Source: an uncultured Chloroflexales bacterium
GTDB lineage: Bacteria; Chloroflexota; Chloroflexia; Chloroflexales; Chloroflexaceae
Direction of reading: 5' to 3'
DNA length: 64,000 bases
NCBI GenBank assembly: GCA_937925925.1
Contig: CALANA010000114.1
Span: forward strand, 185 to 64,184
Translations under genes and position numbers: made by a program
Part shown: positions 1 through 64,000 of the stretch, piece by piece
Layout of the letters: the number at the start of each line of letters is the position of its first letter
Position numbering within the stretch: position 1 is the first letter of the stretch
The notes under the pieces: generated by a model
What the model saw: the letters and a program-made list of their open reading frames with translations, nothing else
Database searches by the model: none
Told to the model about the DNA's origin: nothing

Positions 1-138
1 GTTGGCTTAGCTGCAATGATTGTTTGCCAGGCATTGGCATCAGCGTCAGATCTGCTTACGCTGGTGCTATTGTAGCATAAGCAGCAGCAAATGGTATAAC
101 AACCTATGTGGTGGTGCATCGACGTATCGTGTCAATAC

Positions 139-240
139 CAGGACTTACGCAGTGGGATCGCCCGGCTCGTGAACGGGCGGGCTATTCATTTCTGCCGCAG
201 GCGAACCCCATAGGGTGATGAACGACCGCGTACCGCGTGT
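139..240. mobile_element. MITE-B copy B1 (degenerate right end)
   Basis: ccaggacttacgcagtg...cgcccggctcgtgaacgggcggg...gaccgcgtaccgcgtg. Similar to B7. Confidence 0.5.
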
Positions 241-364
241 GCATGACACGGACATGCGAAATGGTCACGTCGAAACCGTATAACTTGTGTTATTGACAGG
301 GCGTACAATAAATACCAGGCCCCGGGTGCGACGCGGGACGCGGTACCCGACCTGGTCTACGTTG

Positions 365-3300
365 CTATGATCCCTGAACCAGCGGCAGATAGACCTGAAA
401 GAGCGATGCATTCGAGTTTACGCTGAATTGGAGTTCATAGATCGGCGACTCGTTTCCGGCCTGATCCACCGCCTGATAGCGCAGATGATAACGCCCATCG
501 ACCAGCCGTCCTAGACGGAGCATCTGCCCTGGATTCTCGATCCAGGTTTGACCATCCCAGGAATAGCGCAGCAAGGCGACGCCACTCCCGCCGAGATCGT
601 CCGCTGCCAGAGTCAGATCCGGGGTGCCGGTGAAGATCGAACCAATCCGCGGCGTATCATCAACGATGCCCGGCGGCGGCGTCATAAATGTGCTGCTTCC
701 CGGTAGTTGCACCGCGTAGCCCGCCGTTGCCAGACCAGTGCGCTCAAAATATTTGAAGCTAAGGACATGCAACCCGGCCTCGAGCGTCATGGTGCCGGTC
801 ACATCGGTCGTGCTGTGCAACCCATGGTTGACCACCACAGACTCACCGTTCACCCACAGCCACGAGCCATCATCACTGGTGGTGCGGAAAACATATTCAC
901 CAGCATGAGGTGCAAAGAAGAGGCGTGTCTGCTCGACCACAAAATTATCGGCCAGCCCCAGTGGCCCGCCATCGCCCCAATCCAGCGTGCTGCCATCCCA
1001 CGCAAAACTACCCACATACTCGCCGCGTGTAATCGACAGCGGATTGCGTGTGCGGGCTAGCAAGTTATCAGGAATCGCGCCCAGTGTGTAGACATGGGCT
1101 AGCGGTTGGAACTGTGCGTCATAGCTGATCGCAACCGGGGCCATGGTTTCGGGTGTGATGGTAATGGTCTGAATCGCCGCGTTCTGTACATGATAGCCCA
1201 CATATTCCTGAATAATACCGGCTTGCAGTGTTACCGAACCGGGTTGCCGAAACCGCACATAGCCCACAATGTCGCGCTCCTCGCCTGGTTCCAGCGTGCC
1301 ATTCAAGCCCCAACGCCAGGGATAGCCACCGGTATCGCCATCACATGCCAGTGTTCGATCGGTTGCGCCAAGCAGTATCCGAAAGCGATCCGTCTCTTTG
1401 GCATAGATCGGGTAATCTTGTCCAGTGGCACCCAGGAAGCATTCACCCTCATCATAGACATAGCCATTTGGTACATTAAACGTACCATCGGGGAAGGTGC
1501 CTGCCTGGGGTATCTGACCGTGGATGGGTACATCGCCCGCATTGCGCACGGTAAAGGTCACTTTGAGAACTTCTCCAACGGCAATCGTCGTGCGTTCATA
1601 GGCAACGTTCAGCAATTCGGCGCTGGCCGTATTCTGTTCGGGTACCCACTTGACGCTATCAAAAAAGATCACCCGGCGCTGGCTGAATGGCTCACCAGTG
1701 AGATCATCCAACTCCACCGCGCCTGCCGTGCCTTGCCGAAATTCGTACACACCCAGATCAACCCACTCTTCGGCGGTGTTGTGATCAACCACGCGCTGAA
1801 AGTCGCCAGCAGCGGAGTGGATGCGATAGGTCGCCTGGCGTGTGGCATAGGGTGCTGTTCCCAGGCCACAACCCTGCGGAATATGCGCAAAAATCCGGTA
1901 GCGTCCGCTGGCAGGAATCGTCGGGCGCCAGGTAGCACGGTTGGTGCTTTCCTGCGGGTTGTCGGTGGCATAGGTATAGAAGGTATGCCCACCATAGCCG
2001 CAACTGGCCGAGTACCAGTTGGCCTGGCTACGCGCAAAAGTATCCTCAAGTTCATCGATCAGCAAGTCGCCATTATCCGGCTGACCAGGAATGAAGCCCC
2101 CGGCCTGGATGCGGTTCTGGACGCGATTGCGAATCGCGGGCAGCAGGTTGACAAATTGATCGCCGGGACACGTCGTGTGGACGGGGGTTACGTGGCGGTG
2201 ACCAGCAATATTGGCAACCACTGCACCACGGTTGTAGGGACGGCAGTATTGTGAGATGTCGCAGCCATAGTAATAGGAACGTCCGAGTGGATCGATCCCT
2301 TTTTGTGCGGCTTTCCAGGCCAGCAGTGTCACCAGGCTGTCCTGCGATGCAGGTGACGGAGCAACATTGGTGTAGGTACCGATCACCACCACGCCCATTG
2401 AGCCATAGTTGCCTGTGTCATGAAACGCCACAGCGTCATCGCCACCGCTACGCCCTTCATAGATCACGCCATTCGGGTCGATCAAGAAGTTGTAGCCCAC
2501 ATCGCCCCAGCCACGGGTAAACGTATGAAACGACCAGATTGCCCGCACCCGATCCGACCAGCGTTGCTCGCTGCCTCGCAAACTGTTGGCGTCGGCCGTG
2601 TGGTGAACAACCATATGGCTGACCGGGTAGTAGACTGGACGCACACGGCTGCCCTGCCCATCCGGGTTGCCCCAGGCCGTCCGGCTGATCACTGATGGTT
2701 TACCGACCTGGGCCAGTTCTGCAACATTGCTCAGGCTGGCCTCGGTATCAGTATTCTGATCAGGATCAGCCAGGTCAAGCCGGGTATCAATCGGAACACC
2801 AGTGTCAGTGTCGGTGTCCCGATCAGGATCAGCCGGATCAGGGGGGGGATCAACCGGAACGTCGGTCTCGGTGTCCCGATCAGCGTCAGCCGGGCCAAAG
2901 CGTGCATCAACTGTATTGACTTCAATGCGCCGCAGATCCGGCAAGGTACCATCAGGCAGCAAGTGTAGCACCGCCCGAATCTGCCAGAAACGCGCATCGT
3001 CACCAGCATGGATGACCTGGCTCCAGTAGACCTGGTCGCCATCCTGAGGCACCCACAAATCAGGATCTTCCAATACTGGTCCCCAATCACTCCAGGACTG
3101 ATTATCAACACTGACCCGCACTTCGATTGTAATCGTGTTGGTCACGGGTGCCTGCGCTTCCCAGCGGAGCAACATATGGGTGAAGGGCTGATTGGCTTCC
3201 ATTACCGGCGATAGATAGGTGTTGCCAATACTACGCAAAGCTGGCTCCTCCTCGTTCTCATCAGGAGCCACTACGAGTATCGTTTGTTCAGGACGACCGG

Positions 3301-3415
3301 TCTCTTGATCGGCCATTGCCAGTGTGTTATGAGTGTTAGCTGCCAGCACGAAGGCGAGGGTGATGCTGAAACCGGCCAGAATGCTCAGACGCAAGATTTG
3401 TCGAACCACGGACAC
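365..3415 (-). CDS. Secreted cell-wall amidase: N-acetylmuramoyl-L-alanine amidase (Amidase_2/PGRP-like) with C-terminal PA14-like domain
   Basis: 1016-aa ORF with an N-terminal hydrophobic signal-like segment. Amidase_2 motifs VVHHTA and GWGDVGYNFLIDPNGVIYEGRSGG. Acidic D/T/P-rich linker. C-terminal GEYVFRTTSDDGSWLWVNG PA14-like motif. Confidence 0.8.
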   Translation of the reverse strand: MSVVRQILRLSILAGFSITLAFVLAANTHNTLAMADQETGRPEQTILVVAPDENEEEPALRSIGNTYLSPVMEANQPFTHMLLRWEAQAPVTNTITIEVRVSVDNQSWSDWGPVLEDPDLWVPQDGDQVYWSQVIHAGDDARFWQIRAVLHLLPDGTLPDLRRIEVNTVDARFGPADADRDTETDVPVDPPPDPADPDRDTDTDTGVPIDTRLDLADPDQNTDTEASLSNVAELAQVGKPSVISRTAWGNPDGQGSRVRPVYYPVSHMVVHHTADANSLRGSEQRWSDRVRAIWSFHTFTRGWGDVGYNFLIDPNGVIYEGRSGGDDAVAFHDTGNYGSMGVVVIGTYTNVAPSPASQDSLVTLLAWKAAQKGIDPLGRSYYYGCDISQYCRPYNRGAVVANIAGHRHVTPVHTTCPGDQFVNLLPAIRNRVQNRIQAGGFIPGQPDNGDLLIDELEDTFARSQANWYSASCGYGGHTFYTYATDNPQESTNRATWRPTIPASGRYRIFAHIPQGCGLGTAPYATRQATYRIHSAAGDFQRVVDHNTAEEWVDLGVYEFRQGTAGAVELDDLTGEPFSQRRVIFFDSVKWVPEQNTASAELLNVAYERTTIAVGEVLKVTFTVRNAGDVPIHGQIPQAGTFPDGTFNVPNGYVYDEGECFLGATGQDYPIYAKETDRFRILLGATDRTLACDGDTGGYPWRWGLNGTLEPGEERDIVGYVRFRQPGSVTLQAGIIQEYVGYHVQNAAIQTITITPETMAPVAISYDAQFQPLAHVYTLGAIPDNLLARTRNPLSITRGEYVGSFAWDGSTLDWGDGGPLGLADNFVVEQTRLFFAPHAGEYVFRTTSDDGSWLWVNGESVVVNHGLHSTTDVTGTMTLEAGLHVLSFKYFERTGLATAGYAVQLPGSSTFMTPPPGIVDDTPRIGSIFTGTPDLTLAADDLGGSGVALLRYSWDGQTWIENPGQMLRLGRLVDGRYHLRYQAVDQAGNESPIYELQFSVNSNASLFQVYLPLVQGS

Positions 3416-3529
3416 TTCGCTTTCTCCATATATCAGAATCGATGAATATGTACAAAATTCTTCGTCATATGTACGAGAAAACGGTTTGAAATTGACCCTT
3501 TCGGCTGATATGTTGCTGATGAGTAAATG

Positions 3530-3670
3530 ACAGGATGTATGCGGTGGTATGGTCAGTTCGTCTTCTTTCGCCTGTGGCAGCGTGGAAACGTTGGAACGTT
3601 GGAACGTTGGAACATTCCGCTCTACCGAAGGTCAAAACTATATGATGATAGACGACCGCGTATGTCCTGT
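3530..3670. mobile_element. MITE-B copy B2 with 5-bp TSD aaatg
   Basis: TIRs acaggatgtatgcggt / accgcgtatgtcctgt. aaatg at 3525-3529 and 3671-3675. Internal 8-bp ggaacgtt x4 at 3584-3616. Confidence 0.85.
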
Positions 3671-3769
3671 AAATGAACGGGAGCTGAAGGCAACCTCGTT
3701 TCTGCCCGGCATTATGGTATAATGATGACGCTGATGGGGTGTGTCTAGTAAGCATTATCTGCAAGGTCA

Positions 3770-4417
3770 TTGATGATCATCAACAACACCATTTCGACAT
3801 CTGCGGCGCGGCACTTCTATAACTGGTGGGCCTCCTGGCAAACCTGGGTAGACTACAGCGAGAGTCGTGCCCGGAAACGCGCCCTGGATTTATTGGCACC
3901 AGCCTCTGGTCAGCGCATACTCAACGCTGGTGTAGGCACTGGTCAGACACAGGCACATCTACAGGCAGCCGTGACACCCGCTGGTATGGTTGTAGGATTG
4001 GATCTCTCACCAGTGATGCTGCATCACACTCGCGTTCGTCTCCATACCCCGCTCTGTGAGGCCGATGTGCGCCATTTACCTTTCGCCCCGGCCAGTTTTG
4101 ACGGCGTTTTTTCTAGCTTCGTGCTTGACCTGCTTCCTTTTGACGATCTGGCAGGGTTGCTGCAAGATTTTCAACGTGTTCTCAAACCCGGTGGACGGAT
4201 CGTGCTGGTCTCGCTCACAGAAGGGATTAATGCCGCCAGCCGCCTGTCCATGGCTCTCTGGAAGCTGGTTTATCGTGTTAGCCCGATCGCCTGTGGTGGA
4301 TGCCGCCCGGTGCAACTGGCCGCACTGGTGAGCCAGGCCGGCTTTTGCCAGATCGTGCGCGAGGTGGTGGTACAACTGGGCATGCCCAGCGAGATCGTGG
4401 CCGCAACCCGTTGTTAG
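3770..4417 (+). CDS. Class I SAM-dependent methyltransferase
   Basis: 215 aa. Motif I ILNAGVGTGQ. Post-I acidic residue. LKPGGRIVLVS motif. Confidence 0.8.
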   Translation: MMIINNTISTSAARHFYNWWASWQTWVDYSESRARKRALDLLAPASGQRILNAGVGTGQTQAHLQAAVTPAGMVVGLDLSPVMLHHTRVRLHTPLCEADVRHLPFAPASFDGVFSSFVLDLLPFDDLAGLLQDFQRVLKPGGRIVLVSLTEGINAASRLSMALWKLVYRVSPIACGGCRPVQLAALVSQAGFCQIVREVVVQLGMPSEIVAATRC

Positions 4418-4424
4418 CGCCATT

Positions 4425-4460
4425 GCGTCACTCCTATAGCAAGCTTACATCATTGTGAAG
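4425..4460. repeat. Solo duplicate of the MITE-A left end
   Basis: gcgtcactcctatagcaagcttacatca(t)tgtgaag repeats the 4496-4532 sequence. Confidence 0.8.
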
Positions 4461-4505
4461 TTTCATGCGGTTTCGCCGACCTACGCCGCGTGGCGGCGTC
4501 ACTCC

Positions 4506-4618
4506 TATAGCAAGCTTACATCAGTTGTGAAGAATTGGAGTCCAGGCTTTAGCCTGGGGCTAGCTCCGTCCAGCGTCAAGCCTGGAATCTGGTGTACAAT
4601 TGGTATAGGCCTGCTAGA
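4506..4618. mobile_element. MITE-A copy A1
   Basis: TIRs tatagcaagcttacatcagttgtgaag / tgtacaattggtataggcctgcta. Internal gtccaggc...gcctgga hairpins. Confidence 0.8.
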
Positions 4619-4620
4619 AT
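4593..4620 (+). promoter_or_regulatory. MITE-A1-borne outward promoter-like site TGTACA-N16-TAGAAT
   Basis: -35 at 4593-4598 and -10 at 4615-4620. The lipoprotein gene ATG is at 4635. Confidence 0.4.
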
Positions 4621-4634
4621 ATTGAGCCATAGAG

Positions 4635-6059
4635 ATGAGAGAAACGACCGGTATTCACCGCTACCCGGCTGTGCCACGCTACTGGTGGCTGCTGCTCGTG
4701 TGTTTGTTGCTCCTGTCCGCCTGCACTGCCCCCGCCGATGGGCCAGATGCCAATCCGGTGGTTGGTGTAGACGATACGCACACACCCCTGCCAACGCTCG
4801 CGCCATGGACGCCCGTGCCCCAGACGCCCGTGCCGCAAGCGACTGCCACCATTGCTCCGTCACCCACGTCCCCACTGATGGCAACCTGGACGGCAGAACT
4901 GGAAGCGACCGTGAGCGCGGGCCGGCCACATCTGTCAACACCAGTCCTGACTGGTATGCCCTCATCTGGCGGTATTGATGGAGTCCAGGTGCTGCCCGTT
5001 CCATCTACAGGCAATGTTTCCCCGGCCTGGATCGTCCATACGCACGGCATGCGTGCCTTTGACTCTGCTGAGGATCACTACGTCGCCATCTACACCCGCA
5101 CTGGTGATACCTGGCAAGAGGCCTCGCGCTTTACCCTGTCTACCGCTGATTATCTCGATGTCCAGGGTGTTTCTGTGGCACACCTCGGTTCAGACGATTT
5201 TATCTGGATCGCGGTCGAAAGCGGGGTGGGCGCTCACGGGGGATGTTTTGACGTGCTGCGCTTTGACGGTCAGAGCCTCTTCAGCGATGCCGCCAGTTGC
5301 AACACCAGCCCCGGCGCGGGTGAAATCCGTGATCTGACCGGCGATGGCACGGCGACCGAGGTCGTTCTGAACGAGAGCGACAACTATGTCTTCTGTTATG
5401 CCTGTGGTGTGCGGCTGAAGCAGTTCAGGGTATTGCGCTGGAACGGAGCCGAAATGGTAGAAGTACAACTCCAGACCTTGCCTGAATCTGCGCCAGAGGC
5501 GGTACGCACACTGAACAACCGTGCCGTTGAACTGGCCCAGGCCGGGTTATGGAAGGATGCGCAGCAGACGATTGCAACCGTTCCGCAGCCGATTACCGAC
5601 GAAACAGTGGCCTGGAATATGCGGCTCATTGAGTTGCATGCCGCAGCTCGTGCCGATCAAGTGCAGCATGGAACCTATCCATTGCTGGAGCAGATCTTCT
5701 ATGGCGATTATACGGCGGCGCTGGAGGTTATGCGTTCATTCACGGTTGCAGAACTGTTTGCCTTCCCCAATCCGCTGATTAGTGACACGGTTGCCGAGGG
5801 CTGGGAAGGTGAGCTATCAGCCTGGATCGTGAACACAACCCTGCTGGCAATTCAGGCCCAACCCGATCTCGCCGCCGCCTTCTTTCTGCGCGGTTGGGCC
5901 ATTTATCTGCTTGACCCACGCGACCCGGCGGTTCTGGACAATCTCAAGCGGGCCGCACTGATCGATCCCCGCGAGCCACTCTTCCGCGACAGTGTGGCCT
6001 ATCTCGAAGAACGCCGCCGCACCGATGATGGGTTGCCGCCCATACCAGAGGACAGGTGA
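4635..6059 (+). CDS. Putative lipoprotein/secreted protein of unknown function (FG-GAP-like DLTGDG motif, helical C-terminal half)
   Basis: 474 aa. Signal peptide with lipobox-like LLLSAC. Pro/Thr-rich linker. No enzyme motif recognised. Confidence 0.6.
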   Translation: MRETTGIHRYPAVPRYWWLLLVCLLLLSACTAPADGPDANPVVGVDDTHTPLPTLAPWTPVPQTPVPQATATIAPSPTSPLMATWTAELEATVSAGRPHLSTPVLTGMPSSGGIDGVQVLPVPSTGNVSPAWIVHTHGMRAFDSAEDHYVAIYTRTGDTWQEASRFTLSTADYLDVQGVSVAHLGSDDFIWIAVESGVGAHGGCFDVLRFDGQSLFSDAASCNTSPGAGEIRDLTGDGTATEVVLNESDNYVFCYACGVRLKQFRVLRWNGAEMVEVQLQTLPESAPEAVRTLNNRAVELAQAGLWKDAQQTIATVPQPITDETVAWNMRLIELHAAARADQVQHGTYPLLEQIFYGDYTAALEVMRSFTVAELFAFPNPLISDTVAEGWEGELSAWIVNTTLLAIQAQPDLAAAFFLRGWAIYLLDPRDPAVLDNLKRAALIDPREPLFRDSVAYLEERRRTDDGLPPIPEDR

Positions 6060-6117
6060 CGGCACGACGCTGGTAATACCAGCATGGACGTAGGACTGCA
6101 TCCATGATAACAAAGAA

Positions 6118-6248
6118 GCACGACGTACGCAGTCGCGTGGTAACTGTTCATCCTCAAGGGAACATGCCCGCGCTCCCAGCCACAAGAGAAGGTACGGCTC
6201 TGCTGCAGATGGAAAGGCGAACAATCGCTACTGCCACGCACCTCCTGT
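6118..6248. mobile_element. MITE-B copy B14 (diverged)
   Basis: gcacgacgtacgcagtcgc ... ggtacggctctgctgcag..ggaaaggcga ... ctgccacgcacctcctgt. Confidence 0.55.
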
Positions 6249-6270
6249 AATATGAGGCCATAAAGTAAGT

Positions 6271-6984
6271 ATGGATCGTTCGCTGGACATTCTCGCCAAT
6301 ACGACCGCTGACTGGGGCATGCCGCTCACAGAGGCGCAACTGGCCCAGTTTGCGCTGTATGCCGACACCTTGCGCCAGTGGAACGAACACCTGAATCTCA
6401 CCGCTATTACCGACTACAAAGCAATCATGGTGCGCCACTTTCTCGACGCATTGCGCTGTGCCCGGAGTTGGGGCAACCCACCATGTAGCTTGATCGACAT
6501 CGGCAGCGGTGCGGGACTGCCCGGACTCCCGCTCAAACTGCTATGTCCCTCTCTGGAGCTAACGCTGGTTGAGTCGGTCGGCAAGAAAGCTGCCTTTCTA
6601 CAACATATGGTTGATCGGCTGAGCTTATCGGCGGTAACAATCCTTCCTCAACGCGCCGAAGTCGTTGGACAGGATGCGCGCCACCGTGAGCGTTATGACG
6701 TGGCAACCGCACGCGCCGTCGCCCCATTAAACGTGCTGGCCGAGTATTGTCTGCCACTTCTCCAAATTGGTGGGCGCTTCCTGGCTCCGAAAGGGGCCGA
6801 CATTGCCGCCGAAATTGACCGCGCCCGGTTTGCCCTGACCACGCTCGGCGGACAACTGCTGGCCGTGGAGCCGGTTCACCTACCAGGCCTGGAGCCACGC
6901 ACGCTGGTCATTGTAGAAAAAATAGCCCCTACCCCACCACTCTACCCACGTGCCACCGGAGTGCCCGCCCGCCGCCCACTCTAA
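6271..6984 (+). CDS. rsmG: 16S rRNA (guanine527-N7)-methyltransferase RsmG (GidB)
   Basis: NLTAI...RHFLDAL, DIGSGAGLPGLPLK, ESVGKKAAFL and RAE...ARAVAPL motifs, all typical of RsmG. Confidence 0.9.
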   Translation: MDRSLDILANTTADWGMPLTEAQLAQFALYADTLRQWNEHLNLTAITDYKAIMVRHFLDALRCARSWGNPPCSLIDIGSGAGLPGLPLKLLCPSLELTLVESVGKKAAFLQHMVDRLSLSAVTILPQRAEVVGQDARHRERYDVATARAVAPLNVLAEYCLPLLQIGGRFLAPKGADIAAEIDRARFALTTLGGQLLAVEPVHLPGLEPRTLVIVEKIAPTPPLYPRATGVPARRPL

Positions 6985-7052
6985 GCGGTAACAAAAAAAT
7001 CATCTCTTCCGTATTATTTGTATAACTGGAAATATTTTGCTAGAATGAGTTA

Positions 7053-7290
7053 TACCAATTTGACGTAGCCATTCTGCATCCGTTGGTTCGTCTGACGCTT
7101 ACTCCTACGGCAACGAGATGCCCCCTGGAAAAAGCTGTCGCGGGGCGGAGAGGCGTTGCATGCAACGCCCCTCCGCCGCCCCCCTGTGGGGGGGTGCGGG
7201 GGCCGCAGGCCCCCCCGCACCCCCGCCGCGACGCCGGTGCATTGGAGGACACATGGCACGACCATGCGGAAGGGCCACGGCGAAACGGTA
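7053..7290. mobile_element. MITE-C copy C1, 3-bp TSD tta
   Basis: TIRs taccaatttgacgtagccattctgcatcc / catgcggaagggccacggcgaaacggta. tta at 7050-7052 and 7291-7293. Cores ggcgttgcatgcaacgcc and gcgggggccgcaggccccc. Confidence 0.9.
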
Positions 7291-7327
7291 TTATCCACAA
7301 AAGCAGCCGTGCTTGTTGCGCCAGATT

Positions 7328-7355
7328 TTGACCGTAGGAGCCTCAAGCATAGTAT
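7328..7355 (+). promoter_or_regulatory. Putative sigma70-type promoter of pspA (TTGACC-N16-TAGTAT)
   Basis: -35 at 7328-7333 and -10 at 7350-7355. AGGAGG Shine-Dalgarno at 7361-7366. ATG at 7375. Confidence 0.45.
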
Positions 7356-7374
7356 CCACAAGGAGGAGTCGAGC

Positions 7375-8040
7375 ATGTCAATCCTGGGACGTATCCGTGA
7401 TCTGATTGGGGCCAACGTGAATGCTGCCTTGGACAAGGCAGAGGATCCTGAAAAAATGGCAAACGAATATCTGCGGCAGTTAAGTGATGAATATTACGAT
7501 GCTAAAACAAATGTAGCCGCAGCAATGGCCGATGAAACCAGACTGCAGCAGCGGATGATCCAGCATCAGGGCGAAGCGGATCAATGGCAGAGCAAGGCCG
7601 AGGCTGCACTGCGTGCTGGTGATGAAGAACTGGCAAAAGCTGCTCTGGGGCGCAAAGTTCAGGCCCAGAAGCTGGCGGATCAATATAAAGCCCAGTATGA
7701 AGCGCAGTCGTCCCAGGTCGATCAGCTCCAGGAAGCGCTGGCCCAGCTAGAGACACGCATTGCTGAAACGAAGGCACAGAAAGATCTGATTATTGCCAAG
7801 AAAAACCGTGCCCAGACCCAGGAGACCATCCAGTCTACAATCAAGGGGTTAAGTGGGTCGAGCGTAGGTGATAAGCTGGATCGGCTCGAAGACAAAGTGG
7901 ATGATCGCCTGGCCCAGGCCAATGCAATGGCCCAGTTGGAGAGCGGTTCGCTAGAGAATCGCTTCCGCGAATTGGAGAAGGCCAGCGAACTTGACTCGGA
8001 ACTGGCCGAACTGAAGCGCAAGATGGGTATGGACAGCTAA
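7375..8040 (+). CDS. pspA: PspA/IM30 family membrane-stress protein
   Basis: N-terminus MSILGRIRDLIGANVNAALDKAEDPEKM is classic PspA, and the rest is coiled-coil. Start chosen at the ATG preceded by AGGAGG. The longer ORF from 7156 reads through a MITE. Confidence 0.9.
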   Translation: MSILGRIRDLIGANVNAALDKAEDPEKMANEYLRQLSDEYYDAKTNVAAAMADETRLQQRMIQHQGEADQWQSKAEAALRAGDEELAKAALGRKVQAQKLADQYKAQYEAQSSQVDQLQEALAQLETRIAETKAQKDLIIAKKNRAQTQETIQSTIKGLSGSSVGDKLDRLEDKVDDRLAQANAMAQLESGSLENRFRELEKASELDSELAELKRKMGMDS

Positions 8041-8083
8041 GACAAGACGTTCCTATGTGTAAAAGCATGCCCGTGTCTCAATA

Positions 8084-8265
8084 CCAGGAGCTACGTGATC
8101 CCGTGGACTAGACGTTCCTTCGACTACGCTCAGAGCTTGCCCTGAGCGCAGTCGAACGGGACAAGCTTTTTCGTCTGCGGAGCCTGGAAGCGACCCGTTA
8201 CAGCAAAAGTATCGCTCTGCCGAAGGCGAAAAGACTAGCTGATCATACCACCGCGTAGCTCGTGT
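8084..8265. mobile_element. MITE-B copy B3
   Basis: accaggagctacgtg ... ttcgactacgctcagagcttgccctgagcgcagtcgaa ... cgctctgccgaaggcgaaaag ... accaccgcgtagctcgtgt. Confidence 0.75.
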
Positions 8266-8272
8266 CAATGAT

Positions 8273-8383
8273 CTAGCAATCCTAAATGAGTTGTGAAGAC
8301 CGGAGTCCAGGATTGACGCTGGTCTTGCTCCGTCCAGGCTGAAGCCGCGACTCCACGGTGACCATGACCATAGGATCGCTATA
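8273..8383. mobile_element. MITE-A copy A2
   Basis: ctagcaatcctaaatgagttgtgaagaccggagtccagg ... ccataggatcgctata. It ends 2 nt from the aminotransferase stop codon. Confidence 0.8.
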
Positions 8384-8385
8384 AG

Positions 8386-9534
8386 TTACTTGCCCAACGC
8401 CTGGCATAGCCGTTCGATACCTGTTGCAAAAAGAGCTGGTTCGGTTAGCGCCGAAAGCATCAGGTGTGTGCCAGGCACATCACCATAAAAATACCCCGGA
8501 TGCACCAGCACCCCCTGTTCCAACATGGACAATACCAGCGCCTCTTCATCGTGGTGGCCGTGTACAGATGGAAACAGATAGTACCCGCCGTCGGGTGGTT
8601 GCATAACGAGTGCCGGGCAGGTCGTGCCATAGGCCAGCGCCAGATCTATATTGGCCCGCACCCGCTCGACCATAGCAGTGACAAAGTCCATGCCCTGCGC
8701 AAACAGCGAAGGCAACAGCGACTGCGCCAGGCTATTCGCCCCCAACAACGTATCGTTAAGCAGTTCCAGCCGCTCACTATAGCCCACCTCTGCCGCTGTA
8801 TTCAGCGCGATCCAGCCCAGCTTGAGGTCGGGTAGCGCAAACAACTTGGAAATGCCGTTGAGCATAAAGACCGGCAGATCGGGATGCAGCGCTCCGACAG
8901 GTGGAGTGTGGGCTGCTCGGTAGGTAAAGGGCGCAAATACCTCATCACAGATCAGCGGCAGGCCCAGCGTGGACAGCGCGGGCAATGGGGCCTGGATGAT
9001 TGCACCGGTCGGGTTGTGCGGCGACACGATCAGCACGGCTCGTGAGCGTGAGTCGGCTTGCGCCAGCAAACTCGCACCATCGATCTGCCAACCTCGCGCC
9101 TCGTCCAGTTCGTAGATCCGCAGTTCGAGCTGGCGTAGTTCGGCCAGGTACTCGAACAGGGGATAGGTGACATTCGGTGCCAGCAGGTTATCACCTGGAT
9201 CGGCCAGTAGACTGAAGAGTAAGAGATAGGCTTCACTGGTACTGGCGGTGATGAAGATTGCATCGGATGGCAATGCCAGTGGCGGTACACGCTGCGCATA
9301 GTAATCCGCGATAGCAGCGCGGGCAGCCGGGTTGCCGCGTGGATCAGGGGCATAACGTCGAGTGGCCCAGTAGGTAGCGCTGGCCGCGTGCAGTATCTCC
9401 GGCGGAAAGAGCAAGCTCTGCCAGGTCGGGTTACTGCTGGTCAGGTCGATATAGCCCGCTCCGGCAGCGACACGACGGCGTGCCAGTTCAATCGCGTTTG
9501 GGTGCAGATCAAGATGGGCAAAGCAGCCAGGCAT
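8386..9534 (-). CDS. Pyridoxal-phosphate-dependent aminotransferase (class I/II)
   Basis: 382 aa. NPTG motif. PLP-lysine context NGISKLFALPDLKLGW. Confidence 0.85.
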   Translation of the reverse strand: MPGCFAHLDLHPNAIELARRRVAAGAGYIDLTSSNPTWQSLLFPPEILHAASATYWATRRYAPDPRGNPAARAAIADYYAQRVPPLALPSDAIFITASTSEAYLLLFSLLADPGDNLLAPNVTYPLFEYLAELRQLELRIYELDEARGWQIDGASLLAQADSRSRAVLIVSPHNPTGAIIQAPLPALSTLGLPLICDEVFAPFTYRAAHTPPVGALHPDLPVFMLNGISKLFALPDLKLGWIALNTAAEVGYSERLELLNDTLLGANSLAQSLLPSLFAQGMDFVTAMVERVRANIDLALAYGTTCPALVMQPPDGGYYLFPSVHGHHDEEALVLSMLEQGVLVHPGYFYGDVPGTHLMLSALTEPALFATGIERLCQALGK

Positions 9535-9550
9535 AGGTTTCAGATGTCAG

Positions 9551-9630
9551 GGGTTGACCTGATCGATGGAGTGACGACTTTAGTCGTTGTACTCAGTGGA
9601 GTGACACTTTAGTCGTTTCGGGACTCTTTC
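9551..9630. repeat. E-core-like fragment
   Basis: gtgacgactttagtcgttgtactcagtggagtgacactttagtcgtt resembles the E core gtaacgac(t)aaagtcgttac. No clear termini. Confidence 0.35.
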
Positions 9631-9823
9631 ACTGTTTTGGTTACGTAACTTTGTAAGTTCTGGTAACCGTTTACCGGCGGGAAGGTGGGGGGTCTATAGC
9701 CCCCTGCCTTCCTGCTTTCAAGCACCGCTTGCAGGGGCATTGTCCCTCCAGACTACCCCACCTGAGTGGTTACCATCTTCATGCGTCTGCATTATAGAGG
9801 CACGGTGATGTAGATGCAAGCTC

Positions 9824-10120
9824 GTCAGTGAACACGTCATGGTGCGCCTGGGAGGGTGGGCGTCCCCCTGGGAGGGTGGGCATCCCGCCCTCTGCACCTG
9901 GGCGGGCGGGCGTCTCGCCCTCTGCGCCTGGGGGAGGGCGTTCCGCCGCCAGGGAGGGAGGGTGTCTCGCCCTCTGCGGCAGGGAGGGAAGGCGTCTCGC
10001 CCTCTGCGGCAGGGAGGGAAGGCGTCCGCCAGGGAGGGCGGGCGTCTCGCCCTCTGCGGCAGGGAGGGAAGGCGTCCGCCAGGGAGGGCGGGCAGCGTGC
10101 CCTTGAGGGTGAACAGGTAC
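9824..10120. repeat. GC-rich D-type element D4 with internal degenerate tandem repeats
   Basis: gtcagtgaacacgtcatggtgcgcctggg ... reiterated gcgtctcgccctctgcggcagggagggaag units ... gggtgaacaggtac. It is flanked by similar about 16-bp direct repeats (ctgcattatagaggca at 9787 and ctgctataatagaggca at 10146). Confidence 0.75.
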
Positions 10121-10339
10121 GTGAACACGTTCATTTGAACTGATTCTGCTATAATAGAGGCATGATAAGCAATTGCGTATCTTTCTGGATCATCAGCGGT
10201 GCTGCCTATTCCGCTGAACCCTCCTGGATGCGTGCGGTCTGGAAGGAGCGTTGAGTCTCGTTCGTAAGCGTAATCTGTGGTATGGCGGTGACTGGACGAG
10301 CGCCCTTCTCAACGTTCCAATCCGCATCATGTTAACCAG

Positions 10340-11884
10340 ATGATCATTTGTTGTGACCAGCGTACAGGCAGTGGGTGTGGAGCCATCAACCCGAATACTG
10401 CGGAATATTGTGAACAGTGCGGAATGAACCTGCGTTTCGCGCTGGTATTGCACGCCCCCGGTTCACGGGTTGGCAACTATGAGATTGTGCGTATTCTGGG
10501 CCATGGCATGTATGGTGCCGTCTATGAGGCGCGGTCGATACAACAGCCTGATCTCCATGTTGCGCTTAAGGAATCACTTGATCCGACCAGCATCCGCACC
10601 TTCCGCGATGAGTTTGCAGTGTTGCGTCATCTTGAACATCCGGGGTTGCCCCACTATTATGAACTGTTTGAGGTGGACAGCAATACCTATCTGGTCATGG
10701 AATTGATCCCCGGTCAGACATTGGATCAACTGCTCCAGCAACACGGTATACTCGAAGAACAACAGGTGCTGGATTATGCACAGCAGATCTGCGACGTGTT
10801 GCACTATTTGCATACCTATCAACCCCGGATCATTCACCGCGATATTAAACCGACCAATATTCGCCTGACCCCCGATGGTATGATCAAATTGGTGGACTTT
10901 GGGCTGGTAAAACAGGGCACCCAGCAGACCCGCCATACCCTACGTGGTATTGGAACGCCGGCCTACGCACCCATTGAACAGTATGGCGGCGGGTTGCAAA
11001 CCGATCCTCGGAGTGACATTTATAGCCTGGGAGCCACGCTCTATCATTTGCTCACTGGCTATGAGCCACTGCCTGCGCCGGATCGCGTGGCGACCATGCC
11101 CGATCCCTTGCCCCCCATCTTCCACTACAATCCGCGCCTCTCGCAGCATGTCGGGGCTGCGGTGCATAAGGCGCTGGCGCTGGCCCAGCAAGATCGCTGG
11201 CCAGACGTGCTGACCTTCCGCCGGGCGCTTCTGGGGGGCGGTCGCTCGCTACGAGTGATGCAAGACCTGTCTACGCCCGCTGGATTGCTGAGTGGTCTGC
11301 GTAAGTTGTTTGGCTGGCACGATGATAGCCACAGCCTACGACACAAACTGGCTGGGCATAAAGGCGGAGTCTGGTGCGCAGCCTATAGTCCTAATGGGCA
11401 TAGTCTAGCCAGTGGCGGCAATGACCGCCTGATTCGACTCTGGCGTGTGTCCGATGGACACTTGCTCAATACCTTGATCGGGCATACGGGGGGCGTTATT
11501 TGCCTGGCATGGCATCCCGGTGGTCAAATCCTGGCGAGTGGTGACAGCAATGGCAATATCTTGCTCTGGTATCCCGATCATGCGAATCCCACACCGCAGA
11601 TATTGCAGGCGCACACCGCCAGCGTGATCAGCGTGTGCTGGCACCCGGAGGGGCAGATGCTTGCCAGCGGTACCCAGAATGGCGAGGTGATAGTGTGGCG
11701 CAAGACGGTAGAGTCCGAACCTGATCCACAACCCGATCTCTCCAACGAAAAGCCACCGCAACCTCTGACGCCCAGCGTGCTTGGATCGCATGCCAAAATG
11801 GTACTGAGTGTCCTCTTTAGTCCCGATGGCAGCACGCTAACCAGTATCGGTCTCGATGGGAGCGTGCGCGTGTGGTGGGTGTGA
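10340..11884 (+). CDS. Ser/Thr protein kinase with N-terminal zinc-ribbon and C-terminal WD40 repeats
   Basis: Cys-rich N-terminus (CCDQ...CEQCG). Kinase motifs ALKE, HRDIKPTN, DFGL and APE-like. C-terminal repeats (LASGGNDRLIRLW, LASGDSNGNILLW, LASGTQNGEVIVW). Confidence 0.9.
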   Translation: MIICCDQRTGSGCGAINPNTAEYCEQCGMNLRFALVLHAPGSRVGNYEIVRILGHGMYGAVYEARSIQQPDLHVALKESLDPTSIRTFRDEFAVLRHLEHPGLPHYYELFEVDSNTYLVMELIPGQTLDQLLQQHGILEEQQVLDYAQQICDVLHYLHTYQPRIIHRDIKPTNIRLTPDGMIKLVDFGLVKQGTQQTRHTLRGIGTPAYAPIEQYGGGLQTDPRSDIYSLGATLYHLLTGYEPLPAPDRVATMPDPLPPIFHYNPRLSQHVGAAVHKALALAQQDRWPDVLTFRRALLGGGRSLRVMQDLSTPAGLLSGLRKLFGWHDDSHSLRHKLAGHKGGVWCAAYSPNGHSLASGGNDRLIRLWRVSDGHLLNTLIGHTGGVICLAWHPGGQILASGDSNGNILLWYPDHANPTPQILQAHTASVISVCWHPEGQMLASGTQNGEVIVWRKTVESEPDPQPDLSNEKPPQPLTPSVLGSHAKMVLSVLFSPDGSTLTSIGLDGSVRVWWV

Positions 11885-11934
11885 TATTTGACAATCGGTA
11901 GTCTGCTGTGTACAGTTAAGAAGAAGGGCTGAGG

Positions 11935-12969
11935 ATGAAAACCGATATACCGCTCAAACGACTGACCCACTTGCGACCGGCCGATCTGTTGCTGCTGTTA
12001 GGTACACCTGAGGCTGAGGTTCTGAGTGTGGATACCTTACAATTGCCATCCAGTGCCACGAGTCTGGATACAGTGTTGCGACTGCGCCAACCGGATGGCA
12101 CCGAGTATTTGCATGTGATCGAATGGCAGGGGTATTACGACTTGCTCTTTCTCTGGCGTGTCCTCGGCTATCTCGCCTGGCTGGGGCAGAACCAGCCGGA
12201 ACGCCCGATCCTGGTGACATTAATTTATTTGAAACCCGATGATGATGTCGGTAACACCCTCACACAGCACCTGGCAGGACAACCCGGATGGACTGTCACC
12301 TTGCCCTGCATTCGTCTATGGCAAGAAGATGCGGCGTCCGCGCTCGCCAGTGGTCGTCCTGGATTAGCCGCACTCTGCCCATTGATGCACGGCGCGACCG
12401 ATAGCATGGTTGAACAGGCCGCCTCCTTGATTATCGATCAGGTTGCCCCACCTGTACAGAACGAATTGTTGGCGGCACTGGGCGTATTTTCCGCATCATT
12501 GATGGAAGTCACACGCTTTATGCGGCTCGTAACAAAGGAGCGACTTATGGCAACCGATCTCATTTCATATCTCTTAGAAGAAGAACGTGCAGAATGGGAA
12601 CAGGAAAAGGCCTCTCTCGAACAGGAAAAGGCCACCCTCGAACAGGAGCGACTCATAGCAACCGATCTTTTAGAAGAAGAACGTGCAGAATGGGAACAGC
12701 AAAAGGCCACTCTCGAACAGGAAAAGGCCACACTCGAACAAGAACTTGCAACTCAGAGCGTTTCACTTCAGGATGCGCTGGTGCGTCAGACATTGCAGCA
12801 AGGGGTAGAAGATGTTTTGATAGCGCGGTTTCCGCATGTTCCCATCACGGTCGTCAGGGATATTCGCCAGATTACGGATCTTACGCAGTTGCAACATCTG
12901 CTGGGAGCACTCGCTCAGGCACCCGATATGCAGAGCGCATTGCAACTGCTACGCGTGCAATCCAACTAA
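11935..12969 (+). CDS. PD-(D/E)XK (Rpn/YhgA-like) putative nuclease with coiled-coil repeat and DUF4351-like C-terminus
   Basis: N-terminal D...IEWQ pattern resembling PD-(D/E)XK. Internal duplicated EERAEWEQ(E/Q)KA(S/T)LEQEKATLEQE block. C-terminal helical tail. Family call is tentative. Confidence 0.5.
   Translation: MKTDIPLKRLTHLRPADLLLLLGTPEAEVLSVDTLQLPSSATSLDTVLRLRQPDGTEYLHVIEWQGYYDLLFLWRVLGYLAWLGQNQPERPILVTLIYLKPDDDVGNTLTQHLAGQPGWTVTLPCIRLWQEDAASALASGRPGLAALCPLMHGATDSMVEQAASLIIDQVAPPVQNELLAALGVFSASLMEVTRFMRLVTKERLMATDLISYLLEEERAEWEQEKASLEQEKATLEQERLIATDLLEEERAEWEQQKATLEQEKATLEQELATQSVSLQDALVRQTLQQGVEDVLIARFPHVPITVVRDIRQITDLTQLQHLLGALAQAPDMQSALQLLRVQSN
12547..12745 (+). repeat. In-frame imperfect tandem duplication (about 96-108 bp unit) inside the CDS
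   Basis: gcaaccgatct...ttagaagaagaacgtgcagaatgggaacag...ctcgaacaggaaaaggcca occurs twice. Confidence 0.8.
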
Positions 12970-12971
12970 GA

Positions 12972-13084
12972 TATAGCACTCCTCAACCAATTGTGCGGAA
13001 CCGAAGTCCAGGCTTTCGCCTGGACGGAGCAAGCCCCAGGCGAAAGCCTGGACTCTCATTTACGATTGGTACAGGCTTGCTATA
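12972..13084. mobile_element. MITE-A copy A3
   Basis: tatagcactcc...gaagtccaggctttcgcctggac...gattggtacaggcttgctata. TA on both flanks. It starts 3 nt after the upstream stop codon. Confidence 0.8.
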
Positions 13085-13198
13085 ACAGACATATGTGGTG
13101 ACTTGACGTCTATGCTCTTCTCGGCTATGGTAGTGTGGAAGAGTAGAGGTGAGCGGCCGCAAGCAAAAAAAAGCTACGGGCGACCGCGTAACTCCTGT
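13085..13198. mobile_element. MITE-B copy B4 (degenerate)
   Basis: acagacatatgtggtg ... gcgaccgcgtaactcctgt. Confidence 0.45.
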
Positions 13199-13217
13199 AA
13201 GATAAAGGGTATTTGCC

Positions 13218-14201
13218 ATGCAAATGACCAGACGTGAACGACTGGCGGAAGCCGTCGCTGGCAACGAAACTGACCGTGCCCCCGTGGCGCTCTGGCGGCA
13301 TTTCCCGGTGGACGATGCCGATGCCGAGCAATTAGCGTTGTCGGTGCTGGCCTTCCAGCAGCAGTATGACTGGGATTTCATCAAGCTCACCCCGTTGAGC
13401 AACTACTCTATTGCCGACTGGGGCGGAACGGTCGCCTACCACGGGCATCCTGAAGGTACGAGCGACTACATCACGCCACCATTAATCACGGTCGCCACCG
13501 ATTGGGAGCGCTTACAACCGCTAAATGTCTACGCCGGGGCGATGGGTCAGCAACTGGACTGTATTCGTCGCTTGCGCGAGCTGGCTGGCCCGGATATACC
13601 GATTATCGAAACCGTCTTTAACCCGCTTTCGCAAGTGAAGCGTCTGGTAGCAAAAGGAGCCGAGATTGTCCATCTTCGGCGTTATCCACAGCAAGTGCGT
13701 GCCGCGCTGGAGGTAATCACTACGACCACCATCGACTTTGTCACCGCAGCGTTGGAAGCTGGCGCAGACGGGATCTTCTATGCCATTCAGCATGCCCGTG
13801 CCGATCTGCTCAGTGTGGACGAATATCGGGAGTACTTGCAGCCGCTGGATCTGCGCATTCTGGAAGCTGCTCGCCACGGTACGTTTAATTTGCTGCATCT
13901 GCACGGCCTTCACACCTACTTTGATCTGGTAGCCGATTATCCGGTTCACGCCTTGAATTGGCACGACCGCGAAACCGGCCCCACGTTGGCCGCGGGTGCG
14001 CAGCGGTTCACCGGGTTGGTCGTGGGTGGCCTCAGCCAGGAAGATATAGTAACCGGTAATCCTACCAGCATTGGGCAACTGGTGCAGACGGCACTGACCG
14101 AAATGGGCGGACGGCGGGTGTGTCTATCAACGGGCTGTGTTTTGCCCACGGTTGCACCCTGGGGCAACATTCGTGCCCTGCGAGCAGCCGTCGAACGTTA
14201 A
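13218..14201 (+). CDS. Uroporphyrinogen decarboxylase (URO-D) family protein (MtaA/CmuA-like)
   Basis: 327 aa. N-terminal RRERLAEAVAGNETDRAPVALWRHF pattern and overall length are typical of URO-D-like proteins. Confidence 0.7.
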   Translation: MQMTRRERLAEAVAGNETDRAPVALWRHFPVDDADAEQLALSVLAFQQQYDWDFIKLTPLSNYSIADWGGTVAYHGHPEGTSDYITPPLITVATDWERLQPLNVYAGAMGQQLDCIRRLRELAGPDIPIIETVFNPLSQVKRLVAKGAEIVHLRRYPQQVRAALEVITTTTIDFVTAALEAGADGIFYAIQHARADLLSVDEYREYLQPLDLRILEAARHGTFNLLHLHGLHTYFDLVADYPVHALNWHDRETGPTLAAGAQRFTGLVVGGLSQEDIVTGNPTSIGQLVQTALTEMGGRRVCLSTGCVLPTVAPWGNIRALRAAVER

Positions 14202-14366
14202 CCTGTCTCTGGGGGATGCGAAACTATGCCGCGTACGCAGATCGGCCATTCACGTTCACCGCTATGCTGCTCCGAGTCGTTCTGTGTGCGCGAGTGGTTC
14301 AAAAAGAATGTCGGCCACATACCGTTCGTTCGGTGCCCTCTACTGTCTTGTTCGGGTTCGCCTGCC

Positions 14367-15938
14367 TCACGGTGCCAGCAACCCATCGACAAAATCCTCC
14401 AGCGCAGTCAGGTCGAGGTCATCACCGGCCGCAAGCTGGGCCGCCAGAACATCCAGGTTGATTACCGCTGCGGCTTCAATCGCGGGATCATGCCCAAAGC
14501 CACTGTGGATGAGATACAATCGCTGATGATCAAAGCCACTGCTGGTCAACAGGGTACGCAAGGCGGTGATGCGATGCTGCTGTGTTTTCCAGGCACGCAC
14601 TGGCACCAGCACATAATCAGCGATTTTCAACAGACGCACGCTATAATCATTCAGGCTATGCGGTGCATCGACCACCAGAACGTCATAATGTTCACGCAGA
14701 CGTTGTACCACGCGCTTTAAGGTATCCGCCGTGACCCTGGCCCCCTGCGCAATATCCACAGGTGCGGGCAGCACATGCACACCACTGGCATGCGGCGTCA
14801 GTTCCTCTTCCGGCCAGCGAATAAACCCGACCCGTGCGGCAAAATCGTCGAGTGTCACCCGTCCCTCCAGTCCCAACAATGCCGCCACGTTGCCAAACTG
14901 GAGATCGGCGTCTAACAAGGCTACGCGCTGGCCCCGGCGTTGCAGCAGGAGCGCCAGGCCACACGCCAGTGCCGTGCAACCATTGCCACCACCAGGACTA
15001 TAGACGGTAAAAACACGACAACGCTGCTCACGTTGCAACGGTACTCCTATCGCTGGCAACAACAAAGCGGGTGCGGACTCTGTAGTACTCGATGTCTGAC
15101 GGGTATGCACTGTGTGCGCCAGTGCTGTTGAGAGTAATTGGGCACGGGACATAGCGGCTGCCAGTTGATCGAGCTTTGGTGGCTTGAGCAAATAATCCCG
15201 AATCCCACTCTGAGCTGCCAGTTGTAGTTTGCCGACATCGGCCTGCGCCGCGAGCAGAATTGCGCATGTGGTGGGTACATACAGGCGCAACTGTGCTGCC
15301 ATATCAAACGCTGTCCGACCGAATTGATCGGCATCAATCAGGGTCACGGTTGGCCACAACTGCGCAGCCTGCATCAGCGCATCACGTATAGTGCGCGCCT
15401 GCTCCACTGCTGCCAGGGTAAGCCGCTGCCGCAAAATGGTTGCCAGCCGTGTTCCAGCTCCACTCGTTTTGCTAACCAACAAAAGAGATGGCGATTGGGC
15501 TGCACCTTGCGTCCCCGTTGTCATACCAGTCGCTGCCTGGGGTGCTGGTCGGGGCATATCACAGGCGCGGATTACCGCAGACACCACTTGCTCAATACTG
15601 AGCGGGGGGGTGAGAATATCACAGGCACCAACCTGCAACCAGCGTATAAGCCGATCTGCCTGGGGATGTACTTCGAGAACAAGCAACCGGGACTGACCCA
15701 GCGTCAGGTGTAGCAGTGTGGCCGCCGCTTCCAGGATGCCAGGCAGCGTCGCATCGAACACCAGTGCATCAGGAACATAGGCTATCGCCAGCGATTGAAC
15801 TTCCGTCGTGTCTGTGGTTGAGGCAACCACTTCCACCACGCGGTTAATATGCTGTTGACCACGGAGCGCCTCCCGCAACTCGGACGTTGCGGTAGCCAGC
15901 AAAATTCGTAGCGGCGAATGGGGTGCTTTTGTGATCAT
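14367..15938 (-). CDS. Receiver-like domains fused to a CpaE/TadZ/MinD-like ATPase fold with degenerate Walker A
   Basis: 523 aa with two N-terminal CheY-like segments. C-terminal VFTVYSPGGGNGCTALA...VALLDADLQFGN matches the CpaE/ParA architecture, but both Walker A lysines are replaced. Confidence 0.7.
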   Translation of the reverse strand: MITKAPHSPLRILLATATSELREALRGQQHINRVVEVVASTTDTTEVQSLAIAYVPDALVFDATLPGILEAAATLLHLTLGQSRLLVLEVHPQADRLIRWLQVGACDILTPPLSIEQVVSAVIRACDMPRPAPQAATGMTTGTQGAAQSPSLLLVSKTSGAGTRLATILRQRLTLAAVEQARTIRDALMQAAQLWPTVTLIDADQFGRTAFDMAAQLRLYVPTTCAILLAAQADVGKLQLAAQSGIRDYLLKPPKLDQLAAAMSRAQLLSTALAHTVHTRQTSSTTESAPALLLPAIGVPLQREQRCRVFTVYSPGGGNGCTALACGLALLLQRRGQRVALLDADLQFGNVAALLGLEGRVTLDDFAARVGFIRWPEEELTPHASGVHVLPAPVDIAQGARVTADTLKRVVQRLREHYDVLVVDAPHSLNDYSVRLLKIADYVLVPVRAWKTQQHRITALRTLLTSSGFDHQRLYLIHSGFGHDPAIEAAAVINLDVLAAQLAAGDDLDLTALEDFVDGLLAP

Positions 15939-15980
15939 CCAATGTTCAGATGTCCAAAACGCGATTTTTTACCAATGCAC

Positions 15981-16907
15981 TTATACGAGCAACCGACGCG
16001 CTCGCAAATAGGGCACGATTTTTTGCTCAACCGGCCAGGCGGAGAGCATACGGACATATGTTGCCCCATGGTACCCACAAGCCATCGCAATCTGTTGCTG
16101 CCATGCCTGCATACGTCGGCGATAGATAGTGATGGTCTCGGTATCCAGTGTGAGCGGAATGCGCTGACCCGTCTCGCTATCTTCCAGTTCGAGCGGCCCT
16201 TGCAGATCTGGACGCAACTCGCGGGTATCGAGCATATGGCAGACCAGCACCTGCCAGCGCGGTGGCTGCAAGGCCTGTAAGCCTTCCGCCAGACCACTGC
16301 TGGAGAGCAGATCCGAACATAAGACCAGCAAACCTCCACGTGGATGCATACGGGCGTAAAGGCGCAACACTGCTTGCAGATCGGTCTGGGGTTGCATGGT
16401 GGCCGTCTCAATATACCGAAACAGATCAAACAGCCGCCCCTTGCCCTGTATCGGGCCAAAGGGTCTCGTCATGGTTGCGCCAAACGGCATCACGCGCACG
16501 CGGTCATGATGTGCAAGCGCCAGATACCCCAGCGCTCCAATTAACTGCTGCGCCGATCGTAATTTGGGTGGTTGACCCCAGGCCATACTGTACGAGGTAT
16601 CAAGCAACAGATGAATTTCGACATTCTGCTCTGTCTCACCCAGTTTGACCAGTACTTGATCCTGCCGCGCATAGGCATTCCAATCAATATAGCGCATGTC
16701 ATCGCCACTGGTATAGGGGCGATGGTCGCTAAAAATGCTCGTCGGCAACTGCCGACGGCTGGCATGCTCGCCACTGGAGGGTTGTCCACGCAATGTACGT
16801 TGCGCTTGCAGGCTTAACCGCTCCAGCCGACGCAAAAATGCCTCGTCAAATAGCGGCTCCTCACGGGTGGAGTTACTGTGTTGGCGAAAAATAGTCTTGA
16901 ACCACAT
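15981..16907 (-). CDS. DUF58 domain protein (vWA-like, normally MoxR-associated)
   Basis: Signature DHRPYTSGDDMRYIDWNAYAR. Confidence 0.85.
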   Translation of the reverse strand: MWFKTIFRQHSNSTREEPLFDEAFLRRLERLSLQAQRTLRGQPSSGEHASRRQLPTSIFSDHRPYTSGDDMRYIDWNAYARQDQVLVKLGETEQNVEIHLLLDTSYSMAWGQPPKLRSAQQLIGALGYLALAHHDRVRVMPFGATMTRPFGPIQGKGRLFDLFRYIETATMQPQTDLQAVLRLYARMHPRGGLLVLCSDLLSSSGLAEGLQALQPPRWQVLVCHMLDTRELRPDLQGPLELEDSETGQRIPLTLDTETITIYRRRMQAWQQQIAMACGYHGATYVRMLSAWPVEQKIVPYLRARRLLV

Positions 16908-18216
16908 CGCGTAAATCTAAGGGAATACGTAACGGATCATCACCCGTCCGTACTTCGCTTGTATCAAGTGAACCCGTAGGCGGCAAAAAGCTTCCGGTTG
17001 CACTGCTGGTAACAGATAAATCTCCACTCGCAGAGGCTGGTGTGGTACCAGCACCTTCGCTTTCCAGATCCAGCGGTACCCCCTCTACCCCCAGCCGATC
17101 AGACGGTACTGATTGCTCACGCTGATCACCGGCAATATTTCCGGCCCCTGCTCCTGCCCCAGACTGCGGGGATTCTGACGGGCCCTGGTCGTCTGTATCG
17201 CCCTGTTGTGTTGCCCCCTGGCTCCCCAGTTGCTCAATCAGGGTTGCCAGATTTTCCAGCGCCTGCGCTGCATTCTGTCCGCCCTGTTCAAGACTGTCCG
17301 CCTGCTGCCGAATCTGGTTAGCCAGTTGAGCATTATTACGCCCAATCTCGTTCGCCGCCTCACGCAGTCCCTGTGCCAGATCACGGCGCGTTGTGGCTGA
17401 GAGTTGATTCGCCTGGTCTGCCAGAGATCGCAACTCCTGAGCTGCCTGGGCTGTATTGCTCTGATCCAGCGCCGTCGCAGCCGGGCGAGTTGCACTCTGG
17501 TCGCGCAAGGCATCCGCCAGTGCCGCAAGCGCGGCGGCCTGCCCGGCCGTACGTTCCTCACCCGCATCTGCCATCCCTGAGTCGGTTTGACCCGGCTGAT
17601 CTGTGCCAGAATTACCCGTTGACGATTGATTGGGATCATCCAGCAGATCTGGGGGAAACTCCCGTGTCATCTGATCAGGAACAGCGAGTGCGGGCAATGG
17701 ATCAGGGGTTGTAAACAGATCCGGCAGACCCAATCCGATCATCAACAGCAACCCCAGACCGAGTAACACAAAGGCAATGAGGGTGATGACTTCTGACCAG
17801 GGAAAGCGCTGATGCGAGGCGACATAGCGCTGCACACGACTGATCGTGCGCTGCGATTGATCCAGCAAGCGTGCAGCCACTCCCTCTGCCGCACCCTGCG
17901 CATCCACTTCCAACGCAGTCGCAAGCTGATTGTTCAGGCGAAAGCGCCGATCCAGCCGCCGCGCCGTTGCTGCCGGTGACATAGGCGGTTTGAGCAACAG
18001 CAATACCCCAACCCCAGTACAGGCAATAACCAGCAAACCCAGCAGTTCAAAGCGCAAGGGCCACCCGAACAACAGATGCCCACCCAGGCCGATGCACAGC
18101 AGCGACATGCCGACCCACGCGAAACGCAACAGGGTGCGAATACCCCGCCAGGCCCAGCGATCATTCGCCAGCCGTTTGAGTTGTATATGCAATGGTTGAT
18201 GCAGCATAGCTTCCAA
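16873..18216 (-). CDS. Membrane protein with Gln/Ala-rich coiled-coil region, unknown function
   Basis: 447 aa with three predicted TM segments and a long A/Q-rich low-complexity region. TTG start in the ORF track; an ATG 9 nt downstream is possible. Overlaps the DUF58 gene by 35 nt. Confidence 0.6.
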   Translation of the reverse strand: MEAMLHQPLHIQLKRLANDRWAWRGIRTLLRFAWVGMSLLCIGLGGHLLFGWPLRFELLGLLVIACTGVGVLLLLKPPMSPAATARRLDRRFRLNNQLATALEVDAQGAAEGVAARLLDQSQRTISRVQRYVASHQRFPWSEVITLIAFVLLGLGLLLMIGLGLPDLFTTPDPLPALAVPDQMTREFPPDLLDDPNQSSTGNSGTDQPGQTDSGMADAGEERTAGQAAALAALADALRDQSATRPAATALDQSNTAQAAQELRSLADQANQLSATTRRDLAQGLREAANEIGRNNAQLANQIRQQADSLEQGGQNAAQALENLATLIEQLGSQGATQQGDTDDQGPSESPQSGAGAGAGNIAGDQREQSVPSDRLGVEGVPLDLESEGAGTTPASASGDLSVTSSATGSFLPPTGSLDTSEVRTGDDPLRIPLDLRDVVQDYFSPTQ

Positions 18217-18225
18217 TACTTTAAC

Positions 18226-18402
18226 TGTACACGAGTTACGCGCTCACTTGAACCAGATGTCTTTGTCGCTTGCGGTGGCATAGAAGGAACCATATCTTTG
18301 TACCCCGCTTTTCGTCATAGACGAAAATTTGGTTGCAAAAAAAGGTACCGCTCTGCCGCCGGCGAAAAGGCGAACTGACGTTACTACCGCATAATTCCTG
18401 TA
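18226..18402. mobile_element. MITE-B copy B5
   Basis: tgtacacgagttacgcgc...aaccagatgtctttgtcgcttgcgg...ttttcgtcatagacgaaaa...ccgctctgccgccggcgaaaaggcga...ctaccgcataattcctgta. Confidence 0.7.
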
Positions 18403-18535
18403 CTTTATATACTATCCGTTATGATCGTATGATAGCGTTCCACACTAAATGTGACGTGGGTATCAAGATTGACACTGGTAACAGCACTACAATCACATAT
18501 GCAGTATAGCGACCTCTTCCCATTCCGTCAACTCT

Positions 18536-18696
18536 CTAGCAATCCTCCGGTGCTTAACAACTGATTTGCACGAGGTACGCGGTAGCGGTGTCAATCAGCC
18601 TTTTCGCCTGCGGCAGCTTCAGAAGTACTGCTCTGCGCAGGCGAAAGACGTTTTGTTTGAGTGAACGCGTACGTCCTGTGATGTAGGATTGCTATA
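18536..18696. mobile_element. Minimal MITE-A (TIR pair) interrupted by MITE-B copy B6
   Basis: tagcaatcctccggtgcttaacaactgat [B6] atgtaggattgctata. Confidence 0.6.
18568..18679. mobile_element. MITE-B copy B6 (nested in a MITE-A TIR pair)
   Basis: gcacgaggtacgcggtagc ... ttttcgcctgcggcag ... ctctgcgcaggcgaaag ... gaacgcgtacgtcctgt. Confidence 0.8.
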
Positions 18697-18716
18697 TCAG
18701 CGTCGTGCTGATGTGT

Positions 18717-20738
18717 TTATGGCATAGCGCCCCAACTCGTCATCAACTCGCGGGTAAGCAAGCCCAGTTGTACCTCGTGGGGTGTGCCATTCAGTTCTGG
18801 ATGGTTCTCAAACCGCGCCCGTTCAAAGTATTGGACGGTATATGGGCGTCCCGTCTCAGGATGTGTCATCTCAAAGGCCTCGGTAAGTGGGTAGCCTACC
18901 AACGACAATCCACCCTGTTGCTCCCAAACTTCCTGGAAGGGTGGACAAATACTATGCCCGGTTTCGCGGAAGAACAGGCAATCCGGGCCAGCATCAGATA
19001 CGCGGGGCAGCAGGTGCCAGTTAATTCCACGTCGTTCCAGTGCTGTTGTGCCCAGATGTCCCAACTGTACTTCGTAGGGTGTGCCACTAAATTCGGGAAA
19101 ATGCTCAAACCGTGCCCGCTCAAAATACTGCACCACCCGTGGGCGTCCACTCCCGAATTCTGGCTCAATCAGTTCCTCGGTTAATGGATAGCCAAACCGG
19201 GCCAGACCGCCATGCCTTTGCCAGTATGTCCGAAAAGCTCCCCGCAGGCTATGCCCGGTCGTCTGAAAATAGTCACCGCCACGGGGCACCGGCGGATCAT
19301 ACTCCACAAAGATGGGAGCACCAGTGGACGGCAGGCGCAAGGTCAAATTCCCGTTATCGGTATAGAGGATATGCTGTACCTGACCATTCCAGGCCCGCAC
19401 CAGTGCCTGGCTACATCCACAGTCCACCATCAACGCTGGCGAACTATCAATGGTGCGCCAGAGAACATCAACGCGCCGCCCGCTGCCCGCAAACTGATAC
19501 CAGTAGACGTGCGGTTGACCCGGTACCATGCCATTGGCACGTACCTCTTGCAGCATCAAACCCGCCAGCATATTCGTGAGAGTGCGGTAGGCCACGAATG
19601 CTGGCTTTCGCAGATCGCCCCGATTGGGATCAAGCGGATAGGTACGCCGCAACAGTCCAAAATGAAACTGGTCATAGCGTTCATTATAGACCGGTTGATG
19701 ATATGGCGCATCCGGGTAAGTGTCATTCCGAAAGTCATACCAGAACACCTTCTCGATACTAGGATGCGCCATCGCCAGGACGTAGGCGCGTATCAAAAAA
19801 AAGGCTTGTGTATCGAGATCCACACCTGGCCACTGGGTATGCGTTGACCACCCCCATTCAGTAATCCAGACCGGTTTTGGCCCATAGATCTGTAGCAATT
19901 CATCCAGTCGTTCCATCTCGTCGTAGAAATCAACCGATGCGTTGCGTCGCCAGGGGCTACCTTCGGGCGCATCCGGGCGATAGGGATGGATCGCCAGAAT
20001 ATCGACATAATTCCAGCCACCAAGATTGCCTACTTTCTGCAAATAATCAAAGTAGTCGTAGTTATAGGGGGACGGTGGCTCACTCCAGATACTTGCCAGA
20101 CCACCCATCACAATCGTTGCTTCGGGGTCGGCGGCACGCGCAGCAGCAGAGCCAACTTGCAGGATACGCACGAAATCACGCACTTCATAGAGGCCACTTT
20201 CATAGCCAGACTTTGCCAGGTTCGGTTCGTTCCACAGTTCCCAATGTTTCACCCAGCCTTTTTCACGGCCATAACGTGCCACGGCTGCATAGACAAAATC
20301 GCCCCAATCTTTAATCCACTCTTCAGGCCGCGGATTCTTACCCTTAAACCAGGCCGGATTATAATCAAGGAGTCCCAGAATCTTAATCCCGGCGGCTACC
20401 TGCGCTCCTATGGCACGGTCATAATCAAAAAAGCCACTCCCGTCACCAGTCCAGGTAAACGGCCCACCGGGATATTGCTGGACACGATCCCAGAAGATTT
20501 CTTCTCGCTGCCACTGTACTCCCGCCTCACGCATCAAGGCGACCGCTGTATCAATCTCATCAGCGCGGACGCGATTGCCCAGTGCGGCAATAATCCCAAA
20601 CGGTGTGCCTTTATCGCGCCAGGGCAGATCCGCTGCTGGTGCCGAGTATATGTTATTCGGTGCAAGAGGCACGAGCAGTATCAGCAGGGGGAGCAGCAAC
20701 ATCGACAGCCGTTGAAAACGGTGTACGAAGATCGTCAT
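18717..20738 (-). CDS. Secreted clan GH-A glycoside hydrolase (GH5/GH39-like) with two C-terminal about 75-aa repeats
   Basis: Signal peptide. WELWNEPN (acid/base) and ITEWGWS (nucleophile) motifs. C-terminal duplicated ETGHS...GYPLTE...VQYFERARFE...EVQLG module. Confidence 0.75.
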   Translation of the reverse strand: MTIFVHRFQRLSMLLLPLLILLVPLAPNNIYSAPAADLPWRDKGTPFGIIAALGNRVRADEIDTAVALMREAGVQWQREEIFWDRVQQYPGGPFTWTGDGSGFFDYDRAIGAQVAAGIKILGLLDYNPAWFKGKNPRPEEWIKDWGDFVYAAVARYGREKGWVKHWELWNEPNLAKSGYESGLYEVRDFVRILQVGSAAARAADPEATIVMGGLASIWSEPPSPYNYDYFDYLQKVGNLGGWNYVDILAIHPYRPDAPEGSPWRRNASVDFYDEMERLDELLQIYGPKPVWITEWGWSTHTQWPGVDLDTQAFFLIRAYVLAMAHPSIEKVFWYDFRNDTYPDAPYHQPVYNERYDQFHFGLLRRTYPLDPNRGDLRKPAFVAYRTLTNMLAGLMLQEVRANGMVPGQPHVYWYQFAGSGRRVDVLWRTIDSSPALMVDCGCSQALVRAWNGQVQHILYTDNGNLTLRLPSTGAPIFVEYDPPVPRGGDYFQTTGHSLRGAFRTYWQRHGGLARFGYPLTEELIEPEFGSGRPRVVQYFERARFEHFPEFSGTPYEVQLGHLGTTALERRGINWHLLPRVSDAGPDCLFFRETGHSICPPFQEVWEQQGGLSLVGYPLTEAFEMTHPETGRPYTVQYFERARFENHPELNGTPHEVQLGLLTRELMTSWGAMP

Positions 20739-20792
20739 AGTCTATCTTTACTCCGCAAGATATTTCAATAAGTTACAGCAAGCACTGTAGCA

Positions 20793-21533
20793 TTACACAG
20801 TGCCCGCCTTTGACAATACTACCAGCATATACAGCTTAAATCGACATAAGGCAGGTATATCAGTTATCTTTTCATAGACCAATGCCAGCCGAAACAGAAG
20901 CGGTGAAAATGCTAGATAGAATGGATTCCCAACATACACACAGGCGTTCAACTGCAAGCCAGCCGTTCGCGCCAGTTTGTTGATTGCTCGCTGTGTATTA
21001 GCGCGATAGAACGTAGGATGTGATTCATGATTAGGACGTTGCAGCAACCCCTGGATGAGCCAACGTTGGATACCATCAGGCACGAGCCGACTCACGAGCG
21101 GAATATAATGATGAGCGTTGGTCGTAAACAGGATCAACTTGCTTCCTGGACGTACGATACGACTCATTTCGTTAAACACTGATTGTGGGTCTTGAAGGTG
21201 TTCAATAGTCCACTGGCTGACCAGGACATCAAAACTCGCGCTCGCAAAAGGTAGATACTCAGCATTAGCCAGCACGCGCTGGCTCACTGTCGTATTCTGC
21301 TGCAGATCGTTCAAACTCAGATCAACGCCAACCGAACGTCTGGTAGTATGGATCGCTGCCTCAGCCAGACTCATCCGCCCACAACCAACGTCAATCAAGG
21401 AGGTATCCTGGGTTACAACCGTTGCAATCAGATCATGGTACTGCTCGCCAGCATTGCGAAAATTGGGATACCACCGCGCAAAGATTTGCTGACAACGTTG
21501 ATACCGATGCTGTAATAGAGCGGAAAAGTCCAC
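20793..21533 (-). CDS. Class I SAM-dependent methyltransferase
   Basis: LIDVGCGRM motif I and DVLVSQWTIEHL (methyltransf_11-like). Confidence 0.8.
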   Translation of the reverse strand: MDFSALLQHRYQRCQQIFARWYPNFRNAGEQYHDLIATVVTQDTSLIDVGCGRMSLAEAAIHTTRRSVGVDLSLNDLQQNTTVSQRVLANAEYLPFASASFDVLVSQWTIEHLQDPQSVFNEMSRIVRPGSKLILFTTNAHHYIPLVSRLVPDGIQRWLIQGLLQRPNHESHPTFYRANTQRAINKLARTAGLQLNACVYVGNPFYLAFSPLLFRLALVYEKITDIPALCRFKLYMLVVLSKAGTV

Positions 21534-21882
21534 CCGAACCTCCTACTCAATCGGATGGTCTGGTCAGTGATGACCTATGGATCTTGGCTCTGGTCACCGT
21601 TGCCTGTCTCACGTACATCACGCAGAACTATAGTATACACGAAAATAGAGTCACCCTGACATTGTTCTGGTGCAAGTGTACCACATTCAGCCTGATATAC
21701 TATCAGCGCCAGATTGAAAGAACATGACCGGCATATTACAAATTGCTTAAGGGTTGGGTGTTGGTCTCACGTGCAGATTGCTTGTAGGGACAGTGCCCTC
21801 GTCTGCTCCTGCCAGCGTATTGATGCGCCAGAGGGATATCAGGAACACCCACGAGGGGTATCCTCAAAACCGGTTTGTCGAT

Positions 21883-22716
21883 CTAATCGCGTACCAGCAA
21901 ACTAAAGACCACAATCTGGTGCTGTTCTTGATGCGCTAATCGCAGACCTGTCGCTTGTAACCGGCGGTTCAACTCTGCCAGTGACCAGAAGGTAATCCCA
22001 CCTGGACGTAAAAGCCTCTGCACAACACGTCCCGGAGTATGCTCGGCCTGAACCAGATTCATGAGAACACAGCGGCCACCCGGTACCAACACCCGTTGTA
22101 GCTCGGACAAACAGCGGTCAGCATCACCAATTTCATTCAGTGAACCGCCCATGACCACGCCAGCCACCGTCTGGTTGGCAAAAGGAAGTGCCTGCGCTTT
22201 CGCCCGCACAAAGCTAATACGTAACTGCTCTTTGTGGGCAAAAGTGTGGGCCTGACGCAGCATCGGTAAGGAATGGTCAATCCCAATCACATGCCCCTGA
22301 TCGGCAGAGAGTTTCGCCGCCAGTGCCCGGGCATAGAGGCCATTAGAACACGCCACATCGACATACAATCCACCGTGTTCTGGTGCGGCCAGTTCGACTA
22401 ATAACGGCAGTTCGCGATCATAGCCAAATGCCTCCCCCGTGAACAAGCTCAGGGCACGTTTACGCCACAGGCGCTCATAGGCCCAGGCCGTTGGCGGGAG
22501 ATAATTGGTCAGTTGGGCTATACTGTCTGGTGCGTATCCCGATCCTAAGAGATCGGCAATCGCCAGATCGATCGGGTACATTGTGCCGCTAGATTGGCAG
22601 CGTAACTGCCCGGAGAGGATGGCTCCGTCTGCCGCCGCCTGCGCACCGGGTGCCAGGATAAGCGGCTGATCAGGATGTTCAGGGCAGCGAAGATACGCTA
22701 ATGCTTCTGGATACAT
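21883..22716 (-). CDS. SAM-dependent methyltransferase with N-terminal Trm112-like zinc-ribbon segment
   Basis: LRCPEH...LRCQ N-terminus. YVDVACSNGLYARAL motif I. VVMGGSLNEI motif. Confidence 0.8.
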   Translation of the reverse strand: MYPEALAYLRCPEHPDQPLILAPGAQAAADGAILSGQLRCQSSGTMYPIDLAIADLLGSGYAPDSIAQLTNYLPPTAWAYERLWRKRALSLFTGEAFGYDRELPLLVELAAPEHGGLYVDVACSNGLYARALAAKLSADQGHVIGIDHSLPMLRQAHTFAHKEQLRISFVRAKAQALPFANQTVAGVVMGGSLNEIGDADRCLSELQRVLVPGGRCVLMNLVQAEHTPGRVVQRLLRPGGITFWSLAELNRRLQATGLRLAHQEQHQIVVFSLLVRD

Positions 22717-22873
22717 ACATTTACGATAATTTGCCTGGTACTACAACAAAGCGTCCTACCACAGAAGACGCAGCGGGTAGCGTAACGCTGAACCATTCTT
22801 TTCTTTCTTCCACTTCGGCGTTCTCTGCGACCTCGACGATAGGGTTGCATCATAATCCTCGTTGTCGTACTCG

Positions 22874-22964
22874 TGGTTGACCACACTGAGTATACAGATC
22901 ATCATGTAGTAACGACTAAAGTCGTTACTACCGCCGTATCCTTGAACATCACGGTGGTCAACCA
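22874..22964. mobile_element. MITE-E copy E1 (the right flank ctag contains the HD-GYP gene stop codon)
   Basis: TIRs tggttgaccac / gtggtcaacca. Flanks are ctcg (22870-22873) and ctag (22965-22968). Core gtaacgactaaagtcgttac. Confidence 0.8.
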
Positions 22965-23972
22965 CTAGAATAAAACATGCATATACTGCTCGAGATTATG
23001 TTCGAGTACTTTAGAAGGACTACGAAGAAGATCTTGTTCGATTAAATCAAGAAAAACCGCAATCAACTCGCTGTCCCACTGCTTGCCAGCCCCCTGGCAT
23101 AATCGTTGGAGCGCCTCGGCCTTGCTCACCGCCTGACGATAGGGACGGTCAGTCGTCATTGCATCATATGCATCGACAATCGCAATAATCCGTGCCCCGA
23201 CCGGAATTTCCTCACCGCGTAGTCCATAAGGATACCCTCTACCGTTCCACTGTTCGTGATGTGCGAGAATAATCGGCTGCACCTCGCGGGCAAAGCGCAT
23301 CGGTGCCACAATGCGTGCGCCGAATTCAGGGTGCTGCTTAATCTGGGCATACTCCTCCGGGGTCAGTGAGCCTGGTTTGCGCAAAATGGCGTCGTCCACC
23401 CCGATCTTCCCAATATCGTGCAGAATGCCACCATAGCGCACAGCACGAGACTGTTCGAGGGACAAACCAGCCGCAATCGCCAGTTGCTCACCATAACTGG
23501 CTAATCGCCATAAATGGCCTTCCGTGTATGCGTCCTTCGTTTCCACGGTCAACGCCAGCATAAAAATAACACTCTCAGTACGCTCCAGTTGATCGGTCAG
23601 GCGTTTGAGCCGCAACTGTGAGCGGATACGTGCCTGAAGCAGGCTATGTTCCAAAGGTTTGGTCAGAAAGTCATCAGCCCCAACTTCCATGCCTCGCCGC
23701 CGATGTTCACGCTCCTCCAGGCCAGTTAACATCGTGATCGGAATTAACGCCGTGCGTTCATCGTTCTTCAGGCATTGGCAAACACTAAAGCCATCAAGCT
23801 TCGGCAGTTGAACATCAAGCAATATGAGATCCGGGAGGGTGTTGGCGACTGTTTGTAACGCCTCGAGGCCGTCTCTGGCGGTTATGGTCTCATAGCCTTC
23901 ACGCTTGAGTAACCGCACCAGAACATCCAGTATGAGTGGATCGTCATCAACAATCAGTATCTTCGCCGACAC
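22965..23972 (-). CDS. Response regulator with HD-GYP domain (c-di-GMP phosphodiesterase type)
   Basis: KILIVDDDP...LILLDVQLPKLDG receiver. HDIGKIGV and HHEQWNGRGYPYGL motifs. Confidence 0.9.
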   Translation of the reverse strand: MSAKILIVDDDPLILDVLVRLLKREGYETITARDGLEALQTVANTLPDLILLDVQLPKLDGFSVCQCLKNDERTALIPITMLTGLEEREHRRRGMEVGADDFLTKPLEHSLLQARIRSQLRLKRLTDQLERTESVIFMLALTVETKDAYTEGHLWRLASYGEQLAIAAGLSLEQSRAVRYGGILHDIGKIGVDDAILRKPGSLTPEEYAQIKQHPEFGARIVAPMRFAREVQPIILAHHEQWNGRGYPYGLRGEEIPVGARIIAIVDAYDAMTTDRPYRQAVSKAEALQRLCQGAGKQWDSELIAVFLDLIEQDLLRSPSKVLEHNLEQYMHVLF

Positions 23973-24422
23973 ACGCTTACCTTTCTCCCTTATTGCCGGG
24001 AACCCAGAAACAATGCTATTGATTGTCCGCCAATGCTCCAGCGAACAGAATAGAAAAGGTATTCTGATGCAAAAACAGTAATCGTTCAGGGAAATGAGTG
24101 TCAGCAGGGGGTACGTGGGCCTGTTGCCACCTCACTGTTCGGCCCAGCGGGACGAACAAGAAACGCCGGGGTACCGTTCTCCGCAATCACCGCACTTGAA
24201 CAATTACCAGATATGACCATGATGCACGTATACACTACATCATACAACGAGGTGGTCAAATTGATACTGATGGACATAATTGATCTACCGCCCGGTAACA
24301 AGGCTGACCGGAAAGCGCCATCAACATGTTTTTGACCACTCCGCTCATACAACACTGTATTCTGGTCGTGTGCTGATTATAGCAAAAAAACACATAAAGT
24401 GTGTAAACGACGAGGAAGGATA

Positions 24423-24530
24423 GTAAACGTTCCCTTTTGGGAGAACGGGCAGCCTGCCCGCGCATGCGTGACGGAGAGAGGGACGCCCGCGCTTCCAGGC
24501 GTGCGCGTTCCGCCGAGTCTGAACGGCTAC
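24423..24530. mobile_element. D-type element D1
   Basis: gtaaacgttcccttttgggagaacgggcagcctgcccgcgcatgcg...gggacgcccgcgcttccaggcg...ctgaacggctac. Confidence 0.7.
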
Positions 24531-24549
24531 CGAGATGCTCGTTCAGACC

Positions 24550-24906
24550 CTAATAGTCAGGCGCAAGCAAGCGCAACTGTGGCACTTGCATCGGTATGGT
24601 ACCTGATTGGGCAACGATAAACCTCTCCATCTCGTCATACAATACCAGGAGATCAACTCCCATATAAGGACTGGGCAACCCGGCTAACCTGGCGCGACTC
24701 TTGGCCCAGTTACGGTACATTCCACGCTGGTTGCTCTGTTGCCATTTTACCAGAGCCGCCGCTGTTTGAATAATGCCCTTAAAAAACCGGGCCTCATCTG
24801 CATCCGTTGCTGCTCGCCAGCATTGTTCCCACTGCTCATGGGCATGCCAGAAATGGCCGGCATTGAACAGGCGAATACCTTCCAGGTATGCTTCAGGATA
24901 GGGCAT
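24550..24906 (-). CDS. DUF309 domain protein
   Basis: FNAGHFWHAHEQWEQCW signature. Confidence 0.8.
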   Translation of the reverse strand: MPYPEAYLEGIRLFNAGHFWHAHEQWEQCWRAATDADEARFFKGIIQTAAALVKWQQSNQRGMYRNWAKSRARLAGLPSPYMGVDLLVLYDEMERFIVAQSGTIPMQVPQLRLLAPDY

Positions 24907-25000
24907 AGCTCAGAAATACTGCACCGTGATAGAGAACAAAGTCACCCCTGATACACTTGATTATCAGGGGTGACTGATTCGACGCATCTCACAGCAAAGA

Positions 25001-25444
25001 CTAATGACTACCGCAGGTAGAACATCCACCGCTACTGGCAGGAGCTTCATCAGCACCACTATCTTCATTCGTACGGAACGAATGCCCGCAACCACACCCG
25101 GAAACGGCGTTGGGGTTATCAATCTTAAACCCGCCGCCCATCAGACTATCTACATAGTCCACTGATGCACCTTGCAAATAGCGAGCGCTAACCGGATCGA
25201 CCAGAATGCGCAAATCACTGCTGAAAAAATCGCTATCGCCCTCGCGCACTTCATCATCAAAGGTCATCCCATATTGTAAGCCTGAACAACCACCACCCGA
25301 AACAAACACCCGGAGCGCGTAACCATCCAGTTCTTTCTCGCGCATCAGTGCCGTCAAGTGTTCAGCCGCTGGCTGCGTTACTGTCAACACGGGTTGCGTG
25401 GTTACAGGTTGCACACGTGCAGTTCCCTGCTCAACAACTGTCAT
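25001..25444 (-). CDS. Iron-sulfur cluster insertion/assembly protein (IscA/HesB/ErpA family) with Cys-containing C-terminal extension
   Basis: VFVSGGGCSGLQYGMTFD and FKIDNPNAVSGCGCGHSF motifs. Confidence 0.9.
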   Translation of the reverse strand: MTVVEQGTARVQPVTTQPVLTVTQPAAEHLTALMREKELDGYALRVFVSGGGCSGLQYGMTFDDEVREGDSDFFSSDLRILVDPVSARYLQGASVDYVDSLMGGGFKIDNPNAVSGCGCGHSFRTNEDSGADEAPASSGGCSTCGSH

Positions 25445-25574
25445 TTATCCATCCTCCTTCAATATGAGCATCTTCTCGACACTGAAACGTGCATAGCAAA
25501 GTATACCAGATGTCAGAACGAAACGCTAGTGTTTTCTTTTGTAACGAGATGAGACATGCTTCTACCTGTTACTA

Positions 25575-25716
25575 CCAGGACGTACGCAGTGAGAGCGCCC
25601 GGCCCGGTAAACGGTCGGGCGACACATGGACTGACGCGCCGTCCGCGCCAGCGTCCGGTGTGCGCTGCCCTTGCCCGACGCGTCTGCGTCCGAGTACAGG
25701 CGACCGCGTATGCCAC
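25575..25716. mobile_element. MITE-B copy B7
   Basis: ccaggacgtacgcagtg...cgcccggcccggtaaacggtcgggc...caggcgaccgcgtatgcc. Confidence 0.7.
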
Positions 25717-25817
25717 ATTTGTGGTCGTATACCTGGCCCATTCCCTGGCCGAAGACACGATCAAGCACAGAAAAACGCCGGTCACTGCGCACGCTCTATC
25801 AATGATTGTAGGACACG

Positions 25818-25999
25818 GTAATTGTTCACTCTTCTCTTGGGAGCGCGGGCACGCTGCCCGTGCATGCGTGCTGGCGGGTGGGACGCCCGCGCTCCCAGGC
25901 GACTGTGCATGCTGGCGGGCGTCCCGCCCGCGCTCCCAGGCGACTGTGCGTGTTGGCGGGCGAGACGCCCGCGCTCCCAGGCGCACCATGAACGCTGAC
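25818..25999. mobile_element. D-type element D2 with about 44-bp internal triplication
   Basis: gtaattgttcactcttctcttgggagcgcgggcacgctgcccgtgcatgcg. The cgcccgcgctcccaggcg unit occurs three times. It ends in catgaacgctgac. Confidence 0.75.
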
Positions 26000-26110
26000 G
26001 ACAGAGCTGACTCCCAAATGTGAACAGTTACAGCGCTCGGCAGATTTGACACAACGCGGATCGTGTCTAGAATAAATGATCGTACTTGTTTGTAGGGATT
26101 GTGCCAGTCT

Positions 26111-26605
26111 ATGAAACGACCGACCAGCGTAACACTTCTGGGAATACTTATTTTTATTCAGGGATTGATTTTCACGGTTCTTTCCAGTTTTGCATTGCTT
26201 CTGTTTAGCACCACACTATCTGAATCATTACCGCCAGACATCGCGTCTGAACTCCCCACCGTGCGCTTACAGGATCTCTTATTGGCAGCTTCGGCACTGG
26301 TCATGGGTGGTGTTGGTCTGGTCAGCAGTATTGGTATTTTGCGATTGCGTTCCTGGGCATGGCTCATGGCCATGATTGCTCAGGGCATCAACCTGTTTGC
26401 AGAGATGGTCAACTATACGCGCGGCCAGGCGAACTATATCAGCCTGGTTGTTTCGACCATTATTGTCTTTTATCTCAATCAGCGCGATGTGCAAATTGCT
26501 TTTCGGGTGGCGCATCGTCGTGAAAATCCTGCCAGTGTGCGCACGGCTGAGGAGGATCAGGCTGCAATCGAAGAGGCCCGGCGCGACGTTGTGGAAAGCA
26601 AGTAG
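26111..26605 (+). CDS. Small integral membrane protein, unknown function
   Basis: Four hydrophobic segments. Start set at the first ATG (the ORF track starts at TTG 26099). It lies 40 nt upstream of the next gene on the same strand. Confidence 0.55.
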   Translation: MKRPTSVTLLGILIFIQGLIFTVLSSFALLLFSTTLSESLPPDIASELPTVRLQDLLLAASALVMGGVGLVSSIGILRLRSWAWLMAMIAQGINLFAEMVNYTRGQANYISLVVSTIIVFYLNQRDVQIAFRVAHRRENPASVRTAEEDQAAIEEARRDVVESK

Positions 26606-26644
26606 TAGTCGTGCTGCTGCGAGACAGCACATGAGGAAGACGAT

Positions 26645-28561
26645 ATGTCAGCACCTACTCCCTCTTTAGCGATCACCGATCCGTTCTGCAATGTATCAGC
26701 CGAGCCACCCCGCGATACCTATCCTGAACATAGCAGCATCTCAGCCGCAGACATAGCGCTGTTGCGGCGCTTTGAGCCGATTGCCTGTTTTACCTACGGT
26801 GAGCAGTTTTATCCGATGGATGTGGATCGGTATCTGGCCGCATCACGGTTATGCCGCCAGCGTCCCAATGATATTGCCGAAGAACTGGTGCCACGGGGGG
26901 CTATCACCGATCAGTTGCTGACCCAGCCCCGTCGCGATGTGCCGGGAACCGTCTACTATTTAAGTTTTGCCGACTCGCTTAATCCAGCCCAGGTTCTTAA
27001 CTTCTATCGTAATTCGACCTTGCGTCACTTTCATGCTGGATCGGGGCGTCTGGCGCGTGTTGGTCTGACAGCGCGTCTGGCTGATCTGTTGTTCTCAATC
27101 ACCCTGCTTTTGCGCGGTAGGGTCCCAGGTGGTCTGGCGGCGGATGCAGCTCTGCGCTACCAGGCGCTTCAAGCAGAAGACGAGCGCTACTGCTACTATG
27201 GTCGCGTTGTGCGTGAAAACGGCTACGTGGCCTTACAGTACTGGTTCTTCTATGCGTTTAATGATTGGCGTTCGTCTTTCAATGGCTTTAACGATCACGA
27301 GTCGGACTGGGAAATGATAACGGTCTATGTGGTAGAAACCGCAGACGGTACGCCTGAACCGTGCTGGCTGGCCTATTCGTCGCACGAGTTTAAGGGCGAT
27401 GATCTGCGGCGGCGGTGGGATGATCCCAACATTGAGCGCCACGGTGAGCATCCCGTGATCTATGTTGGTGCCGGCTCGCATGCCAACTATTTCTATCGTG
27501 GCGAATATTTACCAGCGGCAGAGGTGCCTTACTCCGGCGGGTTACTGCGTGCCTGGCGGCGCGTCCAGCGGTTCTGGCGTATCACTCTGCGCCAGGGTGA
27601 CGAATATAGCGACTTACCCGATCTCGGTTTTTTTCGGATTCCATTTGTAGACTATGCTCGTGGCGATGGCCTATGTATTGGCCCCGGTCAGGCGTGTACC
27701 TGGAAACTGCACGTGTTGCAGACAACACCGGAACAACCTGCACCTGCCTGGGTAGACGGGTTTCGCGGCCTGTGGGGATTGTATACCCGCGATCCGGTTG
27801 CGGGAGAGGATGCACCCGCTGGCCCCAAATATAATCGGGATGGCACCGTTCGCAAGATGTGGTATGACCCGTTAGGTTGGGGCGGACTGGATAAGGTGCC
27901 TCCACCGCATCTGGTCGCTACGGTACTGGAGCGACAACGTCAACAACGGCTTGCCGAGCAACAAGAACTACAGCAGCACATCAGCCAGCTCACAGCGCAG
28001 TTAATGGGATTGGAAGTCGAAGCTGAAGCAATTCAAGGGTTCTCTCATTTACAACAACGTTCGGTTGATCTGCAACGCCAGATCCGCCATACCTGCGCTG
28101 AACTGGATACGCTTAAAGCCCGCTATGCCACCAACAATCAAGTGTTAGAAAGTTTTGATATGTATGCCCACCAGCTTGCCGAAGGGGTGCGCAGTGATCC
28201 ACGAGCACACCTGCGGTTGCCACAGGTACCATCCAGTCCCGCCGATCTACGGCTCGGTCGGCTGGCTGAAACCTGGAGCGCCTTGAGTATCGGATTGCTC
28301 CTCCTTGGTTTTGGGGGGATAACACTCTTCTTTGCCAGTGCGTGGGGCACGGGGTTGCTGGCGTTGCTGGGATTCTACTTCTTTATCGAAGCGCTCTTCC
28401 GCCGTCAGGTACAGACCCTGATACGCTATTTTGCGGTCGGCATGGCATTGCTCACCACGCTCGTGTTGCTGTATGAGTTTTTCTGGCCGGTAGTGGTGAC
28501 GCTGACTCTGCTGGCAGGTATCTTGATCATTGTGGAAAATGTGAGAGAATTACGTGTGTAA
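26645..28561 (+). CDS. Vps62/DUF946-like domain protein with coiled-coil and C-terminal TM helices
   Basis: RFEPIACFTYGEQFYPMDV, YYGRVV...ALQYWFFYAFN, NDHESDWEMITVYV and PVIYVGAGSHANYF resemble Vps62-family motifs. A Q/L-rich coiled coil is followed by 3-4 TM helices. Confidence 0.6.
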   Translation: MSAPTPSLAITDPFCNVSAEPPRDTYPEHSSISAADIALLRRFEPIACFTYGEQFYPMDVDRYLAASRLCRQRPNDIAEELVPRGAITDQLLTQPRRDVPGTVYYLSFADSLNPAQVLNFYRNSTLRHFHAGSGRLARVGLTARLADLLFSITLLLRGRVPGGLAADAALRYQALQAEDERYCYYGRVVRENGYVALQYWFFYAFNDWRSSFNGFNDHESDWEMITVYVVETADGTPEPCWLAYSSHEFKGDDLRRRWDDPNIERHGEHPVIYVGAGSHANYFYRGEYLPAAEVPYSGGLLRAWRRVQRFWRITLRQGDEYSDLPDLGFFRIPFVDYARGDGLCIGPGQACTWKLHVLQTTPEQPAPAWVDGFRGLWGLYTRDPVAGEDAPAGPKYNRDGTVRKMWYDPLGWGGLDKVPPPHLVATVLERQRQQRLAEQQELQQHISQLTAQLMGLEVEAEAIQGFSHLQQRSVDLQRQIRHTCAELDTLKARYATNNQVLESFDMYAHQLAEGVRSDPRAHLRLPQVPSSPADLRLGRLAETWSALSIGLLLLGFGGITLFFASAWGTGLLALLGFYFFIEALFRRQVQTLIRYFAVGMALLTTLVLLYEFFWPVVVTLTLLAGILIIVENVRELRV

Positions 28562-28774
28562 AAAGTTTCACTAGAAACTATTCCTCTTGACGAATGTACC
28601 GTAAGGTGCTATTGTACATATAGTTCTATATAACGTCATACCCATACCGTACCTATTCAGCCTGACGCGCTCAAACCACCGTTGCACACCATTGGACACC
28701 GCTGATGGGTGTTCTGTCTGGTATGTGCAAGTTTTTTCTAGATTGCAATCTCGATCTCTATGATTGCTTTATGG

Positions 28775-29186
28775 GCGGCTTATCCGTGAGGCACACAGAG
28801 CAGAGTTGTAGATATTGTCAGGCAATGATCAGCATGGGCATGGGTAGCAGTAGTACGTACAACACAGGTAGTACTGTTACAAGCCAGAGTCATAAACCTG
28901 GGGAGGTACGATGATGAACGAGGATAGAACTATTAGTAAGCGCGTCTGGATTGGTTCCTTGAGTGAGTATCCATTACGTTGCGAGGAACAGCGTAGCGAT
29001 CTGGCCTACCTTGCCAACTACTATGAAGATACAGGGATTAATGATGGCGCGCATGGTATATGCCACAGGCAGAAGGGTATGCTGTTTACGATAGCAGCGC
29101 TACAAGAGCGTAAACCAACACCCGATCTGTCTCCACTGAATTAAACAGGAAATGTTCCTTCTGCCCGTGCCTCACGGATAAGCCGC
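28775..29186. other. Low-GC cassette bounded by perfect 20-bp inverted repeats
   Basis: gcggcttatccgtgaggcac at 28775-28794 and its exact reverse complement at 29167-29186. Confidence 0.85.
28911..29144 (+). CDS. Small hypothetical protein (77 aa) inside the IR-bounded cassette
   Basis: GGGGAGG Shine-Dalgarno 5-6 nt upstream of the ATG. ATGA overlap with the upstream 69-aa Cys-rich ORF (28705-28914). No family recognised. Confidence 0.35.
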   Translation: MMNEDRTISKRVWIGSLSEYPLRCEEQRSDLAYLANYYEDTGINDGAHGICHRQKGMLFTIAALQERKPTPDLSPLN

Positions 29187-29192
29187 TTATAT

Positions 29193-29474
29193 TTAGATCG
29201 CTGGGCGCCGACGTGTTAAGAGGCCCACAATACTGGTGAATAGTGCAGAACCAATGATCGCCCAGATCAGTGGAAAGGTCTGGCCTTCGATCGTTATAGG
29301 GAACAACAAGGGTAATCCAAACCGGCTTGCCAGCCAGTATCCCACAAGTGCCCCAATAAACCCGACCACTATCGAAACAAATAATCCACCGAGTGAATAA
29401 CCAGCTAATGCCTGACCTACTGATCCCGCAATCGCAGCCACCAACAACAGTAAAATGAGACCGATCCAGGTCAT
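29193..29474 (-). CDS. GlsB/YeaQ/YmgE family (transglycosylase-associated) stress membrane protein
   Basis: 93 aa with Gly-rich TM helices. The MTWIGLILLLLVAAIAGSVGQAL... pattern is typical of the family. Confidence 0.85.
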   Translation of the reverse strand: MTWIGLILLLLVAAIAGSVGQALAGYSLGGLFVSIVVGFIGALVGYWLASRFGLPLLFPITIEGQTFPLIWAIIGSALFTSIVGLLTRRRPAI

Positions 29475-29650
29475 ACTATCACCTCCTTACGATTTGTCAG
29501 CAAAAGCTGCATAGCAATCTCTGTGCCATTCTAGCGGTACGTCAGGTCTAATCAAGCAAGACAGTTCCTCATTGCCAGTATGCATTGATTCTGGGCATCG
29601 CATCCCGCAGATATCTAGCTGTACCTGTTCACATTTGGGGGAAGCTCTGT

Positions 29651-29764
29651 GGTACGCATTCCCTTTTCTCCTGAGAGCGCAGGCATCTTGCCCGTGCATG
29701 CGCGACGGAGGGTGGGACGCCCGCGCTCCCAGGCGTGCGCGTTCCCCCGCGTGGGAACAGGCAC
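29651..29764. mobile_element. D-type element D3
   Basis: ggtacgcattcccttttctcctgagagcgcaggcatcttgcccgtgcatgcg...gggacgcccgcgctcccaggcgtgcgcgttcc...gggaacaggcac. Colinear with D1. Confidence 0.7.
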
Positions 29765-29929
29765 AGCTAGCTGTAGACTTGCAGACACACCACCTTAAGC
29801 TATAATGCATACTTCACATCCCACCTCGGCGTGTATTATGTTTCCAGATATCAGGCGCAACCAATATTTCTGCATATGACCATACGGCTAACTCTGGCTC
29901 GTCAACATTTTGGGCTGCAAGAGATCTGC

Positions 29930-30046
29930 GTAACCGTTCAGGGGACGTTCGCCAGCGGGGGTGGCGGGGGCCGCAGGCCCCCGCGCAACCCCGGGAACCT
30001 CCGGGCCGGGTCGTGCCCCGCCCAACCACCCCACTTGAACGGTTAC
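29930..30046. mobile_element. MITE-F copy F1, 8-bp TSD agatctgc
   Basis: TIRs gtaaccgttcag / ttgaacggttac. agatctgc at 29922-29929 and 30047-30054. Core gcgggggccgcaggcccccgc. Confidence 0.9.
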
Positions 30047-30105
30047 AGATCTGCTATCATGAACAAATGGTGACATCTCGATATACACCATATGAACGGT
30101 ATATA

Positions 30106-31038
30106 ATGCCTCATTTATTCAGTTCAATGACCATTGCGCACAAGAAACTGCTGAACCGTATTGTTATGGGAGCAGATGCAAGTGGTCTAGCTATGGCCGA
30201 TGGTTTTGTGAGCGATGCTCTGCTGAACTACTATGTGCGACGTGCACACGGTGGCGTGGGATTAATCGTGACCGAGCCAGTCCGTGTCGTACCGCCAGCC
30301 GCAAATGGCCCCTACGCGCACATCGGTCTCTATGATGATGCATTTGTGCCGCAACTGCGCTTTCTGGCACAGGCCGTCCATAGCAAAGGTACCCGGTTGA
30401 TCATTATGCTTGATGAACCATGTGCAGCGGCGGAGATGAATGCTCGCGAATTACATACGCTGGCTGAACGCTTTGTGCAGGCGGCATGGCGGGCGCTGGC
30501 TGCTGATTGTGATGGCGTTATGCTCTCTATGGCCGATGGTGGCGTGTTGCACACCATTATTTCACCGCACCTGAATCGGCGCTTTGATGTCTATGGCGGC
30601 ACGCTTACCGAACGCCTGCGTCTACCGCTGCAAATTATTGAGGGTATTCACGCCTGGCTTGGCAAACGCCTGATTATTGGGTTCCGGCTCATTGCCGATG
30701 ATTTCACCACCGATGGGATTACGCTGCATGATGCACGCGTCATTGCGCGCCGAGTGATTACAGCCGGAGTGAATCTGCTTGACGTAACCGTTGATGATCA
30801 TAACACCACTGTTCCGGTAGCCCGTTTCCCGGGTTGGACAGTTCCACTGGCCGACAGTATCAAGCGGGTCGTGCCCGAAGTTCCGGTTATGTGTTCGGGA
30901 TTGTTGGGCGAGCCTCATCTCGCTGATAGTGTCATCCGCGATGGTAGCGCTGATTTGATCATGCTACGGCAGACCTTGCGTACCTATCCGGATTGGCCAC
31001 AGACTGCCTATACCACCCTGGTATCCACAAGCACATAA
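30106..31038 (+). CDS. NADH:flavin oxidoreductase (Old Yellow Enzyme family)
   Basis: LFSSMTIAHKKLLNRIVMG and HGGVGLIVTE motifs. Start moved to the ATG at 30106, because the longer ORF begins inside a MITE. Confidence 0.8.
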   Translation: MPHLFSSMTIAHKKLLNRIVMGADASGLAMADGFVSDALLNYYVRRAHGGVGLIVTEPVRVVPPAANGPYAHIGLYDDAFVPQLRFLAQAVHSKGTRLIIMLDEPCAAAEMNARELHTLAERFVQAAWRALAADCDGVMLSMADGGVLHTIISPHLNRRFDVYGGTLTERLRLPLQIIEGIHAWLGKRLIIGFRLIADDFTTDGITLHDARVIARRVITAGVNLLDVTVDDHNTTVPVARFPGWTVPLADSIKRVVPEVPVMCSGLLGEPHLADSVIRDGSADLIMLRQTLRTYPDWPQTAYTTLVSTST

Positions 31039-31052
31039 CACTGTGGTGCCCA

Positions 31053-31180
31053 CCAGGACGTACGCAGTCACGTGAACCAGGCCTTTTTCGTCATAGGCGA
31101 AAATTTGGCCGAAAAGAAGGCAACGTATCGCTCTGCTGAAGGCGCAAAGGCGAGGTGACCAGACCACCGCGTAAGTCCTG
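31053..31180. mobile_element. MITE-B copy B8
   Basis: ccaggacgtacgcagtc...ggcctttttcgtcataggcgaaaatttggcc...cgctctgctgaaggcgcaaaggcga...accaccgcgtaagtcctg. Confidence 0.8.
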
Positions 31181-31316
31181 CTACAGAAAAACTGCGCCTG
31201 ACACGGGATAAGCGGCAAGCGCAGATCTGTTTGTTATTTCTTTTTTGAACGCTATCTTTTGCAGCCTGGTGGGGTGCGAGACCCTCAGGCGATATGTACC
31301 TCAAAGTCACGTATAG

Positions 31317-31865
31317 CTAATGCTGCTGTCCCAGCCGTCGTGCAGCCGTGGCAAAGGGGTAGACCGCGCCAAGCGTTGCCCCAAATACCATATGTGCAAT
31401 CAGGAATGGCAAGGTGCCATAGATTTCTGAGCCAGTGAGAGGAACTATCGTAAAGCGTGCAAGTAACCAGGTCAACAGGCCAAAAAGCAAGCCGAATATC
31501 ATTGCCAGGCCAGTGTCAAGGTTTGACCTGAAGAGCATACTATAGAACAAAGTGAAGAGAATGCCCAGACTGATCGATATACTAAAATGAATGATTGTAG
31601 CAACAATCACCGACACGATATTGAAATTTGTGCCAGCGTTTGCAGAGTAGGCGATGAAAGCACCCGCCACATCGTTAAATGGTGTCCATGTACCCCAACT
31701 ATGAATCCACACAACCACCATCGCAGTCAGGCCCATCGCGTAGGCGGCAATAATTCCCGATTGCAAGCCAATGATGATTCTGTCCTTAAAAGGTAGCATA
31801 TCATGGGTGTCAGCCGTAGGACGCGGTGCGGCCATGGTATTTCCCGACAGCATATCAGCACTCAT
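31317..31865 (-). CDS. Integral membrane protein, unknown function
   Basis: 182 aa with 4-5 hydrophobic helices. No motif recognised. Confidence 0.55.
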   Translation of the reverse strand: MSADMLSGNTMAAPRPTADTHDMLPFKDRIIIGLQSGIIAAYAMGLTAMVVVWIHSWGTWTPFNDVAGAFIAYSANAGTNFNIVSVIVATIIHFSISISLGILFTLFYSMLFRSNLDTGLAMIFGLLFGLLTWLLARFTIVPLTGSEIYGTLPFLIAHMVFGATLGAVYPFATAARRLGQQH

Positions 31866-32063
31866 ACATGAACCCCCTTAGATACATGAAGATTTACGTC
31901 ATACGCAAGTAGAGTGAACAAATTCCAACAGCAGGTCTCTTCCTTCCCACAATCGATCAAGAGATAGTTTTGAGATGAACTAATTATACCTCAACTTTCT
32001 TATTTTGCAAGCACCTTTTCAACCTTCTTTCCATACACTGCACACCATTCGCTGTCAAACTAG

Positions 32064-32177
32064 TGGTTGACCACCGTGATGTTGAGGGATACGTCGTAAC
32101 GACGTTCGTCGTTCCTGAGGCGTTCGTAACAACTGTCGTCGTTACTCCATGCTCTGCATATTTAGTGTGGCTGACCA
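32064..32177. mobile_element. MITE-E copy E2, 4-bp TSD ctag
   Basis: tggttgaccaccgtgatgttgagggatacgtcgtaacgac ... gtgtggctgacca. ctag at 32060-32063 and 32178-32181. The right TSD overlaps the first bases of MITE-A4. Confidence 0.85.
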
Positions 32178-32178
32178 C

Positions 32179-32294
32179 TAGCGCAAGCCTATCCCAATGT
32201 GTTACATTGGAGTCTCGGCTTCAGCCTGGACAGAGCGAGATCCCGGCGAAAGCCAGGAATCAGGTGTTTCATACCTGATGTAGGTTTGCTCTAT
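32179..32294. mobile_element. MITE-A copy A4
   Basis: tagcgcaagcctatcc...ggagtctcggcttcagcctggac...gatgtaggtttgctcta. Confidence 0.7.
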
Positions 32295-32315
32295 CTCCAA
32301 TAGGCAAACGATACC

Positions 32316-32433
32316 GTACCCGTTCAGCGGAACGTTCGCCAGCGGGGGATGCGGGGGCCTGCGGCCCCCGCGAAACCCTTAGAACCTCCTGGAGCGGCAC
32401 TGCTCCTCCAAACCAACCCCCCTGAACGGTTAC
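32316..32433. mobile_element. MITE-F copy F2, 9-bp TSD aacgatacc
   Basis: gtacccgttcag ... ctgaacggttac. aacgatacc at 32307-32315 and 32434-32442. Confidence 0.92.
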
Positions 32434-32576
32434 AACGATACCTGCATATCAGCAATTTCGCTGCTATCATTAGAACATGATCTCGCACGGACTATCATTT
32501 CTCTGTCAAAGAGGCAAATCGAAGAGGTCACGCTTCTTTGTTTCTAGAACTGAGTGCGTAACAACTATTCATTATG

Positions 32577-32692
32577 TATAGCAATTCTTCATGACATGAG
32601 TTGTGAAGACCGGAGTCCCGGCTCGACGCTGGGAGCGCTCCGCCCAGCGTCAAACCTGGATTACCGTTCACAATTGGAATAGGATTGCTATA
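32577..32692. mobile_element. MITE-A copy A5
   Basis: tatagcaattcttcatgacatgagttgtgaagaccggagtcc...ttcacaattggaataggattgctata. Confidence 0.85.
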
Positions 32693-32694
32693 AT
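32667..32694 (+). promoter_or_regulatory. MITE-A5-borne promoter-like site TTCACA-N16-TATAAT
   Basis: -35 at 32667-32672 and -10 at 32689-32694. No gene lies immediately downstream. Confidence 0.3.
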
Positions 32695-32924
32695 GTTGAA
32701 AGTTAAAATGTTTTTTGCTAGATTGTTGTCAATGTAACATATTCGCTCGCTAATGTCAATAGAAAGACGTAATACATATCCATTTGATAGCTATCTCTAA
32801 ATACATATATCTTCAAGAATCTATCTGAAACAATATATTTTTAGCTGTATTTTTGTTCACAATCTCTTTTTTTTATACAATACATCATTTTTATCTTCTG
32901 GCTGTATTTTTCTTCACAAGCATC

Positions 32925-33090
32925 TATGGCAATTCTATATGCGTGGTGAAGACCGGGAGTGCGGGTTTGAGCCGGGACGGAGCGTTCGCCCGGCTACAAG
33001 CCGGGACTCCAAGGCCCCAGGCGGTGGTGAAGACCGGGCGTGCGGGCTTGAGCCGGGACTCCAATGCACCATCGGTATAGGCTTGCTATA
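32925..33090. mobile_element. MITE-A copy A6 with internal duplication
   Basis: tatggcaattctatatgcgtggtgaagaccggg... The ggtggtgaagaccggg.gtgcggg.ttgagccgggac unit occurs twice. It ends in ggtataggcttgctata. Confidence 0.75.
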
Positions 33091-33195
33091 GCTATGGTGC
33101 CTGCGTATCGACCGCTCGATTGCGCACTTCACCAGGGTTTGTTATACTCACAAACGAGAATTTCCAGAACGTAGCGTATATCAGGAGCCGTTGAT

Positions 33196-34275
33196 ATGCC
33201 CAGGCTGCAAGAGAAAAAGAAGAAAATAGGGCGCAATGATCCATGCTGGTGTGGGAGTGGCAAGAAGTACAAAGATTGTCATTTTCCCATCGAGCAAACC
33301 CAACGTGCTGAAACCATGAAACTCCACCAGGCGCAAGATACCCTTTTTGCTCGGATCATCGAAGCTGTCCAGAATATGCCGGAACAGTTCCCCTCGGCGC
33401 TTGAGCAGTTCTGGGAGGGCAAATATACCGTCGAGCAGATGGCCGATCTCGATGATCTGGAGCAGCGTGGTGCCGAACGCTTTCTGACCTGGGTCGCTTT
33501 TGATTATCTGGGGGATCAAGCGCAGACCCTGGTTGAGCGGTTGGCTGCCTCCCTTGAATCTATGACCGACGCAATTGATGTCAGTGCTGCTGATGCCAGT
33601 ACGCTAGTGGTCGATCCGTTTGAGCAACGCCTGTTGCGGCAGTGGCAGCATGTCCGTCTTCAACCATATGTGAACGAAGCTATTTATGAAGGTCAGGGAC
33701 TGACGGTACGGAACCTGTTCACTGCCGAGATCTGTGAACTTGCCGATGCAGCCGCCTCCCGCCGGTTAGAAATTGGTGAAATTTTGCTGGGCCATCTGGT
33801 ACCGGTTGGTGGCAAGGCCATGATCACGCCTGCAGAAGGCATTGAGCCAGCCTATGGCCGTGATATTAGCGACGAGCCGACCTACTATCTGGCGGGAGCA
33901 GCAGCACATATCACCAGCGATACGACCGAGCAGTTACTGGAATTTGCCAGTCTGCACCTGGAGGATCTGCGCCGCACGCAACCAGCCGCCACCTGGCATG
34001 ATTTTGTGCGTCAGCGTAGTCATGTTTTGAACCACTTCGTTATGGCGCTCCCAGAAGTAGCCCCTGACCCGTCGATTTTGCAGCAGATCGTGATGCGGAC
34101 GCGTGTCGCGTTACAATTGACCGGCTCATCGTTGAGCCATCTGATTGGCCGCAATCAGCCCCCCGATGCTGATGCTGATGCTGCCCTGACAGATGAACCT
34201 GAAACAGACGCACCTGCTGACACAGGCCATGGTGCTGACTTGGAGCCAGACGTATCTGCCGCTTCCACGGAGTAG
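33196..34275 (+). CDS. SEC-C metal-binding motif protein
   Basis: N-terminal GRNDPCWCGSGKKYKDCH. Acidic C-terminal tail. Confidence 0.7.
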   Translation: MPRLQEKKKKIGRNDPCWCGSGKKYKDCHFPIEQTQRAETMKLHQAQDTLFARIIEAVQNMPEQFPSALEQFWEGKYTVEQMADLDDLEQRGAERFLTWVAFDYLGDQAQTLVERLAASLESMTDAIDVSAADASTLVVDPFEQRLLRQWQHVRLQPYVNEAIYEGQGLTVRNLFTAEICELADAAASRRLEIGEILLGHLVPVGGKAMITPAEGIEPAYGRDISDEPTYYLAGAAAHITSDTTEQLLEFASLHLEDLRRTQPAATWHDFVRQRSHVLNHFVMALPEVAPDPSILQQIVMRTRVALQLTGSSLSHLIGRNQPPDADADAALTDEPETDAPADTGHGADLEPDVSAASTE

Positions 34276-34277
34276 CA

Positions 34278-35477
34278 TCACGTTGTCATGGGACGGGAGC
34301 GGAGCAGGTGCAACAAAAACTGTGGTCGTAACAGCACCGACATATCAGTCATGCCAAAACAGGTCTGGATCAGTGCATCGACTACGGGCTGGCTGGATCT
34401 ATCGCCGCCAAAGATGCGGTTAAACAACGGCATATGGCCGGCCAGGTAATGTGCCAGGGTCATGATCTGAAACAACTGACGAAAGTGGGCATTCAATTGT
34501 TGCTCATACCGCTGAAGCCGGGCCAGGGTTGGCGTTCCTGTTCCCAGGACGGTGGTAATAACCTGAGCCGCGATCTGCCCTGATTCGAGTGCGTAGTCAA
34601 TGCCCTCGCCGGTGAAGGGATTGACCAGCCCGATGGCTTCACCAACGCCCAGCATACCCGGCCATCGTTTTTGCGCAGTCAAGAAATCAACGCGGATGGG
34701 ATAACTCTTCATCACTGCCACAGGTTGCGCCTCCCGCAGCACGCGCCTGAGTCGTGGATGCTGGCGCGTGAGTGCGTCCAGCGCGACCCGCGCTGAGACC
34801 GGCCAGCGGCCACTGTACCATACTCCGACATTGGCACTCTGTGGCCCGGTTGGAAAAAGCCAGGCATAGCCCGGCAGCGCCACCTGATTTAAATACAACT
34901 CAAGGTGTGGATCGAGCGGCGGGAGATGACGATAATAGCGTCGGGCTGCGACGCTGAACCGTGGTCGCTGTGGCAGCATACCGGATGCCTTCAGCAAGCC
35001 GGTTGAAGCACCTGTCGCCAGCACGACCAGCGCCGACCTGACGTCCTGATCATGAACCGTGACTCCAACCACACGGTTGTCAGTCAGGAGCAACCGCTGG
35101 GCATGCCCCACTCGGAACGTGGCCCCGCTGTCAATGGCATGTTGCTGAAGGATGTGATCAAACCGGTAACGCGGAATAACCAGCGTGCGATGTGGCAAAC
35201 CAGCCAGTCCGGTCACCGCTGTCTCGGCACACCCGCCATTGGGGGCATAGAGGCGAATGGCTGGTGCGTGATGAGCCTGGTGGTCAACCTGTTCCAGGAT
35301 GCCCATATGGTGCAAAATGGCCTGTGCCCGTGGGCTTAAACAGTCGCCACAGGTCTTATCGCGTGGAAATGTTGCCTTGTCAACCAGCAACACATCCATT
35401 CCGGCCCGCGCCAGGAAGCTGGCCGTCGCACTTCCGGCCGGCCCGGCCCCGACGACGATCACATCGTGTTGTTGCAT
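34278..35477 (-). CDS. Geranylgeranyl reductase family FAD-dependent oxidoreductase
   Basis: DVIVVGAGPAGSATASFLARAGMDVLLVDKATFPRDKTCGD N-terminus is typical of the family. Confidence 0.85.
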   Translation of the reverse strand: MQQHDVIVVGAGPAGSATASFLARAGMDVLLVDKATFPRDKTCGDCLSPRAQAILHHMGILEQVDHQAHHAPAIRLYAPNGGCAETAVTGLAGLPHRTLVIPRYRFDHILQQHAIDSGATFRVGHAQRLLLTDNRVVGVTVHDQDVRSALVVLATGASTGLLKASGMLPQRPRFSVAARRYYRHLPPLDPHLELYLNQVALPGYAWLFPTGPQSANVGVWYSGRWPVSARVALDALTRQHPRLRRVLREAQPVAVMKSYPIRVDFLTAQKRWPGMLGVGEAIGLVNPFTGEGIDYALESGQIAAQVITTVLGTGTPTLARLQRYEQQLNAHFRQLFQIMTLAHYLAGHMPLFNRIFGGDRSSQPVVDALIQTCFGMTDMSVLLRPQFLLHLLRSRPMTT

Positions 35478-35492
35478 GTCGTGCTCACTCCC

Positions 35493-36779
35493 TTATGCGC
35501 GCGGCGGCCACAGCCGACCGTGGGCGATTTCACCCCCGGACGGCTGCTCACGTACCTCAACCAGCAGCTTGTCCGCGTCGTCCATCAGCCGCCAGTTCGT
35601 GACACCGATCTGTTCTGAAATGAAAAAATGGCGTACTGCCGGCGTTGCGGGGCGCAAAAACGGAATCTGGTGCAGTATCGTGTTCTCCAGTTCCAGTTGC
35701 AATCCTGGTTTATGCGCCACAATCACTCGCTTGCGTGGCAACCGAACGCGAATATGGGGATCAAGGTAGGTATCTTCCCACACCAGATGCAACTGATCGG
35801 CGCTGAAGCGTGTGTAGCGTTGCTCGGCCCCATCATGCCACAACACTTCGAGATACCGCAACGTCTGGCTACGCTGATATGTTTGCAGCACGATCCCCTG
35901 CTGCCGTTGGGCATCGGGCACAAACAAAAAATCCCAGCCATGCAACGGCAACGGGTTGAGACCAAAGCTATGCTCGTAATAGCCATTGCCATGATCCCAG
36001 CGTGCGCAACAGGTATCACGGGCAACCAGGCGCGCCAATGCGGGTGAGGCAATTGTCGGAAAAGATTGTCCTGCAATCTGTGCCAGAAATTCCGGGGTCA
36101 TCGTGATCGCGCCAGAAGTGCGCGCAACGGGGGATGGATTGTAGACCACCCAGTGGGTACCGGGCAGATAGCCCACGTCCTCGGCATATGTAGGCGCAAT
36201 CGCTGTTCCATCCAGTCCATAATGCTCCAGTCTGACCTCCAGGCCACGCTCATGGCGGAGCAGCAGACGATGCTGTTGCGGTGCCAGGTGTTCACAGACC
36301 AGTTGGACACCCTGCCCTTCCGCCCGTACCATTGCGGCGTCTATGCCCTCAAACGTCAGTTGATCGGTGGGGAACAGATGCATCCAGCAGATCTGGGGCC
36401 AATCGCGCATGGTGTGCGACTGCGCGGCGAGCTGTTCTGGCAGATCTAGCATACCGGCCAGAATCACGAGCAAGCCCCCCTCGGCAAGCTGTTTGAAGCG
36501 TTCGGCGGGATTAAATAGCGCCATACCCACAATCCCATGAAAAGCGGGCGTAATCACACTAAAATAGCGCCACTCAATAAAAGCGGCAGAAATCCAGCGT
36601 CGGAGAGTACGCTGGTACCAGCCTGGTGCGTTTGGTGTCGTTCCAGCGGCCCGCAGCGTGGCATGATTGCCATCAAAGAGTGTGCCGGCATAGATCGGAA
36701 AGCGCCATCCAGGGGATGCTTGCTGAATGTGGGCCAACAGATCAGGATTAGTACGCGGTAAAAACGGTATTTCTTTCAT
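35493..36779 (-). CDS. Hypothetical protein, possibly CrtC/AttH/tocopherol-cyclase-like fold (very tentative)
   Basis: 428 aa. The IEWRYFSV motif is reminiscent of EWWY/EGWYF motifs. It lies 15 nt upstream of the reductase gene on the same strand. Confidence 0.55.
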   Translation of the reverse strand: MKEIPFLPRTNPDLLAHIQQASPGWRFPIYAGTLFDGNHATLRAAGTTPNAPGWYQRTLRRWISAAFIEWRYFSVITPAFHGIVGMALFNPAERFKQLAEGGLLVILAGMLDLPEQLAAQSHTMRDWPQICWMHLFPTDQLTFEGIDAAMVRAEGQGVQLVCEHLAPQQHRLLLRHERGLEVRLEHYGLDGTAIAPTYAEDVGYLPGTHWVVYNPSPVARTSGAITMTPEFLAQIAGQSFPTIASPALARLVARDTCCARWDHGNGYYEHSFGLNPLPLHGWDFLFVPDAQRQQGIVLQTYQRSQTLRYLEVLWHDGAEQRYTRFSADQLHLVWEDTYLDPHIRVRLPRKRVIVAHKPGLQLELENTILHQIPFLRPATPAVRHFFISEQIGVTNWRLMDDADKLLVEVREQPSGGEIAHGRLWPPRA

Positions 36780-36800
36780 GATAACCTGCTTTATTGGAGA

Positions 36801-36828
36801 TCTATAGTGATCCTACATCAGTTGTGAA
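36801..36828 (-). promoter_or_regulatory. MITE-A7-borne outward promoter-like site (minus strand TTCACA-N16-TATAGA)
   Basis: -35 is the complement of 36823-36828. -10 is the complement of 36801-36806. The start codon of the 35493-36779 gene is 22 nt downstream. Confidence 0.4.
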
Positions 36829-36915
36829 GCACCGGAGGCCCGGCTTGACGCTGGCAGCGCTTCGTCCAGGCTAAAGCCTGGACTCCAGATTTACAATTAT
36901 AATAGGATTGCTATA
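36803..36915. mobile_element. MITE-A copy A7
   Basis: tatagtgatcctacatcagttgtgaagcaccgg...gcctggactccagatttacaattataataggattgctata. TA flanks. Confidence 0.85.
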
Positions 36916-37020
36916 TGTCTGCCAACGTATACTGTCAGACGTTCTATGTTTCCAGTTTGTCGGTTCGTCGGAACGACTCGGGTTCTTTCCAGCAATCTTC
37001 ATTGCCTCAAGGCGTTACTA

Positions 37021-37180
37021 AAGGACATACGCGGTCGCTCAAACAGAATGTCTTTTTTGCCCCTGCCAGACTGGTGTCTCATTTTGCGCCGAAGGTGCAA
37101 AATGAGACACCAAAAAACGTCGTTACCACGCTGCTGCAGGCGAAAAGGCGAGTTGATCAATATTCACCGCGTGCGTCCTA
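37021..37180. mobile_element. MITE-B copy B9
   Basis: aaggacatacgcggtcgc ... hairpin 37073-37111 ... gctgctgcaggcgaaaaggcga ... caccgcgtgcgtcct. Confidence 0.8.
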
Positions 37181-37274
37181 TCAATATGGTGTAGAGTTCT
37201 GTCTTCAGCGAAGCAGGATGTTCCTGTCGTTTTACCGTAAAACTTCGCCTATAGCAGCGAGCAGTAATCCTGGG

Positions 37275-37302
37275 GAGAGACGTTGCGTGCAACGTCTCTC
37301 CT
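37275..37302. repeat. Solo palindromic core related to the MITE-C/G GTTGCATGCAAC module
   Basis: ggagagacgttgcgtgcaacgtctctcc, 11 nt downstream of the deacetylase stop codon. No T-tract follows. Confidence 0.7.
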
Positions 37303-37312
37303 CACATTCGGT

Positions 37313-38818
37313 TTATTCCAATACCTCACTCAGTGAGACGGGCTGCAACCCCAACGCCTCGAGCTGATCAAGCCAGCCAGGGAGACTGGCGGCTGTGCTG
37401 GCCCGCTGATGCATCAGCAAAATCGCTCCATACCCGCGCTGCGGATCCTGGGCCACCCACGCTAGCCAGCCAGCCATATGGGGATCATCAGAACTCCAGA
37501 AGTAGGGTAAATAGCCTTCACTGCCAATGACACTTACCATTGCCGGAGTCGAAACACCAAACGGAAAGCGGAAATATGGCCGAGTAGTGACGCCCAGTAC
37601 GTCCTCTATAATCTCATCGGTGTAACGTACTTCTGCCCGTGCCTGCTCTAATGAGATCTGATTAAAGGCGGGATGCGCGAACGAATGATTTGCCATTTCA
37701 TGCCCATCGGCGAAGATGGCATGGGCCGCTTCCGGAAACTGACGTACCCATGCTCCCGTTACGAAAAAGGTACCCTTAATCTGCCGTGCGCGGAGTGTGT
37801 CCAGGATGGCATACAGCGGCCTCAGATCTTGCAACTCAATATCAAACGTCAGCGCGACTTTTGGCACAGTCGGATTGCCCTGGCGGATGATCGCCGGTTG
37901 CACACCAGTTTCACCTGCGCGAAACACGGGAATACCAAGCATACGCCCGACGCGCAGTTCATATTCCGGGGGCAATCGGTTGTGAGCGGCAATTGCTTCT
38001 ACATCACTCCCCATACGTTCGGCAATCGTTGCCAACGTGTCACCCTCAGCAACAAGATGATACGTATAACGTTCCGGCTCAGGTGGGAGCGCAAAAGTGG
38101 CCGGATCGGCGGCAGTCAACACTTCATGCCCCAGCCGACCCATGAGTATTTCCTGATCCTGATGCAACTCTAGTCGAGTACGTTCAAACCATTGGACGAT
38201 GAAGATCCGGTCATCCTCTCCCGTCATGGCCACTGCCGGGCTTAACGGCAGTCCAAACAATGCCAGGTTCTCCTCCAGGGTGAACTCAGGCCGTCGATCC
38301 AGTTGCAAGCCGTGAGTAAGAAAAAAGCCGAGAAATGGTTGGCAGACACTATGGCCCGTTTCGGTAAACAACATGCAGCGCTGCCCGTTGTCACGGGTGA
38401 TCGGTTCGGGGGGAAAAAAGGTGTGCCAGTTGACCTGCTCCTGTTCCAACCGATCGGCACCCAATCGCCCTAACTGGACATCAAACGGGTGCCGCTGGGC
38501 CAGGTGTAACTCCAACCGGGCACGCTCAAACCACTGAGTCTGGATTGTTCGATGATCAACACGCATACGTTGTTGGGGCGTGATGGGTAAACCAAAGATC
38601 GGCATCCCCCCATTTTGTTCCCAGAATTCACGAAACCGCCCAGAGATACAGAAGCCTGTCTCGTCAAAGCAATGTTGATACGTCTGTGCCCATGTTGACG
38701 CTGGCATGCCCGGCAGCAGTATGATCACCAGTACGAGCCATGTCCGCATCCTCACCGAATATACCTGGTTCTTGAACAATGAACTGGTGCGATCCTGCCT
38801 GTGCAGCGTATTCATCAC
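37313..38818 (-). CDS. Secreted polysaccharide deacetylase (NodB homology) with LysM domain and two N-terminal about 75-aa repeats
   Basis: LysM YHLVAEGDTLATIAERMG...RVGRMLGIPV. NodB motifs ALTFDIE, GTFFVTG and GHEMANHSFAHP. N-terminal ETG...FGLP...QWFER(A/T)RLELH repeats. Confidence 0.85.
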   Translation of the reverse strand: MMNTLHRQDRTSSLFKNQVYSVRMRTWLVLVIILLPGMPASTWAQTYQHCFDETGFCISGRFREFWEQNGGMPIFGLPITPQQRMRVDHRTIQTQWFERARLELHLAQRHPFDVQLGRLGADRLEQEQVNWHTFFPPEPITRDNGQRCMLFTETGHSVCQPFLGFFLTHGLQLDRRPEFTLEENLALFGLPLSPAVAMTGEDDRIFIVQWFERTRLELHQDQEILMGRLGHEVLTAADPATFALPPEPERYTYHLVAEGDTLATIAERMGSDVEAIAAHNRLPPEYELRVGRMLGIPVFRAGETGVQPAIIRQGNPTVPKVALTFDIELQDLRPLYAILDTLRARQIKGTFFVTGAWVRQFPEAAHAIFADGHEMANHSFAHPAFNQISLEQARAEVRYTDEIIEDVLGVTTRPYFRFPFGVSTPAMVSVIGSEGYLPYFWSSDDPHMAGWLAWVAQDPQRGYGAILLMHQRASTAASLPGWLDQLEALGLQPVSLSEVLE

Positions 38819-38946
38819 CGACTCCTATGTTCATCGTAACGTTTCGGCCCGTTTGAAATATGCTAACGAATACTATCATACCACAACCCAGGGAATGGTA
38901 TAATAAATGCTGCATAATGATTTGTTAAGATTTGTAAAGCCAGGGA

Positions 38947-40176
38947 ATGTCTGATATTTTTACGATTACTGCCCGCGATCCTGGCAGTCACGCTCGTACC
39001 GGCATCCTTCAGACCGCGCATGGCCCGGTTCAGACGCCGATCTTTATGCCGGTAGGGACACGCGCAACGATCAAGTCGCTCAGCCCGGATGAGGTACGCG
39101 CCCACGGTGCCCAGATTATTCTTGGCAATACCTACCATCTCTACTTGCAACCCGGTCACGAACTTATTGCCCGCCATGGCGGATTACATCGGTTTATGGC
39201 CTGGGATGCGCCGATTCTAACCGATAGTGGTGGGTTTCAGGTGTTCTCGCTGGTATACGGTGGGATTGCCGATGAAGTGAAGGGGCGTCGCCCGGCGCAT
39301 CCCAGTGCGCATCCAGATATGGTGAAGGTGACAGAAGACGCCGTTATTTTTCGCTCGTATCTCGATGGTTCACGCCACATCTTCACCCCGGAACGCAGTA
39401 TTGAGGTGCAGCATGGGTTAGGGGCTGACATCATTTTATGCTTTGATGAGCTACCGCCCTTCCGTGCTGGCTACGACTACACTGCGCAGAGCATGGTGCG
39501 TTCGCATCGCTGGGCCGAGCGTTGCCTGGCGTATCATCAAACCCATGGCCCCGCCCCGGTTGCGCTCACCACCGGCAGCGTGGTGCCGCGCCAGGCCTTG
39601 TTCGGCATTGTTCACGGCGGTGTTTTTGCCGATCTGCGTCGCCAGAGCGCCGAGTACGTTGGCGCATTGCCATTCGATGGGCTGTGCATTGGCGGTTCGC
39701 TTGGCAGCGATAAGTCGCAGATGTATGAAGTCGTCGATATGACCGTGCCCCATCTGCCGGATGCCCGGCCCCGCCATTTGCTCGGCGTTGGCGATGTGGA
39801 CGACTTGTTGGAGTGTGTGGCACGCGGCATTGACATGTTTGACTGCGTTAGCCCGACCCGCCTGGGACGCCACGGGGCGGCGCTGATCCGCGACCCGGAA
39901 CGGCGCTGGAAGCTCAACGTCTCGAATGCGGCGCTCCGTGACGATGACCGCCCGCTCCAGGAAGGTTGCACCTGTGCTACCTGTCGCACGTTCTCGCGGG
40001 CCTATATTCACTACCTCTTCCGGGCGAAAGAGTTACTCGGCATTCGCCTGGTGAGTCTGCACAACGTGGCTTTCCTGCTGAACTTGATGGCCGAGGTACG
40101 TGCCAGTATTGCCGCCGGGCAGTTTCCGGTGCTGTATCAGGACTGGCTGGGCAAGTCGTTGCGGGGAGGGTGGTAA
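38947..40176 (+). CDS. tgt: tRNA-guanine transglycosylase (queuine tRNA-ribosyltransferase)
   Basis: FMPVGT, TDSGGFQVFSL, GIVHGG and the Zn site CTCATC...H. Confidence 0.92.
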   Translation: MSDIFTITARDPGSHARTGILQTAHGPVQTPIFMPVGTRATIKSLSPDEVRAHGAQIILGNTYHLYLQPGHELIARHGGLHRFMAWDAPILTDSGGFQVFSLVYGGIADEVKGRRPAHPSAHPDMVKVTEDAVIFRSYLDGSRHIFTPERSIEVQHGLGADIILCFDELPPFRAGYDYTAQSMVRSHRWAERCLAYHQTHGPAPVALTTGSVVPRQALFGIVHGGVFADLRRQSAEYVGALPFDGLCIGGSLGSDKSQMYEVVDMTVPHLPDARPRHLLGVGDVDDLLECVARGIDMFDCVSPTRLGRHGAALIRDPERRWKLNVSNAALRDDDRPLQEGCTCATCRTFSRAYIHYLFRAKELLGIRLVSLHNVAFLLNLMAEVRASIAAGQFPVLYQDWLGKSLRGGW

Positions 40177-40218
40177 CATGATAGCAGGTGATCATCGGAT
40201 GTGCTGTGACATAACGAG

Positions 40219-40443
40219 TTGATATATTCAGGAATGATTAGTGGTGCATTTAATCCTCAATGGCGTCGGGATATTGAACATAACATGTCACAGGAAGTCA
40301 AAGACTCAGTTGATAGTATCGTAAATATTCGCAATCAAATTGCACATGGAATTTCTGTTGGCATTACCTACATGACGATTAAAAATTACTACGATAACGC
40401 TATCAGGCTGATCGACTTCCTGCGTCAACAATGCAACGTCTAG
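40219..40443 (+). pseudogene. C-terminal remnant of a HEPN-type (RiboL-PSP/Abi-like) protein
   Basis: 74-aa ORF containing IVNIRNQIAHG (R-x4-H HEPN motif). There is no room for an N-terminal domain, because tgt ends 42 nt upstream. The segment is visibly AT-rich relative to its neighbours. Confidence 0.4.
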
Positions 40444-40483
40444 TCTGTTCGTAAGCTTCACTGTTCACTTCGGTGCATATCTT

Positions 40484-41248
40484 CTACCGCGCAACTATCC
40501 CACCATCAACCGAAAACGCATGCCCGGTGACAAATGATGCACTGTCCGTGCAGAGCCAGACCACTGCGGCGGCAATTTCCTCCGGGGTGCCCAATCGGCC
40601 TTCGGGTTGCAAAGCTGCCAGTTGCGCTCTGGCCTCAGCATCACCACCAGTAAAGCGCTCAACCATCGGCGTGGCAATAATGCCTGGGCAGACGGCGTTG
40701 ATCCGAATGCCTGCTTTTACATATTCTAATGCGGCAGTTTTCGTCAGGCCGATCACCCCATGCTTGCTCGCTACATATGCTGGCATCAGTTCATAGCCGA
40801 CCAGACCAAGAAAAGAAGCCATATTGACGATCGCTCCTTTACCCCGTTGGAGCATTGCGGGGATCTGATACTTCATTCCCAGCCAGATACCCTTCAGGTT
40901 CACCGCTATCACCCGATCCCAGTTCTCTTCTGTGCAATCGACCGTAGACCCTGGTACACCTTCGATTCCGGCATTATTACAGGCATAGTCTAATCTGCCA
41001 TATGTCGCAATAGTTTGGGCAATCAGGGCTGCGACTTCAGCGGACTGTTGTACGTCTGCACGCACAAAAAGTGCCTCTTGTCCAGTAGCCTGGATCATCT
41101 GCACCGTCTCTTGACCTCCATCTACAACAATGTCGGAAACAACGACCCGCGCACCAGTCTGGGCAAACGCCAGTGCCGTCGCACGTCCGATCCCTGCTGC
41201 TGCCCCTGTCACCAGTGCCACTTTTCCTGTCATCTGATTGGTCATCAT
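40484..41248 (-). CDS. SDR family oxidoreductase
   Basis: TGAAAGIGRATA, NNAG and YVASKHGVIGLTK motifs. Confidence 0.9.
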   Translation of the reverse strand: MMTNQMTGKVALVTGAAAGIGRATALAFAQTGARVVVSDIVVDGGQETVQMIQATGQEALFVRADVQQSAEVAALIAQTIATYGRLDYACNNAGIEGVPGSTVDCTEENWDRVIAVNLKGIWLGMKYQIPAMLQRGKGAIVNMASFLGLVGYELMPAYVASKHGVIGLTKTAALEYVKAGIRINAVCPGIIATPMVERFTGGDAEARAQLAALQPEGRLGTPEEIAAAVVWLCTDSASFVTGHAFSVDGGIVAR

Positions 41249-41264
41249 CGTGTTTGCTCCTTTT

Positions 41265-42623
41265 TCAACGCTTCAACGCATAGGTAATACCAGCTTGTAA
41301 TGTGCCTAGCGTCACAATATCCCGCAGATCAACCGCCAGTTCGACCAGCGTCTGGGCAATACGTGGTTGAATACCTGTTAGAATAACCTGAGATCCCAAC
41401 AGTTTAAGCGCCTGTGCAGCATGCATCAACACGCTGGCAATGTGCGTATCCATCACCCGCACACCGGTAATGTCCAGGATAACTCGATCGGCATGCTGCG
41501 CCACTACTCCCTGCAACAGTGTTTCGAGTATCTGCTGCGCTCGCTCATCATCAATAGCACCGATCAGTGGCATAATAACCACGTTGTCGGCAATCGGAAT
41601 AAGGGGCGTTGATAACTCGCGCATTGTTTTCCGTTGCGCTTCCATCATCTGTGCCTGCAGTTGCGCCTGTTCCGCTTCGGCCCGTTTGCGCTCGCTGATA
41701 TCGGTGCAGACCACCACTGAACCGATAGGCGTCCCCGTATCTTCCAGCACGGCATTCACGCGCAACAGTATCGGCAATTCACCCCCATCGCGTGCCCGGA
41801 GTGTCACTTCGTGTTGCCAGGATTGTTGAGATTGGATGCTGGCCATAATCTGGTTGGACAACTGCGGCTCACCGGTATAGAGCCATTCAATGCCACCGCG
41901 TGCATTGAGTTCCTCAACGGTATAGCCAAACAGGTTGATAAAGGCCGGATTGTGATACAGTGCCTTCCCATCAATACCAATCAGGCTAATGGCATCGCTG
42001 GTACTCTCCACGGCTTTGCTAATTCGTGCCAGATGTTCTTCCGCACGTTTGCGTTCAGTAATATCCTGGAAAAGGGTGACAAAATATTCACGTCTGGGAC
42101 TATAGGCCGAGACAGTATACCAGCGTTCTAACGGCTCAGAATACTGCTCAAATGAGACGATTTTGCCGGTTAGCGCCACATCGCCATAATAGCCAATCCA
42201 GTCAAAGGCGGATCGCTCAATGCCGGGAAGCACTTCAGTAACCCGCTTATGCATAAGGTTGTCGCGTTTGAGGCCGGTAAACGCTTCAAAGGCATCATTC
42301 ACCTCCAGGAAAATATAGTCCACTGGCTTTTGCTCGGCATCCAGGACAATGCGGTGATAGGCAAAGCCCAGCAGCGTATTCATAAATAGGGCACGGTATC
42401 GTTCTTCAATATCCGCAAGCGCATGTTGGCACGTACTCAGTTGTTTTTCCAACGTTGTTATGCGTGCTTGCAAGCCGTCTTGATCACGGGCCGATAGGTT
42501 CTGCGCGTTCGTTTGATCTTCCAAACTCATGCTCCTCTTAGAGGGTAACAGGATAACATCCGGGGTTACCGCGTTCTGATGCCCAGACAGGTTGGCATCC
42601 GGTTTACTGTAAGCGTCCAGCAT
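41265..42623 (-). CDS. PAS-PAS-STAS domain signalling protein (RsbR-like)
   Basis: Two PAS-like segments separated by ITERKRAE linkers. C-terminal STAS (STPLIPIADNVVIMPLIGAIDDERAQ...ILDITGV). Confidence 0.8.
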   Translation of the reverse strand: MLDAYSKPDANLSGHQNAVTPDVILLPSKRSMSLEDQTNAQNLSARDQDGLQARITTLEKQLSTCQHALADIEERYRALFMNTLLGFAYHRIVLDAEQKPVDYIFLEVNDAFEAFTGLKRDNLMHKRVTEVLPGIERSAFDWIGYYGDVALTGKIVSFEQYSEPLERWYTVSAYSPRREYFVTLFQDITERKRAEEHLARISKAVESTSDAISLIGIDGKALYHNPAFINLFGYTVEELNARGGIEWLYTGEPQLSNQIMASIQSQQSWQHEVTLRARDGGELPILLRVNAVLEDTGTPIGSVVVCTDISERKRAEAEQAQLQAQMMEAQRKTMRELSTPLIPIADNVVIMPLIGAIDDERAQQILETLLQGVVAQHADRVILDITGVRVMDTHIASVLMHAAQALKLLGSQVILTGIQPRIAQTLVELAVDLRDIVTLGTLQAGITYALKR

Positions 42624-42664
42624 TCAAGGTGTCCTGATGACTTCAATCAGGTATTATCCAACTA

Positions 42665-42810
42665 CTAGTACTCCACCGAGACGAAGTCTTGGTGGGGGGA
42701 TGAGGGGTTTCACAGGTTCTCTTTCTGGTGCGGCGCGGCTTTGTCGCGCCCCCTCCCCCCCCGGCCCCCCTCGACATCTCTGTCCAGGGGAAGTCTCGTT
42801 GGAGTACTAG
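42665..42810. mobile_element. MITE-G copy G1
   Basis: ctagtactccaccgagacgaagtct ... ccaggggaagtctcgttggagtactag. Confidence 0.8.
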
Positions 42811-42934
42811 AATCAAAGAAGTGAATGCGCATATATGACATCCGTTGTAAGGGGATATCACTATGCATGTTTGCCCTCTATTGTACAAGACATGCGGGCA
42901 TTTTGTGTACACTGCGGTGTTCGATATTGGCTCC

Positions 42935-44050
42935 TCAATACTGTTGTTCAATCCGCGTGATCATCTCTTCGATCACCTCAAAGCCAGGTGGATTAACCAC
43001 GTTCACCAGGTTATCAGCCAGGTTCAGGTTATGCTGGCGCACAAACTGTTGGAAATAGTCGATATTCGTGTTGCGGTAGCCGTGTTCAATCGCCAGGCGC
43101 TCCAATTCATTGGCTGCTGCCCACACCTGCGCATCCTGTTGCAGATCGGGGTCTTTGCGTAACAGCTTGCCTAAGCGATCACCGCGCTCTGTTAAGGAGA
43201 CCAGCACGTGCCAGGTATAGAGCGTGGGATCGGGATACAGCAGCACCATCTCTGGACGAATACCACCGCCAGTCACTTGTTGATAAATGAACTGGGACTC
43301 ATAGATCATGACCAGCGGAGCCTTGCCCATCCCCATCGTCAGATAGTCTTGAAACGGCCCCGCTGACGATCCCGCCTGAAATCCCTGCTTCAAAAACAGA
43401 TCGGTCATCAGCGGCATAATAGGATCGATCTGGCGCTCATTTTGCACAATATTGTTGTTATTTGCCACATAGCTTGCCAGCGACAGATACATCGCCGCCG
43501 AGTTGGAGGTGCGCACATCGGTCGATGAAATCATGATCGTCTTGTTCACATTGTAGACCGTGTTGGCCTGCAAGTCTGACCAGCGCACTTCCCTGGCAAA
43601 CAGGTCGAGGAATTGCTGCATGTCAAACATGAAGATTCCACCTTGATCCACCACCACTCCATTTGTCATCAGCACCTCGGCAATGGGTTGCCAGGAGGCA
43701 ATTACCATGGGCGTAAAAAAGATTTCATACGAATTGTTGACATTGTACGTATCGCGGATTTTTTCCGCACCGGGAATACCGGCTGGAAAGCCAAAATCAT
43801 ACTCGCCGGCTGCCAGTCGTGTGGCGATCAAACGTGATCCGGCCGTCTCGATCTGCACATCCAGGCCCGCCTTGTGGAATGCGGCAATCACCTGTGGATC
43901 CTGGAAGAAATCCCGCTTTTCGGAACCGATCAAGCCACGCACCGTGACAATATTGCGCTGCGTCAACTGGTTGCGCGCCGAAACAAAAATGGCCCCGACC
44001 ACTCCCAGTACCAGCACCAGCAACAAGGTGGGGCCAAGTATTTTCTTCAT
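42935..44050 (-). CDS. Membrane-anchored periplasmic-binding-protein-like protein, paralogue 1
   Basis: Start set at MKKILGP, preceded by an AGGAG-like SD. Single N-terminal TM. Roughly three quarters of positions are identical by eye to the 48291-49403 product. Confidence 0.65.
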   Translation of the reverse strand: MKKILGPTLLLVLVLGVVGAIFVSARNQLTQRNIVTVRGLIGSEKRDFFQDPQVIAAFHKAGLDVQIETAGSRLIATRLAAGEYDFGFPAGIPGAEKIRDTYNVNNSYEIFFTPMVIASWQPIAEVLMTNGVVVDQGGIFMFDMQQFLDLFAREVRWSDLQANTVYNVNKTIMISSTDVRTSNSAAMYLSLASYVANNNNIVQNERQIDPIMPLMTDLFLKQGFQAGSSAGPFQDYLTMGMGKAPLVMIYESQFIYQQVTGGGIRPEMVLLYPDPTLYTWHVLVSLTERGDRLGKLLRKDPDLQQDAQVWAAANELERLAIEHGYRNTNIDYFQQFVRQHNLNLADNLVNVVNPPGFEVIEEMITRIEQQY

Positions 44051-44166
44051 TAGTGACACTCCTGGATCTCCCATATGTTCAAAGACACCGTAGTGCCAGG
44101 CTGCTGCAAAACACAACGGCTGACCGCTGTGTCACAGCAATCAGCCGTTAGCCATTACGCTCCATC

Positions 44167-44424
44167 ACAGGAGGTACGCGGTCGCCCGAAAAACGCTTGT
44201 TCGTCGAATTTTACCCCTTCGACCACGCTCAGAGCTTGCCCTGAGCGCAGTCGAACGGGGCAGGCTCTGAGCGGAGTGGAATGGGGCAAAGCAAGGGCAG
44301 GCTACATCTTTATGTCGCCCCACATTTTAGCCGTAGGTGAAAATGTGGGGCGAAAAAAGCGTTTCTTCCATGCATGCTGCCGAAGGCGCAAAGGCTGGCT
44401 GACCATACCACCGCGTACGTTTTG
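44167..44424. mobile_element. MITE-B copy B10 (long variant)
   Basis: acaggaggtacgcggtcgc ... ttcgaccacgctcagagcttgccctgagcgcagtcgaa ... hairpin 44315-44353 ... gctgccgaaggcgcaaaggc ... accaccgcgtacgttttgt. It ends 5 nt from the xpaC-like stop codon. Confidence 0.85.
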
Positions 44425-44428
44425 TAAA

Positions 44429-45046
44429 TCAGGCCAGGAGATCGGCGTTGCTAAACTTGTCTTCCAGAAAGCGACCGTGGATCAGCAACGCCTGGGCGTT
44501 GTTACTGCTCAGATCGGCCGCAACCTGCTGGAGTTGGTGATCAAGCAGATCCAGTTGTTCCGCCAGGATCTGTTTGGCGGTCTTCCCATCTTTAACCGGA
44601 TGCAGCGTCGCAAAGGCACGCGGCAAATTGAGATAATTTTGCAGCGCTTCAGGCAGATAATCCAGCACGGTCTGGCGAATGATAAAGATGTGATGATCAC
44701 TGCTGTTGAAATCCACAATGTAGGGCAATATATCCAGCACCGAGTCGCGGATGTGTTCCACTTTCACTAGAATGTCGGCTGGCACTTTGTTTTTAATCGT
44801 CTTGACCAGATTGTTCAGTTCAGCCCGTATTTCATCTGCCGTGGCCTGATTACGAAAACGCAGTTCGTAGGTCGGGCTACGCGGTGTCGCCAGCACACCG
44901 ATCCCATACATCCCCAGCACAATAAAGAACCAGAAATCCCTGATGATACCACCAAAGAAGAGTCCCAGGCCCAGCAGACCTAACAGCGACCCGACAATAT
45001 TTCCGTTACTGTACAGAAAGAGCAGGATGCGTCGATTCGTACTCAT
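44429..45046 (-). CDS. XpaC-like (5-bromo-4-chloroindolyl phosphate hydrolysis family) membrane protein
   Basis: 205 aa with two N-terminal TM helices and a helical domain. Its position next to a TelA-family gene mirrors the Bacillus xpaC-yaaN arrangement. Confidence 0.6.
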   Translation of the reverse strand: MSTNRRILLFLYSNGNIVGSLLGLLGLGLFFGGIIRDFWFFIVLGMYGIGVLATPRSPTYELRFRNQATADEIRAELNNLVKTIKNKVPADILVKVEHIRDSVLDILPYIVDFNSSDHHIFIIRQTVLDYLPEALQNYLNLPRAFATLHPVKDGKTAKQILAEQLDLLDHQLQQVAADLSSNNAQALLIHGRFLEDKFSNADLLA

Positions 45047-45063
45047 AGCATTGCCTCAGATGA

Positions 45064-46638
45064 TTATTGATAGCCACGAATTTGCTTGAAAATCACACTG
45101 AGCGAGGCTGAGCGGGCATCAAATACCCGCCCGCCTGTGGCTTCGGCCAGGCGTTGCATCGCTCGCGAGTCTGCCTCGCCAAATAATACCGGGAAGGTTT
45201 TGATCGCCTGGATTTCGGCAGGTAACGATTGATAGAATTCCAGGAACTGGCGCTCCGATATGCCTTCGTTATTTTCTCCATCGGTCATCAGCACAATCGA
45301 GTAGTAGCGCTCGGCATCGTTTTGATATGCCTCCTCCGCCAGCCGGTAGGCCTCCTGGAGCGAGCTATAAATAGCGGTACCGCCTGCAGCTTGAAGCCGT
45401 TCGACATAGGCCCGAATTTCTTCCATAGTGGCGCTTTCGCTATTAGAGTCATCAATCTCAAAATGACGAATATCCTCCACCCGTGAACTGAAGGGAATGA
45501 GCGTCACACGCTCACGGTCATGAAAGCGTGTGAAGCGACCGGTCAGGCTTTGATCGGCTCCGGTCAGATTGTTCAAAGCTGTCTGCAAATCTTGAATGCG
45601 ATTGCCCGACATCGATCCACTTACATCAAGGACGAAAAAGGCATGCGATGGAATACGTTGCTCATTGAGATAGTCCAATAGGAGCGTATCAATCACCTCG
45701 ACGCTATTAGGAAAAGGCAGTTCGATTAACAGTTGGTCGGGAAACTGACTGCTCAACGTCACCTCAGGAATGACCGGGCGGCGCAGAGTGCGCTCCATCA
45801 GGATGCGCTGAAACTCCGGTGAGCGTAAATAGGCCAGCAGGGTATCATAGTTTTCACGCTCGGCACTGTTGATGAGCATGAGCGGATAGTCGGCGGTGAT
45901 GATGCCCTCCTTCGGATATACCATGTAGAGCGGCTCGGTCAGTTGTCCACTCTGGTTCAACTCCAGCAGGATCGACTCGTAGTTGATCATCCCGTTTAAC
46001 TCGTCTTGCTGGCGTACATAGCTCTCGGCTAGCCAGCCCGAACTTCCCGCCGTGAGTACCTGGCCCTTAAAGAACGTCTGGAGTGCCTCGCTATTAATAG
46101 CGTCCACCTGCAACGCATCAGATGTACCAGACAGTGCCGCAGCTACGCCCACCAGCGCCGTAAATCCGGTGTTGGAAGAAACCGGATTGGTCATAGCATA
46201 GCGCAGTTCACCACTAGCGGCTTTCGCCGCAATATCGCTCCAGGTCAGGTCGGGATTATCGATCCATCCCCAGGCCCGTGCATCACTTTCTTTGACTCCC
46301 AGGATAACCGGTGAAAGCATGATCGGTTCCTGGGCCACAATCCGGTTGTTTACCCCTTCCAGAATTGATAAATACTTAGCATGCGAAAACCAGGCCAGAT
46401 CAACGTCTTCGCCAGCCATCAGCATTTCTGTTCCATCGAGGGTACCAACATAGCGCATGTTCAAGCTAACACCGGTGTTATCCCGAATCTGGTCTAGGAA
46501 TGGTTCCAGATCCTGTAACTCAGAGCCGGCCAGCACCGTCAAACCCGTTTGTGACCCGGTGGTTATCCCGCAGGCTGCCAGCGTGGTTGCGAGCCAGAGG
46601 ATGATCAGCGCTACCAGCATCGAATTGCGCATACGCAT
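45064..46638 (-). CDS. Lipoprotein with substrate-binding-like N-domain fused to a vWA domain
   Basis: LAACG lipobox. MIDAS FVLDVSGSMSG. C-terminal VLMTDGENN. Confidence 0.8.
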   Translation of the reverse strand: MRMRNSMLVALIILWLATTLAACGITTGSQTGLTVLAGSELQDLEPFLDQIRDNTGVSLNMRYVGTLDGTEMLMAGEDVDLAWFSHAKYLSILEGVNNRIVAQEPIMLSPVILGVKESDARAWGWIDNPDLTWSDIAAKAASGELRYAMTNPVSSNTGFTALVGVAAALSGTSDALQVDAINSEALQTFFKGQVLTAGSSGWLAESYVRQQDELNGMINYESILLELNQSGQLTEPLYMVYPKEGIITADYPLMLINSAERENYDTLLAYLRSPEFQRILMERTLRRPVIPEVTLSSQFPDQLLIELPFPNSVEVIDTLLLDYLNEQRIPSHAFFVLDVSGSMSGNRIQDLQTALNNLTGADQSLTGRFTRFHDRERVTLIPFSSRVEDIRHFEIDDSNSESATMEEIRAYVERLQAAGGTAIYSSLQEAYRLAEEAYQNDAERYYSIVLMTDGENNEGISERQFLEFYQSLPAEIQAIKTFPVLFGEADSRAMQRLAEATGGRVFDARSASLSVIFKQIRGYQ

Positions 46639-46687
46639 TATTGCTCCTTATGCGGTTCAGAAGTGCAAGCCTCTGTGCCTCGCTATG

Positions 46688-47899
46688 TTATAGACTTAAC
46701 TCATTGTTACTGGTCAGCAATTCACTTGCTGTCTCAGCCGCAACTTCACCACGCACACGATCGATATAGCTCTGCGATTTCGTGACTTCTGCCGAGAGAA
46801 CATCAACCGTTTGCTGCATCGTCTTCAGCGCCTCGGTCTTATAGGTTGAGATCATGTCCATGGTTTCATAGATATTGTTAAATGCTGCCTGGAGTTGCTG
46901 GATATTCACCGTCGCACTGACCGCCTGACGATGCACGTCGGCCGTCTGTTGCTTGAGCAACCGTGAGGTGGACTCGATCATATTGCCGGTGGTGGTGTTC
47001 AAGGCATTGATCTGGTCAAGCACCAGTTTCTGGTTCGCCAGCGCCTGAGCCACCATGACTGCCGTGCGTAGCGCTGAAACGGTAGTAGTGGTGGCGCGAT
47101 CAACACCCTTGATCAACTCCAGGTTGTTTTTGCGGATCATATCCAGGGCCAGATAGCCCTGGATGCTGACTGCCAGTTGCGTCAAGAGATCCTGCACCTT
47201 CTGGCGCACATAGAACAGTATTTCCTCGCGTACAATCCGGGCCTTTTCTGGGTCACGGACTTCGATCTCGGCCACCCGTGTCTCCAGTGCGGCATCGATC
47301 TGCTTGCCGAGATAGACATACTGCTGCATTTGCTGCATGAGCTTCCACAAATTGGCCTTTTCTTGTTCAATTGCGGCGTTATCCTTGCGCAACTCTTCCT
47401 GACCTTTGTACAGCGTGTTTATAATCGCATTGATATGCTTTTGAGAAGACTCGTACTTTAAGAAGTACGCCCGCAACTTGTTCCCAAAGGGTATCAGCCC
47501 CAGCAGTTTGCTCGGCGCCAACAGATCGCCATGCCGTGACGGGTCAAGATCCTCAATCGTCATGCGTAAGTCAACCAGACCTTTAGAGATCGGTGAATTT
47601 TCATCAAACAACCCGCCATCCATGGCCTTCGCCGGGCGATCCAGCATGCGGTTGGATACGCTGGCAGCGGCACGGATCTCGTTCGTGCCCATATTGTGGA
47701 TCGCCATGACCCGGTCTTGAAAATCTTTACTCTGCGTATCTCGGCTTACAACAACCTCGACAAACTGGGCGACGCGATCGTCAAGTTTTTTTATCTCCGT
47801 CGGCTCAAGGGGCACCATACCCCCGGCTTTCTCCTGGGAAACAGGTTGTACCGGTTGGGGTGGTGTAAGAACTTCGGGTGGAGCAAGAACGTCTGACAT
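46688..47899 (-). CDS. telA: Toxic anion resistance protein (TelA family)
   Basis: 403 aa, all-helical. N-terminal P-rich tail followed by KLDDRVAQFVEVV...IHNMG...LDPSRHGDLL pattern typical of TelA/YaaN. Confidence 0.8.
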   Translation of the reverse strand: MSDVLAPPEVLTPPQPVQPVSQEKAGGMVPLEPTEIKKLDDRVAQFVEVVVSRDTQSKDFQDRVMAIHNMGTNEIRAAASVSNRMLDRPAKAMDGGLFDENSPISKGLVDLRMTIEDLDPSRHGDLLAPSKLLGLIPFGNKLRAYFLKYESSQKHINAIINTLYKGQEELRKDNAAIEQEKANLWKLMQQMQQYVYLGKQIDAALETRVAEIEVRDPEKARIVREEILFYVRQKVQDLLTQLAVSIQGYLALDMIRKNNLELIKGVDRATTTTVSALRTAVMVAQALANQKLVLDQINALNTTTGNMIESTSRLLKQQTADVHRQAVSATVNIQQLQAAFNNIYETMDMISTYKTEALKTMQQTVDVLSAEVTKSQSYIDRVRGEVAAETASELLTSNNELSL

Positions 47900-47961
47900 A
47901 CGAAACTCCTTTTGTGTTCAGATCGGCTTCTATAAGCGGTGATTAGTATAACGCAGGAACG

Positions 47962-48273
47962 ACAGCAATCCTACATGAGTTGTGAAAAAACTGGAGTCCA
48001 GGCTTTAGCCTGGGTCTCGTCCCGTCGAGGCTTGCGCCTGGGTCTTGCCCCTTCCAGGTTCAAGCCTGGACGCCGGTGCTGCCAGGTTCAAGTCTGGACG
48101 CCGGTGCTGCCAGGTTCAAGTCTGGACGCCGGTGCTGCCAGGTTCAAGTCTGGGCGCCGGTGCTGCCAGGTTCAAGTCTGGACGCCGGTGCTGCCAGGTT
48201 CAAGTCTGGACGCCGGTGCTGCCAGGTTCAAGCCTGGACGCCGATGCTACACAACAGATTTAGGATCGCTATA
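47962..48273. mobile_element. MITE-A copy A8 expanded by an internal tandem array
   Basis: acagcaatcctacatgagttgtgaaaaaactggagtccagg ... tttaggatcgctata. Confidence 0.8.
48054..48249. repeat. 28-bp tandem repeat x7 (ccaggttcaagtctggacgccggtgctg)
   Basis: Copies start at 48054, 48082, 48110, 48138, 48166, 48194 and 48222. They are head-to-tail with no spacers. Confidence 0.95.
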
Positions 48274-48290
48274 CAGTACTCCATCAGCAC

Positions 48291-49403
48291 TCAATATTGC
48301 TGTTCAATCCGCTTAATCATTTCTTCAATGATTTCAAAAGTAGGCGGATCGATCACATTGACCAGGTTTTCGGCCAGTACCAAATTATGCTCTTTCGTAA
48401 GTTGCTGAAAATAGGCCACATTCGTATTGCGGTAGCCATGCTTAATTGCGAGACGCTCCAGTTCATTGGCGGCTTCCCACACACGACTATCTTCCTGAAG
48501 ATCGGCGTCTTTGCGCAGTAGTTTCCCCAGTCGATCCCCTTTGGCATTCAAGGCAACCAGGACATGCCAGGTGTAAATCGTGGGGTCAGGATAGATCAAC
48601 ACCATCTCGGATCGAATGCCATTGTCCAGCGTCTGTTGATAAATAAATTGTGACTCGTAGATCATCACCAGTGGTGCCTTTCCCATCCCCATCGTCAGAT
48701 AATCGTTGAATGGTGCCGCCGATGAGCTACCGGTAAAGCCCTGTTTGAGAAAGAGATCCTGGACGAGGGGCATAATCCTATCGATTTGCTCACGATTCTG
48801 TACAATATTGTTGTCGTTGGCGACATAACTGGCGAGTGACAAATACATCGCCGCCGAGTTGGAGGTACGTGGGTCAGTAGAAGAGATGAGGACGCTACGG
48901 TTTACATTATAGACGCTGTTATCCCGAAACGCATCCCACCGTTTCCCTTCTGCAAAAAGATCCAGGAATTTTTTCATGTCAAGCATATAATAGCCACCGC
49001 GATCCACCGCGATCCCGTTCGCTACCAATACTTGCGCAATCGGCTGCCAGGAGGCAATGGTCATCGGCGTGAAAAAGACATCGTAAGAATTAGTAGTCTT
49101 GTGTTCCTGGCGAATCTTCTCGGCAGCAGGGATACCACCCGGAAAGCCAAAATCGTAGGCCTCTGACAACTGCATGGAAATCTGTCGTGAGCCGGCCGTT
49201 TCAGCCTGCACATCCAGTCCGGCCTTCCGAAAGGCGGCAAGAACCTCAGGATCCTGGAAGAAATCGCGCTTTTCTGAACCGACTAAACCGCGGACGGTGA
49301 CAACCTGTTGCTGGGCAAATTGTTCGCCAGCAGAAACGAAGATGGCTCCGGCGACACCCAGAACCAGCACTACCAATAGTAACGGCCCGAGGACTTTCTT
49401 CAT
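48291..49403 (-). CDS. Membrane-anchored periplasmic-binding-protein-like protein, paralogue 2
   Basis: 370 aa. Colinear with the 42935-44050 product along its whole length. Confidence 0.65.
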   Translation of the reverse strand: MKKVLGPLLLVVLVLGVAGAIFVSAGEQFAQQQVVTVRGLVGSEKRDFFQDPEVLAAFRKAGLDVQAETAGSRQISMQLSEAYDFGFPGGIPAAEKIRQEHKTTNSYDVFFTPMTIASWQPIAQVLVANGIAVDRGGYYMLDMKKFLDLFAEGKRWDAFRDNSVYNVNRSVLISSTDPRTSNSAAMYLSLASYVANDNNIVQNREQIDRIMPLVQDLFLKQGFTGSSSAAPFNDYLTMGMGKAPLVMIYESQFIYQQTLDNGIRSEMVLIYPDPTIYTWHVLVALNAKGDRLGKLLRKDADLQEDSRVWEAANELERLAIKHGYRNTNVAYFQQLTKEHNLVLAENLVNVIDPPTFEIIEEMIKRIEQQY

Positions 49404-49629
49404 AGATGCGCTCCTGTTACTGCTCGTGTTTGCTTTACTCTACGCATCAAGGCTCTGTTTTGTTTCACAGGACATGATGTCTACTATGCTCTACGGATGA
49501 TAGCGGTATTTTGTTTCAAAGCTGAAGCCCTTGCATCCACCAGTGGCTTGGGCGCCACTGTCGAACAACAGGGCTCACGTAAGATCGGTGATTGCATGCG
49601 ATGATGGTGGAGAGAACCACCTACCTGTG

Positions 49630-49690
49630 GCAGCGTTGCTTTCGTGCTGCCGCAGGCGAGAAGGATATCTTACCATAGCACCGTGTCACT
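49630..49690. repeat. Partial MITE-B right half
   Basis: gtgctgccgcaggcgagaagg...taccatagcaccgtgtc. Confidence 0.45.
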
Positions 49691-49700
49691 CGGGTTCTTT

Positions 49701-49891
49701 ACAGGACATACATGGTCGTCGATCACTCCATAGGGTTCACCTCTGGCAGAATGGTTTTCTCCTGCAGCAGCACGGTAGATTATATTTCGCCCAGACGTTT
49801 CGCCTAGAGCGAAACGTCTGGAGCAACCTGCCCCTTCCACGCTTCCACAGGCCAGAAACACCGTCAGTTCAGGCGACCGCGTATGTCCTGT
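49701..49891. mobile_element. MITE-B copy B11
   Basis: acaggacatacatggtcg ... hairpin 49791-49821 ... gcgaccgcgtatgtcctgt. It directly abuts MITE-A9. Confidence 0.8.
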
Positions 49892-49895
49892 TGTC

Positions 49896-50004
49896 GCCAT
49901 CCTCCATTCGTTGTGAAGCACCAGCGTCCAGCTCGACGCTGGCAGCGCTCCGTCCAGGCTCACGCCTGGACTCCAGGGTTACAAGGATAAGAGGATTGCT
50001 CTAT
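49896..50004. mobile_element. MITE-A copy A9
   Basis: ...cattcgttgtgaagcaccagcgtccagctcgacgctgg...gcctggactccagggttacaaggataagaggattgctcta. Confidence 0.7.
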
Positions 50005-50199
50005 TTACGAGGCAAACTGTTCATATTGTATCATGCGAATGTTAAGAGATGATTAAATAGTGCATGATCTGTATGACGCCAGATACCTGTTCAGATGTTC
50101 TTGACAAGCTCGGCAATCGGGACTACCATTCGTATCTATAGGACGTACACCGTTGTGCAATGAGTAGAACCGCAAAGAATTTGAGAAAATTAAACCCTG

Positions 50200-51756
50200 A
50201 TGAACACCATAACTCTGATCGGTATTGGCCCCGGCGATCCTGCCCTTCTCACCCGTGCGGCATGCATGGTGTTGGAGCAAGCCCCGTTGATCGTCAGTCC
50301 CACCCCTGCACACCCGGCTCTGGCTCATCTATCGCCCGCAGTGCTGCACCCGTTACCGACAGAGATGCCCGCAGCGCTGGCGCTGGTGCAACGGATGGCA
50401 CAGGATGGCGCTGTGGTCTGTGCCCTGCCCGGCCATCCCCATGATCATGCCTTGACTGTCAATCTCCGGCAGCTACAGGCAACCGATACCTCACTCACGA
50501 TCCAGATTATACCGGGCGTGAGTCTGCGAGACACGCTCTGTGATGCGCTGGAGTCTGTCAACCCTCGTGCAGACATACAACTGATCAACGCTATGTCCCT
50601 GATCACACCGGACGACACTGATACAGACGCTGCTTCACCAGCCTGGTGCGAAATGCAGGGTATTGGTCGTTACGCTGCGCCACTGGTGCCGTATCCACTG
50701 CTACCCACTCGCCCGGCCCTGATCTGGATCAGTCCGACCTGGCTTCGTGAAGCCTATGATCCTGCATGGCTCGTCCAACAGGTGCAAACGACCCTGTGTC
50801 TGCGCTATCCTACCACGCATCCACTGCGGTTAGCCGGTCTGAACGCTCAGGGCCAGGCTGAATGGATCTGGAATGGAACGCTGGCAGATGTAACGGTCAC
50901 AGGCATACCCCAGGCAATCCTGGCCTGCTATCTGCCAGCCTTGCCACCCTCGGCTGATCAGCGCGGATTGGATGGCCTGGTCTGGGTGGTTACGCGCTTG
51001 CTTGGGCCGGATGGCTGTCCCTGGGATCGCAAACAGACGCACCAGACGCTGCGCGCAGGATTACTGGAAGAGGTGTATGAGGTGCTGGAGGCGCTGGATG
51101 CAGGCGATATGCCCGCGCTGTCCGAGGAACTGGGCGATCTGCTGCTCCAGGTGCTGGTTCACAGCGAAATGGCACGTCAGGCCGGGCATTTTCACCTGGG
51201 TGATGTACTGGAGCAGATCAGTGCCAAGCTCATTCGGCGTCATCCGCATGTCTTTGGCGACCTGGTTGGTGCTGGTACGGATACGGTGTTGCACAACTGG
51301 GAGCAGATCAAGGCGCAGGAACGGGCCGCAAAGGGTCGCCAGCGATCTGGAGCGCTTGATGGTGTACCACCAGGGTTGCCAGCGCTACCAACCGCGCAGA
51401 AACTGGTGACGAAGGCCGCACGGGCCGGCTTTGACTGGAGTACAATCAGCGAGGTGTGGGCCAAGGTGCATGAAGAACTGGCGGAACTGGCCGAGGTTGC
51501 ACCCAACGATGACCTACCAGCATCCTCTAACCAGGCGCGGATCGAGGAGGAGTTTGGCGACCTGTTGTTTGCCACGGCGAATCTGGCGCGCTGGCTTAAC
51601 CTGGATGCCGAGAGTGCGCTACGCCAGGCCAACGCCAAATTTTGTCGTCGCTTTGCGCAGGTCGAACATCTGGCACAGGTACAGGGTCGTCCACTTTCGA
51701 CAATGACCGTATCGGAACTGGAAGCATTGTGGCAGCAGGCTCGACGGGAGACGTGA
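50200..51756 (+). CDS. mazG: YabN-type fusion: tetrapyrrole-methylase-like domain plus MazG nucleoside triphosphate pyrophosphohydrolase
   Basis: N-terminal [14 protein letters not shown]. Tandem MazG repeats ([26 protein letters not shown]; [15 protein letters not shown]). Confidence 0.85.
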
Positions 51757-51775
51757 TCCAGGAGGAGGGAGTGCT

Positions 51776-51982
51776 ATGGCTGAACCGATGCAGATTGTGA
51801 TTGGTGATATCGTACAGATGCGCAAACCGCACGCATGCGGTGGCGATACCTGGCGTGTGGTACGGATCGGAGCCGAGATCGGCTTACGCTGCCAGACCTG
51901 TCAGCGCAAAGTGCTGTTGCCGCGCTCGGAGTTTGAGCGACGGGTGCGGCGTTTTGTGCAGCGGGGAACAGCCACCATATAA
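51776..51982 (+). CDS. DUF951 (YyzM-like) small protein
   Basis: [47 protein letters not shown] matches the DUF951 pattern. Confidence 0.75.
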
Positions 51983-51999
51983 TCCTCAATGAGGTAGAG

Positions 52000-52908
52000 A
52001 TGACGATTCCAGATTTTCAGTCCATCATGCTGCCCTTACTCAAGTTTGCTAGTGATAGACAAGAACACTCGCTGCGAGAGACTATAGAGGCCCTTGCCGA
52101 CGAGTTCAATCTCACTGACGAGGAACGCAGCGAGTTGTTGCCCAGCGGACAGCAGGCGATCTTTTCCAACCGTGTGGGATGGGCGCGTACCTATTTGAAA
52201 AAAGCCGGAATGTTGGAGACTACACGGCGTGGCTATTATCGAATCACAGAACGTGGTCAACAGACTCTCATTCAAAATCCCCCCAGGATCGATATAGTTT
52301 TTCTCAGGCAGTTCCCCGGATTCGTCGAGTTCCAGAGAACCACAAGGATCAGATCGGACGAGGCCGAAGATGAGGAAAGCAATGAAACGCAAACGCCCGA
52401 AGAGGTGATCGAAGCAGCCTATCAAAAACTACGTCAAGGATTGGCCGTTGAACTTTTGCAGATGATCAACGATCGGTCGCCAGCATTTTTCGAGCGGCTG
52501 GTGATCGATTTGTTGGTCAGGATGGGGTATGGTGGCACGCGCAAGGATGCTGGAGAGGCCATTGGCAGATCCGGCGATGGTGGTATCGATGGCATCATCA
52601 AGGAAGATCGTTTAGGGCTTGATATCGTTTATGTTCAGGCCAGGAGATGGGATAATGTGGTGGGTCGTCCTGAGATACAGAAATTTGCCGGTGCATTGCA
52701 GGGACAGCGTGCTCGAAAAGGCATTTTCATCACAACGTCTACCTTCTCGAAAGATGCACTGGACTACGTTGCTCGGATAGATAGTAAGATCGTCCTGATT
52801 GATGGCAATATGCTGGCACAGTTGATGATTGATCACAACGTTGGGGTATCTTTGGTGGCTTCATACGAATTGAGACGTATTGACTCAGACTATTTCACAG
52901 AGGAGTAA
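52000..52908 (+). CDS. mrr: Mrr-family type IV restriction endonuclease
   Basis: Mrr_N winged-helix N-terminus. Catalytic region GDGGIDGIIKEDRLGLDIVYVQARRW. Confidence 0.9.
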   Translation: MTIPDFQSIMLPLLKFASDRQEHSLRETIEALADEFNLTDEERSELLPSGQQAIFSNRVGWARTYLKKAGMLETTRRGYYRITERGQQTLIQNPPRIDIVFLRQFPGFVEFQRTTRIRSDEAEDEESNETQTPEEVIEAAYQKLRQGLAVELLQMINDRSPAFFERLVIDLLVRMGYGGTRKDAGEAIGRSGDGGIDGIIKEDRLGLDIVYVQARRWDNVVGRPEIQKFAGALQGQRARKGIFITTSTFSKDALDYVARIDSKIVLIDGNMLAQLMIDHNVGVSLVASYELRRIDSDYFTEE

Positions 52909-53143
52909 TACCGTTTCGACGTGACCCTTCCGCATGTTCTTGCCATTCGTCTTCCAACAAGACTGCGTCGCGGCGGGGGTGCGGGGGCCGGAGGCCCCCG
53001 CCCATGTGGGTATGTCGGAGGAGGGGCGTTGCATGCAACGCCGCTACGCGCCCCGTGCAATCTCTTTCCAGGGGAAGTCTCGTGGTCATATGAGCAAGCG
53101 TAAGACGGATCACAGGATGCGGAAGGGCGACGTCAAATTGGTA
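52909..53143. mobile_element. MITE-C copy C2, 3-bp TSD taa (the left copy is the mrr stop codon)
   Basis: taccgtttcgacgtgacccttccgcatg ... gatgcggaagggcgacgtcaaattggta. taa at 52906-52908 and 53144-53146. Confidence 0.9.
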
Positions 53144-53220
53144 TAAGGTGGCCTAAAACGTGCTTCCGGCCAACCGCGCTTTGCGCGGCGGCTAATGCAA
53201 CCCGTTAGGCGGCAATGTCA

Positions 53221-53336
53221 GTGTGTAAGGAGCAGGATGAATAAACGTGATTTCTTGGCAACAGCGAAATCGCTGCTGCTTCTTCGTGGAAGGAGTGTGT
53301 AAGAAGCAGGATGCATAAACGTGATTTCTTGAAAAT
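53221..53336 (+). repeat. Tandem duplication (74-bp period) of the SD/start/Tat-signal region, creating a 21-codon uORF (53237-53302)
   Basis: gtgtgtaaggagcaggatgaataaacgtgatttcttg at 53221 and gtgtgtaagaagcaggatgcataaacgtgatttcttg at 53295. The uORF encodes MNKRDFLATAKSLLLLRGRSV. Confidence 0.85.
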
Positions 53337-54681
53337 GCTGGCTCTGGTGCTGCTGGGTAGCACTACCAGCGCATGTGATAGCGGGCGTGATCAGGGCGGT
53401 ATGCCACGAAGTCAGCGAGTTCTGGTCATTGGTGCTGGGATGGCGGGGTTGGCCGCTGCGAGAGAGCTTAGGCGTGCAGGACAGCAAGTGCTTGTATTGG
53501 AAGCGCGAGACCGGATTGGTGGACGAACCTGGACGAGCAGCAAATGGCCTGATTTGCCCCTTGATTTAGGGGCATCATGGATACAGGGGGTTGAAGGCAA
53601 TCCAATCACAGACCTGGCTAACCAGTTGGGAGCGAAGCGCCTGGTCACAAGCTTCGAGCGCACCGTTGTTTACAACACCAACGGTCAGGTACTCTCGAAG
53701 GCAGAAGAAGCGCAGCTAGATGGCATCAGGAAACAGATGTTCAACACCTTGCATGAAGCACAAGACGCGAATGCAGATACTTCTGTCCGCCAGGCGGTCG
53801 CTGTGCTGGAGCAAAAATTTGCAGGTAATCGAGCGGCTCTTCGTTTCCTGAATTTTTGCTTGTCGAGCGAGATCGAACATGAATATGCGGGCAGTGCCAG
53901 TCGCCTTTCAGCGCACTGGTACGACAGCGGAGAACAATTCGACGGTGATGATGTTCTGTTTGCGCAGGGATACACAGTCATTACCGAGTATTTGGCGCGG
54001 GATGTTGACGTTCAGCTTTCTCAGGTCGTCAAGGAAATCCAGTGGCAGGAGCCAGAGGTCAGAGTCCGCACCACCAACAACGAGTTCGTCGCTGACCGCG
54101 TTGTCGTTACGCTGCCACTTGGCGTTTTGCAGCACAATGACGTTCGATTCGTTCCGCAATTGCCTGTAGCGAAGCGCAATGCCATCAACAAACTGGGTAT
54201 GGGGGTGTTGAACAAGTGCTTCCTTCGGTTTCCGCAAGCATTCTGGCCGGAAGACATGGATTGGCTTGGGTATGTCCCAGAACAACATGGTGAATGGACT
54301 GAGTGGGTCAGCTTCAAGCGGGCAACGCAATTGCCCATTCTGCTTGGATTCAATGCTGCCGACCGCGGGCGTGAAATTGAAGGGTGGTTAGACGAGCAAG
54401 TCGTCGCAGATGCTTTGGTAACGCTGAAGACGATCTTTGGAACCAACATACCGAACCCGATCGACTACCAGATAACACGCTGGGATGCGGATCCCTTTGC
54501 GCGTGGCTCTTACTCCTACAATGCCCTGAACTCAACACCCGCAATGCGTACTGATCTGGCAAGACCTCTTGCTGGACGGTTGTTCTTTGCCGGTGAAGCA
54601 ACCAGTAAGGACTATTTTGGAACCGCCCATGGTGCGTACTTGAGTGGCTTGCAGGCAGCAAGCGATGTCCTTTCGCCGTGA
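53311..54681 (+). CDS. Flavin-containing amine oxidase (polyamine/monoamine oxidase-like), Tat/lipoprotein-type signal
   Basis: MHKRDFLKMLALVLLGSTTSAC signal. VLVIGAGMAGLAAARELRRAG...VLEARDRIGGR dinucleotide fold. Confidence 0.85.
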   Translation: MHKRDFLKMLALVLLGSTTSACDSGRDQGGMPRSQRVLVIGAGMAGLAAARELRRAGQQVLVLEARDRIGGRTWTSSKWPDLPLDLGASWIQGVEGNPITDLANQLGAKRLVTSFERTVVYNTNGQVLSKAEEAQLDGIRKQMFNTLHEAQDANADTSVRQAVAVLEQKFAGNRAALRFLNFCLSSEIEHEYAGSASRLSAHWYDSGEQFDGDDVLFAQGYTVITEYLARDVDVQLSQVVKEIQWQEPEVRVRTTNNEFVADRVVVTLPLGVLQHNDVRFVPQLPVAKRNAINKLGMGVLNKCFLRFPQAFWPEDMDWLGYVPEQHGEWTEWVSFKRATQLPILLGFNAADRGREIEGWLDEQVVADALVTLKTIFGTNIPNPIDYQITRWDADPFARGSYSYNALNSTPAMRTDLARPLAGRLFFAGEATSKDYFGTAHGAYLSGLQAASDVLSP

Positions 54682-54689
54682 TCTGTTGT

Positions 54690-54960
54690 CGCCCAACCAT
54701 GCGCTGCATCTGACGCCGCTCCGCGTACGGCTGAACCCAACCGTTATGCGGCGGGTGAGACAAAAGACCGTTGAAACAGAGATGGCACACCGTAAGCGAA
54801 CGGAGGCCAGGAAGCAAGCGTCGGATTCGACGGTCGGCGGGGTGCAGGGGGTTGGTATCCATATCTCTTTATCTTTCGACTCGCTTGCAACCTGGAACCA
54901 GTTGACGCTGGAACTGCCACCCAGGAGCATATTTATCCAGATGTGGTAGCACCCGGTTGC
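54690..54960 (-). pseudogene. Possible degraded C-terminal fragment of a DDE (rve-type) transposase
   Basis: Minus-strand frames give ...GCKRVER(stop) followed by ...CFNGLLSHPPHNGWVQPYAERR. These loosely resemble the NGKVERF and YN..RPH..G..P.E motifs. The match is weak and made by eye only. Confidence 0.2.
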
Positions 54961-55025
54961 CATAGTACCCTACACCAGGTATCATGGTTGTGCTGGCAAA
55001 CGTTAAACGATTGAATGGATAGATT

Positions 55026-56393
55026 ATGACGTATTGCAGGTGGGTCTACAGCCTGATCGGGTTAGGCTTGCTGTTGCTCATCCATATCAGTAATAGCACG
55101 GTGAAGACAACCCATGCCCAACCATCTGGCCCGATTTATATCGTGGAGGTACAGGGGACGATTACGAACGTTACCATTAACTACCTGGAGCGGGCGCTAC
55201 GCCAGGCGGAGGCCAGTAATGCCACGGCTTTGATCATTCAGTTGAACAATCAGGGGTCGGTGTTACGGGCGATACGTCCCTTTGCTGCGCGCATTGCCGC
55301 TGCCGAGATACCGGTGGTGGTCTATGTTGCTCCCGCACAGACCCATGCGGGTGCTGCCGGTGCTTTCTTCCTCAGCGCTGCGCATGTGTCCGCCATGGCT
55401 CCCAATACGAGCTTTGGTACCCCGACTCCCCTGGCGGAAATAGACGATTTGTTGACCGAACAGACACAAGAACTTTTGCTGGATAGTGTCGAGCAACAGT
55501 TACACACCTGGAATGCCGATCGAGGGCGCAACACCGATTGGGTGAATCGCGCTGTGCGCTCCGGAGTGTGGCTGACGAATGAGCAGGCGATTGCCACCAA
55601 CCCGCCTGTTGTAGACATCATTGCCCGCGACACGGACGAACTGTTGACCCTGCTTGAGGGGCGGACGATCCAGCCGGAGAATCGAGCCGAGGTGCAACTA
55701 CAAACCCTGGGCCGTGAATTAACACCGATCCGCCCGACGCTCTGGGAGCAGTTGCGTTTGCTGCTGGCTGATCCGACTGTTGCCTTTCTGTTGCTGGTCA
55801 TGGGGGCCGTGGCGATCTATGCCGAGCTGGCAAATCCAGGCACCATGATTTTTGCCGGGATCGGCATCGTGCTGATATTGAGTGCGCTGGTCGGTATGCT
55901 TTCCTTACCCGTGCGCTGGATCAGTGTTGCCGGTTTGTTTCTGGCGTTCATGCTGGTGGCAATGGATCTGTATGTACCCTCCCAGGGTGCCCTAACAGTG
56001 GTTGGCATTGTGGTGTTGATTGTGAGTGCGTTGACCCTGGTTGATACCGTTCAGGCGCCGAATGCGTTTGTGGCGCTCTGGGCGATTATGCTGGTGGTGT
56101 TGATAGCGCTGGTTGTGGTTGTGGCAAGTATCTGGCTTATTCTGCGCACTCGTACTCAACCGATTGCCACGGGGCAGGAGGGCATGCTTGGACGACTGGC
56201 AGAAGTGCGTCAGCGCCTTGAACCAGAAGGTATGGTATTTATCGAGGGAGCGCTCTGGCGTGCGATTAGTGAAGATGGAGAAGTGGAACCGGGCGAATGG
56301 GTGCGCGTGATGGCGATCTATGACTTGCGGCTGGTGGTGCGCCGCCTTGATGCTGACGATGATGCTGCTCATAGACAAGCATTCCAATCCTGA
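55026..56393 (+). CDS. NfeD family membrane-bound ClpP-class serine protease
   Basis: N-terminal ClpP-like domain (IYIVEVQGTI...), multi-TM middle region and a C-terminal NfeD OB-fold. Adjacent to an SPFH gene. Confidence 0.85.
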   Translation: MTYCRWVYSLIGLGLLLLIHISNSTVKTTHAQPSGPIYIVEVQGTITNVTINYLERALRQAEASNATALIIQLNNQGSVLRAIRPFAARIAAAEIPVVVYVAPAQTHAGAAGAFFLSAAHVSAMAPNTSFGTPTPLAEIDDLLTEQTQELLLDSVEQQLHTWNADRGRNTDWVNRAVRSGVWLTNEQAIATNPPVVDIIARDTDELLTLLEGRTIQPENRAEVQLQTLGRELTPIRPTLWEQLRLLLADPTVAFLLLVMGAVAIYAELANPGTMIFAGIGIVLILSALVGMLSLPVRWISVAGLFLAFMLVAMDLYVPSQGALTVVGIVVLIVSALTLVDTVQAPNAFVALWAIMLVVLIALVVVVASIWLILRTRTQPIATGQEGMLGRLAEVRQRLEPEGMVFIEGALWRAISEDGEVEPGEWVRVMAIYDLRLVVRRLDADDDAAHRQAFQS

Positions 56394-56396
56394 ATG

Positions 56397-56573
56397 ACAT
56401 GAGTTACGCGGTTGCTCGAACCAGACGTCTTTTTCGCCTTCGGCAGAGCGGTACTTTTGCTGTTTTTCGCTCCCCATTTTCGCCGTAGGCGAAAATGGGG
56501 AGCGAAAAAAGAGGTTCTTTGATGCTACCGCAGGCGAAAAGGCGAGCTGATCATACCACTGCGTATGTCCTGT
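56397..56573. mobile_element. MITE-B copy B12 with 5-bp TSD gaatg, inserted in the nfeD-stomatin junction
   Basis: acatgagttacgcggttgc ... perfect 22-bp stem hairpin 56463-56509 ... ccactgcgtatgtcctgt. gaatg at 56392-56396 and 56574-56578. Confidence 0.9.
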
Positions 56574-56599
56574 GAATGATAGAAAAGGAGAAGATAACC

Positions 56600-57439
56600 G
56601 TGAACGGTGGTGTTTTTCTATTTGCCTGCCTGGGTGTACTGGCCTTTATCGTCTTGATGGTCGTGTTGTCGGCGATCAAGATTATCCCCGAATATGAGCG
56701 GGGCGTGATTTTTCGCTTAGGGCGTCTGATGGGTGCGCGTGGCCCGGGTCTCTTCTTTGTGATCCCTATGTTTGAGCGCATGATCCGCGTGGATCAGCGT
56801 GTGATCACCATGGATGTGCCCGTGCAAGAGGTGATCACCCTGGATAACGTGACGATCAAGGTCAATGCCGTTCTCTACTTTCAAGTCATGAACCCCAACT
56901 GGGCCGTTACCAAGGTCATGGACTACATTCGAGCCACGATGCAAATCGCACAGACGACGTTGCGGAGTGTGGTGGGTCAGGTTGAACTGGATGACTTGCT
57001 GTCCCAGCGTGACAAAATCAATCAAAAATTACAACAAATCATTGATGAACAGACCGAACCCTGGGGGATCAAAGTCACCATTGTTGAGATTAAGGATGTT
57101 GAATTGCCCTCGACCATGCAACGGGCAATGGCAAAACAGGCTGAGGCAGAACGTGAGAAGCGCGCCAAGATCATCCATGCCGAAGGTGAACTCCAGGCGT
57201 CGAAGGCACTGGCAGCAGCGGCAGAGGTGATAGCACGTGAACCGGTCACCTTACAACTTCGCTATCTCCAGACTCTGAGTGAGATTTCAATAGAGAAGAA
57301 TAGTACGATTATTTTCCCGCTACCGGTTGATCTGATCAGGCCGTTTATGGATCACATTCAGGGTAGTTCGGACAACGGCAGTACGATTGCTGCTCCACCC
57401 TCGGTTACGGAACGGCATACGACACAACGGTTAGAATAA
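56600..57439 (+). CDS. SPFH/band 7 (stomatin/slipin) protein
   Basis: [15 protein letters not shown]... is a classic stomatin N-terminus. GTG start chosen 9 nt after the AAGGAG SD. The ATG at 56576 is created by the MITE target-site duplication. Confidence 0.9.
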
Positions 57440-57698
57440 TATCGTTTCGACTTGAACATTCCGCCTCCCACGAGACTGTGTCGCGGCGGGGGGTATGGGG
57501 GTGGGCCGCCCATGTTCCTTTTCTGGTGCGGAGCGGTGAAGCCGCGCCCTCCCTGCGGGGGGGCGGCGTAGGGGTGTTGCATGCAACGCATCCAACGCAT
57601 CTATCCCCCGCGACATCGCTTTCCACGGACAGGCGCGTTGGCGTATGCGCAAGCGTCAGACTGACCAACGGATGCGGAAGGCCGCAGTCAAACTGGTA
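57440..57698. mobile_element. MITE-C copy C3 (the left flank taa is the stomatin stop codon; the right flank is tga)
   Basis: tatcgtttcgacttgaacattccgc ... gatgcggaaggccgcagtcaaactggta. taa at 57437-57439 and tga at 57699-57701. Confidence 0.85.
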
Positions 57699-57939
57699 TG
57701 AGATCCAGATCCTGAAGCGCTCTTTAGAACACGAGTCAGAGCCTGCTAGCTCCCGGCATATGAGTCGTTATCAAACGCTATGCGTGGTCAGCCGCATGCA
57801 CAGGTTTTAACTCGCGGCGTGTGAGGTGTTGGCGATAGGCGATGCAAGAAGGAAGAGAGGTGGTATTGTGTGTCGAGAGGCACACTAGAGAGTGGTGAGC
57901 AGGTTTCGAGGATTGGTGATCCCTCGCTTCAATGCTATG

Positions 57940-58362
57940 TCAGATCGTACCATTGACGGTACGTGCCTTCGCGTTGGTCAACCGGCGCACCACGTTGACC
58001 AGTTCATCAATAAAAAAAGGTTTGGGAATATAAGCGGATACGCCGACTTCGCGTGCCTCACGTGCTAGTTGGGGATTGTCATAGGCGGTGATCAGCACCA
58101 TCGGTACATTGAAGCCTTGATCTTTGAGCGTGGTAATCAGCTTTAAGCCATTCATGCCACGCAAATTATAATCAGTAAGAAGCAAATCAAAAGGTTGTTG
58201 CTGCCAGAGTTCAAGGCCTTCTTCGGCACTCAACACCGCAGCAAATTCATAAGGCACTCCCAGATCGGGCATCGCCAGTTGGATGATACGTCCAATATGA
58301 CTATCATCTTCGACTGTAAGTATGCGTAGAACGGGAGAATCACTATCCGTCTGCACTGACAT
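57940..58362 (-). CDS. Single-domain response regulator (CheY-like)
   Basis: RILTVEDD...DLLLTDYNLRGMNG...ITAYD...KPF motifs. Start set at MSVQTD. Confidence 0.85.
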   Translation of the reverse strand: MSVQTDSDSPVLRILTVEDDSHIGRIIQLAMPDLGVPYEFAAVLSAEEGLELWQQQPFDLLLTDYNLRGMNGLKLITTLKDQGFNVPMVLITAYDNPQLAREAREVGVSAYIPKPFFIDELVNVVRRLTNAKARTVNGTI

Positions 58363-58502
58363 AACCTTACTCCATACGAATATCTGGTAGCATGCTGCGT
58401 TCAATGATCTGAAGTGGACTCTCATGGTACCACAAAACGTCCGCTCTGTACAACTGACACTTTGTTAACCTGACATCATAAAAAAGCGTTATCTGGCTGG
58501 TT

Positions 58503-58531
58503 TTGACAGCATTTTCTGCCACTTCTATAAT
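58503..58531 (+). promoter_or_regulatory. Perfect consensus sigma70 promoter TTGACA-N17-TATAAT
   Basis: -35 at 58503-58508 and -10 at 58526-58531. The ATG of the downstream ORF is at 58540, which implies a leaderless or near-leaderless mRNA. Confidence 0.6.
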
Positions 58532-58539
58532 ATGAAAAG

Positions 58540-60144
58540 ATGCATACTACGATGAATATATCGCAATCAAAGGTAGACCCGATTAGCCTTGAGGTTTTTC
58601 GCCATCGTTGCGCGGCTATTGCCGAGGAGATGGGAGCAGCATTGGGGCGTACGGCATTCTCGGCCAATATTAAGGAACGTCGGGATTATTCCTGTGCCGT
58701 GTTTGATGCGACGGGCCAGATGATCGCACAGGCGGCGCATATTCCCGTTCACCTGGGTGCGATGCCGCGCTCGGTAGCCGCTGTGTTACAGTGCTATGAC
58801 CTGGAACCAGAGGACGTGGTGATCTTGAACGATCCCTACCTTGGAGGTACGCATTTACCAGATATAACGATGGTTGCGCCTGTTTTCGTTCATTGCGCCC
58901 CATCTGATACACCCGTTTTGCTCGGTTATGTTGCCAGCCGTGCGCATCATGCTGATGTAGGTGGCATGACGCCTGGCTCGATGCCAATGAGCCGTGAGCT
59001 GTACCAGGAGGGATGTATTATTCCGCCGCTGCGCCTGCAACACCGCGGCCAGTTGAATGCCGACCTGGTGACGTTGATCTGCCATAATTCACGCACGCCG
59101 GCCGAGCGGCGTGGTGATCTAGCGGCCCAGCTCGCGTGCCATGCGCTGGGTACGCGACGGTTGCAAGAACTGGTGGCAGAGTATGGCTTGCCCTGGACAC
59201 AGGCCCATTTGCAAGCGTTGCTCAATTACGGCGAGCGGCATATGCGGGCATTGCTGGCGAGTATACCCGATGGCACCTATGGTTATGCTGATTACCTCGA
59301 TGACGACGGTTGTGGCAGTGAACTGCTGCTCATTCGTGTCCAGATCCAGATCGCAGGTGATAGCGCGATTATTGATTTTACCGGGAGTGCCGAGCAGTGT
59401 CGTGGCCCGCTCAACGCGCCCTATGCTGTCGTGGAATCGGCCGTTCACTACTGTTTCCGTTGCCTGGGAGGCCCGGATATGCCGACCTCCGCCGGTAGTT
59501 TCCGTCCTCTGTCGCTGGTCGTTCCGGCTGGCAGTTTGCTGAATCCACACCCACCAGCGCCAGTCGCCGGCGGCAATGTAGAAACATCGCAGCGCGTTGT
59601 CGATGTTGTTCTGGGTGCGCTGGCGCAGGCTTTACCGCAACACATTCCGGCAGCTTCGGCGGGTACCATGAATAACTGGACATGCGGTGGGGTTGATGCC
59701 ACGGGGAAACCATTTGCCTACTATGAGACACTGGGAGGTGGCATGGGTGCCCGGCCGGAAGCCCATGGGCTGGATGGTGTACAGGTGCATATGACCAACA
59801 CGCTGAATACGCCCGTTGAGGCACTGGAGCATCAATTTCCGTTGCGCATACATCGGTACGCATTGCGTGGCGACTCGGGCGGCAGGGGGCGGTGGCATGG
59901 GGGCATGGGTCTGGTGCGTGAGATTGAATTTCTCACGGCTGCTACGGTTAGTCTCTTAACCGAGCGGCGCACGACCGCACCCTATGGCTTGCATGGTGGT
60001 GCAACTGGTATGTCCGGGCGTAATCTCCTGATTCGTGCCAATGGTAGCGAGCAGGTACTACCGGGCAAAGGTACGTTGGAGTTATTTCCTCATGATCGTC
60101 TGTGCATGGAAACACCCGGTGGTGGTGGATGGGGTATCCTTTAG
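58540..60144 (+). CDS. hyuB: Hydantoinase B/oxoprolinase family protein
   Basis: DPISLEVFRHRCAAIAEEMGAALGRTAFSANIKERRDYSCAVFD N-terminus is typical of HyuB. Confidence 0.9.
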   Translation: MHTTMNISQSKVDPISLEVFRHRCAAIAEEMGAALGRTAFSANIKERRDYSCAVFDATGQMIAQAAHIPVHLGAMPRSVAAVLQCYDLEPEDVVILNDPYLGGTHLPDITMVAPVFVHCAPSDTPVLLGYVASRAHHADVGGMTPGSMPMSRELYQEGCIIPPLRLQHRGQLNADLVTLICHNSRTPAERRGDLAAQLACHALGTRRLQELVAEYGLPWTQAHLQALLNYGERHMRALLASIPDGTYGYADYLDDDGCGSELLLIRVQIQIAGDSAIIDFTGSAEQCRGPLNAPYAVVESAVHYCFRCLGGPDMPTSAGSFRPLSLVVPAGSLLNPHPPAPVAGGNVETSQRVVDVVLGALAQALPQHIPAASAGTMNNWTCGGVDATGKPFAYYETLGGGMGARPEAHGLDGVQVHMTNTLNTPVEALEHQFPLRIHRYALRGDSGGRGRWHGGMGLVREIEFLTAATVSLLTERRTTAPYGLHGGATGMSGRNLLIRANGSEQVLPGKGTLELFPHDRLCMETPGGGGWGIL

Positions 60145-60149
60145 ATTCT

Positions 60150-60284
60150 TTAGGACTTCCGCAGTGGTATGGCCAGTTCGCCTTTTCGCCTTCAGCAGAG
60201 CGGTACTTTGCTGCCGCAGGCGCAAAAGCTTGTCCTGAGCGAAGGTGAAGGGACGTGGTGTTCACCCGACCGCGTATGTCCTGT
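60150..60284. mobile_element. MITE-B copy B13
   Basis: ttaggacttccgcagtgg...ttttcgccttcagcagagcggtactttgctgccgcaggcgcaaaagc...cgaccgcgtatgtcctgt. It starts 6 nt after the hyuB stop codon. Confidence 0.8.
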
Positions 60285-60338
60285 TTTTGTTGTTCACCAG
60301 TCAAGATAGATCCTCTGGTAACACTCTTACGTACACTA

Positions 60339-60595
60339 TATAGTAATCCTATCTCAGTTGTGAAGACTGGAGTCCAGGCAAAAGCCTGGTCTCGCCCTAC
60401 ACCGAGACTTCGTCTCGTTAAGGGCGCAGGGGCCGCAGGCTCCCACACATGTTCTCTTTCTAAAGGAGATTTCGGCGGAGGGGCGTTGCATGCAAGATCC
60501 CTCCGTCCCTCGCAATCTCTTTCCAGGGGAAGTCTCGTTGGAGTACTCGTTCTGTCCAGGCTTTCACCTGGACTCCTTGCAATAGGCTTGCTATA
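60339..60595. mobile_element. MITE-A copy A10 carrying a nested MITE-G
   Basis: tatagtaatcctatctcagttgtgaagactggagtccaggcaaaagcctgg [insert] tgtccaggctttcacctggactccttgcaataggcttgctata. Confidence 0.8.
60396..60549. mobile_element. MITE-G copy G2 nested inside MITE-A10
   Basis: cctacaccgagacttcgtctcg ... ggcggaggggcgttgcatgcaag ... ccaggggaagtctcgttggagtact. Confidence 0.7.
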
Positions 60596-60636
60596 GTGTT
60601 ACTGCTCATATCAAACAGCTAGACTGGAACCTGATT

Positions 60637-61509
60637 ATGTTTCGACGTTCTACGGATTTGCGTTCACTGCTGATAGGCCTGCTCAGTATCTATCTCTTTG
60701 TGTATCCGTGGGGCATACTCCTGATAGCGCTGGATCGTGTCCCGGCCTGGGGTGTTGGGATGGGGGCGATTCTGTTGATCCTCCAGGGGACGATGATGGG
60801 CCTGTGGCTAACGGCTCGCTATCGCTGGCGCGGCACTCTAGCTGCGCTCCTGATCTTGCTCATCTCCTGGTGGGCTGAACATCTGGGTGAGACCAGTGGC
60901 TTTCCCTTCGGTCAGTATACCTATACCGAGGTTCTTGCACCAAAAATTATACATGTGGTGCCACTGGCGATACCCTTTGCCTGGCTCCTTGTCATTCCGG
61001 CAGCAGTAGGTATTACCGATCGGCTGATGGCCTTCGACCCTGGTACCTCTGAGACCTCGCTGGGCAATGTTGTTCTTACAACGCTGGCAGCCGCATCGTT
61101 TGCGACACTGCTTGATGTTACGATTGAGCCGGTTGCTGTCCATGTCAATCGGTACTGGATCTGGCACGATAGTGGTGGCTATTACGGCGTGCCGCTTTCT
61201 AATTTTGCGGCCTGGTGGACGATCAGCGCCCTCCTGGTCTGGATTTTGGTATGGTTGCGCCAGAATGCGCATACATCGGTCTGGCCACCGTTAACGCCAG
61301 TGGTGCGGATGGAATGGCTACCGCAGTTACTGTATCTGCTCAATCTGATCATGTTTGTGGTGATTAACTTGAGCAACCGCCATCTGGCCGCTGCCAGCAT
61401 CGGGTTGCTGGTGCTGGTCTATCTGGCCTTTGATCGGCTAGAACCAGGCATGGTACGCTGGGTGATGGGCGGGATCGAACGCAGTGATACCCGGCAGGGA
61501 CGGGCATAA
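60637..61509 (+). CDS. Carotenoid biosynthesis membrane protein (Caroten_synth/CruF-like hydratase family)
   Basis: Polytopic membrane protein. The EHLGETSGFPFGQYTYTEVLAPKI...VPLAIPFAW motif resembles the family signature. Confidence 0.65.
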   Translation: MFRRSTDLRSLLIGLLSIYLFVYPWGILLIALDRVPAWGVGMGAILLILQGTMMGLWLTARYRWRGTLAALLILLISWWAEHLGETSGFPFGQYTYTEVLAPKIIHVVPLAIPFAWLLVIPAAVGITDRLMAFDPGTSETSLGNVVLTTLAAASFATLLDVTIEPVAVHVNRYWIWHDSGGYYGVPLSNFAAWWTISALLVWILVWLRQNAHTSVWPPLTPVVRMEWLPQLLYLLNLIMFVVINLSNRHLAAASIGLLVLVYLAFDRLEPGMVRWVMGGIERSDTRQGRA

Positions 61510-61517
61510 GCAGGTTA

Positions 61518-61640
61518 TACCGTTTCGATGTGACCCGTCCGCATGTTCGTACCATTCGTCCTCCACCGAGCCTGCGTCGCGGTGGGGTATGGGGCCTGCG
61601 CTCTCCGCCCATGTGGGAATTTCGGCGGAGGGGCGTGGCC
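61518..61640. mobile_element. MITE-C copy C4, truncated (left half only)
   Basis: taccgtttcgatgtgacccgtccgcatgttcgtaccattcgtc... preceded by tta. Homology is lost after ggcggaggggcgt. Confidence 0.7.
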
Positions 61641-61746
61641 CCAAACCCTCGGCCGGAGGTTAACGTGATGCACATACGGGTAGTGCCTGGTACCTACCCC
61701 TCCAGCGTTTCCATCGAGGGCAATCCCGGCCGCAGTGTACGTTCAA

Positions 61747-61962
61747 TCATGAATACACCATTGAGCGATTGGCGTCAGCCTGCAGGAGCCGCAGCCGTTC
61801 TTTGAGATGGGCCACCAGATAGGTGTATGGCTCGTGTTCAACGCGGTGGATAGCCTGAACGAGAATATGGATTTCGTCCTGTAGATCCAGATGCGCCACA
61901 ACCGTATGAGACAACATCGAATCAGCGAAGCATACCTCCTCGGGAGTATCTGTAAATTGCAT
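61747..61962 (-). CDS. Small hypothetical protein (71 aa)
   Basis: ORF 95 nt downstream of the GAF-HD-GYP gene on the same strand. No motif recognised. Confidence 0.3.
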   Translation of the reverse strand: MQFTDTPEEVCFADSMLSHTVVAHLDLQDEIHILVQAIHRVEHEPYTYLVAHLKERLRLLQADANRSMVYS

Positions 61963-62057
61963 GTGGCACTCCTTTGTGCTATAGATCTATATCCTGACCC
62001 AGAACGTTGTGTATCCTGATGACAGGGATATATTTGACTGGCTGGACAAACCAGTCC

Positions 62058-63263
62058 TTACTGTGACCACTCAGAAATATACTGATCATCCTCGGCCAGC
62101 ATTTCTAAAAACACTGGCACTATACGGGGATCAAAATGCCTTCCTGCCTGTGATTGAATATATTCGCGCACCCGTGCCTCCGGCCAGGCTCGGCGATAAG
62201 GCCGATCCGAACGTAACGCATCCCACACATCAATAACGGCAAACAGGCGGGCACTCAGTGGAATGGCTTCCCCGACCAATCCGCGTGGATAGCCCGCCCC
62301 ATCCCAACGCTCGTGGTGGGCATAGGGAATATCAAGGATAGACCGAAAGCATGGTATAGAAGACAGCATTTGATAGGCATAAACCGGATGTCGCCGCATG
62401 ATCTGCCATTCTTCAGGTGTTAACGGGCCAGGCTTGAAGAGAATGGCATCGGGAATAGCCAGCTTGCCAATATCGTGCAGCAACGCCCCCTTGCGCGCCT
62501 GATCCTGCTCAATGCGAGATAATCCTATACGCTTTGTTAGCCGCATCAGCATACGCGTAGTCTGATGGCTATGAGTATCGGTATCACTGTCACGCAATGC
62601 TAGAAGAGAAACCCAGAAATCCAAAATCTTTTCACTGCTAAAGCCATTCTGGCTGACATAATTCGGTTGCGAGGACATAAACGCGGTCATAGCATGCGTG
62701 GCAATGCCCGTAATATTCATCAGTACATGTAGCTCGTGGGTGGTAAATTCGGCCTGACGCCCAATCCACAAGACGCCAAAGGGCAGTAATTGGGCAAACA
62801 GCGGCACACACACAACGGTGCTGGCAGTTTCCACCCATTCAAATGGGTGATGGCTCTGATCGTGAACATGCCAGGTGTAGGGTTGACCACTGGTCATCAC
62901 CTGGTCGGCTTTGCCGATGCTTCGATCAAAGTGCTGCCCTGCCAGCATTGACCAGTCTCCACGGGCAACCTTGATCACAATGCGGTCGGAAGTTGGATCA
63001 TACAAGCCGAGCGATGCAGCCGATGCCTGAAGCAGGGCTACTGGTTGATCTAGTAGCATTCCCAGCAATTCCTCAGGATAGGCGTCTGGTACATATGGAT
63101 TGATCGGGTTGATGCTTGTAGTCTGGGTGAGATGACGGGTTGCTACACCGAGTATACCGGGCATTTGATCAAGATGTACCCCCAGATGATGATGGTTACA
63201 TGTATGTTGTATCATAGATATACTTTCATAACAATTGGGCGACCGAGAAATATAGAAATACAT
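62058..63263 (-). CDS. GAF domain plus HD-GYP domain protein
   Basis: HDIGKLAIPDAILFKPGPLTPEEW and HHERWDGAGYPRGL. N-terminal GAF-like region. The start codon is uncertain. Confidence 0.85.
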   Translation of the reverse strand: MYFYISRSPNCYESISMIQHTCNHHHLGVHLDQMPGILGVATRHLTQTTSINPINPYVPDAYPEELLGMLLDQPVALLQASAASLGLYDPTSDRIVIKVARGDWSMLAGQHFDRSIGKADQVMTSGQPYTWHVHDQSHHPFEWVETASTVVCVPLFAQLLPFGVLWIGRQAEFTTHELHVLMNITGIATHAMTAFMSSQPNYVSQNGFSSEKILDFWVSLLALRDSDTDTHSHQTTRMLMRLTKRIGLSRIEQDQARKGALLHDIGKLAIPDAILFKPGPLTPEEWQIMRRHPVYAYQMLSSIPCFRSILDIPYAHHERWDGAGYPRGLVGEAIPLSARLFAVIDVWDALRSDRPYRRAWPEARVREYIQSQAGRHFDPRIVPVFLEMLAEDDQYISEWSQ

Positions 63264-63389
63264 AATACTGCCATTTTATCTGGTTGGAAACAATCTAGAA
63301 AACCATGTTTTACACGAATTTATGACCGTATAAAAATATGATTTCTGATGTTTTTGTCTAAGTATACATACAGAAAGATTTTTAGAATA

Positions 63390-63827
63390 CTAACGTGATT
63401 TCATAGTACAGAGGAGATCAACTATCGTGTACGGAATAAAGGCATTCAATGCAAACTGATAATCACCATCATTCAATCCTATATTTACATCTTTCACATC
63501 GTTTGCTGGATCGTTCAGGACAATAATAGGAATGGATGCGGTGCGTGGATCACGTTTCAGTTCCTCATACACCTGTATACCCATCCGTTCTATCATCTCG
63601 CTGCTCAAAATGATCACATCAGGCTGCTGCTGGAATGCACAGGTTAGTCCGTGTGCGTTGCTGGTAGCAATCAGAACTTCCATACCCCGCCGCCGCAAGA
63701 TATGTTGGATCTGGCCTGCCAATACGTGATTTGAGCCAATTATTAATGCACGGCGGTTCAAGGAATCGCTCCTTGTGTGTTGAGCAATCGATCGATAATG
63801 CATCTGTCGCCAGCTCTCATTCATCAT
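63390..63827 (-). CDS. Receiver-like (pseudo-receiver) domain protein
   Basis: CheY-like fold pattern (ALIIGSN...DVIILSSEM...IPIIVLND), but the acidic pocket and phospho-acceptor Asp appear to be replaced. The start is uncertain: the ORF extends to 63986, and ATGs lie at 63827 and 63803. Confidence 0.5.
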   Translation of the reverse strand: MMNESWRQMHYRSIAQHTRSDSLNRRALIIGSNHVLAGQIQHILRRRGMEVLIATSNAHGLTCAFQQQPDVIILSSEMIERMGIQVYEELKRDPRTASIPIIVLNDPANDVKDVNIGLNDGDYQFALNAFIPYTIVDLLCTMKSR

Positions 63828-64000
63828 TGAATTATTGTATAAGATAGAGATAAATATAATCTCTCTCAACATCACTGTTATAGAGATCCGCCAACACCGT
63901 TGTTGGTGAATTAAGAACTGACGACAGCGTTGCCAGAGACCTGTCACGTCAGAGAGTTGTACGATAGACCTGATCAGAGCCAGCACCTGCGGTACATCAT

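Follow-up and report, generated by a model that had tools for sequence, protein, structure and literature searches.

How has the intergenic DNA of a hot-spring chromosome of the Chloroflexales come to hold so many short inverted-repeat sequences, and by what means would these have spread? The window, by which we mean the whole stretch of 64,000 nt analysed (contig CALANA010000114.1, assembly GCA_937925925.1, from an uncultured member of this order), contains ~45 copies and fragments of seven repeat families, A to G, bounded by terminal inverted repeats (TIRs). With a probability of about 0.9 they represent at least seven families of miniature, non-coding DNA transposons (MITEs), moved now or until recently in trans by transposases encoded elsewhere. 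Each family would retain the transposase-binding TIRs and a foldback interior alone, and each insertion would duplicate a family-specific number of target bases.

Load and composition of the repeats

All seven motifs listed in the initial annotation recur far above chance: four motif searches allowing 2-3 mismatches yielded 5, 14, 4 and 7 matches, where shuffled sequences lead one to expect ~0. Profile searches combined with manual reading of the sequence gave 11 copies and one fragment for A, 13 two-ended and three partial copies for B, three two-ended and two partial copies for C, four loci for D (internal tandem arrays in two of the four), two copies each for E and G, one G being nested within an A copy, and two clear and two older copies for F. 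Element length ranges from 90 to 310 bp and TIR length from 12 to 55 bp; all families show TIRs and foldback structure. A G-like core lies inside every family C copy. The union of all elements amounts to 6288 bp (~6.3 kb), or 9.8% of the window; of the intergenic DNA (13.4 kb) it takes up 47%. That nearly every longer gap carries an element had been slightly overstated, albeit most do (25 of the 32 gaps that measure 100 bp or more, 78%). No element overlaps a recognisable coding region and no gene is interrupted, insertions surviving between genes only. The families constitute a new set, albeit of a known kind of element, and the load, earlier called unusual, is notably heavy within the window and ~75 kb of relatives' loci. 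Copies of a family are very divergent, with mean pairwise identities of 71% (A) and 58% (B), and since no family has a near-identical pair of copies in the window, a very recent burst is unsupported.

Pfam scans of ~49 ORFs of the window revealed no transposase domain, in agreement with what had been reported, and no Pfam-recognisable ORF inside any element; the transposase remnant suspected at 54690-54960 lacks Pfam support even at E<=0.1. Among the sequences examined, none of the families yielded an autonomous element with matching TIRs, and A, B, C, E and G lacked even a remnant of a transposase partner. Spurious long ORFs do span elements, as noted before; 9718-10134, 25513-26052, 47939-48316 and 49531-50052 are examples, and public annotation calls another such ORF, 36915-37367, a gene.

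Insertion sites of families A, B, C, E and G

Empty sites were sought in five syntenic relatives with contigs of 86-99% nucleotide identity. Base-precise absences leave a single copy of the target, which is TA for family A, TNA for C, CTAG for E and 8-9 bp for D and F. The duplications originally assigned (TA for A, 5 bp for B, TAA/TTA for C, CTAG for E, 8-9 bp for F) hold, and the TIR and duplication structure survives alignment.

The TA duplication of family A would fit cut-and-paste transposition of the IS630/Tc1-mariner type. Base-precise empty sites were found for the TA-flanked copies at 32577..32692 (+; single TA in L015) and 36803..36916 (+; GGAGATCTATATCTGCC in L009) and for the copy with a degenerate left end at 49895..50004 (+; ...CCTCGTGT TA TTTACGAG in L009 and L010). 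The copy at 8272..8384 (+; motif and profile search) is present in L018 and absent in L020, from which the copy at 12972..13085 (+; profile search) is missing along with gene 11935-12969. At 47961..48273 (+) seven 28-bp hairpin units in tandem enlarge the copy, against 3 units in L009; the element is missing from L010 (37 bp versus 345 bp, an inexact junction in diverged DNA). The hairpin module is also duplicated internally at 32925..33090 (+; profile search). The A copy at 18541..18697 (+) is a shell that has lost 68 bp internally and harbours a B copy (18568-18679); in L018 the corresponding A, with this B nested in it, is undeleted, and L020 has only a 55-bp B-like hairpin at the site. Similarly, the A copy at 60338..60596 (+) contains the second G copy (60396-60545), which is missing from the A copies of L009 and L010, where CTAG stands at the insertion point. 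The remaining members are a copy at 4506..4619 (+; profile search E=5e-30), a left-end fragment at 4425..4460 (+) from a local duplication including 10 bp of flank, and an A-like variant at 32180..32293 (-; profile search E=3e-17) that is also in L015.

The 5-bp duplication of family B is perfect in three independent copies, among them 3530..3670 (AAATG) and 56397..56573 (GAATG), and matches at 4/5 positions in four more; such flanks are CAATA/CAATG at 8085..8265, a copy absent in L018, and ACTGT/ACTTT at 18229..18401 (profile search). None of the B empty sites is base-precise. The copy at 3530 and its neighbouring gene are both missing from L020, which also lacks the degenerate copy at 6118..6257 (profile search; 83 bp versus 197 bp). 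The copy at 31053..31181 is absent in L015 (5 bp instead of 144 bp, with an imprecise junction), that at 37020..37181, which has a central hairpin, in L009 (whole gap 55 bp versus 506 bp), and that at 60151..60284 in L009 and L010 (TAGATTC|CGGTTGTTCA). Other sites are occupied in relatives as well: the short copy at 138..240 (TIR CCAGGACTTACGCAGT / ACCGCGTACCGCGTGT) is also in L018, a different B copy lies at the L015 site of 25575..25718, and L009 has the 56397 copy without its central hairpin. The copy at 44167..44425, whose interior carries two additional palindromic modules, is found in L009 and L010 minus 50 bp (44215-44264), and both carry a diverged version of 49701..49891. A right half at 49630..49694 (profile search), a degenerate copy with the right TIR alone clear at 13088..13198 (motif and profile search) and an isolated TIR-like fragment at 50138..50153 (+) complete the family.

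Family C duplicates TNA (TAA and TTA in the window, TCA in a relative), which could reflect an IS5-family or Harbinger-type mechanism. The copy at 7052..7290 (-; TTA) has a base-precise empty site with a single TTA in L018 (96-99% identical), that at 52909..53145 (+; TAA) lies within a 3-kb segment missing from relatives, and at 57440..57699 (+; flanks TAA/TGA) the L009 sequence is unrelated. A terminal fragment occupies 241..285 (-; ending ...CGAAACCGTA|TAA) and a truncated left half 61518..61639 (+; profile search E=6e-20).

The E copies at 22874..22964 (flanks CTCG/CTAG) and 32064..32179 (CTAG on both sides, at the terminus of the A-like element 32180) both have base-precise empty sites in L015, the former with a single CTAG. 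The G copy at 42669..42806 (+) also has CTAG on both sides; the L009 sequence there is unrelated, contains an F-like element and is too diverged for an exact junction. CTAG had been taken as IS5/Harbinger-like, and a 4-bp IS5-type duplication does fit, yet an IS630-type duplication of TA within CTAG fits equally; the two cannot be distinguished from sequence. It is a possible reading, with somewhat less than even odds, that E, G and perhaps C share the chemistry of family A, in which case there would be fewer transposase types than initially supposed. The junctions parse equally as C-TA-[GTGGTTGACC...GGTCAACCAC]-TA-G for E and C-TA-[GTACTCC...GGAGTAC]-TA-G for G, and IS630 itself reportedly prefers CTAG and duplicates TA. 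Against this, A, E and G have dissimilar termini, and the duplications of C are clearly 3 bp long, TCA and TTA among them, neither of which allows a reading as TA.

Relatives also carry insertions where the window is empty, namely an A copy at L015 8472-8584 (TA) and a C shell with a nested B-like element at L015 3064-3336 (TCA). Since close relatives carry elements at differing sites, the elements are mobile, albeit some presence/absence differences could be deletions. The repeats are found elsewhere, too: an unrelated MAG, Chloroflexaceae bacterium H113_106, carries A, B, D and F at loci unrelated to those here, and these families are also present in L020 at a place (20568-21012) beyond the window's span. 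Empty sites, duplications and dispersal thus support the earlier proposal of non-autonomous TIR elements of several chemistries mobilised in trans. Turnover would be fast, with most insertion sites differing between genomes ~10% apart; elements insert into one another, as G in A, B in A and the second E in an A terminus show, and hairpin modules expand in tandem.

Families D and F and the IS66 family

Family D, first described as GC-rich cores, is GC-rich and moreover a bounded element related to F, with termini GTA(A/C)CTGTTCAC and an 8-9-bp duplication. The copy at 29621..29766 (+) has a base-precise empty site with one target copy in L015, its duplication being either a perfect 9-bp CTAGCTGTA or an 8-bp A(T/G)CTAGCT with GTAC...GCAC termini. 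L015 also lacks the copy at 24418..24521 (+; GTAAACGTTCCC...CTGAACGGCTAC) and the whole block at 25821..26037 (-; 41-bp x3 internal array, end ...CAAATGTGAACAGTTAC), where it reads GGACACGGTA|GATTTGAC. The array at 9837..10092 (20/30/50/80-bp units, right end GTGAACAGGTAC) differs in unit number in L018. The F copies at 29930..30046 (+; perfect 8-bp duplication AGATCTGC) and 32329..32434 (+; perfect 9-bp duplication AACGATACC) have base-precise empty sites in L015 with single AGATCTGT and AGCGAGACC, respectively. An OYE-type reductase gene has its likely ATG ~10 bp downstream of the former. An older F-type copy is found at 9660..9785 (+; GTAACCGTTTACC...GAGTGGTTAC; profile search E=2.5e-26) and an F-like copy at 24092..24207 (+; profile search E=5e-5), which overlaps spurious ORF 24101-24355; the region 24058-24550 measures 493 bp versus 140 bp in L015.

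The termini of D and F read GTAAC(T/C)GTTCA, and a GTAAC end is characteristic of IS66-family elements. Two relatives have a terminus of this type immediately next to an IS66 transposase remnant. In L021, a polymorphic insertion that has the D terminus GTAACTGTTCACACTTGGGGGG at its start codes for the C-terminal part of an IS66 DDE transposase (PF03050, E=5.8e-6, above gathering score); as this fragment has only one recognisable terminus, its flanking 9-bp repeat could stem from a microhomology deletion in L020 instead of an insertion. In L035, GTAATCGTTCAGGGGGGG, matching the F TIR at 15/16 bases, precedes a 5' remnant of an IS66 transposase. Published IS66-family features agree with those of D and F: inverted repeats beginning GTAAGCG with 8-bp direct repeats (PMC11946415) and, for ISDge4, an 8-bp direct repeat together with the TIR GTAACTGCTCAGCA (PMC12898284). 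Adjacency to truncated remnants in relatives thus links D and F to IS66-family (ISBst12-like) elements, from which they probably derive, a tie that is new here and had not been proposed in the initial annotation.

Other origins

Could the repeats instead be REP/BIME-like extragenic palindromes spread by RAYT (IS200/IS605-type Y1) rather than derivatives of DDE transposons? GC-rich palindromes are frequent among the elements, BIME-like tandem arrays are formed by the D cores and by the A hairpin unit, and family B has small optional palindromic modules. However, REPs are known to be 20-40 bp long and to lack target duplications (PMC3733652). The window's elements, at 90-310 bp with TIRs of 12-55 bp, carry family-specific duplications of 2-9 bp, and Pfam scans found no RAYT or Y1 transposase in the window. 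The target-site duplications largely refute such an origin, which is very improbable.

Equally improbable are ancestral immobile functional motifs, such as terminators, regulatory hairpins or structured RNAs, kept by selection. The predicted folds are stable for all families (z from -1.7 to -4.7), location is strictly between genes, and in B the central hairpin stays complementary although its sequence varies from copy to copy. However, most copies are missing at orthologous sites of the 86-99% identical relatives with single targets intact, which refutes this origin, and copies lie at other sites there; moreover, the repeats match no Rfam family and occupy tandem (14/18), divergent (6/8) and convergent (4/5) gaps alike. 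Secondary exaptation of individual copies is possible. Finally, although window and relatives are all metagenome-derived contigs, chimeric assembly joins at repeats have a negligible probability, as independent Logan assemblies of ERR9287890 span several elements (L001, 100% identical to window 10091-21884) or encode proteins identical to those of the window, with gene order conserved (L008, L034), three separate NCBI MAGs (L010-L012) have identical states at compared sites, and the elements are shorter than reads and have syntenic genes on both flanks.

Repeat load and anatomy of the families

The window, with a G+C content of about 54%, carries ordinary chromosomal genes (RsmG, PspA, aminotransferase, WD40 kinase, URO-D, TGT, TelA, MazG, Mrr, NfeD/SPFH, hydantoinase B and carotenoid synthase, among others), and the nearest named homologues of its proteins, at about 70% identity, belong to Chloroflexaceae and Chloroflexales MAGs, Oscillochloris and Chloroflexus. 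Syntenic contigs that are near-identical or 86–97% identical are present in NCBI MAGs and in ENA and JGI metagenomes, and IMG 3300032356, from which one of them comes, is described as a hot-spring mat assembly; the DNA is accordingly assigned to an uncultured Chloroflexales bacterium living in hot-spring mats. All intergenic DNA was read by eye and one profile search was run per family of short elements bounded by terminal inverted repeats (TIRs), giving 45 copies or fragments in the 64 kb: 12 of family A, 16 of B, 5 of C, 4 of D, 2 of E, 4 of F and 2 of G. Their union spans 6288 bp, or 9.8% of the window and 47% of the DNA between genes, and element density is 0.7 per kb. Elements are found in 25 of the 32 gaps of at least 100 bp, none overlaps a recognisable coding region, and occupancy is independent of whether the gap is tandem, divergent or convergent. 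By a tally of gene calls the intergenic share is 21% in the window versus about 12% in a piece of a more distant related genome (L037), and subtraction of the elements brings the window to about 12%. When the window was compared with itself, direct repeats fell into 52 families and local inverted repeats numbered 49, and the motifs listed in the initial annotation recur against a chance expectation that is essentially zero for every one; the repeat observation is confirmed. No transposase domain was found with Pfam in the approximately 49 ORFs tested, and the doubtful transposase remnant proposed at 54690–54960 was discarded after neither of the two overlapping frames gave a Pfam hit at E ≤ 0.1.

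Individual elements are 90–313 bp long, the ORFs that cross them have no Pfam match, and every one of the seven families has TIRs and folds with paired termini (z-scores −1.7 to −4.7). Family A is a near-palindrome of about 113 bp, TAGCAATCCTAC...GTAGGATTGCTA, with two CCAGGC-N4-GCCTGG hairpins, and its hairpin unit can expand, as at 47961–48273 with seven tandem 28-bp units. Family B (103–259 bp) has arms of about 55 bp that start ACAGGACGTACGCGGT and a variable centre, often with an extra hairpin. Elements of family C (about 240 bp) have TIRs of roughly 28 bp (TACCGTTTCGACGTGACC...) and a core homologous to family G, which reads TACTCCACCGAGAC...GTCTCGTTGGAGTA. The termini of family D are GTA(A/C)CTGTTCAC, enclosing GC-rich palindromic cores in 41-bp or 30/50-bp arrays, and families E and F read TGGTTGACCAC...GTGGTCAACCA and GTAACCGTTCAG...CTGAACGGTTAC, respectively. 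Copies of A have a mean pairwise identity of 71% and copies of B one of 58%, and there is no near-identical pair of copies in the window, so that a current burst is not demonstrated.

Several elements have a modular interior. Tandem hairpin arrays lie within elements at 47961–48273, 9837–10092 and 25865–25983, and unit number varies by strain: the 28-bp unit at 47961–48273 is present seven times in the window versus three times in the syntenic contig L009, and the length of the D array in a second syntenic contig, L018, differs from that in the window. Optional palindromic modules of 45–50 bp are found in B copies (56463–56509, 44310–44358, 37072–37112, 8117–8167 and 44215–44264); the sequence of their outer stem varies among copies with complementarity kept, and an orthologous B copy may have or lack them. 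Very small nested elements are one possible explanation, repair templated by hairpins another. More generally, it could be imagined that the host maintains the modular hairpins, with their tandem units and the compensatory stems of B, or has co-opted them for a function of its own. Outside the seven families, a 25-nt inverted repeat (92% complementary) at 28770–29191 surrounds a 372-nt segment with a 77-aa ORF without Pfam match; it is present in the syntenic contig L015 with a 54-bp difference and may be another, larger TIR-bounded element.

Target duplications and empty sites in relatives

How can it be decided whether such sequences moved? Orthologous loci are available from syntenic contigs of five relatives, namely L018 (96–99% nucleotide identity, window 1–19979), L020 (86–89%, 364–21123), L015 (about 90%, 21848–32872), L009 (88–95%, 36148–61508) and L010–L012 (about 88–91%, about 43781–61926). 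The target duplications are TA for A, TNA for C, 8–9 bp for D and F and 5 bp for B, and E and G lie in CTAG sites; the duplications of all families but B were checked against single-copy targets in these relatives. For A, the TA duplication is seen in four base-precise pairs of empty and filled sites. At 36803–36916 L009 is empty and reads GGAGATC-TA-TATCTGCC versus TA[TAG...CTA]TA in the window, the copy at 49895–50004 is missing from L009 and L010 with a single TA in each, and the copy at 32577–32692 is missing from L015, again with a single TA. The C element at 7052–7290 has no counterpart in the near-identical contig L018, where only one TTA is found, and the 3-bp duplications of this family comprise TTA (7052 versus L018), TAA (52909) and TCA (L015 3064–3336 versus the window). 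Both E copies (22874–22964 and 32064–32179) are missing from L015, with a single CTAG at the site of the former; the latter adjoins the terminus of an A-like element, where the comparison with L015 gives no clean single-target junction. The D element at 29621–29766 is missing from L015, which keeps one CTAGCTGTA, and its duplication is 9 bp, or 8 bp under an alternative parse; the D array at 25821–26037 is missing from L015 as well. Two F copies are also missing from this contig and have perfect duplications in the window, of 8 bp (AGATCTGC) at 29930–30046 and of 9 bp (AACGATACC) at 32329–32434. For B, three independent copies are flanked by perfect 5-bp repeats (AAATG, GAATG and CATTG) and another four by repeats that agree at 4/5 positions, and B is missing from the orthologous gaps at 60151, 31053, 37020, 8085 and 6118, with no base-precise empty site among them.

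Insertion is also seen in the opposite direction and into other elements. At a site that is a single TA in the window, L015 carries an A copy, and at another, a single TCA in the window, it carries a C shell into which a B-like element is nested. Within the window, G is nested in A at 60338–60596, the orthologous A of L009 and L010 being without G and having CTAG at that point, B is nested in A at 18541–18697, and E at 32064–32179 is inserted in the terminus of the A-like element. Site differences amount to about 2–3 of 15 window sites versus L018 (96–99% identity), 8 of 13 versus L009 (88–95%) and 10 of 12 versus L015 (about 90%), and element density in the relatives is 0.4–0.8 per kb at sites that partly differ from those of the window. 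Part of the absences could be deletions. At 18541–18697, where the window and L018 have A with nested B, L020 has only a 55-bp B-like hairpin (reverse complement, about 18439–18491), which suggests either an insertion hotspot or a partial deletion at this intergenic point. The MITE interpretation of the initial annotation is supported by these comparisons: the elements are short and non-coding, have TIRs and family-specific duplications, occur as dispersed copies and are polymorphic for insertion. Families A–G had not been described before; as MITEs they belong to a well-known kind of element, and the MITE concept itself is unchanged by them.

The D arrays and the A hairpin array share intergenic GC-rich palindromes in tandem units with the REP/BIME arrays of proteobacteria. 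However, the window elements are larger, TIR-bounded and flanked by target duplications, with no RAYT in the window, and a REP/BIME identity (20–40-bp palindromes with a GTAG/CGTC tag and no duplication) was rejected on account of the TIR-bounded units and the duplications. A reading as structured RNAs was rejected, the Rfam scan of the window giving 0 matches at or above gathering threshold; a tRNA scan of the window found none. An assembly artefact was rejected as well, since L001, one of the independent assemblies of run ERR9287890 that span parts of the window, is 100% identical to window 10091–21884, several elements included.

Candidate parent elements

Which transposases could have mobilized these elements? 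For D and F an answer is offered by their termini. The F terminus begins GTAA (GTAACCGTTCAG), the D termini that match the start of an IS66-type inverted repeat in a test for GTAA are GTAACTGTTCAC, GTACCTGTTCAC and GTAAACGTTCCC, and the termini of both families are given by GTAAC(T/C)GTTCA. Inverted repeats of the IS66 family start GTAAGCG and are accompanied by 8-bp repeats (PMC11946415), and ISDge4, a member of the ISBst12 group of this family, has the TIR GTAACTGCTCAGCA and an 8-bp direct repeat (PMC12898284). Termini starting GTAAC together with the 8–9-bp duplication constitute an IS66-family signature in D and F. Moreover, a 305-bp insertion that is present in L021 and not in L020, both syntenic relatives, starts GTAACTGTTCACACTTGGGGGG and codes for the C-terminal approximately 70 residues of a DDE transposase of IS66 type (PF03050, 26.3 bits, E=5.8e-6), and in the more distant contig L035 an IS66 transposase gene (PF03050), present with its 5′ part, directly follows GTAATCGTTCAGGGGGGG. 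Both transposases with D- or F-type termini are truncated remnants in relatives, and a metagenome search with the 72-aa remnant yielded no intact IS66 parent but, among the matches listed, two distant loci at 45–47% identity. D and F share GTAAC(T/C)GTTCA-type termini and 8–9-bp duplications with IS66 elements but differ from them in their size of 100–220 bp, in the lack of coding capacity and in an interior made up of GC-rich palindromes or tandem arrays. IS66 parentage of D and F is newly supported by this evidence, which adds a parent family seldom tied to MITEs; to our knowledge, IS66-derived MITEs have rarely been described. In L035 (78% TelA identity) the regions 1–4050 and 5680–5860 contain type III CRISPR (Cmr/RAMP) genes and a tandem array of CCCATTGGATCT-like units that adjoins the IS66 remnant.

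For all families except D and F we infer the transposase, and the search of the window and of the relatives' contigs for a transposase gene or remnant with matching TIRs found none for A, B, C, E or G. The TA duplication of A, as in IS630/Tc1-mariner and Correia elements, would point to an IS630-type partner, and the expected gene would be flanked by TAGCAATCC. Correia elements (CREE) of Neisseria resemble A in length (about 100–150 bp), in long TIRs ending TATAG with duplication of TA, in a long hairpin fold, in their strictly intergenic location and many copies, and in a host without identified cognate transposase; in sequence the likeness would be limited to the TATAG terminus, the host phylum differs, and A is set apart from Correia elements by its two CCAGGC-N4-GCCTGG hairpins with their capacity for tandem expansion. 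Similarly, the IS630-derived MITEs of cyanobacteria (e.g. Nezha) and the eukaryotic Stowaway (Tc1/mariner) MITEs share TA duplication and the presence of TIRs with A, possibly with E and G, and are, like A, non-coding and gather in intergenic DNA. The TNA duplication of C (TAA, TTA, TCA) is that of IS1031/ISL2-type derivatives of the IS5 family and of Tourist (PIF/Harbinger) MITEs, and an IS5-family gene flanked by TACCGTTTCGACG would be expected. CTAG, the site of E and G, is an IS5 target type, and it would fit duplication of 4 bp as by IS5 and duplication of TA as by IS630 equally. However, IS5-family ends usually start GG or GA, and the termini of C, E and G (TACCGTTTCGACG..., TGGTTGACC..., TACTCCACC...) would seem unlike them. 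The 5-bp duplication of B allowed no assignment to a transposase family.

Distribution, wider load and neighbouring genes

The elements are not unique to the window. Among 185,579 species representatives, a collection without the species of the window, the strict family A pattern gave 6 matches, on six contigs, all of the Chloroflexaceae MAG H113_106. Besides A, this MAG also carries B, D and F, at loci with no flanking genes shared with the window. A profile search for A–G in about 55 kb of relatives at 76–78% protein identity (L035–L037) detected none, blastn of the seven concatenated families against 72,556 plasmids gave no match, and in viral contigs neither the D terminus nor the A pattern was found, the 10 matches to the B TIR being at chance level. 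The range of families A–G may therefore be restricted to H113_106 and a narrow clade. No earlier description of MITEs in Chloroflexi, Anaerolineae or Chloroflexales turned up in a literature search.

Among mobile elements, the MITEs of prokaryotes are considered the least studied. In the window they amount to about 10% of the DNA, in seven families with at least four duplication types, with nesting and with turnover between closely related natural strains, and density, diversity and turnover, as seen in 64 kb and in loci of relatives that total about 75 kb, stand out for a bacterium. This uncultured hot-spring Chloroflexales lineage is thus a natural system for studying the spread and the removal of non-autonomous elements in bacteria, how MITEs inflate intergenic DNA, and how they mislead gene callers and break up short-read assemblies. 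MITE-rich prokaryotes such as Microcystis and Ca. Thiomargarita nelsonii (PMC4853749) are alike in many families per genome and in nesting in mobile elements and unlike in the comparison made here, that is, about 10% MITE DNA and 0.7 element per kb over one 64-kb stretch. According to a 2024 review, plant-like MITE loads of 8–10% are not seen in prokaryotes (PMC10969869). Does such a load extend throughout the lineage? We consider it rather unlikely, at a probability of roughly 0.3, that the whole lineage carries a plant-like load, in which thousands of copies would make up about 10% of the genome, from at least seven families and at least four transposase types including IS66-derived MITEs, with most sites differing between genomes 10% apart and with hairpins possibly maintained or co-opted by the host. 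If true genome-wide, no MITE population on record for a prokaryote would equal it in density and diversity.

Neighbouring genes also differ between strains. Three genes, namely a methyltransferase gene (3770–4417), the gene for PspA (7300–8040) and an ORF of 344 aa with repeats (11935–12969), are missing from L019–L021 (86–89% identity) together with the adjacent MITEs, so that gene-content changes coincide with MITE-rich gaps, and L018 has a 431-bp deletion within 11935–12969. A segment of about 3 kb at 51972–54950, containing an Mrr-type restriction endonuclease gene (52000–52908), a family C element and an amine-oxidase gene (53311–54681), has only 26 bp in its place in L009 and L010; as its boundaries are without element termini, it represents a gene-content indel. 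The F element within 29930–30056 lies upstream of an Oxidored_FMN (OYE) gene, at about 10 bp from its probable ATG, and since the listed GTG start at 30013 falls within it, the insertion probably changed the 5′ region or promoter of this gene. Two paralogous genes without Pfam match (42935–44116 and 48291–49403; about 72% DNA identity, 5.3 kb apart) flank the TelA/VWA operon and are both kept in relatives. Finally, a short ORF at 40234–40443 with HEPN (RiboL-PSP) Pfam hits, annotated in the same-run Logan contig L008 (7572–7781), is probably the remnant of a toxin or defence gene.

Follow-up and report, generated by a model that had tools for sequence, protein, structure and literature searches.

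The insertion sequences IS1, IS2, IS257 and ISAba1 carry an outward-facing -35 hexamer in a terminal repeat, which combines with a -10 in the flanking DNA to form a hybrid promoter. In the Correia elements (CREE) of Neisseria, the "Black promoter" consists of a -35 and a partial -10 within the element, the latter completed by some insertion sites, and the "Snyder" type pairs a -35 of the host with a -10 of the element (PMC2649163). For MITEAba12 of Acinetobacter baumannii, two outward sigma-70-like promoters have been predicted from sequence (PMC6382973). Our search of the literature on MITEs, transcription starts or mapped promoters in relatives of Chloroflexus found nothing relevant.

We analyzed a 64-kb stretch of DNA (the window) from an uncultured Chloroflexales bacterium, in which an earlier note had proposed that the ends of a repeat family, MITE-A, act as a portable bidirectional promoter. 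MITE-A resembles CREE in being a MITE of roughly 100-150 bp that occurs at very high density, duplicates TA and has TIRs starting TATAG(C). Its transcript would likewise form a long hairpin, and a -35 and a partial -10 lie at the end, in MITE-A as a sequence pattern only. However, the two families are unrelated in sequence beyond TATAGC, the host phylum here is Chloroflexota, no IHF site was identified for MITE-A, and promoter activity is proven for Correia elements and only predicted for MITE-A. Homology to Correia elements was rejected, as the consensus TATAG[CT]GGATTAACAAAAA(C/T)C(A/G)G(G/T)AC has no match in the window at up to three mismatches. The Black-type architecture in an unrelated sequence therefore suggests that MITE-A would work like a CREE without being one, and an element-end promoter mechanism is already known from the Correia elements.

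MITE-A shares with the IS hybrid promoters an element-borne -35 near the tip that is combined with host sequence, such that activity would depend on the insertion site. In contrast to those elements, it is non-coding and 111 nt long, and it gives the -35, a TG and four -10 bases, so that the host adds only two. MITEAba12 is likewise a bacterial MITE with predicted outward promoters, but it has other TIRs and another parent IS family, its promoters are wholly internal, and transcriptomes exist against which the prediction can be checked. MITEs of the IS630/Tc1-mariner type have in common with MITE-A the TA duplication, short two-block TIRs and insertion polymorphism among close relatives. The present result is mainly a new dense MITE family, the TIR sequence of which gives it a promoter-like character.

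A dense family of TA-targeting elements

The window holds 11 MITE-A copies, about one per 6 kb (Table 1), and the TIR-tip pattern is matched 23 times against 3.3 matches expected by chance. Canonical copies measure 102-116 nt between paired ends; the longer ones hold nested repeats or internal duplications. Both ends carry a TIR of about 27 nt, TATAGCAAtCCTAyATCAGTTGTGAAG, and the end sequences in element-flanking form read TATAGCAATCCTA...TTGTGAAG.

Table 1. Positions of MITE-A copies, promoter-like sites and neighboring genes in the window (the promoter rule is given in the text).
Feature	Position	Strand	Remarks
Methyltransferase gene	3770..4417	+	Co-directional, upstream of the lipoprotein-like gene; candidate source of read-through
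Partial duplicate	4425..4505		Host flank and A1 left TIR (GCGTCACTCC + TATAGCAAGCTTACATCATTGTGAAG), then 35 nt unrelated
MITE-A copy A1	4506..4618		Left TA 4506-4507; right TA copy reads GA, 4617-4618; from TIRs and L010 empty site
A1 outward site	4593..4620	+	TGTACA-16-(TGc)TAGAAT; 9/12; TG present
Lipoprotein-like gene	4635..6059	+	Signal peptide, LLSAC lipobox (MRETTGIHRYPAVPRYWWLLLVCLLLLSAC)
MITE-A copy	8272..8383		Right tip 2 nt from stop codon of convergent aminotransferase gene
MITE-A copy A3	12972..13084		Right end TTTACG-16-TATAAC (13059-13086); fails rule, not in scan list
MITE-A ends	18535..18696		Around nested B-family repeat copy
MITE-A copy	32179..32293		Degenerate tips
MITE-A copy A5	32577..32692		Right end TTCACA-16-TATAAT (32667-32694); 11/12; TG; best match in window
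MITE-A copy	32925..33090		Internal duplication; right end 105 nt from SEC-C-motif gene, reads TATAGC
Two-gene unit	34278..36779	-	428-aa gene, function not assigned, 35493-36779; FAD-dependent geranylgeranyl-reductase-like (GGR) gene, 34278-35477
A7 outward site	36801..36828	-	TTCACA-16-TATAGA; without final -10 T; fails rule, absent from promoter scan list
MITE-A copy A7	36803..36915		TA + 111-nt element + TA; lineage-specific insertion; from filled versus empty alignment
Alternative site at A7	36896..36925	-	TTGGCA-18-TATAAT; 11/12; host -35, -10 inside A7 right TIR
MITE-A copy	47961..48273		Internal 28-nt tandem array; left end 61 nt from TelA start; degenerate tip TGTCGT
MITE-A copy	49890..50003		Degenerate left tip
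Long MITE-A copy	60339..60595		Other repeats nested; right end TGGACT-17-(TGc)TATAGT (60569-60597); left end TTCACA-18-TATAGT

Proteins of the window share 52-55% identity with their counterparts in Chloroflexus and Oscillochloris and 86-97% with those of several recent assemblies. At the A7 site the window reads ...CGTTGGCAGACA-TA-[TAGCAATCC...GGATCACTA]-TA-GATCTCC..., and four assemblies read ...CGCTGGCAGATATAGATCTCC... at the same place. The filled form, GGCAGAcA-TA-[111 nt]-TA-GATCTCC, differs from the empty form, GGCAGATATAGATCTCC, by exactly 113 nt, corresponding to one 111-nt element plus one TA, and the empty site thereby proves the TA target-site duplication. The A7 site is empty, with a spacer of 82 nt, in 11 other assemblies in all (the four and seven further contigs); GCA_053492575.1 is an example of an assembly with this spacer. 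The A1 site is empty in locus L010 (...GCGTCAGTCTGTTATTGAGCTATAGAAATG), and the element is present there in a 96% identical strain (L007/L008). The A7, A1 and A3 sites are all empty in genomes that share approximately 88-91% DNA identity with the window.

Taken with the TA found at 93-98% of MITE-A ends in the end profile described below, the A7 and A1 empty sites establish that MITE-A is a genuine MITE: it is short and non-coding, it has TIRs and a target-site duplication verified against an empty site, and its many copies are polymorphic among relatives. It is probably a non-autonomous element of the IS630/Tc1-mariner type, the superfamily being assigned from the TA duplication alone because about 400 kb of related DNA yielded no autonomous element that shares its TIRs; in the window and the compared loci up to L033, no end pairs 1-2 kb apart surround a transposase-like open reading frame. 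Scanning the window against Rfam and for tRNAs gave no match, and the repeats thus belong to no known RNA family.

The family appears narrowly distributed. Among GTDB species representatives, the left-end motif occurs in one Chloroflexaceae MAG only, at 6 loci; a pattern scan of metagenomes recovered 16 loci from a few metagenomes, and the same scan of viral contigs gave no match. Approximately 21 kb of a relative 88-91% identical in DNA contains almost no MITE-A (one weak end match, L034), whereas the same region of the window has four copies. This near-absence from a relative indicates that MITE-A was recently active and that its copies increased in number only lately in the uncultured lineage studied here. 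No earlier description of this TA-targeting family is known to us, and its density is very high.

Outward-facing promoter-like pattern of the ends

In order to describe the ends, we built a profile from 43 non-redundant MITE-A ends, taken from the window, from the MAG and from contigs of the metagenomes. Two conserved blocks are separated by a variable stretch: tip positions 1-13 (TATAGCAAtCCTA; TA-TAGCAAtCCTA) are mostly 84-98% conserved and the inner block TTGTGAA, at positions 20-26, is 58-93% conserved, with conservation falling to 44-67% between them. Read outward, the consensus end gives TTCACA or TKTACA, a 16-nt spacer that ends in TGn (TGC), and then TATA. Left-type ends read outward as TTCACA(A) and right-type ends as TTTACA, TGTACA or worse, and about 40 of 46 ends have the TG of an extended -10 ahead of TATA. 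The element thus contributes a -35 matching at 5 of 6 positions, a near-optimal spacer, TGn and four of the six -10 bases, and the last two -10 bases of each end are host DNA. The window contains 13 matches to the pattern TTCACA-N13-TGCTATA with at most two mismatches, where 1.4 would be expected. The promoter-like pattern is a real property of the MITE-A family.

These data bear out much of what had been proposed for the ends. The four hexamer pairs listed in the earlier note, at A1, A5, A7 and A3, are all present at the positions in Table 1, and its dissection of TATAnn into the terminal TA, the duplicated target TA and two host bases is correct, the A7 empty site confirming the TA duplication. 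The TG of the extended -10 is an addition to what the note had described. In contrast, TTCACA is not found in each A-family TIR as claimed: the exact hexamer lies at 16 nt in only 6 of 21 window ends, mostly of the left type.

The simplest reading of the two conserved TIR blocks is that they are transposase contact sites, which by coincidence, read outward, match three quarters of a sigma-70 promoter and would make every insertion promoter-prone. A point against this reading is that the -35 position coincides exactly with the inner block, at a near-optimal spacer and with TGn as well, a somewhat unlikely triple coincidence with an a priori frequency on the order of 1% per TATA-ended TIR. A consensus-complete hybrid promoter would require a T as the second base of host DNA beyond the duplicated TA, as in about 1 in 5 insertions, which is the chance frequency. 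By analogy with Correia elements and from E. coli promoter rules, the complete ends (A1, A5, 60595 and L006) can probably start transcription. At the incomplete ends, A7 and A3, the neighboring gene is more likely to be transcribed from elsewhere, for example by read-through from upstream co-directional genes. We consider it probable, on balance, that MITE-A ends are promoter-prone yet unselected; in this view A1 may be active, and A7 is probably inactive.

An alternative is that the resemblance is incidental and the ends are silent, any effect on neighbors being post-transcriptional and exerted by a hairpin of about 50 bp in a longer mRNA, as an RNase III site, a stabilizer or a partial terminator between the genes. 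The predicted folding energies of MITE-A copies (-40 to -62 kcal/mol; z-scores between -2.8 and -8.7) are consistent with such a role, as are a terminator-like hairpin within A3 and the RNase III processing documented for Correia elements (PMC2649163). Silence of the ends would also fit a TTCACA that is without the conserved G of the -35 and a spacer of 16 rather than 17 nt. However, by E. coli rules an extended -10 of the form TGnTATAAT or TGnTAGAAT together with a 5-of-6 -35 is usually active, and outward promoters of MITEs have been shown or predicted for Correia elements (PMC2649163) and MITEAba12 (PMC6382973). We therefore regard silent ends as rather doubtful.

Frequency and placement of complete sites

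In order to compare the frequency of complete sites with chance, we required each hexamer to match at 4 or more of 6 positions, the total to reach at least 9 of 12, the spacer to measure 16-18 nt and the -10 to have A as its second and T as its sixth base, a rule that follows sigma-70 promoters of E. coli and may not be that of Chloroflexales. The rule was applied, as an approximation to a genome-wide test, to 50 non-redundant ends, made up of 46 ends and four that the profile had missed. Eleven passed (10 of the 46 and one of the four), including A1, A5, 60595 and L006. When the same ends were joined to random intergenic TA flanks, 21% passed, and arbitrary intergenic positions passed in 1.3% of cases. 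Because the consensus ends carry the -35-like hexamer, TG and TATA, a promoter-like site forms about 16 times more often at MITE-A ends than at arbitrary intergenic positions (22% versus 1.3%).

The bases supplied by the host are unbiased: of 43 ends, 9 have a T as the sixth base of the -10 and 10 have an A as the fifth. Selection on host flanks was rejected at this sample size, with complete sites observed at 22% of ends against 21% expected. The proposal of a portable bidirectional promoter therefore stands in part: both consensus ends carry an outward -35-like hexamer, TG and TATA, but the decisive T comes from the host, so that the promoter as carried by the element is incomplete.

We next consider placement. 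As a background, we took the 570 intergenic TA sites of the window, which lie within 25 nt of a faced start codon in 12.8% of cases, within 45 nt in 21.6% and within 150 nt in 51.6%; the corresponding figures for MITE-A elements are 2, 3 and 6 of 11. The two elements within 25 nt compare with 1.4 expected (binomial P for at least 2 of 11, approximately 0.42). Positional enrichment near start codons was thus rejected at this sample size (11 elements versus 570 TA sites), and the over-representation of A ends upstream of start codons that had been suggested as a check is, in the window, at chance level. Two copies do lie directly in front of genes, as had been noted, with A1 at 14 nt and A7 at 21 nt from the ATG, but such proximity is what chance gives. 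Neither end type is preferred for facing the downstream gene, the split between left-type and right-type ends being 3:3 in tandem spacers of the window. Several ends (8383, 12972, 18696 and 48273) are directed at the 3' end of a convergent or upstream gene that is 2-20 nt away.

The spacers into which A1 and A7 inserted separate co-directional genes and were short, at about 35 nt for A1, counted from the methyltransferase stop codon to the lipoprotein ATG with both A1 and the partial duplicate removed, and 82 nt for A7. Any insertion into spacers this short sits directly before the downstream gene. A consensus scan of the empty spacers, in L027 for A7 and in L010 for A1, found no promoter-like site. 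The downstream genes were therefore probably co-transcribed with their upstream neighbors, and the insertions split no recognizable promoter. Since A1 and A7 both lie in short co-directional spacers, read-through transcription is an equal alternative to transcription from the element ends. Read-through after insertion is possible, and the element would then be a hairpin in the mRNA, so that the position of both gene-proximal copies in such spacers also agrees with the silent-end alternative.

Could MITE-A instead be an adapted portable bidirectional promoter, most of whose ends are active and drive the lipoprotein and 428-aa/GGR genes, with copies retained for this effect? The presence of a -35, 16-nt spacer, TGn and TATA at both consensus ends would suit such a role, and Correia elements do behave in this way (PMC2649163). 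Both genes had empty spacers that were free of promoter-like sites, and the A7 spacer, which has grown from 82 to 533 nt and is full of structured repeats, might impede read-through and thereby make a new promoter necessary. Among non-redundant ends within 50 nt of a faced start codon, 3 of 6 have a complete -10 (A1, 60595 and L006) where 21% is expected (binomial p of approximately 0.11). The deviation has the sign predicted by a model in which an insertion that displaces a native promoter persists only if it supplies a new one, in a sample too small to decide. However, the final -10 T is at background and complete sites are as frequent as random flanks predict; the -10 is TATAGA at A7 and TATAAC at A3, and that of A1 decays in the 96% strain. 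Furthermore, the start-codon distances fit chance, the gene-facing ends are evenly split, and many ends aim into the 3' ends of convergent genes. There is no sign, at this sample size, that the family or its insertion sites are selected for promoter function, and we consider an adapted promoter improbable.

A more speculative extension, which we put forward with little confidence, is that a burst of MITE-A scatters functional outward sigma-A promoters, ends with the host T being active and insertions within 50 nt of start codons surviving preferentially if the -10 is completed, as the three complete ends among six would hint. MITE-A would then be a major and continuing source of regulatory rewiring from strain to strain, including the uncoupling of genes from former operons (such as methyltransferase-lipoprotein and deacetylase-428-aa-GGR). 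If the ends are active, many genes would be transcribed differently in closely related strains that are distinguished only by their MITE-A insertions, and Chloroflexota would have a counterpart to the Correia system, with natural filled and empty loci for the study of promoter birth.

Individual copies and their neighboring genes

A1 was inserted some 16 nt before the ATG of the lipoprotein gene. The site TGTACA-N16-TAGAAT that had been reported there is present and passes the rule, and the gap from the -10 to the ATG at 4635 is 14 nt. It comprises the outer 26 nt of the A1 right TIR and two host bases (AT): the -35 and TG are on the element side, and the TAGA of the -10 is made up of the element plus the duplicated target. 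The TAGAAT preceded by TG reads as a credible -10, while the -35 matches at only 4 of 6 positions. In the 96% strain the -10 is TAGAGT, which lowers the match to 8/12. Transcription starting at the A1 tip would yield a leader that measures some 7 nt and lacks a Shine-Dalgarno sequence, a point that favors the silent-end alternative over our reading that A1 may be active. The ATG of the lipoprotein gene and the upstream CATAGAG are kept in orthologues, and the gene product had no match in Pfam.

At A7, TTCACA-N16-TATAGA is present before the 428-aa gene as described, with a gap of 21 nt to the ATG at 36779, but the final T is missing and a better site lies nearby. TATAGA exists already in the empty site (TA-TA-GA), so that insertion of A7 merely re-creates it. 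The better site, 36925..36896, reads through A7 toward the 428-aa gene from the other side of the element and might serve this gene instead, with its host -35 and internal -10. It is similar to the Snyder type of CREE; the difference is that the internal -10 at A7 is not in the first six bases. In relatives, the two-gene unit is located 82 nt downstream of a polysaccharide-deacetylase gene, and approximately 340 nt of the growth of this spacer in the window consists of other repeat families.

The A5 site is present and passes the rule, but the gene that it faces is 503 nt away, beyond a 230-nt AT-rich spacer and another MITE. At A3, the hexamers reported upstream of the URO-D-like gene are present; TATAAC fails the rule, however, and a better-matching host site, TTGACG-17-TATGGT at 13103-13131, intervenes between A3 and this gene (13218).

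The site at 60569-60597 is positioned 39 nt before a carotenoid-biosynthesis gene (60637). No clean empty site was found for the 60339-60595 element, as L030-L032 are filled and the sequence of L033 differs; in L030-L032 an orthologous copy of 90 nt carries TATGGT. The complete end in L006 reads TTTACC-16-TATATT and lies 19 nt before a response-regulator gene.

A response-regulator locus with a gene-proximal MITE-A end

A third gene-proximal MITE-A end with a complete -10 hexamer, in which the final T is supplied by the host, was found in the Chloroflexaceae MAG H113_106 (locus L006). The right end of this copy spells TTTACC-16-(TGt)TATATT, and the ATG of a gene encoding an OmpR-type response regulator follows 19 nt on, with a GGAG between the element end and the start codon. 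The same arrangement was observed in metagenome contigs (also L016 and L019).

Features at the MITE-A loci and other repeats (coordinates refer to the window unless a locus is named)
Feature	Coordinates	Remarks
MITE-A copy	L006 167-279	
Response-regulator gene, OmpR-type	L006 301-1119	
344-aa ORF	11935-12969	function not assigned; upstream of A3
Partial duplicate	4425-4505	10 nt of host flank and the first 26 nt of the A1 left TIR, then 35 nt unrelated
28-nt tandem array	47995-48276	8-9 units of CTGCCAGGTTCAAGTCTGGACGCCGGTG; inside MITE-A copy 47961-48273
Second MITE-like family	3611, 6189, 8206, 18342, 31122, 37124, 44366, 49636, 56514, 60225	~60 nt each
Further GC-rich repeats	7139-7225, 29957-29993, 32344-32380, 37266-37309, 52974-53055, 57560-57603, 60469-60512	
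Further GC-rich repeats, additional sites	9850-10093, 24438-24524, 25838-25987, 29672-29758	

Host sequence around A1 and A3

The partial duplicate adjoins the complete A1 element, the copy in front of the lipoprotein gene, on its upstream side and is retained in the 96% identical strain (L007/L008). A second insertion into the same TA could have left it behind, or it could have arisen by local duplication. The 96% strain also has the methyltransferase gene (3770-4417) that precedes the lipoprotein gene in the window. The methyltransferase gene is missing in two relatives, in which only its last few dozen bases are left (L009 9820-9862; L010 3600-3625), the amidase and lipoprotein genes are divergent, and the lipoprotein orthologues are 86-87% identical.

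At the A3 element, which precedes the URO-D gene, the upstream 344-aa ORF carries a 432-nt indel in a comparison of the window (12064-12496) with the 96% strain (L007 16818-17419). Neither this ORF nor A3 is present in L009 (15696-15762), where the kinase/WD40 gene is followed, after 65 nt, by the URO-D gene.

Nested, tandem, and other intergenic repeats

The copy orthologous to the array-bearing MITE-A element in a related genome (L030 1140-1340) is 201 nt long, compared with 313 nt in the window, a difference of exactly four units; therefore, the copy number of the array differs among strains. The unit itself is a derivative of the internal hairpin module of that MITE-A copy. This copy and another (49890-50003) lie on either side of the second of two paralogous genes (42935-44116 and 48291-49403), which share approximately 72% nucleotide identity and gave no match in a Pfam search.

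In the second MITE-like family, the ends are of the type CAGGACGTACGCGGT... and the core is GCCTTTTCGCCTGCGGCAGC; several of its copies in the window lie approximately 10-250 nt from A elements. One copy is nested within the A element at 18535-18696, and the same site in L009 (20949-21005) holds a 57-nt hairpin of the second-family type without A ends.

Several further GC-rich intergenic repeat families, palindromic or tandem, were also seen in the window (among them GGAGGGGCGTTGCATGCAACGCCCCTCC and GGGGGTGCGGGGGCCGCAGGCCCCCGCACCCC). The intergenic share of the window is 20% on a rough gene call, and the spacer at 36780-37312 provides an example of growth by repeat insertions, from 82 to 533 nt.

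Follow-up and report, generated by a model that had tools for sequence, protein, structure and literature searches.

PIF/Harbinger elements and Tourist MITEs, found in eukaryotes, duplicate the 3-bp target TWA (TAA or TTA), and their small non-coding derivatives accumulate near genes. A 3-bp TTA/TAA repeat, together with short terminal inverted repeats, is also a feature of the IS427 and IS1031 groups of the IS5 family and of the MITEs derived from them, and termini of the form GAG.../GG... are typical of that family (IS1031, IS427 and ISL2 groups). IS1237 of Leifsonia xyli, a member of the IS5 family, has a TTA/TAA direct repeat and starts with GAGGTGG (PMC2516522). The pneumococcal BOX, RUP and SPRITE repeats are overrepresented downstream of coding sequences, where weaker selection was invoked by the authors, and 36 genes take their stop codon from BOX with no clear truncation (PMC3049150). 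Finally, the Correia elements (CREE or NEMIS) of Neisseria are MITEs of 100-160 bp whose inverted repeats give a long hairpin, and they are co-transcribed with the genes next to them and cut by RNase III (PMC2229807).

We studied a stretch of DNA of 64 kb, called the window hereafter, whose G+C content is about 54%. The nearest matches of its PspA are proteins attributed to Oscillochloris, Chloroflexus and Chloroflexales, and the host is therefore a Chloroflexales-like bacterium. The window contains five copies, fragments counted, of a repeat that we call MITE-C. This repeat duplicates TWA as the PIF/Harbinger and Tourist elements do, but it resides in a bacterium and not in a eukaryote, it has no sequence relation to them, and the PIF/Harbinger transposase with its Myb-like partner was not observed for it. 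It shares the 3-bp TTA/TAA repeat and short terminal inverted repeats with the IS5 relatives, but it ends in 5'-TACC, unlike the start of IS1237. Like BOX, RUP and SPRITE, it is a small structured repeat lying just past coding sequences; those repeats have other sequences and a modular build, and BOX provides a stop codon from within the repeat whereas in MITE-C the stop is kept by the target duplication. Correia elements, by contrast, duplicate TA, and they have effects on RNA that were shown by experiment. MITE-C is a MITE: it is short, it bears terminal inverted repeats, its target-site duplication is defined by filled and empty sites, its copies are dispersed and they differ among relatives. 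It constitutes a new, previously undescribed family of a familiar type. Two of its copies sit on stop codons, and probably these sites are a by-product of where the insertions of a TWA-duplicating MITE survive.

Copies and structure of MITE-C

The original prediction had recognized four copies, C1 to C4, and when we re-read the window sequence all their coordinates proved correct, as did the reported flanks (TTA/TTA for C1, TAA/TAA for C2, TAA/TGA for C3 and a TTA preceding C4). C2 (52909-53143, plus strand) is a full-length copy of 235 bp that starts with TACCGTTTCGACGTGACCCTTCCGCATG and ends with ...GATGCGGAAGGGCGACGTCAAATTGGTA, its inverted repeats being of the TACCGTTTCGACGTGACCCTTCCGCATG / CATCCGGAAGGGCGACGTCAAATTGGTA type. 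The Mrr gene (ORF 52000-52908) has as its stop codon the left TAA of the C2 duplication (52906-52908, plus strand), and the right TAA lies at 53144-53146 on the same strand. C1 (7053-7290, minus strand, hence inverted relative to C2) is also full length, with 238 bp; its neighbours are rsmG (GidB domain) on one side and pspA on the other, and it is flanked by unstranded TTA triplets at 7050-7052 and 7291-7293. C3 (57440-57698, plus strand) measures 259 bp, with an 18-nt deletion in its left arm; the left TAA of its duplication (57437-57439, plus strand) is the stop codon of a Band_7/SPFH (stomatin-like) gene (ORF 56576-57439), and its right side (57699-57701, plus strand) reads TGA in the window and TAA in the closest relative. 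Only the left half of C4 is present (61518 to about 61639, plus strand), preceded by a TTA (61515-61517, plus strand) that lies 5 nt past the TAA stop codon of a Caroten_synth gene (61507-61509).

A profile built from eight MITE-C ends and run on the window recovered a fifth copy, F0, a left-end fragment of 38 nt (243-280, minus strand) that abuts a TAA at 281-283 and that another family's MITE has truncated; the profile found no further copies in the window beyond C1-C4 and F0. C2, C3 and C4 have the same orientation relative to their upstream gene. C2 is also found at the same place in two contigs assembled from short reads (Logan), L009 and L010, both of which break within its right end.

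MITE-C is about 235-260 bp long, too short to encode a transposase, and the short ORFs called across its copies overlap one another on the two strands. Its terminal inverted repeats, of the form TACC...GGTA, span 27-30 nt, TACCGTTTCGACGTGACCCTTCCGCAT pairing with its partner at the opposite end. An alignment of all copies showed that the inverted repeats are borne by outer arms of about 45-50 nt, between which lies a core of GC-rich hairpin modules, including GGAGGGGCGTTGCATGCAACGCCCCTCC. A relative of the inner core stands free at 42655-42822 (plus strand), with its own inverted ends AGTACTCCACCGAGAC... / ...GTCTCGTTGGAGTACT and CTAG flanks, and the inner core is also nested in a MITE of a different family at 60385-60560 (plus strand). 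The core thus occurs both alone and within another MITE family, which makes MITE-C a composite or nested element.

The core hairpin around TTGCATGCAA (7156, 53029 and 60486) has a diverged copy at 37283 in which the two arms have changed in step, so that pairing is kept (GAGAGACG...CGTCTCTC versus GGAGGGGCG...CGCCCCTCC). Palindromic repeats commonly keep their pairing in this way, and selection need not be involved. Other repeats are present in the window. At 47995-48276, 28-nt units (CTGCCAGGTTCAAGTCTGGACGCCGGTG), at least eight in number, follow one another in tandem; they apparently derive from a hairpin, CCAGG...CCTGG, that is also present in one MITE family. GC-rich direct-repeat families, made of GGGAGGG...GCCCTC units and of 41-nt and 87-nt units, occupy 9850-10093, 24438-25987 and 29672-29758, in long gene-free stretches.

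Searches for relatives of the family returned little. At gathering scores Rfam gave no match, and even with E-values up to 1 no hit fell within the elements; no plasmid relatives of MITE-C were found. The end pattern TACCNNTTYGNNGTNNCCNNTCCGCAT gave seven hits in genome contigs and four in metagenome contigs, all by chance, the source genome lying outside these collections, and a looser end pattern gave only chance matches in viral contigs. No autonomous element with MITE-C ends was found in the window or in about 190 kb of relatives' loci, and the gaps at 28.6-33.2 kb and 24.0-25.0 kb held no ORF longer than about 120 aa beyond the called genes. The 3-bp duplication is the one feature that suggests a kinship with IS5/PIF-Harbinger elements, and this kinship is best taken as a hypothesis. 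The original prediction had proposed an integration of that type: the TWA duplication fits it, while the partner transposase was not found in the gaps or in the 190 kb, and the termini speak against it, TACC replacing the GAG.../GG... of IS5 elements, a weak criterion that draws on one cited element and on the usual form of such termini.

Filled and empty sites in relatives

The same close relative provided two contigs, L008 (a contig of GCA_053495515.1) and L011, and more distant relatives provided L012-L020. The PspA protein encoded in L008 is identical to that of the window, and the rsmG-pspA spacer is 241 bp shorter there. Indeed, the C1 site is empty, with one TTA, in L008 (GAGTTAGTCACA) and in the outgroups L026 and L027 (both GAGTTAGCCACA), whereas the window reads GAGTTA, the 238-bp element and then TTATCCACA, with TTA on both sides. 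The site being empty in L026 and L027 as well, C1 is a recent insertion into a site whose ancestral state was empty. The copies of MITE-C differ from one another by 23-27%, and yet C1 is recent: the family is thus old, diverse and still active. The base just right of the right TTA of C1 (7294) is T in the window and G in all three empty sites. We considered an excision footprint at C1, but compared with the outgroups only this one window base, beside the duplication, differs (G to T), and so no footprint need be assumed.

C3 and C4 are common only to the window and its closest relative, while C1 is specific to the window. In L011, C3 occupies the same place and is flanked by TAA on both sides; the TGA to its right in the window results from a later A-to-G change. 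Both copies are absent from L012-L020, which have the same TAA stop codon or a single TTA instead: the Band-7 gene of these relatives ends with ...GGAATAA followed by GAT, matching the filled site, and L020 reads GGCATAAGCAGGTTATGAGC at the C4 site, with a single TTA. No MITE-C copy was detected in about 190 kb of DNA from other relatives, L012-L020 included. An empty site was not found for C2, the whole segment carrying Mrr, C2 and the oxidase gene being missing from all relatives examined.

The comparison of filled and empty sites at C1, C3 and C4 thus shows that the 3-bp TAA/TTA (TWA) duplication is real and beyond chance. The original prediction had advanced such a duplication and had suggested inspecting orthologues that lack the insertion: single targets were found at the empty sites of all three copies, and the duplication is borne out by the empty C1 sites and by the TAA/TAA flanks of C3 in L011. 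In addition, the differences in presence and absence among relatives imply that MITE-C was mobile recently. Beyond the truncated end of C4, about 90 nt (61640-61730; L011:16965-17060) are found only in the window and its closest relative, in place of the spacer of L012-L020, and the truncation therefore came with a deletion or a replacement.

The two genes whose stop codons lie in a duplication encode a protein with Pfam matches to Mrr_N and Mrr_cat (ORF 52000-52908) and a Band_7/SPFH protein (ORF 56576-57439). The C-terminus and stop codon of the latter are the same in relatives with and without C3. Mrr is 302 aa long in nearly all of the 120 homologues listed, and in L025, from a Thermoflexales genome, it ends at the same codon, which is TAG there. 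Both proteins are thus unchanged by C3 and C2, respectively. The prediction that two copies have duplicated the stop codon of the gene upstream, with no change to the protein, was therefore upheld, by the ...GGAATAA ends of the relatives without C3 and by the length and end of Mrr.

C2 lies within a segment of 3 kb (about 51967-54952) that holds Mrr, C2, a gene for an amine-oxidase-family flavoprotein and a short ORF; none of the relatives examined has this segment. In the window it takes the place of the last 27 nt or so of the DUF951 gene; in relatives, NfeD directly follows DUF951. The nearest Mrr homologue is found in an unrelated gene context, and the segment looks like an acquired island.

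Folding and a possible role at gene ends

If the duplication leaves the proteins intact, the elements could nevertheless have been kept, or placed, by the host, their long GC-rich hairpin just past the stop codon serving as a terminator, an insulator or a stabiliser of mRNA 3' ends, as proposed for REP, ERIC, Correia and SPRITE. None of the five copies lies more than 82 nt past a stop codon, and the shared orientation of C2, C3 and C4 relative to the upstream gene would suit such a use. Against it, C1 is recent, it has the reverse orientation and the genes on either side of it are co-directional. Moreover, C4 is a truncated remnant, and relatives manage with no element at the corresponding sites.

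We compared the folding of the elements with that of shuffled sequences. C2 (as RNA, z = -4.9) and C1 (as DNA, z = -4.3) fold more stably than shuffles, in keeping with a function, but long inverted repeats should make any element fold strongly, and C3 folds no better than its shuffles (z = -0.8). C3 is the only copy in which a hairpin, GGGTGGGCCGCCC, is followed by a T-tract, ATGTTCCTTTTC (57499-57513); no hairpin directly followed by a T-tract, the form of an intrinsic terminator, was found in C1, C2 or C4.

The two orthologues of C3, in the window and in the closest relative, are identical at 227 of 250 positions. At 4-fold degenerate sites the same pair of genomes has an identity of 0.898 (n=1631), so C3 drifts at the neutral rate. 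Hypermutation inside the elements was considered and rejected, the 4-fold sites being equally diverged (0.898 versus 0.908). In the register chosen by RNAalifold, three base pairs of the C3 orthologues are changed on both sides, which would speak for a conserved structure; however, in the minimum-energy structure of the window copy there are no both-sided changes, 10 one-sided changes and 7 broken pairs. Since the both-sided changes occur in one fold only, the signal depends on the register in which the G-rich and C-rich stems are paired, and compensatory evolution of the C3 hairpins was not retained, the signal being not robust with two sequences.

With these three pairs and the diverged core hairpin that keeps its pairing, the structure of MITE-C may be under some constraint. 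All together, a function at gene ends may exist but draws no support from the present comparison, and we regard the use of the elements by the host as unlikely. The terminator or 3'-stabiliser role suggested by the original prediction is thus not supported here, given a hairpin with a T-tract in C3 only, the unremarkable folding of C3 and its neutral divergence.

Stop codons and the survival of insertions

The original prediction had also held that, stop codons being a rich source of TAA, the elements come to lie exactly at the 3' ends of coding sequences. To obtain a null count, the elements of the window were masked and all TAA/TTA sites outside coding bodies were taken as tolerated sites. 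Among these 285 sites, 19 (6.7%) are TAA stop codons, and against all of them the probability that at least two of five insertions fall on TAA stops is 0.04. However, the 100 nt past stop codons contain only 85 of the 285 (30%), and in this zone stop codons make up 22% of the TWA sites; because all copies are found in such gene 3' flanks, the probability rises to 0.31. The coincidence of C2 and C3 with stop codons stands, whereas an enrichment beyond that given by TWA and survival in 3' flanks is not established: two copies on stops are at most marginally above chance, the copies numbering five and the pattern having been noticed post hoc. The pattern is explained by TWA specificity together with the survival of insertions in the 3' flanks of genes, the explanation also offered for the pneumococcal BOX, RUP and SPRITE repeats.

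The following scenario appears probable. MITE-C would be a non-autonomous cut-and-paste DNA transposon, integrated at TWA by a transposase that is encoded elsewhere in the genome and that would duplicate the three bases. TAA stop codons are TWA sites, and after the duplication one in-frame TAA is left, so that an insertion there should do no harm to the protein, whereas insertions in genes or promoters would be removed by selection. The surviving copies would then gather just past genes, where about one fifth of the TWA sites are stop codons, and two copies out of five on stops would be the outcome expected from this filter. Neither the targeting of stop codons nor a host function would be needed. 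With a sample of five copies, a real preference for stop codons may still exist.

Against a plain TWA target, GAR-TWA-G is found at three of the four sites whose context is known. Read along the upstream gene, these sites are GAG-TTA-G (the empty C1 site), GAG-TAA-G (C2), GAA-TAA-G (C3) and AGG-TTA-T (C4). The transposase could thus recognize a longer target, for example GAR-TWA-G, which resembles many gene ends, and the matches to stop codons would then reflect a sequence preference and not selection. This pattern was itself noticed post hoc, on four sites only, one of which (C4) does not fit, and a longer target appears quite unlikely to us, somewhat more so than a use by the host.

Other MITEs of the window also lie close to stop codons. 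A third family (ends TATAGCA... / ...TGCTATA) has two copies, at 12967-13085 and 8275-8388, each 1-2 nt from a TAA stop: one stop is at 12967-12969 and the other, at 8386-8388, belongs to a gene on the minus strand. Nearness to stops is thus not peculiar to MITE-C. A MITE of yet another family (56398-56572, region 56391-56579; ends CATGAGTTACGCGG... / ...GCGTATGTCCTG) has TGAATGA on both sides, and the first TGA is the stop codon of NfeD. The same spacer in the closest relative (L011:11368-11933) holds three MITEs of this family in tandem, with TGAATGA between each, and the element is also found in the distant relatives L012-L020. For a copy of this family in L026, whose site is empty in the window and in L008, the apparent duplication is ATTG instead. 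Unrelated MITE families at or near stops could be seen as punctuation selected at gene ends (terminators, insulators or 3'-end protectors), the duplication serving as a docking device without cost, but we hold this for very unlikely. The reading in which the flanking TWA is no duplication at all, the insertion being of IS200/IS605-like or REP/RAYT-like type or of the TA-duplicating IS630/Tc1-mariner class, is hardly credible: core hairpins do recur in other repeat contexts of the window, but the long terminal inverted repeats, and TWA on both sides of C1, C2 and C3 (in L011) and only once in empty sites, rule out an insertion of the IS200/IS605 or REP/RAYT type and a junction without duplication, and a TA duplication would give unequal flanks at C1 and C2 where the empty site fits 3 bp.

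With MITE-C taken as a TWA-duplicating MITE whose positions reflect survival, no new mechanism is opened, and a host function at gene ends, if true, would be of more interest. The annotation of genes is helped, as the ORFs called across MITE-C elements are spurious, and the family helps to account for fragmented assemblies such as L009 and L010, which end inside the right end of C2. MITE-C represents a MITE family, recently active in a Chloroflexales-like lineage, whose TWA duplication and boundaries are fixed by empty sites, and it offers a clean case of a TAA-duplicating element that lands on a stop codon and leaves the protein unharmed.
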